Made by a program: the position numbers and the translations under genes. The notes below the pieces were generated by a model. It did not search any database. It saw only the letters and a list, made by a program, of their open reading frames with translations, and was not told the origin of the DNA. Below, piece after piece: positions 1 to 64,000 of a stretch of DNA of 64,000 nucleotides; positions within the stretch are counted from its first letter, which is position 1, and the number at the start of each line of letters is the position of its first letter. The stretch lies in contig OZ260663.1 in assembly GCA_965285935.1 (NCBI GenBank), positions 66,278,001-66,342,000 of the forward strand. Reading direction: 5' to 3'. Origin of the DNA: Ophelia neglecta (Eukaryota).

Positions 1-35
1 AAAATTCAATTAAAAGGCTCTAACACGATATTTAC

Positions 36-191
36 CTACGCAGGTCAAGCCATCTCCACTTTCTTCGAATCCATCAGGGCAAGAACACGTATAAGGTACT
101 CCATCAAAGGAACGAAGATTGTACACCTGGTCATTACAAGTAGCAAATGGATCGCACGTTGACAGGTTTAAAGCACATTCGTCTACTTTAT
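36..191 (-). CDS. Gene A exon 77: calcium-binding EGF-like domain
   Basis: Translates DKVDECALNLSTCDPFATCNDQVYNLRSFDGVPYTCSCPDGFEESGDGLTCV. It has six Cys in EGF spacing, a D-x-x-D-E-C start and a YTCSCPDGF motif, and is a symmetric phase 1-1 exon (ttcag acceptor, GTAAAT donor). Confidence 0.9.
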
Positions 192-3100
192 CTGAAGTTA
201 AAAAACAATTCAAACATTTTTTGTTACTGCTATTAAATTTATGTAGTAGGTAGCAGCGCAATGGCCGGTCTTATACTTTCTGCACCTCCTGATTGTTCCG
301 ACACACGTTTGCAATAAAAAAAATTTAAAACATTAGCGTTTATGCTTAATGGTACGAACATGATAGTGTAATGCCCAACGTACCTCCACAATCAAATATG
401 GTTCGATACAACGCCATATTGTTGCCTTCATTCACCTCAGTCACTGAGTTTCTGCAGTCGATTAAAACCCCAATATAAGGATGGGTCCAGCAGTATTTGG
501 CCGTGTCTTTTGTTAGTGGTATAATCAAATTGGAACCATTAAGTTGGATAACAACCGTAACTGCAGCCGGCAGTGGTTGCTGGAAAACCGACATTTGTTT
601 CAAGTAAATAACCTAGTGAAAACGCAGTTTAACTTTTACTGCACACTATGGCACGGGAACAGTAAGCGTACATTAACCTAAACTATCCGGTAATGCTTCG
701 AACGCAGTTAGATGTGACAGAATATTGCCCAAATTTATACTTCTTTGCACGTATCATTATACAATGTACATTGCCATACTGCGGTCTTAATTAATAAACT
801 ATCACGACATTCATTCGTTTCAATAATCATGTACCTCACCTGCAGCAAAAGCAGTTGTTGATTATCGTAATTTCCAGCTGGAAACAAAGCATCTATTCCG
901 GGATTGTAAAACTCATCTTCGGATATGAAAAAACAGAAATCGAAATGAACATCAGTTCCACTCTGACTGGGAAAGAAGTACCCCCCAGTGACCGTAGCAG
1001 CCACTTCCAAGACAAAATTAGTGGCGGTTGCAGGAACGATGATGTCTAGGTCTAAGTTAGTGATCTCAAACTTCAGTACTGTCAGATCAGTCATACCTGT
1101 AAAACAAAATATCGTAAATTCGACATCTCTTTCAGCTGATCGTTACTGAACGCCTGGGAGTTGTTAACATATAAGAGGCTTACTTGTACAGTGTAAACTG
1201 TCAAAGTTAAGATCCGACGCAACTGCATTGTTGTTTTGTTCATTAGACTCAACAACATCGTTCAATGGGTCAAATTCAGCAATCATCGATATCCTCCCAT
1301 CGAAGTTACAGAGAAACAAAAAGTCTTCAGGTGTTATGGAAATATTTCCCGAAGCTGCAATTAAAATAAACCGTGTGCGGGTGCACATGCTATATCTCAT
1401 AATGAAATATGTAGATAATGCAAGACGGAAGGATTAATTGTGTGTTTAGAAATACCGTATGCTGTTAGTACCTGTAATTGCGCAAGGACTATTGCAAGGA
1501 GATGAAACATCGACGGACAGAAGACTGCCTACGGGCACCTTCAACGGTCCAGCCGCCAATGAAACCTCATATAGATACGAATGGGCGCCTAAAAGAAAAA
1601 GCAAGTTAATACCCGACAGACAAGGCAACAACTTTAAACAATAATTGTCCATTAAATCAGTCCAAAAACATCCGAACAACTGCCACAGGATCACACGCAT
1701 TAATACATGAATCGCCAGTGGCAAAACAATAATCAACTTATAATTAAACTAATATAAAAAAAACATATAAAATTAATATTACTAGTAGAAAATCGAATAT
1801 TTTTCTATGAATTTCGATAACAAAGCGTGAATTTGATGCTTATTTGTCATGTTTGTGCTATTTCGCAACTATGGGTTCAATGTTAGTAAAGCATACCAGA
1901 ATCCTCAAGCAAATGCCCATTCACGCTGAAGTCTACAGTTCCAAATTCAAGTGTATTACCAGACAAAACGGTCAACTCGTTAGCTTCTAAGTCATTGTTA
2001 TCTGGACGTATGAAGATAAAACTTGTCTAAACAGTTCACCAAGAGCATGAAGTCATAGTCTTTTGTCAAGAATAGTGTCAATTGTATAGCTGGACAACTC
2101 GGAACAAAACAGTGTTACGACTGAATCAACCTAAACGAACTTGGAACTTAACAAGCGTTTCCTTACTTTTTAACATATGTCATTGAAAAATAAACTCACT
2201 TCCCAAGCAGTGTATGCTTATCTCCGTAATAAATATGTTATTATCGATGATGAGTTCTGTTACATTAGCCAGACTAGGGTGGTTAGCCTTTCTTATTTTT
2301 AATATTAAATCAGCTTTGTCGGGACCCAATGGCAGTGGCTGAAGATATGCATCACATGCACTAACAAGGTGAACAACTCCTGACAACCTGTTTGAAGTGG
2401 ACGAAAATAAATCAACATATTTGTGTCGTTGTCATTTGTTAAACGCAGGAAAAACAATGAAAGCTATGTGCTCCCTTTTCTGTGCTTACCCGTGGATGCG
2501 AATTTTTTCATTTGCTAATATGGTGTTTCTTAATGTATCATCTTCTCCCAAAGCAAACGACCATTCTGCAGGAGTCACATCGTGCTCTAAATGCATTCCC
2601 TTTCTTCGCACAAACAACTGTCCAGAAACACAGCAGATATACATAACAGTGAATATGTATTACACATAGCAATCTGATGAATCGTGATTATACATAGTTG
2701 GTTGTACCTTTATTTCGAACATGTTGTGTATGCCATCAGAAATCAGATCATCACCGAAGACATTCTCGACATCAAATGATAAAAGAATTGGGCCAGGGTT
2801 ATATTCATATGTCGTGGTAGAAACGTCCACGTCATTCAGTTGGAATACGTCTGCCAAAACCAAATTGAATACATGTATGTGTTTATTTTGCGATTTGGCT
2901 AATTGTGAATATATAACGGGGAATAAGGTCATGTTTACAAATAAAACACTTGTGTAACCCTACCATATTTGCATTGAACCGTAACAGGGATTGCATATCC
3001 ATTGTTGTATTCTGACAATTCTTCCACGCTGTTCATGTCATCAATAACCGCTAACAGGAACACAAGTCCACAAAAATCAGGTGCAACATATGCCGGTATA

Positions 3101-6100
3101 GTCAATTTTTCGACTAGTGAATATAACGTACGTTCTATCACAGTGTTCGTTATATCCGTAAGATCAAGGGCACTAAGCTGATCGTTTCCAGAAAATTCCA
3201 GACTTAAATCCATGGAATCAAACATAGCATTTTTTGATAGATAGAATTGAACGGTAAATGCACTGAGCTGAGCTTTTCCTGCCATTGTAATGGAAACCAC
3301 AAATGAGAAATGATGTTGCGATCCAATCGCCAGTGTTATACTGGTTGGGGACAAAATTAATTTTTTAGCAGAAAAGTCAACGAAATCAATGCTGCATTTA
3401 ATTATGTTTGATACATCCTGATAACGGATGTTATTCTCGTAGATCTTCTCCTTCGTAATAATATGTACACCTTTGTGTATTTCCATAAGCATATATTTAA
3501 GAGTACATGCACTGAGAGGGAGGCGGATTTTCATCCAACCTACGACATCAATTTTTTGTCCTACTTCGGCAGGACCCAACAAAGCCTTTGAAATGCTGTC
3601 TGATATATCAAAAATTGTGATCCTAGTGTCGAGGTCCAGGTCTAGTTTGTTGTCATCTGACAAATACACACATATGAAGAAATTACGTCTTCCATCTGCT
3701 GAGGCTGGTATGTTTTCTCCAAAATTCCAAAATGAGAAATGAACTTCAATTTCTACTTCGACGTCGCTGTAGATAATCGTAACTGGGTCCTTTGGAGCCA
3801 CCATTAAATCAGAAACTGCGAGGAAGTCTCCGTCACAAATCATTAGGTATTGGAAGGCTCTTATGTTGTCCCTTGTATCCGGGTCAACGGAGGTGATGTT
3901 TTTTAGATCCTCTAATTCAACAATAAGATACACGTAGCCACAATAAAATGCTAGGTCCGGATTGTCGGCAACATCTATTCTAAGATTTGCACCATTTATT
4001 GTTATTTCATACGGAGAAGATTGAGAAATACTGATTCCTCTCCTAAGTATAAATTTCTGTTCGGCACTTAACACTATAGGGATCATAGAGTCGTCGGGAG
4101 TTCGGGAGTTATCCAGACTGAGGTACAATTTGAACATCATGCTGTAATCACCAAGATCGGATGGAGATGCCGCAGGGATTGAACCTAGATCGGGTGATAC
4201 CTAACAGTTTAATATTTGGACTATCCCTTAAATGTTAAATCGACTACCTAAGCGCTTGCTAATTATAAATTTCTCATCTACAATGTGTTTGTTCTATGGA
4301 CCTACCACTTGATGTTTTTGTCATCCCTATCTTTAGTTGAAAGTCCACCCACTGATCCGCCTTCAGGTCGGTGGTTGCAGTGCCTTCGTCCTCCAGTCTG
4401 AAGCTACTGACGAACAGGTTTACTTGTTCTAGAACAGATTGGTTACATTTGTACCAAACAGACAGCAATGATTAAGTGATTGTATGAAACGAAAGTTTCA
4501 GCTTGGCAGGTTATATAACATAACTTTCGTTCTATATGGATGTTATCTATATTTACCTTCTTGACAGCGGATTCGATCTTTCAGTGAGAACGAGGCAATG
4601 TCGTTATCTATATATTGGGAGTTCAGTGGCTCGACGGGGACCAAAATGATGAACAATGTTGGCGTATGGCTCATTGCCTGGTTACACACATCCATTGAGG
4701 AAATGTCTATTACTCCTATTAAATATCATTCGATGAAATGTTATTAAATGCGGTTTCTTTGAAGCATTACATACTTTGTCAAGACTTTTTGTGTTTTGTT
4801 TACATAACGGTTAGATATGGGATAGAAAATTGTTTTAAGGGTAAATTCGAACCGGTTAATAGAGGTGTTTGAACTGTCTGTCTGGCTGGAACTTCATCAG
4901 TGAATACAAAGGGCGTTCCATCCATTTTGACAACTGCAGCGCTGTCACTTGCATCTAAATGGTCATCAACAGAGAAGGCAACCTTCATTTCGAAAAGTCC
5001 TGCTGGGATACTTGGAAATCTCTTGCCACCAACATTTACCACAGATGCTATAAAACTTAGTGTTATGGGCATCATTGGCCAAAATGTCTCCGGTTCAGAC
5101 ATTATTGTCACGTCTTGTAGCGCTAGTAAATCATCTAAAAAGAAAATTTTAAAAGTTTTATTATGGATTTGATCATAAAGTCATACCATAAGAAAAAAGC
5201 TTCCTATGTGGCATGAAATCCAATAAGGTTTTAGTATTATATGAATATATTAACCAGGGCAGCTAATGTGTATGAGTCTTTCCAGAGCATTGTTTTGTTC
5301 ATATATGTCAAATCCGGTGATGTAATCAGCCATTATCTCCACTAGCCTGAAACATAATAGCAAATGTTTATCATTCTAAGACGAATCTATCCAAAACAGT
5401 ACATGTGTAAGTCGAATGCACAATATGAAATATTTAAATCAAAATGGTAGAAATGACATTATTTTACCATATTTTGTCACAATATTTTACGCCCTTTGGA
5501 ATAGAGACAACATAGCCAACTATATATTCTTGGAAGACTGCTTCTCCCACGCCCGTGCCAGTAAGACCTTCCACTGGATTTATATTTAACCAGGCCAGTT
5601 CCATGTGAAAATCTGTAGGAAATACAAACAGCACAGATAAGTTGACTATTATGCAAAATTTGAAAATAAGATATAAAGAGCGAAAGTGTTTGCCCATGCC
5701 TTTGGTGTTATTTACGTGGCAGTTAGCCTATGTGACCGCGGATAGATACTTATTGACACAGAATGGATAGCATCATATCATCATGTCAAACATTAATCAT
5801 TTCATTTTGTTTTTATTGACTCTTTCTGGTACTAATGTCCATAAACTTTGACTCTTGCAAGTCATTTTTGATCCCGTTCCCATTAACTGGGTCTGATTTT
5901 AATTCTTAATGACTGATACCTCATATTAAGAGTGCTGTACTAGTTTGTGTTCGTTGTCTCAGTTTTCCGATTCAAACATTGTCACAAAATGGCAACCCAA
6001 AAAATAGGTCAACACTGTCTAAACCTTTAGTGTGACCTTCTAACTCAATTTGATAGCCTTCATCTGATTGTTTTCACTTACATGGTAAACCAAAATCAAG

Positions 6101-9100
6101 GTTGTGAAAATCGCTTAATATGTGGCTTTGTTTGGAAAAAGGTAGAATTTCCTAAAATAAAATGTATTACATCTATACCAGACGAGTCTTATTTCGTTAA
6201 ACAGCTATGAAATACAGGATTTGATCGAATATGTTAGCAAATAATCATGTTTTATAATTACCTTCCTCTGAAGTACCAAACTTGACATGTATCTGTATGT
6301 TATCGGGAAAGAGTGGTGTAGACAAAACAACAGTCCCAATAACAACTGCTTCAATAATAAAAGACACATTCAGGGTATCCCCTGACAACACTGTATCCGG
6401 AAGAGTCTCATCTACCAACCTAATGTCAACCCCATTGATGTCTACATAAAATGTTAAAGTAGTAGCACGAATAAGAATAAACATTAACCAGTCAATCGTA
6501 TTTAAGTCGCATTTTAACTTTCTACTTTCGCCTAATCGGTATGAATTTTATAACATCAATTTACCTGAACAACCTGTGACAACACCAGTCACAGCTGCAA
6601 CATTGTTGCTCTCGTCAACTTCAACCAGTTTTTGGAACCAGTTTACATAAACTGATACCGACACATTTTTATTACAGTGCTTTATCAGTTGATTCCGGTC
6701 AAACACCATATTGGGATCCGATAGTTCTATGTCAAGTCCGTTTATTGGCATTTCAACCAACTTAACTGCCTGAGATGCAGGTAGGTTATAAGTAATATCA
6801 CAGCCTTTGTCTGGAGGTGCAGCATCTATAAATGCATTGACACTACATTTTATAACTCAAATAGAATATTTAATCAATTTTAATCATAAATGATTATAAA
6901 CCAAACAAGAAATATAAATGCTTATCTAATAGAGTGTATGCAACCATAGATAGCATTGAGACGAACAAGTATTAACTATTATTTTACGACATTGGATATG
7001 AGTTTAGGCACCCGATATAAAGAACGCCAGGCCAAATTTCGGTAGATTCTTCGGATAAGTTGGCCACACTGATCCTGCCCAGCTGATATTCATGTTCATG
7101 GGCAGCGTAGGAGTTTTGGATGCGTTGAAAATAATTCCGGAATCCTTGGCATCCAAAAGGAACGATCTAATTAGCAGATCCACGTGAACTGTCGAATTGT
7201 TAATCAGATAAGATACAGACTATGTTAATTCCTTAACATAAAACATCATTTTACAATAACTTGCAATAATTCATTTATTTCCACTGTTGCCTTGCACGCA
7301 ATGCCGAGACCAGGCTCGTGTGAGTTTGTTTGAAAGATGTTTAATGTTTCTTAATCTTCTCAACTTACAATCAGGGCATTTAAGTTTGAATGCTACAATG
7401 CGCACGTTATTATCAGTGATGGTCCAGTTTAGTGATTCTGCTTGTTGGCTGTCTCCTTTTACCATTTCTAATCCCATGTAGGCGATCTTAGCACAATCGT
7501 TTGATCCGTCCACAGCAAAGTGCCCTGATATATTTATTTGCACTTTGTTGTCTGTAAGAGCATTATAAAACAGGAAATCATTTTAGGAAACTGTATGATA
7601 TTATATATTTGAATATCCTATGTTATATTAGGGCAATGCTCAGGTTGCTACATCAGTATAAAAAACGGGAGTGGATACATACTTTGCGAAAATACACTTA
7701 TATGGTAGGTATGTTTCTGACCTGAAGCTACGGAGAAATCTGTTTGTAAAGCATCTGCAGGGGCTATAAATGTGTTATCATCGTAGTCGCCCAAAACTTC
7801 AGAAGTCCAAAATGCGTCAATTTCTGATGGATTAACGGTTCCAATTTCTTGTTGGTCTTTGGTAAAAGTCTTAAATAGAATAAGAACATTATCTTAACCA
7901 TCAGCACTATATCTTAATAATTCTTAATTAGTCAACTCATTTGTCAAAACCTCAATAAAACAAACCTTTATTTTGAAGTAAAAGTGCACCGGTAAAGAAA
8001 TGGAGCCGTGTGATGCTACAATAGGGCAAGAATCGGCAATGCACGTTACTTCTGCAGCGAACTTTATCAGCGCGGTCTCTCCGGATTGTATCCCGGCGGA
8101 AGGTAATATGATCTCCAAAGAAGATATCTCAAATGCGTCTGCCAATGAACAAATCGTATTTTATCATTCACAATTGAAATAAACATGTATTATTAATATG
8201 TCGCTATTGTGTTTTAACGCATGGTGCCATGAAAAGTATTTCATTAAAAGGCAGATTGTAATGTTTACCGTCTTGGCAGACAACATAGACAGGAGTGGCG
8301 TGAACATTGTTCACTTCATTTGTTTCTTTTATTATATTTGTTGAGTCCAGTTGTACAATGACGTATGTGTGTCCACAGAACCGTTGCTTCAAATTGTTTG
8401 GAATGTCCAGCGTCTCAGTTATTGTGCCACCAATTCCCAGGATTACCATGGAAACATCATGAGGGATAATGATGTCCAACTCATCGATTTCTTCATCAAC
8501 TGACAGCCAAAGCAAGAACTCAGAGGAATCTAGGAATAGATTTATCAAAATAATATTAATCAACTCATGCATGTCTCGATGAGATAAGTGTTCCTTAATT
8601 TAAACAAAACTGTGGAATGACATATGCGATCAAGGTATCTGTTTAATTTTAACAATCTATTATAAACGTTAATAGAACGTGCCTATGACTTCAGACGTAA
8701 CGACAGTTACGTCCAAGGTAAAGTCTGTACTTGCACCAAGATTCAATGGTCCAGCAAAGAAAAAGTCACCAACTAACATATCTGTGCTTTCTGAAATAAT
8801 TAAAAAGCATATCATCTAAACGGTGAAAGTGTACATCATCTTTCCAGGAATAAAAAGCATCTGCTTGATTTATTAGGATATTTTGTAATAGAGTTTCTCA
8901 TTATCAGTACATATACGTTATCATTTCATATACTCGCACATATAATTTATATAGTTTCCAGATAAGCTCCTCAATTGTCTTTTAGGTATATTGTTACAAA
9001 AATACCATGCTATGATACACATAACACGTTACTAAACATGTTTACCATGCTATGATACACATAACACGTTACGAAACATGTTTTCCATACCTGTACAAAT

Positions 9101-12100
9101 AACATGTAATGGTAAAGCCCAGAAGTTATTGTCCGTTAAATTGTCTTTTACACTGGGCTGCGTAACCAAAGCTCCTACGACGATGAAATGAGATTCTGAA
9201 CATCGGTCGCTAGGTATATACACATCCATCTTTACGTCACGCAGCATTTGACTTTGGGACATTGGCAAGCCATTTCTCAAAATAATGTCTGTTTCTGAAG
9301 AATAAAACGAGAGTGGATACCCGGCAGACAAAACCTAATCATCGATCAAGAATGGTCCATTAAATATATCCAAAATCATCAGGAACCAGCAGCCACAGCA
9401 CCACACACGTCATTAAATCAATCTCCAGAACCCAAACAATTAAACATGTAATAAAATAAAACTTTCGGAAAAACTGAATAATGTCACTTACACTAAGAAG
9501 TCAACAGTAAATGATGACCCGTGGAAGAATAAGTTATTATCGTCGCAACATCCATCTTTTGATGACTTAAAAAACTCAAACATCATCATAACACAATCGT
9601 TAAGCAAATACAATAATATGCAAAAAAAATGTATACCAGATGACAGGTGAACATCGACAACAATGTCCTGCGATTGTTGCCAAACATTATCCTCAGATAC
9701 CACTGCTATCAAACTAACACCAGAAGATCCAGAGCTGGGGGGTATGTCCTGATTGCCAGTGTTCAGTATTGATATATCTGTTGTCAGCGTGGTAGTATTG
9801 TTCTGCCATACGGTGTTTTCAGAATTGATATTAACTGCTGTTATAGCTAAAACGTCTACGATGAAAAGAAGAAGAGTGCCGTGAACCCAGTGATCGTGTG
9901 TGTATTATATATTCTTTTGCTAAAAATGCAATGTAGTTTAGACCTTTAAGCCTAAAAAATTATTTTTGCTTACCTCCGGGGCAATCTATATAAACCTGTG
10001 TAGCTTTTAAGTTATTCTCCTTTGAAGATTCTACGATGGCGTCAACGAATCTAACCATTATGATGATATAGGATGTTCCACATAGGTAGCTCCGTATATA
10101 AACACCTGATATTAAGAAAAATAACATCACCTGTAAGTAAAGATGAAACTCGTGGAAGATGTATGTTATCTGCCGTTGCTGATAGTTTTGATCAAACCTT
10201 GTAAATCCTCGATGACTATTGGGGAGCCTGGTTGAATACCACGACGAAGGACTGCACTCGTGTAGGAGTTCATGACATAATCCAAGTCGATGTCGTCAGC
10301 AGAAAACACAGAATCACGTGACCAAAGCATGGACACATGGAACGGAGATATGAAGGGACCAGTATTCATTGGCTGGATTGATGTTCCTTGAATGTCGAGT
10401 GTGAATGCAAATTTGTTCACTTCTGGGGAAATGATATCACCACCAAGCATACGAAAGTCTGTCACTTGAAGATCAATCCCGGCATCTAATCATAAAATAC
10501 CTTTTGTCAGGATAAATATTTGGTGAGCGTATTCACGCATATATAACGAATAATTATAAATGATTTTTAAAACGAACTTTACTTTTAGTACCCGAATCAT
10601 ACATTGAAATCCCGACTGTGTTATTAGTTCATGTCTGTAATTTAGCTGGTGATTTCAGCTTCGAAAGAGTTATCACATATAGCATGATCAGCAACTAACC
10701 TGAAACACACTGGTATTGCCACGTTATGACATTGTTTGAGTTCACACTGTCAGTTTCAGATGACAAACTGGACCCAAGAGTCAGCGTCAATTTGAAAGTA
10801 TTATCGGTTACTTGGTGACATAAAATGGCTGGCACCTGTGTAAACGTAATGGACACTAATAATTCGAGTCTGGTGTTTATATTTTACTTTATCAAACAAA
10901 TTTGTTGTGTGGATAGTTTTTCATCGGACAAACTTTATCAATACGACTATTAGCAAGCGACGATATTCTTAATCAGTTTCCATTACGACTAAGGTTAAAA
11001 TGTTCAACTGGAAAAAAGAGTACCATGAAGCTGAAGTGGAAGGCTCATGATACATTTGGAACAAATTGTGGCAGGCTGATCCTAGAACAATGGTGTTCTT
11101 TTATCTGCTTTATATATATATATATATTTTATTATATATATATATATATATACAGTAAAATTGTCTGGCGGATGAATGAAACATATTACCGTTATAAGTC
11201 CCTGGAATTGTATTTCTTTCCATTGTCCATTGTACGAGAAACCCTCGCCTACGCCGGGGGAAATTGAGCTCTCTGGTCTCGAATCCCAGTCCTTGTCAAT
11301 AACTGCCACAACATGTTCTGACACCGCGTCTGACGTTGGTAAAAATGTCAAAGAAAGAACATAGTTCTCCAATGCGGGTTGAACTTGGCACAACTCTCTT
11401 AAACAGGAAATGTTGACGGCAACAGTGAAACTCATTTCCTTATCTGCAATCACTTGGTTATCCGCTGTCCAAAATCGTATGTCTGATATGCCGAACAGAT
11501 CTAAAGGAAACGATATATCGTCTAGAATAACACACATATCTGTTTAAGCATTATTATTTACCAAAAGGGCTTAACCAATATTAGTATTAGAATACGCTGA
11601 AATTACAATATCTTCAACTGATATCATTATTGAATATCAGACTGGATGTAGTTTTGGTGTAAGTATTACCTTCTGAACATGCGAGATAAGAATCCCTTAA
11701 TGCCACCTGGTCCAATCTACGTGGTCCAAGAAGATCATGGTTGGCATCGATGACGACGATAAAGTATACCTTGCCACAAAATTGTTGATCATCTGATATG
11801 TCCAGTCCCACTTGCCTACTAAGGTCTATTTGTTTTGCCGTGCTAATTTCTAGATACAAGGAGATACTTAATTTGCAACATTCAATATTGTTCACGACTC
11901 TTCTAAACGAATATATATAACAAAAAAAGATTAGTAACTTATATGTTCCGATAACATTTACATCGACATTTTTCCAATAATATTTGGAGACGTCGTGCTA
12001 TTTTCAAAGCCTATTACCCTGGAGTAGAAATATGTCCTTAAACAAGAAGCTATCCGTGATACTAAAATGAGGATTGTGGGAGATATAAATCCTGACGACG

Positions 12101-15100
12101 AAGTCTCCTGGGTGTAAATGTGGATGCACTGTGAGTATGAGAACCATATCCAAAGTTCCTGGAGCTTTTATCTCCGATGGGATGTGAAATTGATCTAATC
12201 TCAACATTGGCAGCCCTAAAAAGTAAGTTTTCTAAATCAAAATTTAGGTTTTGTATTTAAATATATTAGGTGTGGCAAATGCTAAACCCGAGATATTTGC
12301 CTACCGGATCTTGGCCTGCAGTCACGATTTCCAGGAGACCAAGGGACCATGACAAAATGGTTTAACACGGTGTCAGATGAAGCTGTGATGGAAGTCAAAT
12401 GAAGAGTGATTATTCTTTATACGACCCACTTTGAATGATGATGAATCGAAGATGATCATATTGATGATATTCTTGCGTTGACAGACTGTCAATAATTTTG
12501 GCACACACCTGGGACCAAATTAATCATAAAATATTGTGCAGTCCGGCAAATTTCGGAAGTGAATAGATTGCGATCTGTTGTACTTGTGACGCCGGAAAGA
12601 GTGACTTCCTGTAGTCTCCTAATAGGACCATAGTAATTGAAGGGATATATCATGTCAGCACTGATTACATCGCTTTGTATGTCCCCACCGGGGAGTAAAT
12701 ATGCTGCTCTCACCTGTATTCACCACAACAAGAAATACTATTTATTGGTTATATTCATGAATGCGTAATAATATAAGGTCAATAGTTACTTCACTGTTAC
12801 ATAAAAAGCCGTTTGTTTCACATTTTGTGGGCATATTTGCTTCCTATTTTGGAACACGTGTCTAACTTGCCCCACTTTAAAATATGGACACTTTAGGCGA
12901 GAATTTAAGAAACACCTGTATGACGTCAGCACGGCTGTGAATTAAGCTCCGTCGTAAGAGGACAGCACAGAAAAAGTAATTTTCCGAAAATCAAGATGGC
13001 TTAAAATTTTGAAATCATGTCCCAGTAAGAAGTATCTATATAGGCCACATAGTGAATCATGCGGCATTGCATTGTCAATAAGGCAACAAAACTCTGTTAT
13101 AGGCGCTAACTAAAACACTATTTTTTCCCATCACCTATTACCTGCAATACATAGTTAGGAGATGCAAATGTCTGCGGTGGTAGGTCTTCTGGTCCAAAGT
13201 TCATAACGGTGATGTCAAATTTGAAATGATTGATTTCATCTGCATAAACTACTTCATTCAAATCGACTTTCAGATCTTTCAAGGCAAAGACATCTAAAAG
13301 AAATATATTATGCAACATTTCAATGTATTCGTTATGTGTCCAATGGCTATCAAAAAATGGAACAATATAACACGCTAAACACTATGCTTCGGCTATGAAA
13401 CAATTGAACGATATACCATTTAAATTTTGTGATAATTGGTTTGAAATTATGGTCGGTGCGTTACGTATAGATACATTTAGTCATTCATATTAAATTTTTT
13501 AACTTCAGAAAGGGCCGTTTGCTTTTAAATAAACTAACATTGTCGAAAAGCACACTGCATATAAATAAGAGAAGACCTTTCTGAGATGATGCGATGGGGT
13601 AATTTAAAATTTCCTTTGAACTTTGTTATTGGACTTTCTAGTACACCTACCTTCAGCGCATACAATATGTACTTTAAATGCAGCAATGTTGTTCGTTTCG
13701 TCGGTTTCTGCTACGTAATTATCTGGTGATGGACATTGCGAACATAAGGTATGCATGTGATGATTATCTGGCAAACATATTAAGACCATAAGGGTTATTA
13801 TTGTTAGAGAGTTAAGAGTTGAATTTGGTCCAAGGTTAATTGGTCCAATCTCATCAGGGATCTCTATTTATAACGTAGCATTTACGGATTACTTGAATCG
13901 ATCTCATGTGGTTAAAACTTACCTGCATCTATGTAGGTGATCAAGTAAGCCAATCCACAATATTGGGACTCAATAGTGTTCGGAATCATTAAAAAGTCAC
14001 CACCTAGGTTAATTGTGTTGTGTCCAATGTTTAAATGTCGGTCTAGCTCTAACTTGGCTCTTCCAAACATGAATCCTACATATGGTATCTGTAGGAACAG
14101 CAAGGGTGTATCAAGAATTGACACACTAAATGGTAAAATATGATGTGCATTATTCCAGATAGGGCTTATTAAAAGTTTACCTTGTAGTCCAGTGGATCCA
14201 GTACAGAGTCATTAGACAAGAACAGCTTCGCCGAGAATGACAATGACTTGGCAACTGTTTCACTCCCTATTTCCACTTTTACGTTTAACTCAAATGATTC
14301 GTATTCACCCACTACATACACACCGTCTCCGTATTCCGTCACAGAGGGCTCCAAATCCACGGTATCTTCAACATAACCGAATTAAAATCAAAATTGCTCT
14401 TTAAATGGGTTGAATTATATGGTCAATTACCCAGGTGTTACTATGTGCAAGCTTGTAATTTGTAAATTATATGCATTCAAGACCGATTTGGTCTCTAAAC
14501 TCATTGTCTACACTATATGTACAGGGAGTGATATCAAAAGGAACGTAGCACCAACACGCAGTGAAGTAATGGATAAATTAATAACTTGTTTATGGTAAAC
14601 ATCGGTACTTATATCTAACCATTGGTGCAATCCAGAAGATCTGCTACCGCCATACAAGTAAAATCATTGCTTATGTCTGTGTCTCTTATTGGAGGTCTCA
14701 TATCAACATTTTCTTCATAGCTGAGACAAATATGAGTCCCGACGGCACAAACTGCACTGGGAATGCTCACGACCATATTTCCGCCAATGGGAATACTTGT
14801 CGCGTTTTCTATGATGCTCGTGCTTGCTAAAATTTACAAAAAACAACAAATTAATCTGAGGCGTATAGTATTTTTACCATCAGGCATCTGAAAGATGCTT
14901 TTGAAGGAAATATAATTATGCAATTATCGGGGTTGTTTACCAAAGCAAAGTGAAGAATATTTTCAGGCAAAGAATCGATATACCCACCAATGACAGTACT
15001 CGAGTTGAGAGTTATGCCAGACGACGAGGTGAGCAAAAAAGGATATCCTCCATTAAAAGCTCCCGTTGGAGTGACGTCACTCTGATCACTAAGGTAGAGT

Positions 15101-18100
15101 GTATACACCAAGTGAGCCTGAGTACTGGTCTGTAGAGGGTATCCTCTAAGCGTAAGAGAACAGGAAAAGTCAACTTCTACAGTCAGGTCTTTCATCAGTT
15201 TTGAGTGTGATGTCGGCTTGATTTGCAAATCTGTCAACGATATATCTAAGGAAAAAAAAACAATGATTGCATAGACCTTATTTAAATTTTAATAATTAAT
15301 TAACAAAATAGCTTGAAAAAAAAATCCGAAATAAATAAACCACAATACAATTATGTGTACATAATACCTCGTTCACAATCCATGCCAACATCGGAGTAAA
15401 AGAGTGGGTAGCAGTGAAAGTTATCCCCACTGAAGTCGTCGATCCATCCTGGTACCATCCCAGAATCTTTCATTACCTCCAAACACAGGTGATTCATACC
15501 GGCTATTGACAAATACAACATAGAATATTACCAAAATCGTGTTGTTTGACCTTCGTGACGGTGGCAGGCGGATAACCTGATGCATCTTTGCCATGAACAA
15601 AGTTCATGCTGGCAAATCAGGAAAAATCATGTGCCAACCAAGTAAAAATGCACAATAAACGGAATTAGCTAACAATGTAAACCAAATACATCACAAGTGC
15701 TCTATAGATTTTCGGCACTCTCTTTTATTACAGAAGCCTTGATTTTATTAGAAAAGGGAAGTCTAGGAAATTACTTGTGCATGATGTGGGCGGGAGTGGA
15801 AAGGTTGCCGAAATATCTGTAAAATGGGCTGCAGTTTGAGAAGCCATTTCTACATTTCTTGCGGCTAGGTTGTTAAAAGTAGCTCCTAGAAAAGTAGCTC
15901 CGTCTAACTGTGGAGCAGAGTTTATGTAGAGTTGAAAGGTAAATATGTCGTCTGTGTCCGGTACAGGGGCCGCAATATCCGATCCCACATTGAGAATAGT
16001 TGTGTTAAAGTACACCTGGTGGGTGGCCGGACCTAGTCGGATAAGTGAACCTTGGTCTGAACGAAGCAGGGAAAACTCCGTCATGGCTAGTCCTGAGATA
16101 TTAAAATATAAAATATTCATAACATTTGTTCAATATACATTCATAATACCAAACTGCTTATTAGTTGGCCATATCCAACCTGCTCTAATACACCTGAGAG
16201 CCATGACTAATTTCCAACGCTTAAAGTAATCTAAAAACAAACACATTATATTCATGATGTTACTCGCCTTGAATGTTATCACATAAGAACTTTAGTGGTT
16301 TCCACAATATGTTGTTTTCTGTTGAATCCGTTTCCACTACTGCTCCATCAGAGTTGATCCATATCCCTACATACGTGGATTGACCACAGAACTGTTGATG
16401 ATACTTGTACAATGGGTCCTCACTTGTATATATAGATACCTGTCCTGTGACTAAATCAAAATAGACCTTATTGATTCACAAAAACTAAATAGATAAGGAA
16501 TTAAAGGTAGTATTTGAATGGGTTACATTTAGAATTTTTCATTGTTGAAATTACTCACATGAAACGGAAGTGCCGCTTGAAACAGAGTGGCTGTTTTCTC
16601 CGGAAAATAGGTCTGCATTCGACGGATTATCCCAAATCTTGTCTATTGATAGGATTGCTTTATACTTGAAATCTGTTGGTTGTACCCCTGCTACTTGGTA
16701 CTTAAATATAAATGTAGTATCTTCGCTGCCGTAAAGCACATTATGATAGTGATCAGGTTCTAACAAGATCTCTAACAGTTCAAGATCTGTCTGAGAGTCA
16801 CAGACATCGCCGCCGACAGGAAATGTCAGAGTCGCTTCGTTGTTGTCTTCGTTAGTCTCCAATACATCATTTTCCGAATCGATCACAACTTTCAATATTC
16901 CCTGCGCGCTGCCACAGAAGCTCAAGAATGCATCCGATGGGAGAAATAAAAAGTCACCTATAATATGAAAATGTTGCAAAGATATTAAGTGTCTATGCAA
17001 CTGTACACATTTAACAGAAATAAAAAGGAAACCAATTTATGTGCCAAGTAACCCACCCAAATGTAAAACGGTGGACCTATGGACTGTTGCTTTGAATTTG
17101 TCAACGGAAATGCTGTAAGGTATTTTTCTCTTCAATCCATTTTCGTTGATTAACTCGAAGTCTATTCGGAAGACAGGCTCTTGAGAGTCGGTCCTGGCAA
17201 CCCAACCGTGATTGCCTGAAAATATCAAAGACATGAATATAACCTTTATTTTACCAGTTAATCATCATACCAGCTACTTAGGAATTCAGATTTGTATGTG
17301 GTAAATGACCAGTTAATTCATATTACCTCCTATGTTGACTTGTACATCTAAGTAAAACGGGAATGGTGTTCCTATTTGAATTTCCGTGAGCCCGCTGAGA
17401 GTAAACATTGGTTGACTTGATGCTATGGTCTTTAACAGCAGGTCGGTACCGACTGTGAAAATATAATAATATTAGTATATAAATAACCCTTTTCAGCAAA
17501 GAATTGTTGCAAAAATGGCGTCAGGGAGTCGAAAGCATCTATCACTAATAGAACGCTGTACCATCGTGAGATCACTGATTTACCTAATGGATTACAAGTC
17601 ACGGGGAATGATTGGTAATTATTGAAGATGACGCATTCATCGATGGGAGATGAAGACGTCGATGTCTTAGCCGAGCCAATTTCCAATGTTAGGAACAAGT
17701 GATCATAGCCCTGTTGACATGCACTTTTAGGTATCAAAACATCTCCTTGCACCTGAAATAAACATTGTAAATAAACAATGATAACTAATTACCCAAATAA
17801 TACTTAGATTTCTCTTATAAATACTTTTCTAAATGCATATCATGCCTTTGAAAAGTCTGCCATTGCAGGAAATGCCGCCAAAGATTCTCTCGTCCGAAGC
17901 TGCTCATTCTGGTAGAACTTCCATACTGGAGTGATATCTATAGCCCCAAGGTGGAGGACGTCTCCCTTTTGTACATACAGCTGGAACAATAACAAATTCA
18001 AATTCATAGCGTTCGGGTTGTAAATATAGACAAGCTCTTCTCAACGATGCGATAGAAAAATAAACGACCGGCATTGTTGACATTAGCAGAGCCAAAATAT

Positions 18101-21100
18101 GTGGAAGTGACTGATGTAATACAATTAAGGAGTTTTCATCATAAGGCATCAATAAGGAATGTACCTTGAAAGCAAAGTTATCATCTTCAGTCGACGCAAG
18201 AATTGTGATAGGCTCCACATTGTACACCTGGGCGGAAAATGACACAGAAAGCGGAACCCCCTCTCCGATAAGCGTCCCCATCTCAGATTGAAAATTAACG
18301 TGGAAAACATCTACAATAGCCAAATAAAATTGGCAGGTTACTTTTCATTTATAAAGCGATATACACGTTTAGTTAACGATGATTAGACAACATAGTAATT
18401 ATATTGCTATCACCTTTGACACATTTAATAAGTGTCATTTCCTCAGCAAGATTATTGTTCTCATTGGTTTCAATAACAATGTTGCCAGGATCAACAACCA
18501 CAAGCAGATAAATCACACCACACAAATGTTTCCATGTTGTTTCCGTTAATGTCTGAAAGGAAAAGCAGGAGGTAAAGTACGTTATGAAAAATAAAGATAT
18601 CTAAAGATATTTGTTACTTTTCTATTTACGTCTATTTACCACTGTGATTGTTGCAGTCCATACGATGCCGTCCCCAACAGCAGCCTTGGAAGAGGTGTCC
18701 ACCGTGTGAAAACTTGGCAGGTCGAAACTTTCATTAAACATTGAGTCTCTGGAGGCATAAAACTGCAACCCTGGCTCTTCCATGGCATCTATGTCGGATT
18801 CTACCGAATACTATACAGCAATAAAAACGAGTCCAAGTTAACTAAATATGCACCTGTGGTTGCCAACTGTTTTATTGAGTTAAAATTGCTATTATATAAT
18901 GAATTAATGTTTGGTTTAGCTTTTAAGAGTTTGCTGGTTTTTAAAAATAATCGAACTTAACCTCCACTTTTAAATTGTATTCAATTTCCATATCTGTTCC
19001 GGACATTACATACGAGTTGAAGCTGAACTCATTCACATTCAAATCTCTTGGTTCTGAAATACATTTAAGTACAGAAAATTAATCACTTTCTGAAAACTCA
19101 AAAAACTCAAAGTCAAGTATTCGTTTTGAATATGAATTTTATAGCATACCGCTACATGCAACATTGATAATTCTTATTTTGTCGTTCATCTTGTAGGAAT
19201 CCACCATCCCCATAGTAATTCCAGCTCCTATATCCACCTCTAAAAACCACTCTCTGCGAAGTAAAAGTCAATGGAATGTCTTATAAAATGGAAACCTTTA
19301 TTCAACGAAATACTTCAATAATTACTGAACCTCAAGGATACATAAGCGAACTATCATATTGTGGTCTTAGTTATTGTGTATATCATTCATATTTTCCTCT
19401 TTGATGTGCTTACTGAGAGTTAATCTTTCCACAAGCCGTTGGTCCAACAGGTAAAATGACCTTCACTCCACTAAAGGTCGTCTTCTCCCCTGCTCGGAGA
19501 CCATCGGTAATCTTCGGAAGGTCCCCGTCCGAAAACAAAAAGTTAGTCAGGGGCAACTCCGTATTATCATCAAGGACTATCTGCAGTAATGCAAATCAGT
19601 GGGTAAGCAAGTCAACCTTAAGGAATGATTTTATTATTATGGTACTAGTATCAACAGCTGGCAGTTTTTATTAGAAAATTACTATTATTATAGCTTTGTT
19701 AATGTCAGTCAGTCTGCCATAGAGTGTTAATTTTCAATTCATGCATACAACCTTTTGGTTTCAAATCGCACGGAATGTAAAATTGAACCTACTCTGAAGT
19801 CAAAAAAGGAAGCTCCATTGTGTGACTTTGGGATGTCGTAGCCCTCGGGGTGTGAGTTGATTAGCGTCACAGAGAATTCCAACTCCGCTTCCTCTATTTG
19901 TATTATATTGGTAGTCGAAATTGTTAAGTCACTGAGCTCAAATAAATCTAAATAAAGAAAGTTTAGCTTTAATTCGGTGAGGAATGCGGTCTTTGAATAT
20001 TAGCATTGCATTGTCTGTGTTGATATTTAAAATGCTAAATATGCTTGATATTCATTTACAATGAAAAAATCGATATAAGAGTGTTAACAATCAAAAGTTA
20101 ACTTTAATTTACCCGTTGGACATTTGATAAGAATCCTCTTCATGACGTAGTTGTTGTCAGGGATAGGGTCTTTCGTATGGTAAGATCGTAATTTTTCGAT
20201 AATATTTGTTGTAGCCTCTGAGATACGTATAGAAGGAAATATTAAGGATGTTATGTAAAGTGGAGCAAGGAATACAAATATTTGACTAGGATACGTTGTA
20301 TATTTCTCTCTATATTATATCTATTATTACTTATTATTCGGGCACCAACGTTTTACTCAATGTCAAACATACTTTATATCTCGCCACAACGCACCTGGAG
20401 TTTTAAAATTGTTCAGGTCAAATAGAACTACCACCAGATACACAGAACCGCATGATAACCCTCCCTCTGCACTTGTGATCAAAAGATCATTGGAATTGAA
20501 ACTGTATGCCACAGTCTCGTCGGATATCTCACTCCACATCTCAGATGAGTGGATTGGGTGTGTATATGCTGAAACGTACGCACATATACATCAAGTGGAT
20601 TATGAGCGAACAACGAATTTGAAAAAAACAGACGTGCCCAATTTCTGTTTTGTTACCGATTGAAGTTAACTGGCATGTGTCCTCAAGTGAACACAATATA
20701 CCATTCTTGACCGATTTGAACCAGACGCCACGCTTTACGCAAGATTTACAGGCATAATATTTAGCTGTATTTAATCATATGCAATAAGGATATGTCTAGT
20801 AATTAATTAGTTCTTCCATGGGCCATCAGGTGAAAATAAACTTGTTTTCGTTTAATCACCAGGACCAATTTACAATGTTGCCTGTTATATGGCATTGAAG
20901 AGACCCATAACATTATCATACTGGCTAATTATCATTCACAAACAAAGAAGAAAGTATCTGTCTTACAAAGCATTTGTTCATAGTTGATCCCATCCCTGGA
21001 GAGGAGGAATTTGTATCTATAGTTTTGGATCCCATCAGAGAAAGGAGTAATGTGGTCTGTCGTGCCTGCGTGGACCTTGGCGTTAAACTCATACTGAACA

Positions 21101-24100
21101 GTTTCGTCTAAACGAATGAAGTCGATTTCCTCAAGCGATGTATCCAGCAGTTTGAAATTTACGGCTTCTAATTCCACAAATGCTAATAATAGAATTGGTT
21201 TTATATAGATCCATTTTCTAAACATTCTATTCATTATACCAGATCACGTTTGTCTTGCAATGATATAAACTTGACGAAAATTACTAATTAAATGTCGGCA
21301 AATCTCAAAAGTTATTACATATTTCACACATAGAGCATTTAATTTTAAAAAAGGGCTTATCTCAGGTGCCGATATTGATAATTATAAAGAGATCCGCAAA
21401 TCGGAAGTTTCTTAATCGTTGCCATTGCGTTAGTCGCATTAGACCCTTATAGTCATACAACAAGTGAGATTTTCTTACAGTCATTACAGACGAGTTTGAG
21501 TTTCTTTGGCTCAGCATTGGCGACTTGGGAATATGATGACGTTGAATAGCCGAGAGACTGCAGATGTGCTGAAGGACTTATAGAGATCACCACACTACGA
21601 CTGGAGCTGGAGGACAAAACACTGCACTCGGCAAGTGACAATGTCAGCTCACCTGAAATGTTTAAGGTCAAATCGTACAATGAACCCGCAGGACGAATGA
21701 CACTTTATACATATTATATGATAATGTTATAATAATGCTTTTATCTATTAATGAACACATTTAATGTATAAACTGCTACAGGAAGGATTTAGTGATAGGA
21801 TGTCACAGTAGATTCACCTGATCCGCTGATAAACACATGTTCTCCAGAGGGTATGGGCTGTCTTTTGATGCTTAAGTCGTACAAGCTGATGTTAAGGGCG
21901 TCAACTGAAGTTCCCATTCCATCATCCAAGAAAATGTGTACGTCAAAATTATCAGACCCATTCTGAAAGGCGTCTGCATACTTCCCCTGGAATAAATTCC
22001 ACATCAATGAAAAAAATGATGGCTTGTTTATTTGTAAGGCCACTACGCTTTGTTCTAGATGTTTATACAACGCTTCACAAAACTAAAGCTTTTCTTCTCG
22101 GATGCAAATAGGTCATTTGGATTAACAAACTTTACCTCATGGGTGACCTTGGCACTAAACTGTATTTTGTAAATGAAACCGGACCAGAATACGGTATCAA
22201 AGGAAAAGGTCAGTAGTTGAGGCTTCACTGAAAATGTATGACGGATTTTAGCAACCATATGGGGAGAAATGAAAATAATTTATTAAAATGAACAGGATCT
22301 TTAGACCAATAAAAGAAGTATTTTCTCAACATACAAGTTAGTTGGCAGACGAGGTTGATATCGATGGAGGCAGGTGTTCCAGGAGAGAAACCGGAGCCGG
22401 TCCTAACGTCTGCCGTCACAGCCAGCAGCCGAGGTTGTCCTTCGGCCAGTAGACCAATACAGGCATCTTTGGACAAGGCACTCGAGGGCAGCGTAGCTGG
22501 ATCGCAATCCAACATACATTTGATAACATAACTTATAATGGCGGAATGTCACTGGCAAATAGAGCAAATCGCCACGATGTTTAATAAGGACGTAGAATCG
22601 TAGTTGAAATAATTGCCGCTATAATGTTTTGTGACTGTAGGTGTTCATCGGCATTAAAGAACTTCTCCAAGATAATGGGAATCTATCTTAAATTTATTGA
22701 TGCCTTGAAATCGCCATTAAACCGAACTTCTTGAGTATCAATTTCTTATCCTGTTGTATTTCATGAAAAAGGTACCATATAGGCCCTATTGAAAATGTTA
22801 AATTACAGCATGAATAGACAAGAGATGTAAACACGCTTGTTTGTTAGTATACATAATTGCGTTATAATTATAGTGGTGCGAGCATATTAATGTCATACCG
22901 TATATCGCAATTGTCACAAGAGCTCCGCCATCTAGACCAGAGAACGTTTTCTGCGCATCACTTTCGTCTACTTCTACCGCGAGTTGAATATCACTAGGGT
23001 CGACTGTGTCATCTGCCGACATATACACCTCCAGGGCAAAATCCGGGTCTTCCGCACTGCCCCCTATCAGCGCGGACGTGTGGGCATTCATCACCTCTAT
23101 CTTTGGTTATCAAATAATATAAATTGTTTAGACCACCTTCAATCAAGATATTCGTGGTTTCAGTGCATGAGCATGTAAGATGTTTATGTGCTAAAATAAT
23201 ATTGATTAAAATGGATGACTGGGACTGCCAAGACAACGAACAGAATATGAAGTTTACCTGGAGGTGCATCACATACGTGGACTGAACATATATATTCGAT
23301 GGAACCCTTTCTTGGGTTCCACTCCCAAATCCTGACTTCACTATAAGGAAAAATGAGCAACGAATTGACAAAAGCAAGACTGTAATTTAATGTCTGCCTA
23401 GTGTAACATTTACACATTTACCATGTATCTTTGGCCATTTTATCCAGATCATCAACTATCAAATTTGTTAGGATCGTTAGAACCATGTGCACATTATATG
23501 TTAGTTATATTTATCTTTAAATGGAGAGAAATACACAAATCACAATTCTGCCATGTGTTATCCTATATGTCATGGTTAACTGTGCTTTTGTCAATAGTAA
23601 CGTGACGACGGCCCCAATTAAAAAACACACTGTGAGCAGCCCATGTGCTTCCCTGAACAATTTATATGGTATCGTCTCACGTGTTGGAGAAGGAGCAGGC
23701 GGGCAGTTCAATCCGATCACACTGGACGCCGGGATAGCTGAAGCAAGAACCGCAACATTGTTACTTTCGTCCACTTCTGGTATACGGTTGTCTCGGTCGA
23801 CTATAATACCAATGAACACATCCTCTCCACAGTAACGTTCGAACCCACTTGGAGGAAGGACGAGTCCGCCTGCAAAACCAAAGTCTTAATTTAATATTTA
23901 GCATATTCGCAAGTTCTACTTACATTGATGCCTATTGATCTCAATGCTTAGCTTGACATAAAATTATGTGATATCAGAGAAGATTTTATATTTCCTGGCC
24001 TGGTTCAACTGGCGTTATAAAACCACTTTCCCTCTAGTCATTTCATTACAATAATTGTGGCCCACAAATGATAATAAACCTGGTTCCTCTACAGAGATGT

Positions 24101-27100
24101 CCATCGTTTCTGTACTTGACGCGGGGACAGATCTGGCCAGTTCATTTCTCTGGCACTGTGTCAGGTACACCGCTATTTCCAAGTCAGTGTTAGGGTCAAT
24201 CTGATTATCATCAGTGATATAGAAATGGACTGAAGTGTGGGGCCATTCCTGATGGGGGAGTGACATATATCCTGTAGTCACGTCGATTGAAGCTGAGTAG
24301 CTTGAAGGTGTATCCACGATCAGTCCTGTGATACCGGTGAAAGCCCCAGCAGCTATGTCGATTGTACCTGAAATCCGCATCCAAACTATCTTAGTGAAAA
24401 ATGGATGTCGTCAAAACGATCGAGTGATTTATAAAATGGAAGTCGTCAAAGAGATCGAGTGATTTATAGGCACTGACACCAAAAATGTGGACTTTTAACT
24501 ACCATATTTTCTGCATCTCGATTGAAGGAGGTCATCTTAGATAAATAAAATATGAAAACTGTTATATATCTACCAGACAAAGAGCAGTCCATAACCACCT
24601 CCTGTGTCAACCAGTCATTGACAACAAAGTCGTCAGTTGGGTCCAACTCAAGTCGGACGTATCTTAAGTGGTCGTTGCATAATACCGCTTCCAGCTCTAC
24701 TTTAACTCTGAAGGACACAGTTGCGGATGCCACGCTGCAGACAAAAACCAGCTATTCTGTACATTTATATAACAAGAACAAACTGTAACTATGAACCAAT
24801 TTTATTAAGCAAACTAAGCAATGGAAAGTTGATAAACCTGATATCTTCTTGAGTTCCTTGACCACCGTCAATCGCCTCAAACGCACCAATCACATTTAAT
24901 TGTACTTCATCTCCGTCTCTTGTTCTGTTCGTGTCCATTAAAACTATGAAGCCAAAGTTGTTGTTTCCCGCCGTTTTACCACTGCAGTCTGCCGCAGTAC
25001 AGGAAACTCGGGCAATGAAAGTAAAAGTCACATCGGATCCAGCCATCCATACTGGTTCAGGCGATAAGAGTTGGAAATCATTCAAAGCCATCGCATCTAA
25101 ACACAATGAACACTAGAATAAACCTGACGTGCAATGTGTTTATCTATAGTTTTGGTGTGCCAGTCAACCTGATTTAAAGTGTTTCTAACATTTATTGAAA
25201 TAATCATAGAATAAATTGTACTATCAACAGTGAAGGACTAGATACAATCACCAATTTTGGATTACATCGATATATGTAAATAATATGCTAGGATGCATGC
25301 CTTGATTTAAAGTTTTATTTCCTAACTTATATATTGAGGGGCAATGTTAACGTATGATCTTTAGGTTAAGATATACACCGTTGTTGTGGCAGGCAAGAAT
25401 AACTTGGTCCATAGCAATGTTGTTATATTCGTATAATTCCTCTATGACATCGTTGCTGTCAATGAAGAGGATTGCGTACACATGTCCGCACAAGGACGAG
25501 TTGGATGGGATGGGTATAGGCGTGCTGGACATAGTCATGGATCCATCTACATCTATCGTAATAGTCACTCCTGAAAATTAATCAAAATTAGTCGCCAGCA
25601 CGATAAAGTAAAACTAGATGACAAATCAGCCAGATGACTACCATTACTAATGTATTTACTTAATATGAATGTCACGTGGCATTTTTAATTGACACTATGA
25701 GGGCAAAGAATTTAAGAAGAACTTGAATATTAAGTTAAATACCAGAATCTATATCCTTTTCGTCGTAGATATTGTTGTCAGACCACAATAAGCTTGTCGT
25801 GAAAGATGCAGGGTCGACAGAGCCCACTGTCACCGTCCCTCCGAGAGTCACAGTTGGCACCGTAACTCCGTCTGCGATGAGCCGGTTTTCGGAGACAGTA
25901 AAGCCACTTACACTCAGATCGTTGACTGAATTTAGATAATAAGAAGATGTACAATTATAAAGTCTCTATTTTCAGTAAAAACTAACCTTAATCAGGGGGT
26001 TAAATTTGTACCTTATATATTTCTTTGCCTAAAAAGTCATTATTTATTCCATCATATAAGTGGCTCTGGTTAGGATTGGAAGAAATTTATTGCGCATGTA
26101 AATTGAAACAATAAGCAACGTCACAATGATGCATTACATAGCCGATCCTTCAGGTGGTTGGGATTTAGGCATTAAATAAGTGTGATAAATTAATTTTCGT
26201 CAACACGAAGAGTTACAAATAAATTTCTTTATTTAGCCTATGCACTTGGTTGATATTTTAATATATATTGGTATCCCTATCTTCTAATTTAAATTTAAAA
26301 AAAAATGATTAACCTGGTGCAGTGTCCGCAACCGTCACTTTAACAGCTACGTAGTTATTATGGAATATTTCATCAACCTCATCTGCCGCTGGCGCCACCT
26401 TAAGTATAATGTGAGTGAAACCAACATTGGAGGTGAAAATGTCGTCTGGAACATGGATGCTGACGTCATGCAGTTCAACACTTGCCCCTGGAGGAATCGC
26501 TGACATTGGGCTGTCCCTTGAGGCTGTATAATCTACCTCTCCTACACGTGTCAGCTCTAGACTTTCACCTGAAAAATAAATATGCCTTTGGAATGATCAT
26601 AATCTGGAACTTGGCTTAACTCAGAAAGGGGTGTCGAAACAAATTCAGCTGAATGAAAGGCAACGTGAATAGTTTCCCTGCAGAAAAAACCAATACGCTG
26701 ATAAGATTACAACTGATTAACAATCCGAATTTATGAAATAAAGTGAAAGGAAGAAAAGGTACGTTCGGAAATGAGGTTAACTATAGGTTCACTGACCTTG
26801 ACCCAACTGTGGAGAGTCACTAAGATAAAGGATGAGGCGGAATGCTGCCTGCCCTCCTTTATATGTCTGGTTATGCATATTGAAAACAATTGCGTTGACG
26901 GTGAAGTCAAAAGACGTATTTGGGTACACGATTGGCTTGAAAGGTCCCAGATATATAGTCATGTCAGAAATTGACCATTTGTCTACGAAAAGAGCAATAG
27001 AGAGTTAGAAGTGTTAATAAAATCAACCTTTTATGCTAGTTTCTTTCAATTCGTTTAAGAGAAAATACCCAAAAGTTGATACCTCGAATAAGTATACATT

Positions 27101-29039
27101 AAGTTATATACCTGTTGGACATATAACAGTCACTGGAATAATCAATTGGTTATTCCATTCATTGCGTTCAGGTATTTCCCCAAAACCTGAAAAGGATTAC
27201 TCAATTGAATTTAACAGGTTTATGATTCGATCAAAGTATTAAAATTGCTTATATAACTTGAAGTATATTTATATTAAAGTGCGTGTACCAGTTCCGTGAT
27301 CAATGCTGACTCCAAGATAGACTCGTCCACAGTAAAGGTGTGTCATGAGATGGCTGTGTACGTCCGGGATACCGAGATCTGAACCCCCAAGGTAGACACT
27401 CCCGGATGAAGAAAAACGTTGGTTCAAGTTTGAAAATGACCTCGGCAATTTGGTTACCTAAAATGTTAATATTATTGTCCAGTACATATGCATTCACAAA
27501 ATATATAATTATGTAGGTCACCTTCACAGTCACCAAGTTGTGCATGTTTGATAAATAGCAATTGCTCTATGCTGAAATACAAAATAAGTTCTTAAATTAC
27601 AATATTCACCTCAAGGTCAAAAGAGGGTTCGATGACGTCATCAATGCTCAGGAACAATTTGACTTTGTATGTCTGGGTGAAGAGATCAGGATCAGGATCA
27701 AGGACGAAAGAGCCAATGATGTCTACCCTCAAGGCAAGGATGAGATGGGATGACTCCCCAGAGTAAAGGACCTGGTCCATGATGTGGAACTGGAGTATGC
27801 TCAAATCAACGTGATCTAGATTGAAAAAAAGTGTATGCTATCGTCTGCTTTAGGGCAATAACACTTTGTTTTGTTTTGTGGAAAATGGGATAAGATACTC
27901 AGCAAACAATTCCAGTCATTAAATAGGGATATAACCAGTATATCGGCTACACATAATGTCAGAAGTCAGATGTCGTTTAGATATATGCATATAATTACAA
28001 TGTTTGGCGTTCAGATTAATTTGGCCAGCAACTCCTTCTTTTATTATTAGAAGTGAAATAACTAATACTCACTGCTTGTACATTCCAAGAGGTCGGAGAT
28101 ATACTGACAATGATAATTATTCTCATTATCAATTTCATTGTAGGCGGCGTATATTCCTTTCGTCACATGGACACAAACATATTTCAGATTTGCACAATTA
28201 GCTGCTGAAACTTTTACATTAGAGTGACCCTCGATAGTCAAAGTCTCGGACGATTCTGAGGCCAAACCTACGAGAGAAAAAAACGATATATGAATAATCA
28301 TGTATAAAAATGAGAATAGTACAAAATAAAGAAAACATTTAAAGATCTAATTTCCCAATAAATGATATGCCTCTCGTCAATAGTATGTCAAACGTGAATC
28401 ATGTTTCGACTTTAATTTTCTTCGTTCATAAATGGTCAAGTACAATACTGTTTGTACGTATAACACATTGGTTTACTGCTTAGATGTAATCAAATTTTTG
28501 ACGTTAATATTATGACCTTTAAGTAGAAGGTCACTCATGCCACTCTTTTTGAATGACATCCAAGCGTCTGCGATTCCGAGACTATCAACTTCTCCTGCCG
28601 AGGAGAGGTCAACGTCTGTCAGCTGCAGTGTGACCTCATAGTTATCGAAGTCCCCGGCACTGGCCAAAACGTCATTTCCGGAAGGCGCTGTGTTCACAAA
28701 TGACACTCTGCATGAAACGGCCGTGTTAACATCTTGGTACAGTTTCGCTCCTGATAGTTGCAAACTGAATCCTGTCACTTGAAGGTCTGAAAGAAATGAC
28801 AATTTTTAAATCACCGTGATTACAAATATTGTTCCAAAATGTTTATAAAAGCTTTGTTGAAGACAAACTATTATCATGGTACTCCTTTGTTGCTGACGGA
28901 ATTAAAAGGCAATTTATATGAATCATGTGCTGATAAAAAGCCAGTCGAGTGTCAACTGTTCTACATTTCTACCTGGTTGGCCGTAGGATCTCTCCCAGAG
29001 TAGCAGAATTATAAACGACACTAACTGCGATGTCATCAT
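36..29039 (-). CDS. Gene A: giant secreted or cell-surface protein with signal peptide, 33 tandem CARDB-like Cys-stabilised beta-sandwich domains and a Ca-binding EGF domain; 77 coding exons in window, >=4878 aa, 3' end beyond the left edge
   Basis: Manual splice tracing gives an open frame with consistent phases (sum 14635 nt). Exons 5'->3': 29039-28973, 28786-28517, 28267-28073, 27815-27610, 27457-27289, 27186-27112, 26982-26797, 26568-26314, 25925-25743, 25570-25379, 25096-24838, 24734-24574, 24367-24080, 23869-23681, 23340-23258, 23100-22899, 22496-22335, 22227-22136, 21986-21818, 21652-21479, 21182-20967, 20568-20395, 20217-20113, 19947-19793, 19580-19414, 19253-19150, 19053-18962, 18810-18640, 18552-18414, 18310-18165, 17980-17846, 17752-17584, 17452-17327, 17215-17057, 16957-16559, 16450-16268, 16092-15775, 15502-15368, 15245-14988, 14826-14620, 14365-14181, 14088-13923, 13722-13651, 13293-13142, 12713-12509, 12382-12305, 12215-12018, 11849-11670, 11500-11190, 10835-10700, 10485-10198, 10105-9974, 9855-9637, 9294-9091, 8790-8683, 8529-8269, 8138-7966, 7869-7722, 7551-7369, 7188-7012, 6825-6565, 6441-6262, 5612-5468, 5346-5255, 5134-4853, 4715-4557, 4428-4306, 4184-2964, 2850-2708, 2617-2490, 2387-2200, 2001-1897, 1588-1472, 1354-1184, 1096-840, 579(or 612)-384, 191-36. 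Recurrent motifs include CGHVYAILFIDSNDVIEELYEYNN, CGVIYLLVVVDPGNIVIETNENNN and CGLVFLLAVIDDMNSVEELSEYNN. The CARDB (PF07705) resemblance is by eye, not by HMM. Confidence 0.88.
2964..4184 (-). CDS. Gene A exon 68: 1221-nt exon encoding most of domains 28-30
   Basis: Matches the 401-aa ORF 2935..4140. Donor is G|GTAGGG at 2963. The phase-1 acceptor ctag at 4185 is required by the upstream donor; a second TAG at 4201 is out of phase. Confidence 0.85.
9003..9082. repeat. Intronic 40-bp tandem duplication (2 copies)
   Basis: TACCATGCTATGATACACATAACACGTTAC(T/G)AAACATGTT twice with one mismatch, just inside the donor at 9090. Confidence 0.9.
11111..11152. repeat. Interrupted (TA)n microsatellite
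   Basis: Two TA runs separated by TTTT, in a gene A intron. Confidence 0.9.
24398..24467. repeat. Intronic 35-bp tandem duplication (2 copies)
   Basis: AAAATGGATGTCGTCAAAACGATCGAGTGATTTAT followed by AAAATGGAAGTCGTCAAAGAGATCGAGTGATTTAT. Confidence 0.85.
28973..29039 (-). CDS. Gene A exon 1: signal peptide
   Basis: Translates MMTSQLVSFIILLLWERSYGQP: hydrophobic core and a plausible SYG|Q cleavage site. The phase-1 donor G|GTAGAA joins in frame to (D)LQVTGFSLQLSGAKLYQD. Too short for the ORF track. Confidence 0.85.
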
Positions 29040-30980
29040 CTCTGTCTAGTTTGTTATCCAGCCATCGTTTTCATCTGACCGTTCATCCTTAGCTTGGTTC
29101 AGACCAAATTGATAATAAAATTGGTCCAATCAACGAAACGGTCGATTGTTCCTTTACAATATGCAGAAAACCATGTATCTAGGCAATATAACTTACCCAG
29201 TTTATCAGACCACCAAATGAAATTTTAATGATGTATTTCGAAGCACGACGACCGTAGGTAAATAGAAAAATGACATCTAGTCATTTGCTAACAAAAAGAG
29301 TCCTCAATGATTCACACGCTTATTGTTGTTTAGACCAATTGTCAAAAACAACCCAAATCAGTTAATAAATAACTTATGACGATTAGATCGATACCTCGAC
29401 CCGTCCAGAAGTTACAATAAAGCGTTCGCCGTATTTAGATAAATAACCATTTGAACTCACATATAAATAAATTGTATGTCCTCCATATAGGCTTTTATTT
29501 GGCAAGATTTTCCCAAGAGAGCCTGTATGGGAGTATCAAGAAAAACTAGTTTGATTTTAATGTTACAAGGGAAACCAGAGTAACCAGTACAGTCTAGTAG
29601 CTGATCAATCATGCAACAGTTATGGATTTTGTCGTCTGCTATGTCCTTTCAAGCAGATACTATTGAGTCCGTCGTTGATCTACCAAGCTTCAGAGTAGAA
29701 ACAATTGCAAATACTTTTAAGTAAGACCTTTGTCGAATCATGTGGATTTGTAGACGAGTGCTTTAGAATCGGTTTGACAGAGGATATGTAGGGCAACCCA
29801 TTTTTCGAAGAAGGGTAAATATATATACATTTTTTGCTTTGAACTAGCCTTCCAAAGGTATCAGTGTGAAAAACTTATAGTGCAACTAAGACTGGGACGG
29901 CACATAATTCTCCATACTTTCGACAGTTAGTCCGTAGAAAAACCACGATTTCTAACGTTATTCTATCAAACCGATAGTCTAAAAATATGTCTGGTCTAAT
30001 ATAGCCGTAGCCCAAATGACTATAATCTGTAAGTATTTTATATTTTTGTAATTATAATTCCTGTATATATAGAGTCCAAAAAGCATAGCAGGCTTCCGAT
30101 CTATTCCGGACTTTTCCGAACGTATCTGGAGCTTGCGCAGAATACACTTGGGGCGCCTCTGGTTAACACAGCTTTTATCATATAGACAACACTTGCCGAT
30201 GTCCGCCAAAGCCACGTTCTACCTTGATAATTTTAAAATACAAGCCCAAACAGCAAATTTAAACTGTTAATTGCACCGCAACGATCCGCATGATTGTGCT
30301 TGCTTGTTATCATCGGAAGGAAGTGATTTTTTTGGCATCCGTTTGAATGTTAGCTAGTTTTCAAGATGGTGGTTTGGAGTTCAACATATTTTTCTGAATT
30401 ATGGAATAAAATTAATTTATTTGTCATTAGGGCTAATATTTTAGACACCCTTGAAATAAATCCTAATTCTTTGGTATGCATTTTTATATCGCACTTTAAA
30501 CATACGAATGATTTTCGGACGGGGATGGCTTAGCAGTTGAGGAATCTGGTCGGTGTACTATAGTTTTTTTATATATATAGTGGTACATATTAGTCTCGCT
30601 CTACCCCCGACCCTCCACGCCCCAACCCCCCAACCCCCTTCCATCCCACCCTCACCCCGTTACGGTTTTATATATACTCATATTTACCGTGCACGTGCCT
30701 AAATATGAGTTCGCAAAATTTTTTCTGGGACCTTTTGGAGCCATACTCACTGTATACATAGGCCTATGCCATAGGAAGTAAACAGTTGTGTGGCGAAATT
30801 TGGAAATCGTGGCTATTTAAGTTTCACATTTTCAGGATCTTTCAAATAAGCACTTGCGTCGGTTTATATTAGGACATGTAATGAGTAAAACAGTTTTTAT
30901 GAAAAGGTTCATGCAGTTTTGTCATTTAACTTACTATGATTTCCTTTCCTTTGTGCAGAACATATATCATCTGAGATACA
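29040..30980. promoter_or_regulatory. Divergent (candidate bidirectional) promoter and 5' UTR region between genes A and B
   Basis: 1941 bp between outward-facing start codons. It contains a minus-strand donor GTAAGT at 29196 (probable 5' UTR intron of A) and a strong plus acceptor tttcctttcctttgtgcag ending 30958 (5' UTR intron of B). There is a TATA-like TATTTAA at 30814-30820 and GGAAG(T) ETS-like cores near 30315-30325 and 30774. No TSS data. Confidence 0.6.
30604..30658 (-). other. C-run tract (G-quadruplex-capable on the minus strand) in the intergenic region
   Basis: CCCCCGACCCTCCACGCCCCAACCCCCCAACCCCCTTCCATCCCACCCTCACCCC: eight runs of >=3 C in AT-rich surroundings. Confidence 0.6.
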
Positions 30981-31056
30981 ATGGATAAAATGATGCGATC
31001 TACAATTATATTAATTCTGATGAGCATGAACTTGGATATAACAGCTGCCACTGAAG
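30981..31056 (+). CDS. Gene B exon 1: signal peptide
   Basis: Translates MDKMMRSTIILILMSMNLDITAATE. The phase-1 donor G|GTGCGT joins in frame to VDVVLSGFEYRLSGAKLYQD through a TAGCAG tandem acceptor. Confidence 0.8.
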
Positions 31057-34000
31057 GTGCGTATTATTTGTATTCATGATAATTATAGGCCAAAAGCTAT
31101 AATATTAATTATTTTCCATATATCATTATGTACGGAGTTCTTTAAAATCCGTGTAGCGCATAATTGCGTTTTTCTTCATTAGTGCAGTTTGGATAATGTT
31201 AACTGTAAAGGTTAAAACCGATTTTCCAAACCTGTAGCAGTAAGTGTGCACTTCAATAATTATAGCATTCACTCTATTAATTAGCAGTGGACGTCGTGCT
31301 GTCTGGGTTCGAATATCGACTTTCTGGAGCAAAATTGTACCAAGATCAAGACATCAGAGTGCACTTCAATTTTGAAATCGAGAATGTTGCCACGGTCGAA
31401 GGCTGTTGTGAGTATTTTTCGCTCATGAGGAATATGAACAATTATTTAGTATCTTCTTATCCGGGAAAGAATGAATACAAGCTCTGGGATACAAGCGGTA
31501 TTTGTCTGTATTATGTATTGTTTGTATCAATTGAACATTTTATTGAATCGGCAGGTGCGATTAATGGCGCGGTAATCCCAGATGCTAATTTTCTGCCCAC
31601 TCTATTAATCACGGACTCCGATCTCGGGATTCCTGTGGCGGACACATTGGGCTTACAGCCCAATGAAGTCTCTTTATCGCAGAGTGAAACAGAGGCTCTT
31701 TCCAATGGGCTCTTGGACAGAGAATCTATTACATTTTCGTCGGGAGTTTCTACGGTCAATGTATGTGAACTTTTATTTTCCTAAGTGCCTTATAGGTCCG
31801 AAATACCTTTTAATTAATTTAATTGTGACGTTAATGATAATAGAAAAAATAGTGATAAGCACTGGATGAGCTCATTACCAGTACTATACATGTACATCAG
31901 GTGCCGTCGGCAAGTTGTGACGACGTGAGATATTTATGTCTGCGTATTGCCAAGGGGGCCGGGGCGACCTATGGTACGGAGAATTCAGATACAAACAACT
32001 ATCAGTGCCACGATATCTCATCCCTTATGGGATGCACTACAGGTACCCTTCGACTCATTTTGTTGGTGCATATCCTGTTTATATTCTAGAAGTTTTACGA
32101 CTATATGCAGGGATGTAGGGAAGTATCTAAACTAGGTCTATACTAAAACAATTTGAAACAAAGAGCATCTGGCCTTCGAGGTATATATAAGAAGGCAATT
32201 CTACCTTCAACAAATTTATATGAAGATTTTTATGCAGATGTGGTGGATCTCAGTGTTCCCTATTTTGAGGTGGTTGATCACATTGTCCATCGTGGGCACG
32301 CCCTGTCATTGAATTTTCGTGTTGGAGTTTCCCTCCAAGGATCAAGAATGCTAACCCCGGACGCCAGCACAGGAAGTGATGTTTACGAGGTCAAACTCTT
32401 TTTGTCACTAAACGACGTGCTGGAGATTGACACTGATGTTGAGGTATGTTTGCCCTACCAAACGCACACACAAAGCAGAAAATATTCCGCTAGAAATTGC
32501 AAAAGTCCCTTTACAGAGGTTATATGATTCATCCGTTTTTTTATCTACATGATGAAAGTCTCAAGTTATTATGAGAAGAACAGAATTCAAAGAAACACTA
32601 GAAATAATGCAAACCATTGTATATCATTAAATCAAGTACAAATGTGTTATAATTCTTTAGAAAAGCTTAAATTCATCTCTTTTGAATGGCTACTTGGCGA
32701 ATAAGAATGTATACAACTGCTTTTAGCTCGTTGAGAAGCCCCTCAGCTTCTCCCTGCTGTCGACCAGCCTGAGCTCGAGCGGTGTATTAGACCTCAGCGG
32801 ACCAGGCTTGATGGTTCCAGAAGGCCTGGATCCGTCCTTCTGTGGACCGGTATACCTCATAATGTATCTGGATGGAATAACCTGTACGTTATATACTATA
32901 ATAATGAAATTGATTGTTCAATTCAACTAACCCTTGAAGAGCATACTATTTATCAAAAGCCACCCTCTATTTTATACCTTATATGTGAAAGGACCCGTGC
33001 TATAACTAGTTATAGCTATTCAAATGCGGAACGAAAATGTTACATCTTTATAAATTAGTCTACCAAATTTTAAACCTAAAAGGAATCGGCGGGGGTGGGG
33101 GTGGGGGTGGAGTGGGGTGACCCTCCCCTTTCTCCTCTTTCTAGTGTTAATATCATTTTAAGGAATTGTTTTCTCCCTTAACCATTTGAATTCTGGATAT
33201 CTCGTTTATTGCGTTTTTTTTCCAGTTAATTCAAATGAAGACATTATTGAGTTACCAGTAATGATCATGGAAATTTAAAAGAACAGAAAAAATACAAATT
33301 ATTTCTTTTAGCGCCCGGAAACATTGAAGAGATCAACGAAGATAACAATGTGGATACAGCGAAAGTTGTTGTGAAATGCAATGGAGGTATGTAAAAGGGC
33401 AAATCAATCGGATGTTTAATGAGTTGGCTTCTGTCTATTTCATTTTCCTAAGCTGAACAAATAAGAATGTAATGATAAAACATATTGTGTCCATAGTGCC
33501 TAGGCCTTTATTACAACCATGAGTTTGCAATAACATTCCAGGTGATTACTTGTTTACACAATGCAGGTACTAAACAAACAATACAGTTTTAAGCTTGTTC
33601 TGTCGAAATGAAACGCCAGGCAGATACATATTGTTTACTGAAGGCAATTCAGTGTAGTACTCAGTGCATTCTTCTCCAGACAACAATATAACTGTGTGCG
33701 CTCGGTGGAGTCCTGTGACTCCAATTTCGCGATTGTCCAATCTGTCTTTGAATATAACGATTTCCGTATACGGATTTATAATTCATCCACTAGCTAGTCT
33801 ACTGCAGAATTATATCAATGGCACGCCTTTGTTTATTCAGATCAATCGATGAATAAGTTATATTGGGCAGTCACGCTGAACCAATGTCGAAATTATATTT
33901 CCTTGTCCTTTATCAATGAAATAATATAAGCTACGACCTGTTGTTTTCAGGCTGATTGATTGTTTAAAGTTCGTCTGACTCGCATCTTTTCAGAACCACC

Positions 34001-37000
34001 ATCAGTAGTGTACCAGATGCAAACCACCAATATTATCATGCACAGCATCGACACCATAATCATGTTAAAATTATAATATAATTCTTAAGTCCGTCATTAC
34101 CATGTACACTAACTACCTCTTTCAAAACACTTAGCCACCCCTGAGCTGCTGATCGGTTCAGTTTATTTATTACATTCATCTTATATGGTTTTGATTATTA
34201 CACCCACACTTGCTCAGTAAATGAGGAGTTGGTAATAAAATAACTAGCAATGAAATAATCAAAAATATTATGCCAAATATAATTCATTCAACATACCTAA
34301 ACAGCTATATACATAAACAGAAAGTCACCGGCTCACACAATTGCAAGTCGTTCATTATTGTTAAATAAATTGGCATCGTATTAAACAGTATCTTATACTA
34401 TCATGTCATTAGGCCTTAATTGTTTTTTGTCCACAGACGCTATCGCGGTAACAGACTTCCGGTATGACCTGGGGCCGCTCCAGTCGAAGCTGTACCCAAA
34501 GACGAATACCCCAGTGTGGGTGACGGCGGGGGTGTATAACGTGATGGATGAGCAGTCATTCAAGCCCGGGCCAGCCAACTACCAACTTACCCTCTGGCTC
34601 TCCACCACACCAGGTGTCCAGGCTGGTGAGTAACCAGTCGAATCCTCCATAGCAGTCTGGACTCCTTTTACTCTGGCCTTTTTTTTCAATAGCCCCTAGC
34701 TCATGTGAAATGATCCTCAAAATTAACGTATTTATAATGGTGTTTTGTTTATTTTGTACAGTGGTAACTTGTATCCTTTTCTACACTGCAGCTCTTCTAA
34801 ATTACGGCGTTTCTGTCATTCTCGACAATATATCTGCCTGTTATATTTTGTTAATTCCTTCAGGATTATACATACGTGTGTCACAACACGGAGTGAGATA
34901 TTTCGATTCATTGGACCCCCTTCAGGCTGTTCCAAGTGGCGGTCGGTCGACGGTGTCAGCAGTGTTCTGGGTCGATTCTTCCAAGTTTGTTAATAATGTG
35001 CCAGGGTACAAATATTTGGTGCTGAAGGTGGAGTTACCCGTGGACTGGACAGGTCCAGCCGAGACGGTCACCTCTAACAACGCCATGGCCCAGCCTGTAG
35101 AAATATCACCCATATTTCCTTCCGGTAAGCCACAGTACTTAGTAAGGTACTGTAAGAACGAAGGCGTCCTGTGATTGGCCTATGGACACCTGCGTGTCGC
35201 TAGGCCGATCACATCCCATCAGTATCAAATGGAAAAGAAATAACATTATGAATATGCGCTTGACATGAAATATTCGTAATTCAAGTCCTACTGCAACACA
35301 GATCACAGATTAGCTTAGAACTATACAATTAATCTCAAATGGTACGACAAATATATAAACTATTATTGGGTATAAATAACCCGTCGAATGTGGTGAATAT
35401 TTGTTACTCGATTGGCCCAGACAGTGCCCGCCCACATTTAAACATACATATATTACATAAGAATAACCAGCCGTGCCGTAATTACAAATAAGATAATGAT
35501 TCTAAACAAATGGAATCAAACAAATATTGAATTCTTCATGGAGATATTATACACGTCATTACCTTTATCAGCTAGCGAATTACTTCAAAGGTCAATCCTG
35601 TGTTATGCACAACATTACTTGTTTCTAGCCAATACAGTTGCATATAGTGCCTCCTATGCCAGTCAATGTTTATAATGTATTATCACTACATCATGCCACA
35701 CCCAAATATTGGGGATTGCAAGTCTCTGTTATCCCATCAATTAGACATAATGTATTCTATAAGTTAAATTGTAATATTAGTGATATTTCATTGTAGCTCA
35801 AGTGGACTATTTGTTTATCGACGAATTTCACATACGACAGAGAGTGGATGCGGATAAATACATTGCTGCAAATGTCTTACTAGGTATTCATTTTGAACAG
35901 ACACACCATTATTTGTTATTAATCTAAAGTTTTCTATTAAATCATAATAAGGAGAGTAATATACTTAGACATAAATGTTCGCTTTTCTACTAGTGAGTGA
36001 TGTTGACAACGCGAACACCCCATTGGGCGGTGACACACTTTCATTTGATGGGTATGTAGATCTGGCCGGAGGAACCTCTACCAGCATGATAACTAAACTG
36101 CACTGGTCAAAAGACGACAAGTGAGTGAAATCGAATTTAAAAGAAAAGAACACAGAAAGAGAAAGTCACTTTTATAACCACAGTTTGGAAACCGCCCCAG
36201 CCAGAAGCATCACTGAAACGGCTTGTGCAGGGCTCACAAGACAAGGCTCCTCGTGAAGGCATGCCCCAGCAGGAAGCGATATTTTGTGAGTCCGTTATAA
36301 AGAGTACACGTTGTTTCAGTGCTGCGGCTCACAAAACAACGCTTTGCCATGTGGCGGGTTTTCAATCAGTGTAAACATAACCAGGACCGTGGGCGGTAGT
36401 GGAATTTAGACGCCTCGTTGATTATTTATAAGTGAACAATGCATTATTAGCCAAGACAAATGAAAATGAATATAGATAGGACTTCTCTCTCATTGCGAAA
36501 AAAGTCGTCCTGTAACGTCATAAAATACTAAGCTTAGATCCCCAGAGCCCAGGCTTGGATTTGATGAAATATCGGTTGCCATAACTCCCCAGACGTCAGA
36601 TATACAAGCATTTAGCCAAGTACCTAGTTTATTGGGTCAAAGGTTGTTTTCATGTAAGTAACTACAATTTTTTTCAGATATGATGAAAATGACCTGGATT
36701 CCCAAATTATTCTCCAGCTGCAAACCATACTGCCTCATTTTGTCAAAGTAACGCCAGGATCAGAAAGCTCACTAACGATCCCTGCCGATAAAAGTTATTG
36801 TGGCGCCATCTGGGGAATAGTTCACTTTAAAAGAACGGCCAGTCAGAGCGAGGACAATGAGAAGCTTAAATATAATAACTTTGGCATGGATGTGGTTGTT
36901 CTAAGGTGTCACGTAGATGGTTAGTTTTTAAAGACAATTCAGTGTAACAATATATGCCGAAATCTGGTTAAAACGTAACGTATTTGGTGTAACAGTTGCC

Positions 37001-40000
37001 ATCAACAAAATGAGTTTATGGACAGTTCCCACACGGTGGACGGTCACCTCGAAATATCCTTGCAATCGTTTATAAATGACAGTACCATTTTTGTTGTCAT
37101 CATAGTCCGTTTCCATGAGAACGAGGTGATCTTCCGAGGGGCACAGTATGTCCATAATGCCCTTGTGAAATTGATGATATTCTGACATGTCTATCTGGAC
37201 CACGCGTGACCAAAACCAGGGCCCCATTTTGAATTTGTAATTTTCCAGATTCGTTAGGTCTGACTGATGTGAAATTAGTAGATCCGCCAATCATCTACGC
37301 AGGTGTGGCTACTCCTGTGACCTTAGAGGTCACGGTATCCTGTACGGGGGATAGCGCATTTTGCAACTCTCTTACAACTAGTCAGGTGAGCGAATAGGGG
37401 TCTAATTAAGCTCCCGTCATGCGCCTTATAACTGAAAATTATTTTCATTGCAATTCAATTAGCTTTTTTCAGTGTTCGCTATTTTGATACACAGGTCAAT
37501 TTTCAACTGAAGTTGCACCTCGAAAACGACAACATGCTTCCTTCGATAGAGCTACTGGGGTTGATTGATGATAATGCTAATGCCGGTATGTTGTTTAAAA
37601 ACATGTATATGCGGATCACTTTTAGATTCTGCGTGGTGTGAGGTAGCCAAGTTACATGGCTTTGAGGGTAGTTCTATGCTTTATAATGAACTATACTGAT
37701 GTTTACATGGACAATGGGGCCCTCCTACGATGGCTCACACTGACCATGTGAACATCATTATAAAACATGGAGCTGCCCTAGAAGCCATTTAGTAGCATGG
37801 CGACTTTAGAGGGAAATCCGCAATGGCGTCTCAACATTAGTTCAGCTATCAAATGGATGCCTTTGAAGCTAGATCGGTCTTAAGATTTTAATACAAACCG
37901 AGAATACATAAATGTTGTAGATGCCTTCAGTGGGACAGGTGTCCAGTCAGCTCTGACCATAGGGAAACAGCGCCGGGCTACGTTCACCATAACCAAGACG
38001 ATAACAGTGTCTTCAGCTCAATGCCAGGAAGCCAACAAATACCTAGGCGTCCAACTGCTCAAGGCAGACGGCTCTGAAGATGGCTACGCGGACAATGATT
38101 TCACCACATTGGAGCTTCCAAAAATGAGTTGTAGTGTGTCCTGTAAGTTTTATACCACTTAAATACTTCCTGAGTATAAGGATTTATTTTCGAAACGAAA
38201 TAATAATAAAATTATAAGACTAATTAGTCGGTTAACTTATACAATAGGCTAAGCTATTTCTGTTTTCATGGTAATCTTTGACGACTTGGCACTGACTTAT
38301 TTTCAGCTCCGAAGATAGACTTGGCTGTATCGACATTCATTGTGTCGGCAGGAGCGAGTTCACTGGCGGCAGGCACACCCTTGCCATTTACCCTGGGTGT
38401 AACTATCACCCTAGACAATGGCCGTAAATTGTCAGCGACACAGTGGCCTCACTGTAATATTGCGTTTTATATTTCTGGAGACACGATCTTAGATGCGGAT
38501 GATATATTGATACCATATCGGCTTACTGAATGTCAACGCTTCACCCTGACAAAGGAGTACTCGGCCACCACTACCATCACCCTCGACGACCCTGGTAGGT
38601 TTTATAAACACCCATGATTACCACATATAACCCATCAAAGTAAGACAACACTTCAGGGCTCACTTAATTTTTTTTGATAGTTTCCTTCGTTTCAATCAAT
38701 TTTATTAAAGTCATTTCTACCTTTTAAAATGTACTATAGTGTCAATTACATAAAAGCGTAAAAATACAAAGTTAAGAATCTTAGGATATAATTAACTTAA
38801 AACAATATGTACAATTTATACACTAAAGCGCCAGATTTTGGGTTATTGGATTGAAAGTATAAATGGGCTAGGGTATCTAATCTAGACTCAAACACAATCG
38901 TCACATATACACCCAACCATTCTAAAGCCTGGGGGTCTTCTGTGATAAGTATGTTAACAAACTACTCTTTTATAGACATCATTTCTTTTAAAGACACTAC
39001 AAAGAAAATAGGAATTCGATTAATTATGATAAAGCACGCTTTCTTACAAAAATAACTACGGTGAACTCACGTTTTGAAAACCCCTTGTCACAATATGACA
39101 ATATTAGATCTCATTGCTGTGAAAATTTACATCTTACATGTGTAATGTGAACATTGTCCAAAGTCGCAATTATAGCCCACAGGTGATCTTATTCCAATTC
39201 ATTGGTGATCATGATGAACTAGAATATAGTCATGGTATTAGTAAAATCTGCGTTGCCAAAACTGATTGTTGTGTATGTGTCAGTGCGTTCAAAAGTAGTG
39301 CATATATGAGCTACTTTCAGATGGTCTCTACCTACACCCACAGACGCTGAACAAGATATGTACCGGCAGTTATAGTCCGTACTATATAGGCGTCCACATA
39401 GATAGCTTTGAGTCGGATGGCGGTAACTCAAGGCGAGGTCAGATTGATGAATTTCTGGAAACGAACAATGTCGCCTGGTCAAGTCATGATACACTCACCG
39501 GTGTCGACTGCTCCGACTTCACCCAAAACACAAAACTGTGTAAGCAGCCCTGTTTTAATACGTATCATGTATGGAAATAAAATGTTAATATACACTCTAA
39601 CGCTGAAAACATAGCTACATTTACGTACATGTGTAAATAAAACAATTCTCTGTTCTGTGTTATATGTTCCAAATTTATTGTAGCTGAGGTAAACACTTGT
39701 TACGAATCCATGACTTCCTTTTCAATTGACTGTCGCAGGGGCCATGGTAATCGCGGACGTTTCAGTTTTTGTTCGAATGAATTTTGTGAGGGCTTCCGTG
39801 TGGTAGACAGTTTACGGAACATTCATATAATTCTATGTATTTGTCATTCTTTGCGTTTTTGCAGTAGACCTAAAAGAGGCGAAGACTGTGAACATGCCAT
39901 CATTTATCAGGGAAGAGGTAAATTTAGACTTTACATTGAGAGTAGCAGTCACCAACAAAGCAAAGAGTCCAATCAGAGGTACCGCTTCCATTTTCATCGT

Positions 40001-43000
40001 ATTCTGTTTAATCTCCAGTTAATATAAACATGTTTATCCATTAATAATCAAGCAGAAAAACTGCTATCTAGAATGTCAAAAAACATAGGCCTAACTTAAA
40101 TCTCTATCGCATAGGTACTACAAACTTCCCTTGGTTTAAAGCTGATATTTGATATAAGCAAGTCGAATGTAATTAAGACTTGCATGACCCTCTTTGTGTG
40201 TAATATATTACATGTAACATATTCCAAAGAGTACGTAACAGCTGTACTTTTCAATTGGTCTTAGTTAAAATTATGTCAGGGTATCTTTCCAGAACAGTTT
40301 TGAATTTGTGTTATTTTACAACATCGATGAACATGGCAAATGAATTATATACATGTAATTACTATGTTCACCAAATATTGTTATCGTTGCCCAATAAAAG
40401 AAATTTTTACAAGATCAATCATTTTCAAAAACAATACCATTCTTTTGTTAGTTCATTCAACATAATATTGAGGAAGTATGTGATGGTTAACGTTGTTCTC
40501 TTATTAGTTACCAACAGTAATGGTAATTAGGTCTATTGGTGTTTAGGATCCAATATCACATTGAATTTAAACAGGACTATTTTATATTTTATAGGCGGAA
40601 CTACTGGTAATAAGGACTATGAAATAAAGGTTTTCCTCAGTGAGGGTACCACGAAGACAGGTGAGTGGCAGGAGCTACGTGTCTCTCTCGTTGATGCAGA
40701 ATCTGTCAAGCTCTATCAGGGAATGGAAGAGGGCGGAACTGTTATCATTGAAATCAATGGTTAGTATCTCATCAGTTTTCTAACTAGCACATCAAACTAC
40801 CGCCTAATGTATAAATAAATGACAAATACCCTGATGGGTTATCGATATTTATATTATGAAGGATTTAATGTGAAGTGAATGTTTGAATATTAGATAAAAT
40901 GCTTTAAAATAAGGTTTTCAATATCTTACCGTGCATTCATCGCAAGCTAAGGGAATTTTTAGGACGGGGAGTCACTGAACGAAAAACACCAGGAGCATGC
41001 AATGCCATACAATCTTATCCAATACAAATCTTGGCCAAAACTATTGAACTTTATTCTTTCTCTGATATAGGAAAATGTTATGCTAATATGCCTGTCGGCA
41101 GATTCACGTGACATGATAAAATATACGATTACGTCGTTGCAACTATTGCATCAATAACCATAGCAACCCACACTTTTTACACTAGGGCTGACCACTTTAT
41201 CCAAATTGATTCATCTACTTTGCTTCAGCTCAGCTATGTGCCGCTCCTGTTTCTGGATGTGCGCCCGAAAATGTACTACTCCTTTCTGATTGCTCTGCTA
41301 TCCAGGCAGGCAGTCCCCACCTGTTGGTTGAACTGGACAACTTAAGATCTACGCTGGTGGATGATGGGTACACGATAGGAGAGCCACTGGTATTACCGGT
41401 CAACCTTCACTGTGGACCTACCCGTAAGTACCCAACGAAATCTTCTTTAAGTTTATTAAACCACCATCAAAGAGTGTCACTACTAGCTGATTAAACAATA
41501 TTAACGTCACAGCTTTTGGCAGACCGATATCATCGTATATAAATAGGACATATATTAAGTAAACCTATCCAAATTTCTTATTGTCATTGGGTTCATGCGA
41601 AAGACAATCTATTAAAGGATATTGACTGAAGGAGAAGCTAAATATAAAAAAATTGTTTTAAAACATCTTCGCTCTTTTATTGATTTTTGTTTTCATATTC
41701 CAGTGACACCGGTAATCCAAGAGTACTCCATGTCGTCCAAATTGGCCAATGGCGCCCATTTGTTCTCTCTCTACTTTACCATCCTGGTTCACAACTACAA
41801 CAAAGATGATGTGAGCTCCTCTTTCCAAACCAATAATGACAATTTCGAACTAGAATTGAGCTTGCTTGACGAGGGAGCGGGTGAGAGCGTCTCTCTCTCC
41901 GTACCGGATTTCACTGACAGTGGCTATCGCCAAGTTATACCGTCAGACGACAACGTGACTCTACAGGGCACAGGTGGTTCCCCATATAGTTTTATATTTT
42001 TCGCAATGCCATGTTGCCTTACAGTATACATTCTCATTCATTTTCATTACTAATATTGTTTACGTATTTAACATATATATAATTATATCCTTTCAAATAT
42101 AGTCACATAAACTGAATGTGGGATTTTCAAACACATGGCTTCCTCTTAATATTGACCGCAGTAATTTAAATATATACTGACTAGATCTAGAAGAAAAAGT
42201 GAATCGACTCGCGGCAGACAGAACGAACTCGTTTATCATGAACATTTTAATAAATTTGTCCGAAATTATACAAATTATACTAAATAATAAACATCTTAAC
42301 AATTATTTGTTGATTCCCGGCCAATCAATTGCCGTCTTGTGAAGAAATATCAATGTTCATAGGATTGATGAATCAAATGACTAAGCTGATGTTTTAGGTA
42401 GTCTTAACGTTATATACTTAATTTGATAAGCATGTGGACACTACTGTCCCGTTGTAGAATCATGGTAAAAGCTAGTTTCCTAGGCACAGAAGTCACCACA
42501 TAATATTCTGTGCAAGGATATCTGGCTATTGACAAATTGACATCCATTTCCTTCCATTTATCGTGATCTAGCTGTAGCTCATGTTAGTAAACTCCCAAGC
42601 CTTACGATATTTGCCTATCCATGTTTGTCCTTAAGATGAAAGGAAACACATTCAGCACCCTAATAATTAGGATATTTTTTTCATTCATTATAATTGAGTA
42701 CCAAATGAAAAACTCCTATAGGGTAATAAAGGGTTCGGGAGGCATTCTATATAGTCTCTTACTAACTGCTATATGTATATTTATTCATAGGGCATCGTTT
42801 TCATGACACACCCTTCTCTACAATTTTAGCCACTTTTGACATCAGCAATAATGAATGCAATGGCTGGAATAGCGCCGGAAGTGTGTACTTGAAAGCCGAG
42901 GTGGTCGGCATCCACAATCAGCTGAAGAACACCCACGGCTATACCGGACAGAGTAACGTGGTCTTGACTACAAGCACAGTCGTCTGCAACGATGGTCAGT

Positions 43001-46000
43001 ATGATAAAGGATGATCTAGTTACAAGAGAACATAACTGTTAGATAATTGGTGTAATTTTTATACTTTAAAACTGCACTTATTTATTTGTTTATTGACAGC
43101 CTACGTTGATCTTGGAGTCAAGTCCTTTACACTGCTACAAGACGCTGATGGCACTACAGAGGACACTGCGGTCACTTTGGGCGTACCGAAAAAGTTCGAT
43201 CTCTCCTTGTTAATAACCCCAAGCGGCGGGAACGTACTACCTGACAAAACGTCCACCCCTGACAGAAACTATCAGATAAGGTTCTACATATCGGACGATA
43301 ATATATGGGACGCGGGGGACCATCCGGTACCTGAGGTGTTTGGACCTGGCTATGATCCAGTCCTGAAGGGGGCTGTAAACGCTCAGGTGACTGAATATCT
43401 GAACTGGAACAGCCTCACTCCCGTTCCGGCACAGTCTTCACTGGTAATTGATGACTATTCTGGGGGACCCCACTGCCTTGATACCCAAGTCTACCTCGTG
43501 GTCAAGGTTGGCCACCTGGGCAATATTGTGGATCCTGATGACTCTAATGACAAGCTCGCCTACTTGATTACACTCAACTGCCCCGGAGGTTTGGGATATT
43601 TTTCATTAGCAATTATGTTTGATACTCTAACAAAGGCTAGGGTTAACAATAAAACACAGCTCTGGGTTTGGATCTGTAAGCTGCTATGCATATTAAATGA
43701 GTGACTTGGGCAATATCAGTTCATAGTAAAAAATAATATGAAAACGTTCGTACTGGGTTATAAAATGTTTCGCTAATTTGGTTTCGGAATGTTCATATGC
43801 AAATTCATCGGTCCTAAACGGAATAACAGAGGCGTGTATTAATAGGGCTGGCCGGAGATATTGAATATTGTTAATCATGCAGCAGCTACATTTCTCACTT
43901 TGAAACCTGATTGCAACAGTGGTACAGGGGCTGATTAGTGGTGCCACCTATAGCTGTGCATAGCGATTCAACACTGGGAATTTATTTAACTTGCCTTATC
44001 CTGCTACTCGTTAAAATGTCTATATATATATATATATATATATATAAATATCTATATATATTAAGCACAAATCCGGGTTGAATGATTTATTGAAGAGCTT
44101 ACCTAATATGTAATTTTCATTTTGGACTGAACTTACAGTTTACATGTCACCAATCTAATTTTATGACAGACACATTATTTTTTTCACCTCCGTTGTCTTT
44201 CAGATGTGTACTATGCGCACGATGTTTTAGGGCTACAAACTCAATTGTTTGTCGATGATAACCTGTTGCTATCGTTCGATATGAGTATCTCTAATTCAAA
44301 TCCTGACAACATTGACATACCAGCTGGCAAGGATAAGTCGAATAACTTCATTCTTCAGGTACGCACCTGGTCAATATATCTTTCGTTTAAAACTGTTTGA
44401 TTCATTGTTCAGCCTTCGTTAATGATCTTGTATACTACTAATGTTTATTGGGGGTTGGTTGGAAGTAATATCGTTCTTATGGTGGGCAGTAATGCAAGAA
44501 GGGTGGGGTTGTCTCCGTTTTGTAGTCTGCTTCACTGATGTTCGATTCAATTTCAAAGTTAGTTTGAGATATTGAATATTACCAAAATCTTTGGTATATT
44601 TTGTGTTTATTTGAACAAGATTCTAAATTAAAAATATCTAGTTGGGGCAATTCAATCTTCGGCCATCCATTTATTCAATGTATTTTTTTTCCTCAGCTGA
44701 ACTACTTTATTGGAGAATTTGCATCAACGGCCGGGATCAGACAAATAGCACAAACCGATATAAAAATGGATGACGGTAAAGTCCTCAGAGAGGGCATCCC
44801 CGTGGGAGGCACTTTAAATATCACTGGCGTACAAGTGAAGGCAACTATAGACGACACCGTGTGTGATGCTATCCAGGAAAATGGGTATTTATGTTGAATG
44901 GTCGAGATTATAAATAAAAATGCTATAGCTACAAAGGAAAGAAGAATGCAAACATGCACCATTAAACCTCATTTTGACATATGCGGATTTCTGATAATAT
45001 CTTTCAGCATGCTTCAAATACTGGCCCAGTATAGTGTGGGAATGGACGAATCGCTAGTGGACAGAGTAAACGGAAACGACGGAGTGACCATGCGCGGGAT
45101 TTCGTGCTCTAAGAGTAAATATAATACCACATTCCGACTGACCTTTATCATTTCAAACGAAATAAGAAACATATTACGATCAGCTAAAATATACTTTCAA
45201 TAATAATATATTGTGTTTTCAGACACTGCTGACTTATCAGTAGCATCTTTTAATATACTTGGAACAGTAACCAACGTTATAACGGTAGAACTGACACCTT
45301 TGGTAAGAGCTCGAGTCTGACTTTTTACTGATATTATATTATCTATGTCGTCGAAAGCTGGGAAGTTTTTATTATGTTATTATGTTTTTTTTTTCGTGTA
45401 ACGTGGAAAGTATTATTTTCATTGCAGTTGCGACTAAAAGGAACCCACACATATACCGGAGGAGGACAACATTATGTTTACAAGTATCTTCTGTCAAACG
45501 ATTCCGTTTTCGACCAGTGGGACAAGGAGCTGGAATTCACCGATTTCTCTGCTCAGCCTGATTGCGTTATCGTAAACGGTCTAAAAGAGTGTGCTCCAAC
45601 TTACACCGATACCATTGTAAGTCAATGAGCTATCTTCGGGTAGCATAAATCAAATGTGTTCCTTTCACGGGCATTATAATAATATCAAAAACAGTTGGAC
45701 ACGAAAAAAAATTCCTGGCCACGTGGCCTTTTTGATTCAAAACATTAGTTATAGTCAGTGGACATTATTGCCATCAACCCACTATTTTATCGACACAATT
45801 CCAATATCAGCCATAAAAAAAACGTAATGACTCTTTAACTCTTAAAATGGCATTTTTGTACACACAGCTGTCGGTTTGGACCGACATTATATATTATTAC
45901 TAATTTTGAGTTTGAAATGGCGGGTATCCACTGTGATTTGTTTAGTTTGTATTATTATTGTATTGCCCTGAAATGTTATTGCAAAATTTATATTAAGGCT

Positions 46001-49000
46001 GTCCCTGCCGATTACATTGTGGACTACTGTGGACGACCCTATCTGATAGTCGTCTTAGACACAGCGGATCTTATACAGGAAGCAGACGAACTCAACAATG
46101 TTAAAGCTACAGAAATATTTATGCCAGCCTGTCCCAATGGTAAGAGTAATAGATTTTTTTTATCAACGCTTTCGTAAACGTGTTTTTCTTAAAAACATTT
46201 ATTTTCTATAATAAAAGGCATTGATTTACTGTTTGTTAAGCACCTATACCTATACCTATACCTTTGAATCTAAGTAAAATCTTCGTCTCCAGACATTTAC
46301 GACCTTGAAGATGTGCAGTTCCGCTACCAAAACCGATTTTATGCCGATCGCCAGGCAACCATAGAATTCGATGCTAAGGTTTTCAATGTGCACAGTCAGG
46401 CAATTAACGCACCCTCTGGAACCAAATTTAATTTAAAAGTAACTAACTCCATTTAATTATAATTTAACATTTAAACGAGTAAAATATATGCTTTTACGCA
46501 TAAGGTCTTCTGTCTTATTATACGCCTAGTCATTCATTGTTTTAGTTATAGTGTTAATATAATAAAAAAAAAGTTATTTCATTTTCAAATAACATACCCC
46601 AGATAGCATTGCAGTCATGTTGTAGATATCTGATTACTGATTTCACTACGGGACTTTTTTCTTTAAGCTGTTCGCGCAGTTAGGAAAGGAATTCCTACGC
46701 TCCCGTGTAGTAGATATAACACCAGCCTGGGTGTATACCAGGCCAACGGACGTTGACCATTTCACTGTTAATCACGAGTCCCTCTCAGCTAAGGTACATA
46801 TACATTACAGTTACTTTGTTGATGTTTTATATTTATTACGCATGTATAAACAGACTACTGTGTGTCAATGAAGATGCGGGAAATAGTGACCAGTAACCTT
46901 TTTAATATCCTATGAACGGTTCTTCTCGTGTGGCTCCCTGGGAAAGCCCGGCTGAATATAACGCCGCCGAAAAGAGGGTCTAGACCGTAATTGTGATATG
47001 CGCGTTTCAGTTTCATCTTGGTGTTGAGTCATTTTTTGCGTGTTTATTTCTCCTTGGTATCCAACAATCTTTACTTTTTTCAAACTTGGTTATCCGTTTA
47101 GCATGAATATGGTTTAGCTTGCTTTGCACAATTTATTCATTCATTTGGTCCAATATATTTAATTAATTTTCAAACTTAGTTTGTCGGAACATGTCCTGTT
47201 CATTAGGTCATTACTCGGGTGAATATAATTTATCACCTATTCCTCTTAGTTAGGTTATTGATAATTTTAAGGTAATATATTTCATTCTACCTTATGTCAT
47301 TATTCAACGCATAAGTAACCTTCGAGTGTTGCCCAATTTTCTCGAAGACTACTACTGAAACATTACCAATTAACTTGCTTATAATTAATTATGTGAGTGC
47401 ACCGACTCCGAGAATGTCTCCAACATCATTCTTAGGTACGGGCAATATTCATGCATAATAATTGCTTCGACGGTAATATGATTTGGGTTAAACACCGAGT
47501 TCATAACTCGACAATACAATAAGAATTAAAGACGTGTACTTTCTTAGTGCCATATTTGATTTCTGTAAGTCAATTTCTTATGTTTATTTGCAGGAGTTTT
47601 CAGGGGTGCGTGGAGTGGTTATTCTGACAACGGCTTTGTGTGTAATGGGAGTAGACCATCTCACAATCGCCGTGATTCCTGTGGAAGCACTTGGGGAATG
47701 TATTGTCAACAACAATTACCATTCCATTCCAATAGAGTGTCTTATAAACGGTAAAAGATTATTTTGACTTTTCAATTCCCTTATCTCACGCAAGTAATGA
47801 CCATTATCATACTAGTATGAATACTAAACAATTTGATGCACCTGAACTAGAACTGTGTATCGAAAATGGCCACATAAGAAATTACTTTTTTGAATATTGA
47901 AAACAGAAATTTCAATTGATTGCTTTAGTAAAGTATAGCAAAGGATAGCATAGCTACGTTCGCTTTTACAGATAATGTAGACGTGTATGTGACCAGGGAC
48001 CGAACGGATCAACCTGTCTTCCGACTGCAATCTGATAACAACATCATTCTAGGAGCGGATAAAAAGTTTGAAATGGAAATGTCCATCGACATAACTGGTG
48101 AGTCCCTTCACGTGGTATCAGCGTATTCATTTAACAACTAACAGTGCTAGAAAGGCAAGACTATTTGGTGACAGTCATTGTTTAGTCGACTTATTTTCAG
48201 GACAAGCTGGTTGGTCGGACAGAACCGGCGAAGCCGATCCTGTGTTTACCTACTCGATGTTGCTGACCGATGGAGTAACTTCCATAATGGTGCCTACTCC
48301 GGACAAGAAAGAATTAATAAATAAGGCCACCGTGTCATCGGTCGTTCTTGACTTTGGTCAGAATCATTTGAATGTCTTAGAATTGGCCTTAATGGCTTTG
48401 GTTGTATGCAATTTATGTAACAATTTCGATGAGATGCAACTTCCTTTATTCGTTTTTCATTATAGCCACTCTTCAGTTTTAAAAGATAACGACATTTATT
48501 AACCGTTGCGCTTTTCCCCAAAACCTAGCTGAAAGACACATTTAAATGGCGGTTGAGTTTCTATCCCCATGGCATAATTAACTGGAGTATTGCATATCTA
48601 TAACAAAACTCAAAGTTGGTCAAATGTATTCTTTTTTAGGCGGTACCATAAACCTTGACCCATCTACATTTCTCCCTTTGTGTACGTCTGGACTCAGTCT
48701 GGTTGTAGATGTTGACCCTGAAAACAAACTGGAGGAGTCAAACGAAGGCAACAACAGGGTCGTGCTTACCGGTGTGGTAGTTACCGACGGAGGCTCAGGA
48801 ATGTGTAGCTGTGAGTCTTATTGCAATAATATAAACTTATGCGGTGATCCAACTTATCTACATTCAATTTAAGTGGAACCGATATTACCAGATAAGGCGA
48901 GCAATGGCGTTACTTGAATACAAGGTTCTGTAAAACAGTATTCACGTACAATTTAATTTTCTTTTGCTAAGATATATTAAGAAATAACTATCGCCTCAAC

Positions 49001-52000
49001 ATTTGTTAATTTTTACCTGGTTTCATGCTTATAATTAAAATCTTCATGTTATAATTATCTAGTTATTATCACATATATTTGCTGCTTCTCTTTAAGCGAA
49101 ACTGGACTTGAGTATAACGGATTTCCAATTGTCACCTCCGCCCAAACAACTTTTGGTGGCAACCACTCCGCCTACTCCGTTTGAATACACCATGACCTTT
49201 GTCATTACGAAAGCCCCTAATTCTGGTGCATCTGATCCGACTTCCTTCAAATATCAACTGGTAATGTCCCACACCGCGGATTCAAACGATCCATACCTGA
49301 CAGTTGTTTTACAGTCGGAAGTTACTGTGACCGATATGACCACAAAAACAGTAACTGGTAAGCGAGCATTACTGTCTTGAACCAGAATTTGTCTTATGTT
49401 AAGATAGCGACACAAGTCGAGCCGTTTGTTTTCACCATGCCGTAAAGTCACTTATATCGTTTACGACATCAGAACTGCAGTGAGTCGAGTTAGTTGAATT
49501 TCTTTTCAAGGTACAAGTAGTATTAAAGTAGATGCTGTCCAGGACCGTCCAATGCAGCACTTTTGCGCCAGGAAACCATACCTCGGAGTTTGGATTGACT
49601 TTGAAGATGATGTTGACGAGGTCAGCAACGACAACAACTACATATGGACTCCCATTGTTCTCCAATGCCCTCACTTGCAAGGTAGCCTTGGTTTTGATAA
49701 ATTATATAAAAAATCCCCATTTTATGTATTAACAGATTTATAGTTCTCGTACATATTGAAATACACATTTATTTATCTCATGTCTAATATATATTGGACG
49801 TTTTTCAGCTTTGTCGCTGATATCGTTTTACGGAACAGCTACAGATCGCTACAATGCTATCCAGGACTCAGTGCCGACCGTTCTCAGTTTTACAATGTCT
49901 ATACTTAACAAGGGTGGGGATATACCTGCCAACGGGGCGGGGGACAATTTTGTGCTAAAGGCTATTCTCAATAGTGAGGCAAATGTGTCTGGAGGTACTC
50001 ATTTGACCGGGGCAGTTTTTGCAGGTTTAGACATCCCATTGCCATCCTCTGCCATTAAAACTCGGCAGATAATCACGTACAACACATCGACTGTAACCTT
50101 GACATTGCCAAGCGACGCTTGCTTAGGTAGTTTAAAGTCTATATCTTCTTCAGTAACATACATAGCTGAATGAAATAATCGGTTAAATATTCTTTAATTC
50201 AAATACGTTTCATGCGATTGTTGTAGTTATTATAACAATCATACCTTTAGGTAGTACCCACCTGTGTTTGGAGGTAGAGCCAGGACCTGGAGTGGAAGAC
50301 TTGTTCAGGGACGATAATTTCCAATGTATTGACATTATTAATGGAAACATAGGTCTTGACTGTGTCAGAGGTAGTAGCTCTTTTGATCCTTTAGTAGCCT
50401 AACAGAATCTTGTTGTTTATATTCCATTATGTGTACCGGGATTGACAACTGCGTTAAGATACTATTACATCCACTTCCAGATATATCTATAGAGCCTGGA
50501 ACGGCATCTGTGACACCATTAGCGCCCCTAGTGGAGGTTTACCAGGACACTGTCGCCCAAATCGCCTTTAGCGCTGAAATCCATTTTGTAGGCCGTGCCA
50601 TACTTGGCGATGGGACAAGTAGTTATATTGGATTTGAATTTTATTTAAGCGACATAGACAGCATTACACCAACAGCACTCAACGGAGGTTCTTCCTTTCT
50701 TATTTCTTCATCATTTGAATTCGACAGTGTCAGCAAAGCAATTTTTAATGGGGACTTAAAAGACGGGAATAACTATGTCGCAAACGGAACGGCTGAGATT
50801 TTCATAACTTCGGAAGCCTGTGCTGCCATTGATCGATTTATATGTGTCAAATATATGATGGCCCGATCTCTACTGCCTCCCCTCAGGGATCAGAACAGTG
50901 ACAATGATTATCAGTGTGTTGATGTTTCTGGGATGTTCGGGTGTCATGCTAGTAAGTTTTGACTATCCCAAACACTTGCATTTGTATTAATGTTACAGGT
51001 ATAGGGTTATTTTAATCTTGCTGTTGAAAGGTCAAGGACGTTGATGTAAATTGTTCATTTGATACACTCACCGAAAGAGTTCAGTGTCCATTATTCTAGT
51101 AGTAATAATTATTAACGTTTTTCCCCAAAAGATACTCGAGACTTGGAGCCAGTTTGGTTGAATTTTGTTGATGATAACCATATTCGGGTTGACGAAGATG
51201 CCATGTTCGACCTTCAGGTGAAGGTAGAAGTCAGAGCAGATGGAAATAACATCACCAAACAACCAATCAAATTTGAGTCAACGTTTCATTTGTCAACCAA
51301 TCCTACGCTGGATGAGGATGACACACTGGCAAGTTGCCATTACACTCTGAACCAGTGCACGTTTTCCCGTAGAATCGTGGCATTAACACTTGATTTCAAC
51401 GCGTGCATTATTATTTTCAGATAACATACGCTGGCTTTAGTTATTTCATGGCTGAGCAAGAAATGGAACGACCTTTAGGTTTAGGAGATCACGTGCTCAA
51501 TTTGGGAGGCGTGCCTCTCCGAATACCATCAGCTGTTGACAATAAATACTGCGGACAAAGCTATATCATATACACTGCCGATACAGGTATAAAAGCACAT
51601 TTGGAAGAAGTTGATCCTTTTTGATACGACTTGATCCAATGTCTAATCATAATGGAAACATAGCTTCTGATGTGGACGTTTGTATAAATAAAATATTCAC
51701 GCATATTGTTTTTTATTTTGGTTTGCTATAATCATCGCCACAAGTGGCTAGATTATTTACGTCAAAAACTGGACTCTCACATCCATTTCTGTGTTTTTTT
51801 GTACAGGGTCACTTTCTGTGGATGAGAGATATGAGAACAACAATGTATATTCTAAAGCTGTCATTCTGCACTGCTTAGGAGGTAGACATTCCATTTCCTA
51901 AAACCATCCAGTTAACCTTGGTCATGTGTTATTTGTATTCTCATTTAACCCACATATATATGTCCATCTTCCAGATCAGCTCATGATGACGAGCCTGAGT

Positions 52001-55000
52001 ATTGATATAAGGAGTCCCCTCACACCAGGATACAACACAACTTTCTGGATGGACCTTACCATCGTAAATGTAGGAATAGACATCCCTATGTCTGCGTCAA
52101 TGGATCCTAGTTATACGCTCCGTATATATGCCAGTGACAGTCCCGTGTTTCATGAGGGCACACATATTGGTATCACAAAAGCAGGAGCAGTAAAATTCAC
52201 TAGTGAATTTGATACCAACCAGCCTTTGCCAAGTGGGAAGGCTCTTTCATTCGAACGAGTTCAGGTAGAAACCCTTCTTTGGTAAATGTTTGTCAGAACA
52301 ATATCCAAATTATGCACAATACTGAAGAACATCAACACTAAAAAAGAGATATCGACGTTTACATTAATTCATCTTTCATATCAAATATATTGCTCTCCTG
52401 CGTTAGTAAGAACTTAAACAAGATAGAGTGGCTGTTCTTTGCGATTATCTTCTGAGCATAATATTTCCAAGGTGTCGACTAGTGGGGCATCATTCACTCA
52501 GATCCAATGCCAGTCGACTACACACCTGCTGGTATGTGTCGAGGTCGGAGCGGGCTTCACTGATAATGTCACCACCAACAATTGTAAGACGCATATACTG
52601 ACCCTCGGCCAGACGGACTGCAGCGATAGCCAGTGTGAGTTAAAGTTCATTATCAAATATACCGGAGGAATGGTGCAATGAAGGAATTCAAACAAAATAT
52701 GATAATAACGTTTCGTTCTCTTTGTAGCAATGCGAGATATTGAAATGCTGCAAATAACTGCGCCTGGAAGTTTGAGCAGCCCTGGAACAGTTGATGTGAG
52801 ACACGACATACGGATCACAATTGGCGTTGGTAGCCTGGCCGTGACCAGTGGACAGTTTATATCGTCCGCATATCTGTCCAAAGACAAATTCCTTGATAAA
52901 CTATTGGATCTAAAAATACTGGAAGTCCAGAACTCTATTGGTGGGTAAATAAATATATGACAGAATTCATTGCATATACAATTAAACAATATTACCGTAA
53001 TTACGAAAAATGATTGCGTACATGTTTGTCTTTTTGGAATAAGCAGACGACTTTTTTCTGTTGTTTTGACAGACCAGGCACCGGGATCAGTGCGAGTTCA
53101 TACAATTGAACAAACGGCTGGCTCTGTTGTTGAACTTACGGACAAGTCATTATGCGGAAACGTGTATATCCTCATTCAGGTTGACTCGGAGGATGACATT
53201 CAAGAAGTGGATGAACACAATAATGTGGCATTTAAACAAGTGGTCGTTCTTTGTAATTCCGGTAGGTACACCGGTGCTGTGACATTCATAGCACACAATA
53301 CACCATTTTAAAACATACTAGTACAACTCGTACTAAACAAATGTAGACTTTATTCCCTTTTTGTTTACTTCAGACTTCTTTTCTATATCAAACCCGACAT
53401 TATTAATCTTGGATGGACATCTTGTGAGCGGGGGATCCATGTGGTTTGACTTGTGGACTGATATCACGTGTTCAAGAGGAACCTGTGACATTGATGTGGC
53501 TACAGATAATGTGAAGCTTAAACTCAGTTCAGCGGCAGACGGTGCACCACTTGTTGAGCTGGCCTCGATAACCAGTGACTGGACCGCGAATGGAATGTTA
53601 GCCACCCCTTCACTTGGATCTTCTTTCCTAACTCCATTTCAAACAAGGCATGTCAGTTAACCTTCTTTCATATTACTAGAGACGTATGTTAGGATGAAAC
53701 ACAATATAAACTACTGATTTGGTTTGTCTGACTGTTGTTTTGCCCCATGACAGTTTAATATTTTAGTGCTCGATCAGTAATAGGAAATGCATATGGTTAT
53801 TGTTATAGATATGTTTACTTAATCAGGCGTTTTCACATTGCGGGGACATTAAACATACCTGCTGGACATTGTGGGAGCACGGGGAGTCATCGTGTTGTTA
53901 TAGAGGTAGACCTAGGTGCCAGTCTTACAGGGACAACGGACGGAGTTGGCGAAAACAACATAGTAACAATACCATATCTTTGTGTCAATGGTAATTGATT
54001 ATTTTCTATCTCATACCCAACACCCAAGAAAATGATTATCCCTATTTATAGCAAATAATTTCTTTAAAACAAACAGCAAGTGAACCGCCGGAATATCAAA
54101 AGGTTATTGACAACCAGCCCAAGACAAAGTTATGTCTCTTCAATCATTGATGAAACTCTCTCGCTGAGCCAAATATCCTTTTGGACTTCAGATTTAAATG
54201 TCATAACATATTATACCTAATTGTGGTAATTTCTGGCACACATATGGACAAATGAAATAGTACTGCATTAATATTTATGTTTTGATTAAATCATGGCACG
54301 AGAAAGTGATGATCATTTCCCCAATTTTCAAATGACAACAAAAGAGGTATTATGAATGGCGTAACTCTGCTTCAAAACATAACTGTTTATGTCCAGGTAC
54401 ATCCCGCGATCTGGTGGCCAATCAATTGTTGTTTTTGGGAGGAGATACTTTGTCTCATAAGAAAAGAGCTAAATTCTCACTACAAATAGACTTGATCGGG
54501 GACGCCCTTCCTCCTACTGACACTTCACCCCCTGCGGCACCTTTTACCTTTGCTCTCTACATTTCTGATGATGCGACGTTAAGCGAGGATGATGTGAGGC
54601 TAAGCTATCAACTGACGGAGAGCACAGCAGGCGATCTGAACAAAGGAATACCTGCAGACAGCTCATTAACTTTAATCGAGTTCGTTGAAGGTAATTCCAT
54701 TGTGCTTGAATGACCTCTTTCTGAACCACTTATATGAGATACATATTAAAATACTCAGTGTTTAGTCGGAAATATTTAAAATGGTAGGCTTATCTTTTTT
54801 CTAATGGAACGTTCATAAATCAGCGTAAACTTACCTTATACACTATGGTTATACTTTACTGATCGCACCATTAGATTGTATACTTAGCCGTGATACACTA
54901 TATTAGGTTCTAGGACATAACGCTCTATCCACCGACTACCTCCCCCCCCCCCCATTCACCCACCCCAATGACCTCCAAAGTTATAAACAAAGCAATTTAA

Positions 55001-58000
55001 CATTACATATCTCAGGTGTGGAGTTACCTTTTGGCCACTGTGGTCGGCAATACATAATTGTCTACATCGATGACACTAATAAGATCGATGACTCAGTTAA
55101 AAGCAACAATATCGCTTACAGGGAAGTGTATATAGATTGTGAAACAGGTGCGTGTACAGCTATATGTTAAATGTGATTATTCATAACACCGCTATTTACC
55201 GTTAATTGGGCAAGAACAGGATTCATAAAAATTCCGTGTTTAACATTCTGATTTGTAGATGTGTATGCCGTCGAAGCTTTGTGGACACGCCTTCCAGCAC
55301 ACGTGTTTCACAACACACCGGTGGAACTGAATTTTGCACTCTCTGTGGGAAATGTCGGGCAGCATGACACTATGTCCTATGGTGGAAAATCTCCCCTTAC
55401 GCCGTTCGTCGCCTTAACAGCCGATTATCAAAGGACTTCGTTGCCACATAATACTCTCACAAATATTAGTGTACACCCAGGTTATTGCATTTTGAATTTT
55501 AACTGTTATGCCCTGTGTGTTCAAGGGGAATAAAATGTGGCTAGTACTTATTATCTTGCGCTGTCAGTTCAGCTCGATATACTGGTAATTCACTCAAATA
55601 GAAACCGTTTTGATGGCCACTGAATTATTTTGAACCGCGTCATTAATTGGTTGAACTTCAACCGACATTTATAATGGATCATACAAATGTCATTTCATAA
55701 TATTATACGGTTTTTATAAATAACTGAAGAAAAAGGAAAAGTTTTTTTGTAACATTTAAAGTGCAAGATAACAAAACGATGATATTTTTTGCAGAAACAC
55801 AGGCGCTGTTGTCCCAGGGCATCAAGGCTGGCGAAATAATTACATATGTTGGATTCAGTGTGGAATTGATTGTAGATTCCAACAAATGTTCAGACTACAA
55901 ATACTTGATGTTTGGCGTTTTACCTGACTACAATTCACCACGGCTGGAGACATACCTAGATAATAACTATGAAGTTAGACCAATCAACATTGTTTGCACT
56001 GGTATGACTTTCCTTATTTGTTAGGATAAAATTGGTTCAAATATTTAGATATCTCAGATAAGACAAAACAAATTACTTACCTGTTACTATACTATTAATA
56101 CTCATATGTTTAAAGATGCGGTAGATATTGCGGTTACCAACTTCGGAGTTGCTGGGAATTTAGTAAAAGGCCAGAATCGAGATTTCACTTTAACTGTTAC
56201 TGCTGTGGTGCCCTCAGACGGTGAAATGGGTAAATTAATTTCAATTTTATAATATCTTAACGCATCTTTATTATACCTATTTGATATTAAGTAATACATA
56301 TGTGTAATCAAATGTGTTAAACATCACGCTATTCATTTATGTTAATAAGACGTCAAGCACTAAACAATATAGTACAATAAGAGACCCGTCGTTCTAACCT
56401 GTTGCGTGTGCCTAAATATAATTTAGCAGCTTCCCATCAGGGTGTATGCTATCAGGGTGTTGTTATCTGGAACATAATATCAGCCTCTTTAGTGCCTGAC
56501 ATAAAAATTTCATCATTTAAACAGAATGTAAAGGCCTCTTTCTTCTTGTACATGGTGATTTGTGACATAATACTACTTTTTTACTGTCCTTACTTTGTCA
56601 TACAAGTTCTTTGGTGTATGCATAAGATATTACACATAGCGTTTTTGGGGGGGGGGGGGGTGGAGGGATATTTCCTTTATTATGTTATATTAATGTTATT
56701 GTTTTTTCCTAGTTAATTTCGTCTTTTGTTTTTCTCTGCACATTGTATGGTGAAACATTAATAATTTAGAAGTTATATCTGATGTGGGGGTACATACACC
56801 AGTGTGGTGTCCTTCTCGCTTTGTCATGAAATGTCATTAGGCTACTGGTATATGATTGTATATCATTTGTATATGTCATAGTTGTTTCTTTTCATGGCAA
56901 TAAATTCAAATTCAAATTCAAATAAGTTTAAGTGACAGTGTTCAGTAATTTGTTTTTAGCTCCATTCAGCTATTCCTTCTGGTTGTCAACTGATAAAACC
57001 CTGGAGAGGACACATGATGTACCCCTCTCCGTAGTCATAGCCCCAGGGATGCCATTTGCTGATCCTCTAACAGCCAGCATCCCTTCCTTGGACATCAGTG
57101 GTACTGGAGATAACGGGGTTCATATACCGTCCAGTCTACCAGACTTCCTCTGTGGCAAAGTCTACTTACTTGTACAAATAGACTCCGATTATGAAGTTAT
57201 GGAATCTGACGAGGACAACAATTTAGGCTTCACCGAAGTAGTGTTGGAGTGTGAAAATGGTAAATATATATCTTTTAAGTGCCTATTGCCTCAAGGAAAC
57301 CAACGCTGTACAAAAATGTGTGTCTATCAATTAAAAACAAAATCTCGCATATTGAACATAAAATGTTTTAGTTACAGGGAAGGGACACATATGCCTTAGG
57401 TTTCCAATCCTTCTGATTTATTTCTATTTGTGCTACTTTTTATTATTGCTGTGTTAAGTCTAATCTATGAAGAAGTTTCATGAATGCGCATTGCATATAA
57501 CATAAAACTTAAGTAAATTTGACTTGAATATGAAATATGTGTGTATTTATCGTCTGTTCTTTTTCCAAACAGACTTGTTCAGTGTTGTCGATTTGAACGT
57601 TACATCAGGATCTTTACCTGCCTTGCCGGACGTGGTTCTTCCGTTATATTTAGATTTCAAATTGGCATGCATTAAGACGGACAGTTCATGTCCTAGTGCT
57701 CCAGCAAATCCCAACCAGGTTCACTACACATTCGACATAAAGGTACATTTGTTGTATAATGAAAATTCGACCCAATACGAACTCGACCTACTGGTAAAAT
57801 GATAGGGTACAAGAGTTAAAGCATAGGTACAGTGAAACCTGTCTAATCAGGTCGGTCAAGGGACTTGAAAAAACTGACCACATTATCCAGGTGACCTTAA
57901 TAGGCACGTCAGTTAACACAGGCATAAATGGAGATTGTGCTATTAGTAAGTGACCTTAATGGTCAGGTGACCTTATAACACAGGTGACCTCAAACACAGG

Positions 58001-61000
58001 TGTCACTGTAATTGGAGCAGTGGAAGTGTTAACAGGTTTACAATACTGTATAATGAAATCTTAGAGTATTGTCTACCTTTTCGTCGTCGGACGGGGTCCG
58101 AATGGGTCGAGAACGTCTTAGGCCGAAAGCATACTCGAGTCATTTACATAATTATAAAATCACATCGTGTAAGACATTTGTAAGAAGATATTTGTGATAG
58201 TAAATATATCCAACCAAACTCCAATTCAAAACAGAATGCACTGTCCATAAATTTATCTTGATGGTCTACAATGCTTTGTTTGCCCAGTACGCATCGTCTT
58301 TCATATAGGTATACGAAGAGGGTGGTTACGAGGTCGGCGCCATGAATCCCATGAGCATCGATCCTACATGGATAGCTTCCCAAGAGGGTGTTGAAGAGGC
58401 AGGCATTTCGCCAGCGAATGCCTTAGCCCTGGACTTTTCAGATATTACAAAAGGTAATAAACAGTTTATTTTTTATCATTGTGAGTTTAGATACTTAATT
58501 CCAATTATTAACACCGACGTGATATAAACTGTGCACATTTAAATATTTTCATTCTGCTTCATTTAATTAAAGAATATGCAATTTCAATATCCGGAGGCTT
58601 CCTTCTCGGCACCATTGAAGTATGCTCTAGAATAAGATACATTGGCATTCAAGTCATCAAAGGAGACAGCGATGAGCTGTCGCCATTGGCCATGGGACCA
58701 GACTCCAGCAACCGTCGTATGGTTCCTTTCACTTTTAAGTGCAGGACAGGTAGGGCACATATTTGTGTTGAAATATAAGAAAAATGTAAGCAGTAACATG
58801 GGCTATTATACACCGCCTAACCGTTTAAACCAGTATGTTATATACTACATTTAATATGGCAATGACAAAACATATATTTTATGTTTTACAGAATTTGCGG
58901 ACATTTGGGTTACAAGTTTCACTTTGCCTTCTGGCCCAAACGTGGATATTTCCGACGGCATTATTAACTTCCAGCTGAATGTCCAAACATCGGCTTCGAA
59001 CCAGCCCCCAAACACCCTCAGAAAGCCCATTTTCTCGTATAAAATATCGGCTTCTGGTACGTTTTAGCAAATTAACGTGACTTATCACAATAATCTTGTG
59101 GGTTAAACAAATATCCGCCATATGCCCAGTATATACAAAACATGCGTTACACAGAGGGAAACTAATTCATTCAGGAATCAGAGTACAATGAACATTATTT
59201 TTTAACTCATTTTACAGATGATGGCTTATTATCGGATGATGACGTTGATCTGGGTTATACGCCTCCTGCGAATATAGAGAGTATGCTTAGGGTCGAATTT
59301 GAGAGCTATCCCAGCCTGGATCTGTCTGATATGGCATTTTCCGTCTCCCCAGAGCAAATAGCACACTTATGTGGGTTGCCGGACTCTCATCTTATACTTC
59401 AGCTGGACCCTGCGAATGCTGTAGACGAGACTGATGAAAGTAACAACATAGCCACCACACCAATCACTATCTCAGGGTGTAACAGTCAGTATTCATATTA
59501 ATTAATACTAATAAATAGGTGGAACTTACCATTTTAGCCTCACTTTAAAGCCACGTACTGAGGTTTGAATATTATTCGTTTGGTTGTTTGCAAAAACTTG
59601 CTGATACTATCTTTCATAAGCAAGTCATTTTTTTTTTAGATGGATTTGATCTGAAGGTGACATGGTTCCAATCCCCGAGTGTTGTAGTGTCAGGCCAGGA
59701 GATTGACTCTCTTGTAAACGTCAGTGTGGTTATAATAGGCGGCCTGTCTTTGCCAATAGGACTGGTGGAAGAGAGTACGGCTTATTCAAAATACACGTTA
59801 TCATTTAGCCTTCTAGACAATATAAAGAACCCATTAGAAGGTATGAGGAAATTATATAGGATATATAATTGCAACTTGATTAAAATTCGTTACGTTCATC
59901 CCTCAAATTTTGTGAAATTTTACATAAATTTTCCTTACTCATACATTAATCTTTTGTCCAGTGCACACTATAGAATTTGACACGACAGAATTGAATGAGT
60001 TGACAGAGCCATTACAAGCTGATTCCCTCGAATTAAATCAGTCTGGCGTGGCTTCTGTAATCCACAGAAGTCATCATGGACCACCACTCCGAATACCAAC
60101 AGATTATGTTTACTGTGGACGGTCATGGTAAGAGTTGTTGCTTGTTCTATTACTTCTCCTCTTGTTATATATTTGGTCTGTTTTGGAATCCTTATTTGGG
60201 CATTTTCAAGGTCACAATGCTATGATATTTGTTTCCGTATTTTATAGGTATCTGGAGGCAAGGGTAGACCTCAATCAGACGTATTCTCTAGTTCCCGATT
60301 TATGGCCTGAGGACAACAGCTTGTACAAATACATACACATTATATGCCCAAGTAAATATTAAGACATTTTTTTTGATAATAAATAAAATGTTAATGATCA
60401 CCTACGACTAGATCCATGGACTTTCAATTTGTTCATTCATCACAGGTGACCACTTGGCGCTGTTAAACTACCAGATTGAGTATCAACCAGAAGTCTGGAG
60501 ATCAGAATCAGTCAACCATATTGACTTCTATATCTCCGCAATCAACTACGGGGATCGAATTGAGAAAGGAACGACTAACTACATTTTTGCGATAGAACAA
60601 TATTTTTCACTGGACAGTGTCTTAGACGGCTCAGATATACGGCAGACGGTCAAGATGGCTGGCAACTACGACTACGACTATAGAGAAGCTTCAATGGCTT
60701 CTGGTCAAGTTGTCACATCTCCACTTGTGTCGGGTAACAATTCACCATTCCTTTCATTTATGCAATATAGAAGTGACGTGGCTTCAACAGACTTTCAGGT
60801 TATTATCCTGATATATAATTTAAAAATACTTAAATAATGGAATGCGTTTTTTGGTGCAATTGCCCTGTAGGTCAGCTGAACTTGGACTCTATGATAACAT
60901 GTGATGCAGCAGTCGCTCAAAATGCGGAACCGACTCTTTTCTGGAAACTTGTACCTGGAGATCCTGACGACTCCGCTTACATCGATAATGATATCATGAA

Positions 61001-63525
61001 ATTTCCTCTGGATAAGAAAATTTTCAAATGTGAACAAGGTTTGTTTTTGGTTGGCCTATTGCTCTTTATTCCTCCTTCGAAGCTGTATCTTTAATTCAGA
61101 GAACTGACTTCATTGTTTGTCTTTAGCAAACGTTGATCTGAAAGTTACGCAGCTGACACTGGATGGAGATAATATAATTCATGCTGGACTAGTAAAGGGT
61201 TACGGACTCACTATATCTCAAACTAAGGTACACGGAACTTTCAAACATACTAAATTGCACTTAACTGTACAAAAACGTAAAAATAAATAATTAAATATAT
61301 ATATATATATATATATATCTTGACAACTGGCCTTCGTAGAGCCAACATTGCAAATTGTTGATTTGACCAATGCAATGCATACTATTTTTCATGCCCTAGA
61401 CCGAATATGGTAGAATAGACGCTTCCCTTGGAGAGGAGTTGAGTTACCGTTTTGACTTCTACTTAAGCAAAAATGACAAGCTTGATGTGGATACGGATGC
61501 CAAATTGGACATAGCGTTTTCAGAGGACCAGTTGAGCACAATGAGGGGCGGTGTGCTTCCAGACACTGACTCGGATATAGGTAAGGCTCTTCTTAAGGAC
61601 ACCTACCACATACACAATATTATACCATATACATTTCCTTTCAGTTTAGATGTTGTATGCCCTCTTAATATGTAATTTTCGTGGGTTATGAATGATGTGT
61701 TAAAAGGTGTGTATCATCTACAGATCTCCGGGGTAATAATCTTCTCGTTGACCTTGAAACCCGGCCGGATCTCGGATTTTACTGTGGGAGTGTATACCTG
61801 ATTACTACCGTCACCGACCTGATGAATGCGGGAGATTTAGATCCTGTAATGGACCCCGTACTCGACAATAATATTCTCGTATATGCCACAACTCTGCTGT
61901 GCAATCAAGGTACAAACTATATGTCGCATCAAACCATTTCTTTGGTGTAGTAAGAATATTGGTCTTTTTTGGCTCACTTAAAACAATACTGCTTTTATTA
62001 ATACCGACAGATGTTATTAGTTTTGAAAAACTATCGATGAGGCCAAATCCTCCCCAAGAACAATTGTTTGGCTTTCATCCTGCGGAATTTACGTTTATGG
62101 CCGAAGTGAAGAACTATGCTGTCACTGACATCATAGGAAGTTTGGATCGTCCAGTTATCACATTCCGAGTACGTTTAACTAAAGTGGATTATTTTATGTT
62201 ATTTTACTTTTTTAGTGGTAGCTCAGATGCCCTGCTTCGCATGTATTTGACACATCGGATGTACATATAGTACAAATAATAGCATATTACGTTATAGCTG
62301 AGATGGTAACTCTGCTTTTGGCAGATAATATACAATGTTTGTCAGGTTTATACTTAATTTGATGCTTGTCCAAGGTAACAAATACCTTTGGCATTCTATA
62401 TTGCCGTAAAAGTGCTTTTCCTTCATTCCGTAGGCTTTTTTGTCTCAAAACCAACGACTAGAAGTGTTAACTGATCCAGAGATAAGCATGGCAATTCCTG
62501 TATCGCTGACGGACGATACAAAACGTGGTATCCCTGCTGGAGGTGCACGTTCATACATGGCCTCCGTGAATCTAACAGCTGACTTAAGTGTTTGCACATA
62601 TCAACCCAAATATATTGTGATCCTTGCCCAGAAAGGCGCTCACTTAAACTTGGAGGAAATAGTTATAGGAAACAACTACTTATCCATCAATTTCCAGGAG
62701 TACCTTAACTGCACTTTGAGTAAGTCATCTGTAGTTGGCCTAAGTGTACTCTTTATCATTCTGGAGTATATGACGATTCCTTTCGTTGCTGCCGACGAGT
62801 ATCTAGTATGTTTAATACTTTATAGGTACATCTGACGCCATGATAAAAAGCTTCATAATACCTTCTACATCCATGTCCCCTGGAGAAGAAATATCATTTG
62901 AGTTGACCATAGAGGTCAGTTCCAGTATCGGTCCTGCTCCAGGCATTGAATACCAGTTTTATCTGAGCAAGGATATTAGGGTGGACAGAGACGATACGAG
63001 CCTCCAGTACAGCATGCAAGATCACGTGGCCATGCTCGAGGGATTGCATGAACAGAACGCACTTTTTCAGCTAGACAGTGTAACAGAAAACATTGTATGT
63101 ACTATTCCGTTCTATGTACTATTCCCGAAACGTTTATTTTGCCAAGTAGATTTCTGATTTTCATCATTTTAGTTTGAAAAGTGTTTTTCTTGTCTTTGTC
63201 ATATACATAACGATGATCTCGTATTTCCATTTCGATTTAGGTTATACCAGCTAACGTCGATGCTAAATACTGTGGAAACTCCTACTTGATAGTTTACGCC
63301 GATAATAACGAATCGCTTCGGGAGACCAACGAGCTCAACAATATGTTAGCCTCACCCATAGTGTTAAACTGCTACCAAGATATGTACGAGTTAGGTGTCA
63401 GCTTCATTAACCTACAGGATGAGTACTTTATGGCTCCTGGCACCTTACATATCTCCTTCACCGTATACAACAGATTAGGAGAAACAATACCAGAAGATGT
63501 GCTATATCCTCCCTTTGTATTAAAG
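30981..63525 (+). CDS. Gene B: paralog of gene A with signal peptide, 30 complete CARDB-like domains and the start of domain 31; 72 coding exons, >=4544 aa, probably continuing beyond the right edge
   Basis: Manual splice tracing gives an open frame (sum 13632 nt). Exons: 30981-31056, 31288(or 31285)-31407, 31555-31760, 31901-32042, 32238-32443, 32727-32883, 33312-33386, 34437-34625, 34864-35124, 35797-35883, 35994-36120, 36678-36919, 37249-37385, 37495-37585, 37921-38142, 38307-38594, 39321-39539, 39865-39978, 40595-40759, 41229-41423, 41704-41973, 42830-42994, 43100-43588, 44204-44358, 44697-44884, 45008-45114, 45223-45302, 45428-45616, 45998-46139, 46293-46438, 46668-46793, 47594-47750, 47972-48097, 48201-48356, 48640-48810, 49097-49357, 49511-49681, 49809-50126, 50251-50370, 50481-50951, 51132-51328, 51421-51586, 51807-51881, 51975-52264, 52472-52634, 52728-52940, 53073-53261, 53374-53647, 53827-53990, 54397-54690, 55016-55147, 55259-55480, 55795-56001, 56116-56229, 56960-57259, 57573-57742, 58309-58453, 58573-58749, 58892-59056, 59218-59484, 59640-59840, 59974-60127, 60248-60351, 60446-60733, 60871-61038, 61127-61227, 61400-61580, 61724-61909, 62011-62168, 62434-62719, 62826-63094, 63241-63525. 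Motifs include CGRPYLIVVLDTADLIQEADELNN and CGKVYLLVQIDSDYEVMESDEDNN. Homology to gene A is colinear throughout. Confidence 0.88.
33088..33117 (+). repeat. G-rich (GGGGGT)n tract, G-quadruplex-capable, intronic
   Basis: GGCGGGGGTGGGGGTGGGGGTGGAGTGGGG in the gene B intron 32884-33311. Confidence 0.6.
36179..36372. mobile_element. Degenerate fold-back / MITE-like element in a gene B intron
   Basis: GC-richer island with nested imperfect inverted repeats: CACAGTTTGGAAACCGCC...GGCGGGTTTTCAATCAGTG, GCATCACTGAAAC...GTTTCAGTGCTGC and CTCACAA...TTGTGAG. No clear TSD. Confidence 0.5.
44021..44061. repeat. (TA)n microsatellite
   Basis: About 13 perfect TA units plus a degenerate extension, in a gene B intron. 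Confidence 0.9.
56320..56922 (+). mobile_element. 5'-truncated, decayed non-LTR retrotransposon (LINE; CR1/L2/Jockey-like 3' end)
   Basis: Reads KQYST(frameshift)RSNLLRVPKYNLAASHQGVCYQGVVIWNIISASLVPDIKISSFKQNVK, resembling the HxYxTR...GxxxWNxLP...SxxxFKxxLK C-terminus of LINE ORF2. It is followed by a T-rich 3' UTR ending in AATAAA (56899) plus a (TTCAAA)x3 tail. The 5' boundary is approximate. Confidence 0.75.
57830..58008. mobile_element. 179-bp Tc1/mariner (pogo/Tigger-like) MITE
   Basis: TA|CAGTGAAACCTGT ... ACAGGTGTCACTG|TA: 13-bp TIR with one mismatch and a TA duplication at 57828-29 and 58009-10. Four internal GTGACCT subterminal repeats; no coding capacity. Confidence 0.85.
61296..61318. 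repeat. (TA)n microsatellite
   Basis: About 11 TA units in a gene B intron. Confidence 0.9.
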
Positions 63526-63841
63526 GTGACGTGCTATACCATTCAATTAATTTAACCTTTTAATGTCATAGAATCAGGATGTAACATAAAGTTTTAAAAG
63601 ATAAATGCTATTGATTTGGAAAACTCAGGGATTCAAGGAGCTGCTAAAAATTACAAAACAAAAATTACGTCGAGAAAAGAGGTAGTTACAATGATCACAT
63701 ATAGTGAGAATTAGTCAATAGTTTTCATGAGATGAATCAAACGATAAAATAAAATGGCTAGTAGTCAGCGTAAAACGAGGAAGAAAAATGCCCTTTATGA
63801 ATCAACCAGTTATTCAAATTACCAAGCGGAAAGATGATCGC

Positions 63842-63857
63842 GGGGGGGGGGGGGGGG
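63842..63857. repeat. Poly-G homopolymer (16 nt)
   Basis: Visible directly. Similar tracts occur at 56647-56660 (G) and 54942-54953 (C). Confidence 0.85.
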
Positions 63858-64000
63858 CATGGGTAGAGTAAAAGTGGACTCTATATATAGCACAGTCCCT
63901 CAGCAAACATTTAACCCCGACCCTATTTTTATCTTCTTTTCTCTAGGATAAGCAGGCTTTCCATAAAACCACATTATCGCCGGTCTAATATAGTGTGTAA

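What the first reader, a model, noticed from the sequence alone, without database searches (positions are those of the whole stretch)
36..63525. Candidate undescribed system: head-to-head pair of ~500-kDa paralogous CARDB-like repeat proteins kept in exact domain register
Seen: two divergently transcribed genes 1.94 kb apart, each a signal peptide plus >30 tandem ~145-aa domains. Domain n of A matches domain n of B for all 31 comparable positions (LSGAKLYQD in D1; QEWPH..LTQCQR / TQWPH..LTECQR in D6; GWVART..PVF / GWSDRT..PVF in D13; TPTGAFNGG / TPTALNGG in D16; PDLAFYCG / PDLGFYCG in D28). No domain has been gained or lost despite low overall identity and unalignable introns. Established: head-to-head paralog pairs such as COL4A1/COL4A2 share a promoter and co-assemble. 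Inference: fixed register plus a shared upstream region suggests stoichiometric co-expression and side-by-side A/B assembly into a Ca2+-stiffened extracellular rod. At 4-5 nm per domain that would be roughly 130-165 nm, for example a tether, egg-coat, cuticle or adhesive fibre. I recognise no named gene.
Basis: partly seen in the sequence, partly recalled or inferred. Interest (0 to 1): 0.92.

Follow-up and report, generated by a model that had tools for sequence, protein, structure and literature searches.

The report
Head-to-head giant CARDB-repeat membrane proteins
Two back-to-back, anciently duplicated genes of an invertebrate each encode a roughly 8,000-residue membrane-anchored surface protein with 33 CARDB-type domains joined to a MUC4-like module; the family is real and uncharacterised, but nothing tested here shows that the two proteins pair up.

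Summary
Gene A (minus strand, ATG 29039) and gene B (plus strand, ATG 30981) start 1,942 bp apart. Each encodes a short signal-like peptide followed by 33 acidic CARDB-fold domains of about 145 aa. The cognate domain is the best match in 29 of 33 rows, with no whole-domain gain or loss.

The window holds only about 60% of each gene. In flanking DNA both continue through EGF, TSP1, a NIDO-AMOP-VWD module, a PKD-like domain, about 25 calcium-binding EGFs, a second TSP1, a transmembrane helix and an acidic tail. They are therefore type I membrane proteins of about 8,000 aa, related in their C-terminal halves to MUC4, SUSD2 and Mesh. They are not free secreted fibres.

The duplication is old. B groups with a homolog from another organism (98/97 support). 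A and B are as diverged from each other (27%) as from an annelid homolog.

Those homologs keep the same domain-for-domain register. Fixed register is thus a property of the family, not evidence for A/B side-by-side assembly. Co-expression, calcium binding and heteromer formation remain untested; no RNA runs exist.

Homologs are annotated only as hypothetical or uncharacterised, and no paper on them was found. I rate it a new variant of a known kind, of moderate interest.

The parts
36..29039 (-). Gene A, in-window part: exon 1 to the first EGF exon, about 75 predicted exons. It continues about 18.4 kb beyond window base 1.
   Evidence: ORFs and collinearity; homology-guided gene model; homologs P0004 and P0007 aligned by tblastn.
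28973..29039 (-). Gene A exon 1: ATG plus a short hydrophobic signal-like peptide (MMTSQLVSFIILLLW...). The donor is CAG|GTAGAA, phase 1.
   Evidence: It is paralogous in form and phase to B exon 1.
388..28973 (-). Gene A array of 33 CARDB-like domains (D1-D33).
   Evidence: Repeat HMM hits and domain table; Pfam CARDB hits on exons.
2938..4200 (-). Open frame of 421 aa containing gene A's predicted 1,221-nt exon (2964-4184). It covers the end of D28 plus D29 and D30 without introns, and is conserved as a single ORF in at least 12 other assemblies.
   Evidence: AlphaFold2 model with mean pLDDT 83; best PDB matches are the CARDB structures 3IDU (Z 9.8) and 2L0D (Z 9.0).
36..191 (-). Gene A first EGF-like exon after D33.
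   Evidence: Pfam cEGF, EGF_3 and FXa_inhibition hits on ORF 13-270; exon model.
29040..30980 (.). The 1,941-bp spacer between the two start codons, a candidate shared or bidirectional regulatory region. It has no internal inverted symmetry.
   Evidence: DNA contigs of three runs cover it except for a repeat at about 30,467-30,564.
30981..31056 (+). Gene B exon 1: ATG plus a short hydrophobic signal-like peptide (MDKMMRSTIILILMSM...). The donor is AAG|GTGCGT, phase 1.
30981..64000 (+). Gene B, in-window part: exon 1 to the start of D31. It continues about 22-27 kb beyond window base 64000.
31290..63372 (+). Gene B CARDB-like domains D1-D30. D31 begins at 63388; D31-D33 end at window coordinate 66,176, outside the window.
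43100..43675 (+). Gene B exon holding a complete CARDB-like domain (D9) in one piece.
   Evidence: Repeat HMM positions 2-154, E 1.3e-30; exon model.

Best explanation
The window contains the 5' halves of two divergently transcribed, anciently duplicated genes. Each encodes a giant type I membrane glycoprotein of about 7,700-8,100 aa as predicted. The predicted order of parts is: a short signal peptide; 33 acidic CARDB-fold beta-sandwich domains; 4-5 EGF; TSP1; EGF; NIDO-AMOP-VWD; a PKD/Ig-like domain; about 25 mostly calcium-binding EGF; TSP1; a juxtamembrane region; a transmembrane helix; and an acidic cytoplasmic tail. The C-terminal half places them with the NIDO-AMOP-VWD surface proteins (MUC4, SUSD2, Mesh). 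Where MUC4 has its mucin repeats, these proteins have a 33-domain CARDB array. Each of the 33 domains has its own conserved identity, and this identity is kept in homologs from other phyla, so the A/B register is inherited family architecture. Inferred mechanism: each protein projects an extended, negatively charged and possibly calcium-stabilised stalk of the order of 100 nm or more from an apical cell surface, acting as a spacer, tether or adhesion molecule towards an overlying matrix or neighbouring surface. Only B keeps a GDPH motif in its VWD domain, so B may be cleaved into two associated subunits as MUC4 is. A and B are most likely long-diverged, sub-functionalised paralogs. They may share regulatory DNA, but no evidence shows that they must assemble with each other. 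Shown here: gene arrangement, domain content, register, fold, membrane anchor and age of the duplication. Inferred: location, rod shape, calcium binding, cleavage and function.
For: Arrangement and register. CARDB identity: Pfam CARDB reaches 23.6 bits against a cut-off of 22.7 on one exon, with weaker hits on others. It reaches 89.4, 44.3 and 35.2 bits in homologs P0007, P0004 and P0009. Atlas neighbours are all CARDB clusters. The AlphaFold2 model (pLDDT 83) best matches the CARDB structures 3IDU (Z 9.8, rmsd 3.3, 107 aligned) and 2L0D (Z 9.0). C-terminal architecture: tblastn with the L008 ORFs finds EGF, NIDO and cbEGF exons on the correct strand at window coordinates -450 to -15,217 for A and 66,015 to 83,631 for B. 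Pfam on single exons gives TSP1 at 41.5 and 30.5 bits and VWD pieces in both genes at E 1.5e-4 to 2.6e-3. Pfam also gives weak AMOP (E 0.039) and weak NIDO (E 0.13) in B. In the homolog L008, NIDO scores 81.9 bits, AMOP 26.3 bits (cut-off 25), a VWD start follows, and there are 14 EGF_CA stretches. Transmembrane helices are visible in both genes, followed by K/R and acidic tails. GDPH is found only in B. Old duplication: B groups with L008 at 98/97 on 1,992 columns. On the D28-D30 region, A groups with P0001 at 98/98 and B with L008 at 93/89. L008 scores 1,261 and 838 bits against B but 439 and 493 bits against A. Per-domain identities are A-B 27.4%, B-L008 30.8%, A-Owenia 29.9% and B-Owenia 28.9%. 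Only A and B match the 421-aa exon in this 762-Mb genome.
Against: The gene models are my own splice-site, coding-potential and homology predictions without RNA support. Some exons are wrong: there is a retained in-frame intron in B D1, a missed A D18 exon and a mis-framed A transmembrane exon. The 3' ends of both models are uncertain. AMOP and NIDO are below Pfam cut-offs on the window genome's own exons and rest mainly on the homolog L008. No expression data exist for either gene. Signal peptides and transmembrane helices were judged by eye. All tree branches are long and the program warns of possible long-branch attraction. Nothing tested here excludes A/B interaction.
Confidence: 0.62

Rival explanations
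1. One reading: A and B are co-expressed from a shared bidirectional promoter and assemble side by side, domain n against domain n, into a calcium-stiffened heteromeric rod. With the new data, that rod would be anchored by two transmembrane helices.
For: Head-to-head start codons lie 1,942 bp apart. Both paralogs have stayed intact, with 33 cognate domains, over a very long time. The composition is strongly acidic. A CARDB crystal structure was deposited with bound metal ions (3IDU). Both proteins have the same overall architecture and a membrane anchor.
Against: The register is equally kept in homologs of other organisms, so it needs no A/B pairing to explain it. No co-expression data exist. 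The spacer shows no symmetric or shared elements. A distant amphioxus homolog has an unrelated PRMT gene upstream. B has GDPH and A does not, which argues for different processing. No interaction test was possible.
Confidence: 0.12
2. Both are functional but act as homo-oligomers or monomers in different cell types (pure sub-functionalisation). The head-to-head position is then only a relic of an inverted tandem duplication.
For: Divergence is deep at 27-33% identity. Only about 45% of predicted intron positions are shared. The GDPH status differs. A keeps a three-domain exon where B has five or six exons.
Against: Retention of the divergent arrangement over such a long time hints at shared regulation, but this was not testable here.
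Confidence: 0.2
3. One copy is a decaying pseudogene, or the inverted pair is an assembly artefact.
For: There is no RNA evidence. One A exon needs a weak acceptor and A D18 lacks the usual C-terminal motif. Short-read contigs break at a repeat at 30,467-30,564.
Against: Open, phase-compatible paths exist through about 135 exons in both genes. Each copy has its own closer relative elsewhere. At 33% identity the pair cannot be a haplotype or an assembly duplicate. Contigs from three runs cover both first exons and nearly the whole spacer.
Confidence: 0.04

Closest known systems
MUC4 (transmembrane mucin, sialomucin complex)
   Same: It is a type I membrane protein with a long N-terminal extended region, then NIDO-AMOP-VWD, EGF domains, a transmembrane helix and a short tail. 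It has a GDPH autoproteolysis motif in VWD, which gene B also has. GDPH cleavage in MUC4 is described in PMC8660890, as listed.
   Different: There are no Pro/Thr/Ser-rich mucin tandem repeats; S+T+P is about 20%. In their place stand 33 folded CARDB domains. There are also two TSP1 domains, about 30 EGFs rather than 3, and a PKD-like domain. Gene A lacks GDPH.
SUSD2 and Drosophila Mesh (smooth septate junction protein)
   Same: They are invertebrate and vertebrate membrane proteins built around NIDO, AMOP and VWD.
   Different: Mesh and SUSD2 are about 800-1,450 aa, carry a Sushi domain, and have no CARDB array or long cbEGF run. No Sushi domain was seen here, but this was not searched exhaustively.
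Prokaryotic CARDB-domain surface proteins (Pfam PF07705; structures 3IDU and 2L0D)
   Same: The domain fold and the C-terminal motif (D..v.E.nE.NN) are shared. Tandem arrays occur on cell-surface proteins.
   Different: These are animal genes with about 135 mostly phase-1 introns, fused to metazoan EGF, TSP1, NIDO, AMOP and VWD modules. The domains are about 145 aa against about 100 aa and carry conserved cysteines.
Giant repeat adhesion proteins: ADGRV1 (35 Calx-beta), cadherin-23/protocadherin-15, Dumpy
   Same: The working analogy is a membrane-anchored protein with dozens of acidic beta-sandwich domains forming a long link in which each repeat keeps its own identity across species.
   Different: The domain families are unrelated. 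This is a functional analogy from general knowledge and was not tested here.
COL4A1/COL4A2-type head-to-head paralog pairs
   Same: Divergent orientation of paralogs with a short spacer.
   Different: A shared promoter, co-expression and heteromer formation are established for collagen IV but are untested here.

Membership tests
CARDB domain (PF07705) | Match to the Pfam model at or above its gathering score | tested here: met
   Exon 16554-17036 scores 23.6 bits against a cut-off of 22.7; other exons score 19.2-19.4 bits. Homologs score 89.4, 44.3 and 35.2 bits. Most single domains are split by introns and score below the cut-off on their own.
CARDB domain (PF07705) | Beta-sandwich fold closest to solved CARDB domains | tested here: met
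   The AlphaFold2 model has mean pLDDT 83. The top two of 48,161 chains are 3IDU (Z 9.8, rmsd 3.3, 107 aligned, 20% identity) and 2L0D (Z 9.0).
NIDO-AMOP-VWD membrane proteins (MUC4 / SUSD2 / Mesh) | NIDO domain | tested here: met
   The homolog L008 scores 81.9 bits. Its NIDO region aligns to both A (-4125 to -5330) and B (71,557 to 73,946). B's own exon is only weak, at E 0.13.
NIDO-AMOP-VWD membrane proteins (MUC4 / SUSD2 / Mesh) | AMOP domain between NIDO and VWD | tested here: inconclusive
   The homolog L008 scores 26.3 bits against a cut-off of 25. B's own exon gives E 0.039, and A's exons give no hit.
NIDO-AMOP-VWD membrane proteins (MUC4 / SUSD2 / Mesh) | VWD domain | tested here: inconclusive
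   Exon pieces match the start and the end of the model: B at 22.6 and 19.0 bits, A at 18.5 bits, against a cut-off of 22.9 for a whole domain. The pieces are collinear and together cover profile positions 4-44 and 94-155.
NIDO-AMOP-VWD membrane proteins (MUC4 / SUSD2 / Mesh) | C-terminal single transmembrane helix with a short cytoplasmic tail | tested here: met
   Hydrophobic stretches of about 23-26 residues, followed by K/R, lie after the last TSP1 in B and in A. They were read from the sequence; no predictor was run.
Mucins (MUC4 sensu stricto) | Pro/Thr/Ser-rich O-glycosylated tandem repeat region | tested here: not met
   The N-terminal 4,900-5,300 aa are folded CARDB domains. S+T+P is 20-21% and there are no PTS repeats.
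Co-assembling head-to-head paralog pair (COL4A1/A2 type) | Divergent orientation with a short shared upstream region | tested here: met
   The ATGs lie at 29039 (-) and 30981 (+), 1,942 bp apart. Transcription start sites are unknown.
Co-assembling head-to-head paralog pair (COL4A1/A2 type) | Co-expression and physical heteromer | not testable with these tools
   No RNA run holds the sequence. No multimer prediction or experiment is available.
Co-assembling head-to-head paralog pair (COL4A1/A2 type) | Arrangement conserved in other species | tested here: inconclusive
   The amphioxus homolog P0009 has a PRMT gene and a 123-aa ORF upstream, not a paralog, but it is only about 23% identical. The Owenia and L008 loci do not reach the 5' neighbour.

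The most novel reading that the evidence does not exclude
A and B are obligate partners. Two membrane-anchored chains would pair in parallel, domain n with domain n, through calcium-bridged acidic CARDB surfaces. This would form a 130-160 nm double stalk on an apical surface, a previously unknown kind of long cell-surface link built from a domain so far described only in prokaryotes. The divergent gene pair would have been kept together since before the split of distant animal lineages so as to hold the two chains in 1:1 dosage.
Probability: 0.1. Interest if true: 0.75.

Novelty: new variant of a known kind. Interest (0 to 1): 0.48.

Why it matters
CARDB stands for 'cell adhesion related domain found in bacteria', and the 15 papers found that mention it as a domain are almost all about prokaryotes. 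Here a 33-domain CARDB array is the main body of a conserved animal surface protein. The array is joined to the NIDO-AMOP-VWD module known from MUC4, SUSD2 and the septate-junction protein Mesh. This suggests that the MUC4-type membrane stalk exists in a folded-domain version as well as the mucin version. It also defines an uncharacterised family present at least in this invertebrate and an annelid. More distant relatives (about 23-25% identical) exist in amphioxus. The family keeps 33 individually recognisable domains over very long times. Two intact paralogs in divergent orientation offer a clean system for asking whether gene arrangement serves dosage coupling. None of the functional ideas has been tested yet.

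Tried and rejected
1. Pfam on the largest ORFs alone gave only weak CARDB hits. Homologs and fold search were needed to settle the domain type.

2. Foldseek with the three-domain model returned only multi-domain beta-sandwich proteins such as integrin alpha legs, at low TM-scores. This was uninformative. The exhaustive aligner then found the CARDB structures.

3. The search for homologous proteins with P0007 residues 1-3300 found only the query itself, because the word index is too insensitive at 25-30% identity.

4. Literature searches for CARDB with EGF or extracellular matrix, with AMOP/NIDO/VWD, and with animal groups gave no paper on animal CARDB arrays. One apparent zebrafish hit was 'CARD' followed by a footnote mark.

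5. RNA evidence: no RNA run holds this DNA. The three runs that do hold it are genomic.

6. Synteny in other species: the Owenia locus stops 10 kb upstream of a partial model with no called gene to walk from. The L008 contig starts about 650 bp before its first ORF. The amphioxus homolog has an unrelated neighbour.

7. The spacer has no inverted symmetry beyond the coding D1 motif.

8. Antisense and intronic ORFs of 100-200 aa have no Pfam family and were dismissed as chance.

9. The first two rounds of my gene predictor missed exons and suggested domain losses in A. Inspection showed the exons are present.

10. Joined spliced models were built and compared only inside local scripts. They were not sent to any search, fold or family tool; those searches were done exon by exon by reference.
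Full report
WHAT IS IN THE WINDOW

The window is G000:C5:66278001-66342000 of a 762-Mb, 223-contig eukaryotic assembly. Other notes of the scan call the organism an invertebrate. GC content is an even 35-42%. Stop-free exon-like ORFs lie almost only on the minus strand from 28,805 down to 13, and on the plus strand from 31,281 to 63,552. I call these gene A (minus strand) and gene B (plus strand).

Best blastp hits of A's ORFs against B's ORFs are collinear along the whole length at 30-45% identity. The few exceptions hit the generic C-terminal motif of other repeats.

STARTS OF THE GENES

Upstream of the two D1 exons I found a pair of similar short exons.
- A's runs 29039-28973 and encodes MMTSQLVSFIILLLW....
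- B's runs 30981-31056 and encodes MDKMMRSTIILILMSM....

Each has an ATG, a hydrophobic core, a good GT donor and phase 1, and each is followed by an acceptor that opens D1 in frame.

The spacer has no inverted symmetry. The only notable inverted repeat is the coding LSGAKLYQD segment of D1 itself, at 28731-28777 and 31300-31346.

THE REPEAT

Pfam gives CARDB on several exons: 23.6 bits on 16554-17036 against a cut-off of 22.7, and 19.2-19.4 bits on two others. The ESM Atlas neighbours of the 421-aa exon are all CARDB clusters.

A regular-expression scan for the motif C..Y...D...E..E.NN finds 22 strand-consistent sites. A repeat HMM built from the window converges on a unit of about 146 aa. 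Its consensus starts DLAVTDF... and ends ...LCG.KVYLIVVVD..N.VEE.DE.NNVA...V.L.C.

An AlphaFold2 model of the 421-aa exon, made with an 18-sequence alignment, has mean pLDDT 83 and shows a partial beta-sandwich followed by two complete ones. Of 48,161 representative PDB chains, the two best matches are solved CARDB domains: 3IDU (Z 9.8, rmsd 3.3, 107 residues, 20% identity) and 2L0D (Z 9.0). The domain is therefore CARDB by both sequence and fold.

The array is very acidic, with D+E 13% and K+R 5-6%.

GENE MODELS AND DOMAIN COUNT

No RNA is available. I therefore wrote a small exon-chaining predictor. It scores:
- a periodic Markov coding model;
- splice-site matrices re-estimated from its own output;
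- a bonus for in-frame similarity to homologs, to the paralog and to the repeat HMM.

It ran on the window plus 60 kb of flank on each side, fetched from G000. These joined models were used only inside local scripts.

The final models have 138 exons and about 7,970 aa for A, and 135 exons and about 8,090 aa for B. They are approximate. Known errors are:
- an in-frame intron kept in B D1;
- a skipped A exon, for which a phase-compatible exon 12706-12509 with a good donor exists;
- a mis-framed transmembrane exon in A.

A and B align globally at 33% identity over 6,895 columns, with no gap of domain length. The repeat HMM plus this alignment gives 33 domains in each protein, paired one to one.

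In a 33 x 33 matrix of local alignment scores, the cognate domain is the best hit in 29 rows and 28 columns. The diagonal mean is 114, and the off-diagonal mean is 37 with SD 14.

THE GENES DO NOT END IN THE WINDOW

ORF 13-270 (minus strand) is an EGF domain. Homologs carry EGF, TSP1 and NIDO after the CARDB array. tblastn with these homologs finds further exons on the correct strands, at window coordinates -450 to -15,217 for A and 66,015 to 83,631 for B.

The predicted C-terminal 3,000 aa of both proteins read, in order:
- 4-5 EGF;
- TSP1;
- EGF;
- NIDO;
- a cysteine-rich AMOP-like region;
- VWD;
- a PKD/Ig-like domain;
- about 25 mostly calcium-binding EGFs, many on 126-nt exons;
- a second TSP1;
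- a juxtamembrane region;
- a hydrophobic helix followed by K/R;
- an acidic tail.

Exon-level Pfam gives the following:
- TSP1 at 41.5 bits (A) and 30.5 bits (B);
- VWD pieces matching profile positions 4-44 and 98-153 in B (22.6 and 19.0 bits) and 94-155 in A (18.5 bits);
- a weak K319L-like PKD hit;
- weak NIDO (E 0.13) and weak AMOP (E 0.039) in B.

In the near-intronless homolog L008 the same region gives NIDO at 81.9 bits, AMOP at 26.3 bits (cut-off 25) and then a VWD start. The next ORF has 14 EGF_CA stretches.

A's transmembrane helix (...ALITYTLAVFFSMLVLLLLALAVFYLLRK) is visible in another frame of the exon my predictor mis-framed, and its acidic tail ends at about -18,360.

Both genes therefore encode type I membrane proteins whose C-terminal halves carry the NIDO-AMOP-VWD module known from MUC4, SUSD2 and Mesh. 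Only B has the GDPH motif, the site where MUC4 is reported to be cleaved. At the same place A has SGNGL, the Owenia homolog has GGPH and L008 has GMSH (MUC4 cleavage is stated in the abstract of PMC8660890, listed).

RELATIVES AND AGE OF THE DUPLICATION

An exhaustive HMMER search with the 421-aa exon found 85 proteins, 16 of them below 1e-30. The named ones are:
- 'unnamed protein product, partial' of the annelid Owenia fusiformis (P0004);
- 'hypothetical' and 'uncharacterized' proteins of Branchiostoma (P0009, P0087, P0088, P0015).

More distant hits are bacterial CARDB proteins. About a dozen ORFs of roughly 400 aa from unannotated assemblies match the whole three-domain exon.

P0007 lies on a 23.7-kb Logan contig (L008). 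That contig encodes about 4,800 aa of CARDB repeats, then EGF, NIDO, AMOP, VWD and cbEGFs, with only four short interruptions.

In this genome only A and B match the exon.

Trees and scores place A and B apart:
- On D28-D30, A joins P0001 (98/98) and B joins L008 (93/89).
- On 1,992 columns covering D22 to the EGFs, B joins L008 at 98/97, to the exclusion of A, Owenia and amphioxus.
- L008 scores 1,261 and 838 bits against B, but 439 and 493 bits against A.
- Mean per-domain identity is 27.4% for A-B, 30.8% for B-L008, 26.5% for A-L008, 29.9% for A-Owenia and 28.9% for B-Owenia.

The branches are long and the tree program warns of possible long-branch attraction. Even so, three data sets agree that the duplication predates the split from the L008 organism. 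It is about as old as the divergence from an annelid homolog.

About 45% of predicted intron positions and phases are shared between A and B. Phase 1 dominates, at 93 of 137 introns in A and 94 of 134 in B.

WHAT THE REGISTER MEANS

The Owenia protein aligns to A in one alignment of 2,121 columns (D22 to TSP1). L008 aligns to B in one alignment of 3,881 columns (D11 to EGF). Gaps of domain length would have broken such alignments.

In a four-way alignment, every domain from D11 to D33 has 100 or more aligned columns in nearly all pairs. Per-domain conservation between A and B correlates with that between B and L008 (Spearman 0.52, p 0.011).

The 33 domains are therefore individually constrained across the whole family. 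Keeping the register needs no A/B contact.

OTHER CHECKS

Three public runs hold the DNA, and all are genomic. Their contigs cover both first exons and the spacer, except for a break at a higher-depth repeat at 30,467-30,564. At 33% identity the pair cannot be an assembly or haplotype duplicate.

An amphioxus homolog (about 23% identical) has a PRMT gene upstream rather than a paralog. The Owenia and L008 loci do not reach the 5' neighbour. Conservation of the arrangement therefore remains open.

Literature searches found no paper on animal CARDB arrays.

VERDICT

The best reading is a pair of ancient paralogs for giant membrane-anchored surface proteins, an uncharacterised CARDB-array variant of the MUC4/SUSD2/Mesh kind. 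They probably form long acidic stalks or tethers on an epithelial surface. I rate the interest as moderate: the architecture is new and conserved, but nothing yet points to a new kind of system.

Noticed in passing
window 30,400-30,600: A short repeat in the spacer. Summed contig depth rises by up to about three quarters (18-49 against 13-28 in neighbouring bins). The contigs of all three genomic runs break at 30,467 and 30,564, with loose ends running into other sequence.
   Followed up: partly
L005:9821-9988 (window coordinate about 73,830, outside the window): Gene B's VWD domain starts with the GDPH autoproteolysis motif known from MUC4. Gene A, the Owenia homolog and the L008 homolog lack the Asp or the whole motif at the same place.
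   Followed up: partly
window 2938-4200 (-) versus 61,127-63,525 (+): A keeps D28(end)-D30 in one 1.2-kb exon, and at least a dozen other assemblies hold this as a single ORF. In B the same three domains are split into five or six exons.
   Followed up: partly
window 31,281-31,781 (+): B's D1 ORF reads straight through what looks like an in-frame, AT-rich intron of about 50 codons that has no counterpart in A. My model keeps it, which probably makes B D1 too long.
   Followed up: no
window 12,492-13,381 (-): A's D18 is short. It appears to lack the usual C-terminal D..E..NN...C segment, and its second exon (12706-12509) has a weak acceptor.
   Followed up: partly
L008 (Logan contig of SRR23372228, 23,696 bp): A B-type homolog is encoded almost without introns: a 3,469-aa ORF plus four neighbouring ORFs separated by 70-270 bp. 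This contrasts with about 135 exons here. The source organism is unknown, and the contig could be a transcript.
   Followed up: no
both genes, whole models: About 70% of predicted introns are phase 1 (93 of 137 in A, 94 of 134 in B), and many C-terminal exons are exactly one EGF (126-132 nt). This is the classic signature of exon-shuffled extracellular modules.
   Followed up: no
window 29,300-31,900: The three genomic runs differ from the assembly, and from each other, by many SNPs and small indels (2-9 bp) in the spacer and first introns. This suggests high heterozygosity or different individuals.
   Followed up: no

Follow-up and report, generated by a model that had tools for sequence, protein, structure and literature searches.

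The membrane proteins closest in architecture to those considered here are MUC4 and the mucin4-like proteins of corals and Actinia, for which the accessible parts of the sources give a signal peptide, NIDO-AMOP-VWD, EGF domains, one transmembrane (TM) segment and a cytoplasmic tail (PMC5354666, PMC9080433, PMC4890752). Mucin4-like skeletal matrix proteins of corals combine TSP1, NIDO, AMOP and VWD as well as EGF domains (PMC4890752); the N-terminal additions named for mucin4-like proteins in the accessible text are CUB, ZP, FN3 and TSP1, and CARDB arrays are not among them. Mesh of the Drosophila smooth septate junction is, in the part of the source available, a single-pass adhesion protein with NIDO, AMOP and vWD (10.1101/2020.11.10.376210); it also has an Ig-like E-set and a sushi domain and fits a gap of 15-20 nm. 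The CARDB domain (PF07705; PF1109, 3idu/2kl6; Hymenobacter, Gloeothece) is an Ig-like sandwich with LSxD and D..E..E.NN motifs and is regarded as prokaryotic. Two domain types in an ordered pattern, together with block duplication, are known from titin's super-repeats in the A-band (7 or 11 FnIII/Ig domains), which according to the accessible part of the source occur in many copies matched to the filament (PMC3859903).

The window analysed here is a stretch of 64,000 nucleotides of Ophelia neglecta (contig OZ260663.1). It probably contains the first halves of two paralogs, A and B, predicted to be single-pass membrane proteins, in which 33 CARDB-like Ig-fold domains likely build a long rod, stapled by disulfides and probably stiffened by metal, for spacing or adhesion. 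Gene A has these 33 domains on the minus strand from 28786 to 384, in 75 predicted exons encoding 4,821 aa with no stop; gene B also has 33, in 77 exons (4,976 aa). The domains of A and B align 1:1 and colinearly with 30.1% identity. Gene A runs past the window to about -18377, and in gene B the end of D33 (~66180) and the gene end (~86572) both lie outside it. The predicted full products comprise about 7,300-7,500 residues each. The features of the window are as follows.

36..191, minus strand: first EGF exon of gene A (Pfam cEGF)
385..5255, minus strand: gene A, D27-D33
5256..9974, minus strand: gene A, D22-D26, additional stretch whose origin is mixed; D24 with Cys hairpin, D26 an orphan alpha domain
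9975..15368, minus strand: gene A, D16-D21, where D1-D6 recur as a second copy, on a basis including introns shared by D2/D17 and D6/D21; D21~D6 weaker
15369..16268, minus strand: gene A, D15, 4-Cys beta domain, relative of D1/D16
16269..21479, minus strand: gene A, D9-D14 (a b a b a a), with D28-D33 as their sisters
21480..28786, minus strand: gene A, D1-D8 (b a b a b a b b)
28973..29039, minus strand: first coding exon of gene A, signal-peptide-like by eye, ending at a phase-1 intron
29040..30980, no strand: spacer of 1.94 kb between the divergent start codons of A and B
30981..31057, plus strand: first coding exon of gene B, signal-peptide-like
31288..64000, plus strand: gene B, D1 to mid-D31

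The gene models are ab initio and hand-curated predictions with uncertain exon ends in B1, B4, B5, B27, A32 and A33. Draft exons of gene B judged false (33542, 33680, 36184, 36538, 39684, 43883, 63947) were removed, as were three exons that looked spurious, one of them in A and the others in B. The spacer is a candidate shared promoter, and the head-to-head genes are likely co-expressed. Searches of the animal's own genome with D28-29, D16 and PF07705, whose results are lower bounds, found no third gene of this type. The domains in the window have no similarity to each other at the DNA level, and recent duplication or mis-assembly was therefore rejected.

Pfam PF07705 matched three exons of the window at 22.9-23.5 bits (cut-off 22.7) and whole homologs at 26-89 bits. 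A single exon of 1,221 nt (4184-2964) holds part of D28 through D30, and its product matches open frames of ~400 aa in other assemblies; alone it scored 19.5 bits, below the cut-off. In an AlphaFold model of D28-30 (pLDDT 89.9, pTM 0.72) the alpha and beta subtypes have the same strand order. In the structural comparison the alpha subtype came closest to 3idu, a CARDB domain with two metals (Z 8.6, rmsd 3.5, 107 aligned), in a tie within 1 Z with unrelated Ig-like folds (Spo0M, Z 8.3). The alpha profile matched 3idu, 2kl6 and 2kut among solved structures at E 0.015-0.03, on the acidic loop, and scored 89-568 bits on ten of ten prokaryotic CARDB repeat proteins. For the model of the beta domain D29 (pLDDT 91.6), Z reached at most 7.0, against Ig-like folds of a generic kind, and no CARDB entry was among the 50 matches listed. 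Foldseek with the three-domain model returned only integrin-leg and other multi-Ig matches (TM about 0.2), and the homolog P0010 matched solved structures via its EGF domains only. To judge from the entry title and the position of the match, the D..E..E.NN loop corresponds to the metal site of 3idu; alpha domains likely bind divalent cations through this loop, and beta domains are without the full motif. Matches of the alpha profile to Pizza6 were set aside as a repeat artefact. CARDB clusters in the Atlas, at 0.87-0.89, are a lead only.

With the prokaryotic domains the animal ones have in common the Ig-like sandwich, LSxD and the D..E..E.NN loop. The animal domains are 125-175 aa long against ~110 in prokaryotes, carry a conserved disulfide and are exon modules; they are position-specific, whereas the prokaryotic ones are near-interchangeable, and half of them (beta) lost the acidic motif. 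ExxExNN was found in 40 of 69 alpha domains and in none of 61 beta domains. The two profiles align over 137 columns (probability 98%), which shows that the subtypes are homologous. The succession of alpha and beta domains, previously read by eye, was reproduced at all 33 positions by unsupervised spectral clustering of all-versus-all scores. Domain borders fall at phase-1 introns at 29 of 32 junctions in A and 31 of 32 in B. Among the features on which the earlier note had based its domain pairs, the extra Cys hairpin of D5, D20 and D24 is indeed restricted to them (12/12 sequences there, 0/118 elsewhere), and D9~D28 and D12~D31 are both reciprocal best profile matches. The 4-Cys pattern of D1 and D16 is not unique to them, as D15 also has four Cys in 4/4 sequences. 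The shortness of alpha domains D4, D19 and D23 is mostly a trait of gene A (125/126/123 aa; B 152/134/138; amphioxus 141/137/142). The pairing of D7 with D26 was wrong: the partner of D7 is D27 (reciprocal best, z 3.3).

A titin-like super-repeat formed by block duplication had been proposed, with off-diagonals expected at +15, +19 and +4. Permutations were run with the subtype class kept fixed and hub effects removed. The +15 diagonal (D1-5 versus D16-20) was found and survives this treatment, with 0/5000 permutations of A+B reaching the observed value. At +19, the A+B counts were 4/5000 for D2-14 and 0/5000 for D6-14. A scan of A+B over all offsets, which corrects for offsets picked by eye, gave +15 D1-5 as the best run (P=0.007) and +19 D9-14 as the second (P=0.02). 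The expected +19 series (D2-14 versus D21-33) holds for D9-14~D28-33, but D21-23 and D26 do not match D2-4 and D7. Non-window proteins alone gave 9/5000 at +15 and 0/5000 for +19 D9-14, and eight of 12 reciprocal-best profile pairs lie on +15 or +19 (7/10000 permutations); the non-window, profile and tree sets omit domains below 95 aa (O21, N15, M19, N29) and single-exon homologs. The sister domains of D1-6 are D16-21 and that of D7 is D27; D8 has none. Identity between sisters is only 20-33%, close to the level of alpha pairs that are not sisters (e.g., D17/D21, 26-30%), so the sister signal is a statistical one. Support for D10~D29 is weak, z being -0.4 to 0.5 on the window data and 2.2 for the non-window proteins. 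Quick trees gave the joins {12,31}, {1,16,29}, {B5,20,24}, {13,32}, {9,28 without A9} and {A2,17} with SH-aLRT of 87, 90, 93, 83, 81 and 90, respectively; A5, M5, A9, B2 and M2 were placed away from their expected sisters, and overall support was low.

Introns supply evidence on the sister pairs that does not depend on protein scores. Both introns are common to D2 and D17, in A as well as in B, and likewise to D13 and D32; one is shared by D11/B30, one by D7/D8/A27 and, within a residue, one by D6/D21. These results bear on a reading without any block duplication, in which only an alpha/beta dyad was multiplied and the likeness of apparent sisters comes from slow evolution or convergence. The slow alpha domains D11, D17, D23 and D30 do have high mutual scores at any offset, and many tree forks are open, which speaks for that reading. 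The signal nevertheless persists after class and hub removal and in the all-offset scan, recurs in non-window proteins and is matched by shared introns; dyad-only expansion is largely refuted, and we regard it as very improbable. Block duplication before the A/B split is supported, and it is older still than claimed, because annelid and amphioxus proteins keep the same order. The likeness to titin extends to two domain types in an ordered pattern that arose by block duplication; two unequal extracellular copies with no known periodic partner and two significant diagonals, but no periodic series, set A and B apart from it.

The +4 diagonal (D17-20 versus D21-24) did not reach significance in any set (331/5000 in A+B, 435/5000 in A, 2033/5000 in B, 2170/5000 in non-window proteins). 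It had been the basis for a second copy of the form [1,2-5,2-5,6-14], with D21-24 arising by tandem doubling of D17-20. The alpha/beta pattern fits such a doubling, as do the D19-D23 score, which is high in B, and an AU test in which the clade D2+D17+D21 is not rejected (p 0.484; the test has little power). The doubling of D2-5 is otherwise unsupported save for the Cys hairpin and the link of D24 to D5/D20 (17/10000). The best profile matches point elsewhere, D21 to D6, D22 to D29 and D23 to D11; D21 is without either D2/D17 intron and has a D6-type intron. Tandem doubling is held to be quite improbable. Permutation counts for D21-23 were 3928/10000 against D2-4, 2809/10000 against D17-19 and 510/10000 against D9-11; D23 is closest to D11/30. 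Of the earlier formula [1-15][1,2-5,2-5,6-14], the two ends are right and the middle lacks support. By sequence comparison, a weakly resolved arrangement, [1-14][15][1-6][22-26 mosaic][7, no 8, 9-14], appears to fit better; in the mosaic, equally weakly resolved, 22-23 would resemble 10-11/29-30, 24-25 would resemble 5-6, and 26 would be an orphan.

The same domain order was found in Owenia (D21-33), in P0010 (D11-33) and in amphioxus (D2-29 without D8), which suggests that the array likely predates the protostome-deuterostome split. The best match was at the domain's own position for 12 of 13 Owenia domains clearly by HMM (13/13 by alignment score) and for 20 of 23 in P0010. In amphioxus, where positions were assigned by order and score and the D7 row was taken from P0081, as P0013 is without part of D7, 18 of 32 domains are best at the expected position; most misses go to the sister or to a slow-evolving alpha domain. 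The homologs are partial models annotated as uncharacterized (Owenia CAH1772454.1; Branchiostoma KAI8495792.1, XP_019641725.1, XP_078689460.1, C3YQ22). No full-length homolog turned up in the searched size range of 3,185-5,000 aa, and the alignment search returned two amphioxus proteins only. No description of the family was found in the openly accessible literature searched; the accessible text of PMC10475850 cites 3IDU as a test structure only.

Each of the 33 positions is recognisable across annelid, amphioxus and the source animal, and an order kept in this way suggests functions tied to position. By analogy with titin, whose A-band repeats match the thick filament, the order could be a functional super-repeat or molecular ruler in which a fixed length and register would let rods of A and B, or of facing cells, match up one domain to one domain and so determine membrane-to-membrane or cuticle spacing. 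Both paralogs keep 33 domains despite 30% identity, annelid and amphioxus keep the order, the divergent pair is 1.94 kb apart, and amphioxus also has two paralogs. The latter, however, group with each other (99.9/100) instead of one joining A and the other B, the amphioxus models start at D2 and are without D1 and D8, and there are two copies only, of unequal make-up; a ruler is considered unlikely. Its boldest form is also rather unlikely: an ancient bilaterian giant-receptor family in which co-expressed A and B rods would pair in register as a Ca2+-dependent ruler or link of ~150-200 nm between membranes. If true, it would be a counterpart of giant cadherin links with another fold, using the prokaryote-type CARDB domain as a position-coded 33-domain rod.

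The array had been thought to end in EGF. An EGF exon at 191-36 does adjoin D33, but it is followed by a MUC4/Mesh-like anchor of ~2,500 aa. Beyond the array both genes are predicted to encode EGF-TSP1-NIDO-(AMOP)-VWD-EGF-TSP1-TM, the order in gene A including an EGF array and a tail. Pfam identified NIDO, VWD, TSP_1 and EGF_CA on the downstream exons: NIDO on a single exon of either gene (A and B, 31 and 30 bits against a cut-off of 25), and both halves of VWD in A and B at E 1.5e-4 to 2.6e-3, each single exon below the cut-off. AMOP had no Pfam match on the split single exons; D..P..WCC...C..Y...RP, which we take to be an AMOP-like motif, lies between NIDO and VWD in A and B. Each protein has one strong TM segment near the C-terminus (hydropathy maximum 2.88 in A, 3.46 in B), directly preceded by basic RxKR/RRRR sites. 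Owenia P0007 continues from D33 into the same EGF-TSP1-EGF stretch. No single homolog covers the array through the TM segment, so past TSP1 the case for continuity is made by reading frame, phase and the parallel between A and B.

A and B are thus predicted to be MUC4/Mesh-like type I membrane proteins with a folded rod in place of the mucin repeat. Unlike MUC4, they have no PTS tandem repeat (S+T+P 21%), their N-terminal region consists of folded domains, and 33 CARDB-like domains with about 25 EGF-like exons bring them to ~7,400 aa. In place of the Ig-like E-set and sushi domains of Mesh they have EGF/TSP1 arrays, and if extended they would be about ten times longer. GDPH, a MUC4-like feature, was found in B only; coral forms also share TSP1 before NIDO.

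Amphioxus has no mineral skeleton. Its possession of the family, and the lack of GDPH in A, count against a product that is shed or secreted as a scaffold of an organic matrix (tube, cuticle, skeleton) and whose acidic rod would bind Ca2+ or mineral after GDPH or furin-like release. The array is acidic (D+E 13% versus K+R 5.5-6%), GDPH in B and the basic sites before the TM segment in both would permit release, and coral mucin4-like proteins are placed in skeletal matrix by the accessible part of PMC4890752. The scaffold is a possible but fairly unlikely function; it is compatible with the membrane rod and not its exclusive alternative.

For the membrane rod, the history probably ran from a CARDB-type domain through an exon module to an alpha/beta array, of which a block of ~14-15 domains would have been duplicated once, before the protostome/deuterostome split. 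A few domains would then have been gained or lost, with D22-26 affected in one copy and D8 in the second, the array afterwards being frozen, and whole-gene duplication would have given A and B. The product is probably an epithelial surface protein, MUC4/Mesh-like, whose folded rod takes the place of the O-glycosylated mucin repeat and likely keeps the tip well away from the cell surface, serving for spacing or as an adhesion stalk. Block duplication is ordinary in repeat proteins; the protein itself is unusual. A and B would rank among the larger animal membrane proteins, are split or unnamed in public annotation, would extend the MUC4/Mesh architecture by replacing the mucin repeat with a folded rod, and bear on the entry of CARDB domains into animals.

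All 13 indels listed from other sequencing runs fall in introns (exons make up 48% of the stretch; P 2e-4). Of the 40 variants listed, out of 509, 31 are exonic, 17 non-synonymous and 14 synonymous, which indicates no more than moderate constraint on single residues.

The window, G000:C5:66278001-66342000, sits in a 762-Mb genome. Only one long open frame (421 codons) occurs in it, and this near-absence is as expected of animal genes with many introns. When 30 kb were added on either side, matching open frames were found on opposite strands. A small exon finder was trained on these frames and its output was curated by comparing the two genes, A and B. The resulting exon models are predictions:

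Gene A: signal-like exon 29039-28973 to about -18377 (window coordinates), minus strand, predicted model
Gene B: 30981 to about 86572 (window coordinates), plus strand, predicted model

The two start codons are 1.94 kb apart. Variants from three DNA runs (one sample according to their record) served as a check on the models. Predicted exons make up 48% of the stretch, yet 13 of 13 indels among those listed lie in predicted introns. Among the 40 substitutions listed of 509, 31 are exonic (14 synonymous, 17 non-synonymous, no stops); 469 substitutions and 25 indels fall beyond the listing. A dispersed short repeat (9301-9456) in an intron of gene A reaches a depth in the thousands in the DNA runs; positions 1593-1748 are 70% identical to it, and similar pieces occur past both window ends. 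Simple low-complexity repeats are found in introns at 11106-11159, 44009-44067 and 61261-61325.

Upstream of the first EGF, A and B each contain 33 domains of 123-174 aa (D1-D33 in array order), which align one to one between the genes at 30.1% identity. Of the 32 domain junctions in each gene, 29 in A and 31 in B are marked by a phase-1 intron. An earlier note, made by a model from the sequence alone, had assigned the domains by eye to two subtypes, alpha and beta; unsupervised clustering reproduced this string at 33 of 33 positions. The cysteine hairpin ascribed to D5, D20 and D24 was present in 12 of 12 sequences there and 0 of 118 elsewhere, and the markers joining D9 with D28 and D12 with D31 hold. 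The four-cysteine pattern occurs in D1 and D16 as claimed, but is not exclusive to them, D15 being included, and the shortness of certain alpha domains stands for gene A but is mainly a trait of that gene. Nearly all domains have a cysteine pair; D3 lacks one in three of three sequences.

From these features an internal block duplication had been proposed, with sister domains 15, 19 and 4 positions apart. Class-preserving permutations (n=5000) were run after removal of class and hub effects. With A and B, 0 of 5000 permutations reached the observed value for the +15 diagonal (D1-5) or for the +19 diagonal (D6-14), and in a scan of all offsets these were the top two runs, with P of 0.007 for the first and 0.02 for the second. 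For the +4 diagonal, 331 of 5000 permutations reached the observed value. Homologs from other animals, taken alone, supported +15 (9/5000) and +19 for D9-14 (0/5000), and gave no support to +4 (2170/5000) or to +19 for D2-5 (1493/5000). Amphioxus alone supported +15 (5/5000); +19 was not significant in the few pairs available there (272-282 of 5000).

A profile-profile comparison with homologous proteins added to A and B gave the reciprocal best pairs 1-16, 2-17, 3-18, 4-19, 6-21, 7-27, 9-28, 11-23, 12-31, 13-32, 20-24 and 26-33. Eight of the 12 lie on +15 or +19, which 7 of 10000 permutations reach. The proposed pairing of D7 with D26 is replaced here by D7 with D27. Shared introns agree with the sister pairs: D2/D17 and D13/D32 share two each, and D11/B30, D7/D8/A27 and D6/D21 one each (letters denote the gene). 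D21 has neither of the D2/D17 introns; an AU test did not reject the proposed clade of D2, D17 and D21. The match of D21-23 to D9-11 is borderline (510/10000 permutations). Quick trees supported several sister groups, at SH-aLRT of just 81-93 and with some rows misplaced. The observation in the earlier note is real, and partly corrected. Read most simply, a block of 14-15 domains was duplicated once. On this reading the second copy gained D22-26 from mixed sources, and D8 either was added to the first copy or survived only there.

Searches returned homologs in Branchiostoma and Owenia fusiformis (CAH1772454.1) and a 3,469-aa protein. The Owenia protein contains D21-33 followed by EGF-TSP1-EGF, and the 3,469-aa homolog D11-33 followed by EGFs. 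In amphioxus, one protein has D2-7 and D9-19, and others have D15-29. The amphioxus models begin with a signal peptide and then D2, and in B. belcheri as in B. floridae D7 adjoins D9. When only A and B served as references, the best match was at the expected position for 13/13 Owenia domains, 20/23 of the 3,469-aa homolog and 18/32 of amphioxus. A tree on D22-33 grouped A with Owenia and B with the 3,469-aa homolog (100/100), and the two amphioxus paralogs together. Given these groupings and the same domain order in annelid and amphioxus, the internal duplication is likely older than the annelid-chordate split; the A/B split is also old. D28-D30 of A lie in a single 1,221-nt exon (2964-4184), where B has several introns. 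In other assemblies, twelve open frames (300-450 aa) match this exon, so A-type genes likely occur in many more species. Searches of freely accessible articles listed no description of this protein family. New results are the pair of paralogs, the membrane anchor and a duplication map that has been tested; the growth mechanism is ordinary, the protein unusual and, in those articles, undescribed.

After D33 both genes are predicted to continue with EGF, TSP1, NIDO, an AMOP-like motif, VWD, a PKD-like domain (a weak match, in B) and about 20 further EGF-like exons, and to end with TSP1, a basic site resembling a cleavage site, a single TM segment and a tail. The motif between NIDO and VWD, which has no Pfam match, is presumed to be AMOP-like. 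Across this part A and B share 39% identity (911/2359). The predicted architecture is of the MUC4/Mesh type; where MUC4 has a mucin repeat, A and B have a folded domain array. The MUC4 VWD carries a GDPH site (PMC5354666). GDPH is kept in the VWD of B (L005:9821-9988) and absent from that of A (L003:4619-4795), both in stretches outside the window. This autocleavage motif, present in B only, may reflect a division of labour between the paralogs.

The array probably forms a disulfide-stapled, cation-stiffened rod on an EGF stalk; with each domain estimated at about 4-4.5 nm, the rod would be about 130-150 nm long if extended. It would project from an epithelial surface as a spacer, glycocalyx or adhesion element, and the protein might be shed. 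The order fixed across phyla suggests position-specific contacts. A ruler of the titin type (titin: PMC3859903) is argued against by the two unequal copies and by amphioxus lacking D1 and D8.

Single exons pass the Pfam CARDB model narrowly and whole homologs clearly. An AlphaFold model of D28-30 (pLDDT 89.9, pTM 0.72) consists of Ig-like sandwiches with identical strand order in alpha and beta. For its alpha domain the top structural match is 3idu, a di-metal CARDB domain (Z 8.6), on a par with other Ig-like folds; the alpha profile matches 3idu and two other entries at the acidic loop. By profile, beta is homologous to alpha (137 columns, 98%); ExxExNN occurs in 40/69 alpha and 0/61 beta domains. 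Two further giant genes with canonical bacterial-like CARDB repeats in long open frames (580-2,272 aa) were observed on other contigs of the genome:

L009-L010, G000:C1:~96.62-96.64 Mb: giant CARDB-repeat gene, YD/RHS-like repeats after CARDB
L011-L012, G000:C7:~55.13-55.15 Mb: giant CARDB-repeat gene

Either could possibly be the source of the array's CARDB domain. The C1 gene is taken to resemble teneurin-related giant proteins. Between its coding frames lie retroelement-like frames (L010:1541-5223) with, by eye, reverse transcriptase/RNase H and a tyrosine recombinase, presumably DIRS-like.

What the first reader, a model, noticed from the sequence alone, without database searches (positions are those of the whole stretch)
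384..28786. A typically prokaryotic adhesion domain (CARDB-like) built into an intron-rich animal gene
Seen: alpha-type repeats start with DLxV and contain FYLSxDxxLDxxD (e.g. LFLSNDSVLDPLD in A; FYLSKNDKLDVDTD in B) and YLxVxxDxxNxVxExxExNN. Established: this resembles the signature of CARDB (PF07705) repeats of bacterial and archaeal surface proteins. Here nearly every copy has a Cys pair (CG..Y and a C-terminal C), most boundaries carry phase-1 introns, and the array is fused to a metazoan EGF module. Inference: ancient horizontal acquisition followed by intron gain and tandem amplification, or an unrecognised eukaryotic branch of the fold.
Basis: partly seen in the sequence, partly recalled or inferred. 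Interest (0 to 1): 0.75.

Follow-up and report, generated by a model that had tools for sequence, protein, structure and literature searches.

The report
CARDB-type domain array in animal gene
A real, intron-rich animal gene for a giant membrane protein builds its outer stalk from about thirty copies of a domain otherwise known from bacterial and archaeal surface proteins, in an old animal-specific version whose origin by gene transfer is plausible but not shown.

Summary
On the minus strand, 388-28787 encodes a tandem array of ~140-aa repeats (39 pieces at i-E<0.01, none on the wrong strand). It follows a signal-peptide exon and precedes an EGF exon. A diverged paralogue lies head-to-head on the plus strand.

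Four lines support homology to CARDB:
- Pfam hits.
- An animal-only profile retrieves bacterial CARDB arrays.
- Language-model features point to CARDB clusters.
- A single-domain model ranks the solved CARDB structures first with two aligners.

The Cys pair is present in 31 of 31 pieces that cover it. The best donor is phase 1 at 28 of 29 domain ends.

The horizontal-transfer reading is not shown:
- Array domains sit on one side of a weakly supported branch and do not nest among prokaryote-type domains.
- Relatives in amphioxus and the annelid Owenia (the latter colinear with gene A) make any transfer ancient.
- No donor was found.

This is a new animal variant of a known domain family. I found no paper on it. 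This scan has also noted the same locus under other titles. Expression is unchecked because no RNA runs exist.

The parts
28973..29039 (-). Gene A first coding exon: ATG, then a hydrophobic signal-peptide-like stretch, ending at a phase-1 GT donor
   Evidence: read from the sequence; no signal-peptide predictor was run
28614..28787 (-). repeat piece, model 1-57
   Evidence: i-E 0.0018
28077..28256 (-). repeat piece, model 85-142
   Evidence: i-E 3.7e-07
27601..27807 (-). repeat piece, model 1-70
   Evidence: i-E 3.5e-05
27287..27436 (-). repeat piece, model 77-120
   Evidence: i-E 6.6e-05
26804..26977 (-). repeat piece, model 2-61
   Evidence: i-E 0.0015
26330..26548 (-). repeat piece, model 65-139
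   Evidence: i-E 7.3e-06
25747..25920 (-). repeat piece, model 1-67
   Evidence: i-E 0.00011
25386..25547 (-). repeat piece, model 87-142
   Evidence: i-E 4.2e-10
24888..25085 (-). repeat piece, model 4-71
   Evidence: i-E 6e-05
24087..24314 (-). repeat piece, model 20-95
   Evidence: i-E 3.8e-08
23748..23867 (-). repeat piece, model 96-134
   Evidence: i-E 3.3e-05; Pfam CARDB 14.2 bits
22924..23100 (-). repeat piece, model 29-87
   Evidence: i-E 1.7e-07
20989..21144 (-). repeat piece, model 6-59
   Evidence: i-E 8.4e-06
18436..18537 (-). repeat piece, model 101-136
   Evidence: i-E 2.4e-07; Pfam CARDB 25.2 bits, above the 22.7 cut-off
18162..18302 (-). repeat piece, model 6-53
   Evidence: i-E 0.0049
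17594..17743 (-). repeat piece, model 96-141
   Evidence: i-E 0.0094
16800..16970 (-). repeat piece, model 90-141; the next repeat follows in the same exon with no intron
   Evidence: i-E 0.00029; Pfam CARDB 23.6 bits
16278..16403 (-). repeat piece, model 101-142
   Evidence: i-E 6.8e-06
15764..16090 (-). repeat piece, model 2-111
   Evidence: i-E 3.9e-07
15067..15246 (-). repeat piece, model 1-63
   Evidence: i-E 1e-05
14624..14815 (-). repeat piece, model 83-142
   Evidence: i-E 0.00054
14175..14309 (-). repeat piece, model 20-69; holds LFLSNDSVLD
   Evidence: i-E 1.1e-05
13921..14043 (-). repeat piece, model 81-118
   Evidence: i-E 0.00029
13139..13288 (-). repeat piece, model 2-53
   Evidence: i-E 5.9e-06
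11734..11856 (-). repeat piece, model 81-120
   Evidence: i-E 8.7e-06
10205..10474 (-). repeat piece, model 1-94
   Evidence: i-E 5.8e-10
9978..10091 (-). repeat piece, model 103-142
   Evidence: i-E 1.3e-06
9638..9850 (-). repeat piece, model 2-74
   Evidence: i-E 5e-08
9092..9304 (-). repeat piece, model 72-142
   Evidence: i-E 1.5e-07
8273..8518 (-). repeat piece, model 51-142
   Evidence: i-E 4.5e-14; Pfam CARDB 21.6 bits
7373..7546 (-). repeat piece, model 87-142
   Evidence: i-E 0.005
6566..6799 (-). repeat piece, model 67-142
   Evidence: i-E 0.0028
4872..5126 (-). repeat piece, model 2-90
   Evidence: i-E 1.2e-06
3832..4179 (-). repeat, model 39-142; first of three copies in the single 1263-base exon 2938-4200
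   Evidence: i-E 3.4e-17
3391..3822 (-). complete repeat in one exon, model 2-142; the divergent type without the E..E.NN motif
   Evidence: i-E 1.7e-33; structure model
2968..3378 (-). complete repeat in one exon, model 1-142; the canonical type; folded alone
   Evidence: i-E 3.3e-26; Pfam CARDB 19.4 bits
2204..2314 (-). repeat piece, model 109-142
   Evidence: i-E 0.0019
831..1088 (-). last repeat, N-terminal piece, model 1-84
   Evidence: i-E 2.2e-08
388..591 (-). last repeat, C-terminal piece, model 78-141
   Evidence: i-E 1.6e-09; Pfam CARDB 14.4 bits
40..177 (-). first EGF module after the array (inside the open piece 13-270)
   Evidence: cEGF 25.3 and EGF_3 20.8 bits, both below cut-off; aligns to the EGF region of the Owenia protein
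29040..30980 (.). about 1.9 kb between the two start codons; presumed divergent promoter region (inferred)
30981..31056 (+). Gene B first coding exon: ATG, hydrophobic stretch, phase-1 donor
31281..63552 (+). Gene B repeat array, colinear paralogue of gene A; runs on beyond the window
   Evidence: 38 pieces at i-E<0.01

Best explanation
Shown:
- Window 388-28787 (minus strand) is the ectodomain-coding part of a real animal gene, gene A.
- It encodes a signal-peptide-like start and then a head-to-tail array of ~140-residue beta-sandwich domains. At least 24 domain C-termini are detected, and the spacing suggests about 30 domains.
- These domains are homologous to prokaryotic CARDB (Pfam PF07705, E-set Ig-like fold).
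- They are an animal-specific version. They are about 40 residues longer than the bacterial unit. They carry two conserved Cys, one just before strand F and one just after strand G.
- They keep the CARDB hallmarks FYLSxDxxLDxxD and DxxNxVxExxExNN in the canonical copies. A second, more divergent copy type has lost the acidic motif.
- Most domain boundaries carry phase-1 introns.
- After the array come EGF, TSP1, a weak NIDO-like stretch, VWD, many more EGF modules, one hydrophobic membrane-spanning segment and a tail.
- A diverged paralogue, gene B, starts about 1.9 kb away on the other strand with the same domain order.

Inferred:
- The two Cys form a disulfide that clamps the F-G hairpin carrying the acidic loop.
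- The array forms a long, stiff, probably metal-stabilised stalk. It holds a cell-surface adhesion or barrier protein far out from the membrane.
- The membrane-near part works like that of membrane-tethered mucins of the MUC4 type.
- The domain probably came from prokaryotes long ago, at or before the common ancestor of the animals that share it. It was then multiplied and diversified before the A/B duplication.
For: Array and strand specificity.

Pfam CARDB:
- 7 of 10 gene-A pieces match at E<=1, 2 of them over the cut-off.
- 5 of 10 gene-B pieces match at E<=0.1, 1 over the cut-off.
- 0 of 10 opposite-strand controls match.
- Whole-protein scores of full-length relatives are 89.4, 44.3, 35.2 and 26.2 bits against a 22.7 cut-off.

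Reciprocal search: a profile of three animal sequences finds 528 proteins at E<=1e-3. After the animal-type ones come proteins with 10 to 25 Pfam CARDB stretches, two of them with T9SS sorting tails, at E 1e-46 to 1e-38.

Alignment: motif-by-motif correspondence is visible.

Language-model features: 22 of 30 nearest clusters are pure CARDB. Three further sets, of 3, 3 and 1 hits, also carry it.

Fold: the single-domain model has pLDDT 83.6.
- Foldseek ranks 1-3 are the CARDB domain of PF1109 (2kl6, 3idu), best E 5.6e-6.
- VIA-align ranks 1-2 of 48,161 chains are 3idu_A (Z 9.6, rmsd 3.2, 106 aligned) and 2l0d (Z 8.6).

Cys pair:
- 31 of 31 window pieces have it.
- 87 of 89 domains in 25 animal-type proteins have it.
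- 0 domains in 7 prokaryote-type proteins have it.

Intron phases.

Downstream modules: TSP_1 37.2 bits, EGF_CA 63.4 bits, and VWD at 17.6, 18.6 and 22.6 bits. The hydrophobic segment lies in L002 2880-3122.

Age:
- A and B are colinear at 25-59% identity over the matched pieces.
- The Owenia protein is colinear with gene A, and P0006 with genes A and B.
- The three-domain exon is an open frame in at least 12 other clusters.
Against: - There is no RNA evidence. No listed run is RNA. Splice sites and the protein are inferred from frames, consensus sites and relatives.
- Per-exon Pfam scores are weak. Only 3 of 20 pieces pass the cut-off.
- Foldseek TM-scores to CARDB are modest at 0.36-0.54, and NPC2/ML-type sandwiches follow closely. 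VIA Z values of 8-10 are only a little above the usual best chance level of 7-8 stated.
- The disulfide, metal binding and stalk function are not tested.
- NIDO is weak (E 0.11 in each paralogue). AMOP was not detected even at E<=5. The MUC4-like reading of the membrane-near part therefore rests mainly on VWD, EGF, the hydrophobic segment and my recollection of that layout.
- Origin from prokaryotes is not shown by any tree here.
Confidence: 0.75

Rival explanations
1. Origin reading 1. A bacterial or archaeal CARDB-array gene, or a piece of one, entered an early animal genome. It then gained phase-1 introns, a disulfide and an insertion, was amplified, and was joined to EGF/TSP1/VWD modules.
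For: - CARDB is abundant and diverse in prokaryotes. 5 of 14 control genomes have it, and most of the 528 hits are of the prokaryote type.
- The animal type is rare among named proteins. Only Branchiostoma and Owenia appear among the 30 clusters looked up.
- The same genome also carries canonical CARDB in a separate gene with RHS repeats, an architecture reported for bacteria (papers seen as passages). Its domains sit with the prokaryote-type rows. This shows such domains can reach or persist in this animal by a second route.
Against: - There is no nesting inside a prokaryote-type clade.
- No donor was found. Of 64 pattern matches in one genome per species of bacteria and archaea, 0 were confirmed.
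- The trees are unrooted and poorly resolved, with 35 of 57 inner branches open.
- Absence from other eukaryotes was not tested with labelled data.
Confidence: 0.4
2. Origin reading 2. This is an old eukaryotic or early-animal branch of the E-set fold, inherited vertically and lost in most lineages. Its likeness to CARDB would then reflect common ancestry far older than animals.
For: - Array domains form one side of a branch against all sampled prokaryote-type domains.
- The gene is deeply embedded: phase-1 modules, colinearity with the annelid protein and an amphioxus relative, and a paralogue pair.
Against: - Sequence motifs are kept almost letter for letter with bacterial CARDB. That is unexpected after so long a separation unless constraint is very strong.
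- None of the looked-up clusters is named as a unicellular eukaryote.
- The named distribution is patchy.
Confidence: 0.25
3. Function rival. The array is not a passive stalk. It is a binding surface for microbes or glycans, acting as an immune or symbiont-handling receptor, with the variable loops of the thirty distinct domains as recognition sites.
For: - Each domain is individually conserved between paralogues and species. This fits position-specific roles.
- The modules that follow (TSP1, VWD, EGF) also occur in invertebrate recognition proteins. This point is recalled, not tested.
Against: - No binding data exist.
- No lectin or known recognition domain was found by Pfam in the pieces scanned.
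Confidence: 0.15
4. The resemblance is chance or convergence in a generic Ig-like repeat.
For: Ig-like sandwiches are common, and many unrelated ones score Z 6-8.
Against: Four independent lines point to the same family: Pfam, reciprocal profile, language-model features and two structure aligners. Shared motifs lie at the same strands.
Confidence: 0.03
5. Bacterial contamination of the assembly, or a very recent transfer.
For: None found.
Against: - The locus lies inside a 116-Mb contig.
- GC is 0.35-0.43, like the rest of the window.
- There are dozens of GT-AG introns.
- It is fused to EGF/TSP1/VWD.
- Homologues exist in two other animal phyla.
Confidence: 0.01

Closest known systems
Pfam CARDB (PF07705), with solved examples PF1109 of Pyrococcus furiosus (PDB 3IDU, 2KL6) and MA_4588 of Methanosarcina acetivorans (2L0D)
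   Same: - The fold is the same.
- The motifs FYLSxDxxLDxxD and DxxNxVxExxExNN lie at the same places.
- Both occur as long tandem arrays in surface proteins.
   Different: - The animal unit is ~140 residues, not ~100.
- It has a conserved Cys pair that is absent from the prokaryote-type proteins examined.
- It comes in two diverged types.
- It is encoded by phase-1 exon modules.
- It is fused to EGF/TSP1/VWD and a membrane anchor.
Uncharacterised proteins KAI8495792.1 and XP_078689460.1 (Branchiostoma) and CAH1772454.1 (Owenia fusiformis)
   Same: - The same Cys-pair repeat type.
- Whole-protein CARDB scores over the cut-off.
- The Owenia protein is colinear with the 3' half of gene A and ends in EGF and TSP_1.
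   Different: - Identity to the window is only 22-47%.
- Their records carry no functional name.
- The Owenia models are partial.
Membrane-tethered mucins and relatives with NIDO-AMOP-VWD-EGF-TM (MUC4, SUSD2). The layout is recalled from memory.
   Same: VWD followed by EGF modules and a single membrane-spanning segment, with a weak NIDO-like stretch upstream, in both paralogues.
   Different: - The outer part is a folded domain array, not a Ser/Thr-rich mucin region.
- AMOP is not detected.
- There are extra TSP1 modules and many more EGF modules.
Teneurins, the accepted case of a bacterial surface-protein scaffold taken over by animals (bioRxiv 10.1101/2025.11.11.687626 and PMC6425310; passages only)
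   Same: A prokaryotic extracellular module used in a large animal membrane adhesion protein. Those papers list CARDB among the N-terminal repeats of bacterial teneurin-like proteins.
   Different: Genes A and B have no YD shell. The transfer is not demonstrated here.

Membership tests
CARDB (Pfam PF07705) | Match to the Pfam profile at or above the gathering score of 22.7 bits | tested here: met
   - Exon by exon, 3 of 20 pieces are over the cut-off (23.6, 25.2 and 23.6 bits), and 12 of 20 match at the E thresholds used.
- Full-length relatives score 89.4, 44.3, 35.2 and 26.2 bits.
- I did not score a joined model of gene A.
CARDB (Pfam PF07705) | Family signature motifs at equivalent positions (FYLSxD..LD..D; D..N.V.E..E.NN) | tested here: met
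   Alignment of animal and bacterial domains to one model and motif counts. The divergent copy type lacks the acidic motif.
CARDB (Pfam PF07705) | Same fold as the solved CARDB domains | tested here: met
   - Foldseek ranks 1-3 are 2kl6 and 3idu (E 5.6e-6 to 3.5e-5, TM 0.36-0.54).
- VIA-align ranks 1-2 of 48,161 chains are 3idu_A (Z 9.6) and 2l0d (Z 8.6).
- That 2l0d is a CARDB domain is my recollection. Its entry title says only 'putative cell surface protein'.
CARDB (Pfam PF07705) | Reciprocal retrieval: a profile of the candidates finds accepted members | tested here: met
   Profile A1 retrieves P0017-P0020 at E 1e-46 to 1e-38. These carry 10 to 25 Pfam CARDB stretches at 353-965 bits.
CARDB (Pfam PF07705) | Metal binding, as in 3IDU (title: 'in complex with di-metal ions') | not testable with these tools
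   Only the conservation of the acidic residues is seen: E124, E127 and N130 are invariant in 13 sequences.
MUC4/SUSD2-type membrane-near module (NIDO-AMOP-VWD-EGF-TM) | NIDO domain | tested here: inconclusive
   PF06119 at E 0.11 and 12.9 bits (cut-off 25) in one exon of each paralogue.
MUC4/SUSD2-type membrane-near module (NIDO-AMOP-VWD-EGF-TM) | AMOP domain | tested here: not met
   No Pfam AMOP hit at E<=5 in the four exons between NIDO-like and VWD. The exons were scanned singly, so a split domain could be missed.
MUC4/SUSD2-type membrane-near module (NIDO-AMOP-VWD-EGF-TM) | VWD domain followed by EGF and one transmembrane helix | tested here: inconclusive
   - VWD pieces score 17.6, 18.6 and 22.6 bits against a 22.9 cut-off.
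- EGF_CA scores 63.4 bits.
- A hydrophobic 20-mer with Kyte-Doolittle mean 2.83 is followed by basic residues in L002 2880-3122.
EGF-like modules | Pfam EGF-family match next to the array | tested here: met
   The window exon 13-270 is below cut-off (cEGF 25.3/26.6; EGF_3 20.8/28.5). The downstream exon L004:288-719 gives EGF_CA 63.4 bits and FXa_inhibition 53.3 bits.

The most novel reading that the evidence does not exclude
A prokaryotic surface-array domain was taken up once by an early animal and became the building block of a so far undescribed class of giant membrane adhesion proteins. These have CARDB stalks on a mucin-4-like anchor. They are kept as a head-to-head pair of register-matched paralogues and survive only in a few marine phyla. 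This would be a second teneurin-like case of a bacterial extracellular scaffold being reused by animals.
Probability: 0.3. Interest if true: 0.7.

Novelty: new variant of a known kind. Interest (0 to 1): 0.5.

Why it matters
CARDB is treated as a bacterial and archaeal cell-surface domain, and its name says so. This locus shows an old, animal-specific version with three distinguishing features:
- It is stapled by a disulfide.
- It is packaged as phase-1 exon modules.
- It forms the bulk of ~500-kDa membrane proteins shared by at least an annelid, amphioxus and this animal. The size is estimated from about 30 domains of 140 residues.

This gives a concrete and testable case for how extracellular modules cross between prokaryotes and animals, or persist unseen in eukaryotes. 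It also names an uncharacterised family of very large surface proteins that can be studied in amphioxus and Owenia.

If the family turns out to be widespread in animals, the finding shrinks to an annotation gap.

Tried and rejected
- Whole three-domain model against PDB with Foldseek. It gave only generic multi-Ig matches such as integrin legs, so I folded one domain alone.
- phmmer of two repeats against PDB sequences: 0 hits at E<=10.
- The search for homologous proteins:
  - With the 421-aa exon it found only 2 fragments.
  - With P0006 residues 2485-2887 it found only itself. The word index and length window make it blind here.
  - The third search used a 129-aa COX1 piece of the genome's mitochondrial contig to learn the phylum. 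The taxon of the window stays unknown.
- Cluster look-ups: 30 clusters were looked up and 7 carry a name.
- RNA evidence: 3 runs are listed, none on record as RNA, and all are kept as contigs from one study. I did not use read laying, because DNA contigs cannot show splicing or expression.
- AU test of 'all animal rows one clade' on the 155-row set: not finished after two 288-second runs. I replaced it with a 60-row set in which the rows were already one side of a branch.
  - That set dropped 68 of 102 prokaryote-type proteins (every third was kept).
  - It also dropped 27 of 53 animal rows (only P0005, P0006 and the window were kept).
  - All trees use one domain per prokaryote-type protein.
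  - 'Prokaryote-type' is my label: no Cys pair and a ~100-aa unit. Only P0018 is named bacterial, and P0019 and P0020 have T9SS tails.
- Scan of one genome per bacterial and archaeal species: alignment A2 had no usable conserved stretch. With A1 there were 64 pattern matches and 0 confirmed. The patterns came from the animal-specific divergent repeat, so this is a weak negative.
- Literature: four searches. The 'word start' hits were mostly 'cardboard' and NOD2 CARDb. PMC7720500 was a false hit (CARD with a footnote mark). I found no paper on animal CARDB arrays. Supplements were not consulted, and tables of domain censuses there could mention them.
- I rejected contamination, chance resemblance and recent tandem duplication for the reasons given under the rival explanations.

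Full report
ANATOMY

The window holds two genes that start about 1.9 kb apart and run away from each other.

- Gene A (minus strand) begins with an ATG at 29039. A hydrophobic stretch follows, and the exon ends at a phase-1 GT donor at 28973.
- Gene B (plus strand) begins in the same way at 30981-31056.
- I built a profile of the repeat from the two complete single-exon copies in the window and from relatives found in public data. At i-E<0.01 it finds 39 pieces on the minus strand of 1-30000, 38 on the plus strand of 30001-64000, and none on the opposite strand of either half.
- In gene A the first piece starts at 28787 and the last ends at 388.
- At least 24 pieces reach the C-terminal end of the model. 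From the spacing I estimate about 30 domains of ~140 residues.
Every search was made exon by exon or with stored proteins.

- The acidic motif [ED]x(1,2)[ED]xNN occurs 14 times on gene A's strand and 13 times on gene B's strand, and never on the wrong strands. The FYLSxD-type pattern is less clean, with 3 wrong-strand hits.
- Both quoted peptides are present.
- Both conserved Cys are present in 31 of 31 exon pieces that cover the two positions.
- At the 29 domain ends whose frame closes within 25 codons, the best donor is in phase 1 in 28 and in phase 2 in 1. All GT dinucleotides in the same intervals split 55:29:15 for phases 1, 2 and 0.
- On the acceptor side, a pyrimidine-rich run and an AG straddling codon positions 3/1 precede the first Asp of the domain. 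The Asp codon is split G|AY. This is judged by eye.
- Three boundaries in gene A have no intron. Two of them lie inside the 1263-base exon 2938-4200, which holds nearly three domains.
- The exon after the array, 13-270, gives EGF-family hits just under Pfam's cut-offs. The exons beyond the window edge give EGF_CA at 63.4 bits.

IS IT CARDB?

Four lines agree.

1. Pfam.
   - CARDB is the top family in 7 of 10 gene-A pieces at E<=1, with 23.6 and 25.2 bits over the 22.7 cut-off.
   - It is also the top family in 5 of 10 gene-B pieces at E<=0.1, one of them over the cut-off.
   - 0 of 10 opposite-strand open frames hit anything.
   - The matches lie mostly on the C-terminal third of the profile.
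   - Full-length relatives pass clearly at 89.4, 44.3, 35.2 and 26.2 bits.
2. Reciprocal search.
   - A profile of three animal sequences was scored against 1.84 billion representatives. It finds 528 proteins at E<=1e-3, 128 at 1e-10 and 22 at 1e-30.
   - After about 16 animal-type hits come proteins with 10 to 25 Pfam CARDB stretches. Two of them also carry T9SS sorting tails.
   - The alignment shows the same motifs at the same places.
3. Language-model features. 22 of the 30 nearest clusters are pure CARDB clusters, and three more sets also carry it.
4. Fold.
   - One domain (2956-3390, minus strand) was folded with a 13-row alignment and gave pLDDT 83.6.
   - Foldseek ranks the CARDB domain of PF1109 (2kl6, 3idu) first to third, with best E 5.6e-6 and TM 0.36-0.54.
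   - VIA-align, run without Foldseek against 48,161 chains, ranks 3idu_A first (Z 9.6, rmsd 3.2, 106 aligned) and 2l0d second (Z 8.6).
   - These margins over the next unrelated sandwiches are small, so the fold line alone would be weak. Together with the other three lines it is convincing.

HOW THE ANIMAL VERSION DIFFERS

- The unit is about 140 residues instead of about 100.
  - 87 of 89 domains in 25 animal-type proteins have both.
  - None of the domains in 7 prokaryote-type proteins that align over both columns has both. Some of those have one.
  - F and G are neighbours in the model's strand order. I therefore infer a disulfide that clamps the hairpin carrying the acidic loop. This is not tested.
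- Two copy types exist, one with the acidic motif and a divergent one without it. 24 of 53 animal rows form a starred clade (SH-aLRT 98) in the large tree.

THE REST OF THE GENE

I fetched flanking DNA from the same contig.

- After the array, gene A has the following modules:
  - EGF modules.
  - TSP_1 at 37.2 bits.
  - More EGF modules.
  - A weak NIDO-like exon (E 0.11, with the same result in gene B).
  - VWD in two pieces (17.6 and 18.6 bits; gene B gives 22.6 bits).
  - A long run of EGF_CA modules.
  - A second TSP1-like exon.
- Next comes a strongly hydrophobic 20-residue segment followed by basic residues, and then acidic tail exons.
- AMOP was not detected.
- The layout recalls membrane-tethered mucins of the MUC4 type. 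That comparison is from memory and only partly met.

AGE AND ORIGIN

- Genes A and B are colinear: A descending pairs with B ascending. Identity is 25-59% over the matched pieces. 29 of 34 gene-A pieces match gene B better than anything else in gene A.
- The Owenia protein CAH1772454.1 is colinear with the 3' half of gene A through to the EGF exon. The unnamed 3469-aa protein P0006 is colinear with both genes.
- In the trees, window domains pair with their positional counterparts in those proteins.
- The array and its domain individuality are therefore older than the A/B duplication. They are also older than the split between this animal and an annelid.
- Named relatives come only from Branchiostoma (two clusters) and Owenia (three fragments on one contig). 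7 of 30 clusters looked up carry a name.
- The other animal-type clusters are unnamed open frames on contigs of up to 1.28 Mb.
- In this genome the A/B type occurs only at this locus. All 11 matches fall there, which is a lower bound.
- Domain trees:
  - With 155 rows and 117 columns, the animal label needs 2 changes against a shuffled mean of 44.
  - With 60 rows, the 26 array domains are one side of a branch against 34 prokaryote-type domains, with SH-aLRT 87, which is not starred.
  - Adding two domains of the other CARDB gene of this genome leaves this unchanged (SH-aLRT 83). It places those two with the prokaryote-type rows.
- The trees are unrooted and mostly unresolved. They show no nesting in a bacterial clade and no donor. 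They do not exclude a transfer.
- A pattern scan of one genome per bacterial and archaeal species confirmed none of 64 pattern matches.

FUNCTION (INFERRED)

- A signal peptide, some thirty folded and probably disulfide- and metal-stabilised sandwiches in a row, adhesion-type modules and a single membrane anchor together describe a very long cell-surface or matrix protein.
- I think the array is a stiff stalk or spacer that presents or shields the surface. A rival reading is position-specific binding of microbes or glycans.
- Gene B's VWD exon carries GDPH where gene A has a different sequence. From memory, GDPH is an autocleavage site in mucin-type VWD domains, so the two paralogues may differ in processing.

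NOVELTY

- In four full-text searches I found no paper on CARDB arrays in animals.
- The papers that mention CARDB concern archaea and bacteria. They include bacterial teneurin-like proteins (passages seen).
- Databases already attach PF07705 to at least one relative (precomputed list). The homology is therefore detectable by routine annotation, but it is undescribed.
- Two other first-stage notes of this scan cover the same locus. Their follow-up is withheld.

LIMITS

- There is no RNA run, so splicing and expression are inferred.
- The taxon of the window is unknown.
- The AU test on the large set was not finished.
- Supplements of papers were not seen.

Noticed in passing
outside the window: L006 (G000:C7:55132001-55142000, + strand) and L007 (G000:C1:96625001-96635000, - strand): A second, unrelated kind of CARDB gene in the same genome.
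- It has long open frames of 554-1013 aa and GC 0.45-0.46, against 0.38 in the window.
- It holds canonical full-length CARDB (99.5 bits, 4 stretches) followed by RHS/YD repeats (66.5 bits), after a Big_13-containing start.
- Its CARDB domains sit with the prokaryote-type rows in the tree.
- The layout recalls bacterial teneurin-like proteins, so it is a candidate for a separate and possibly younger acquisition.
   Followed up: partly
window 2938-4200 (-) versus 61400-63552 (+): Gene A encodes nearly three repeats in one 1263-base exon. This is also an uninterrupted open frame in at least 12 other clusters. Gene B splits the matching region into at least six pieces. Introns were therefore gained in B or lost in A.
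   Followed up: partly
L003 9818-9991 (+) versus L004 4529-4924 (-): The VWD start of gene B carries GDPH and that of gene A does not. From memory, GDPH is an autocleavage site in mucin-type VWD domains.
   Followed up: no
window 29460-29648 (-): An open piece between the two genes, upstream of gene A's start codon, ends like the C-terminal end of the first repeat of both genes (..C..I..LL.C.G). It may be a relic exon or chance.
   Followed up: no
proteins P0005, P0086, P0048 (Owenia fusiformis CAH1772454.1, CAH1772455.1, CAH1772467.1): Three partial models of this family lie on the same 62-Mb contig, two of them with consecutive accession numbers. Owenia may keep a neighbouring pair as well.
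   Followed up: no
L005 (G000:C223:3197-7537), COX1 at 1501-2841: Contig 223 carries a mitochondrial COX1 with 8 in-frame TGA codons. This fits a mitochondrial code that reads TGA as Trp.
   Followed up: partly
L007 9348-9998 (+): A reverse-transcriptase-like open frame lies next to the CARDB/RHS gene on contig 1. It was judged by eye and not scanned.
   Followed up: no
window 11085-11295: A TA-rich simple repeat, read as runs of YIYIYI in two frames, lies inside an intron of gene A.
   Followed up: no
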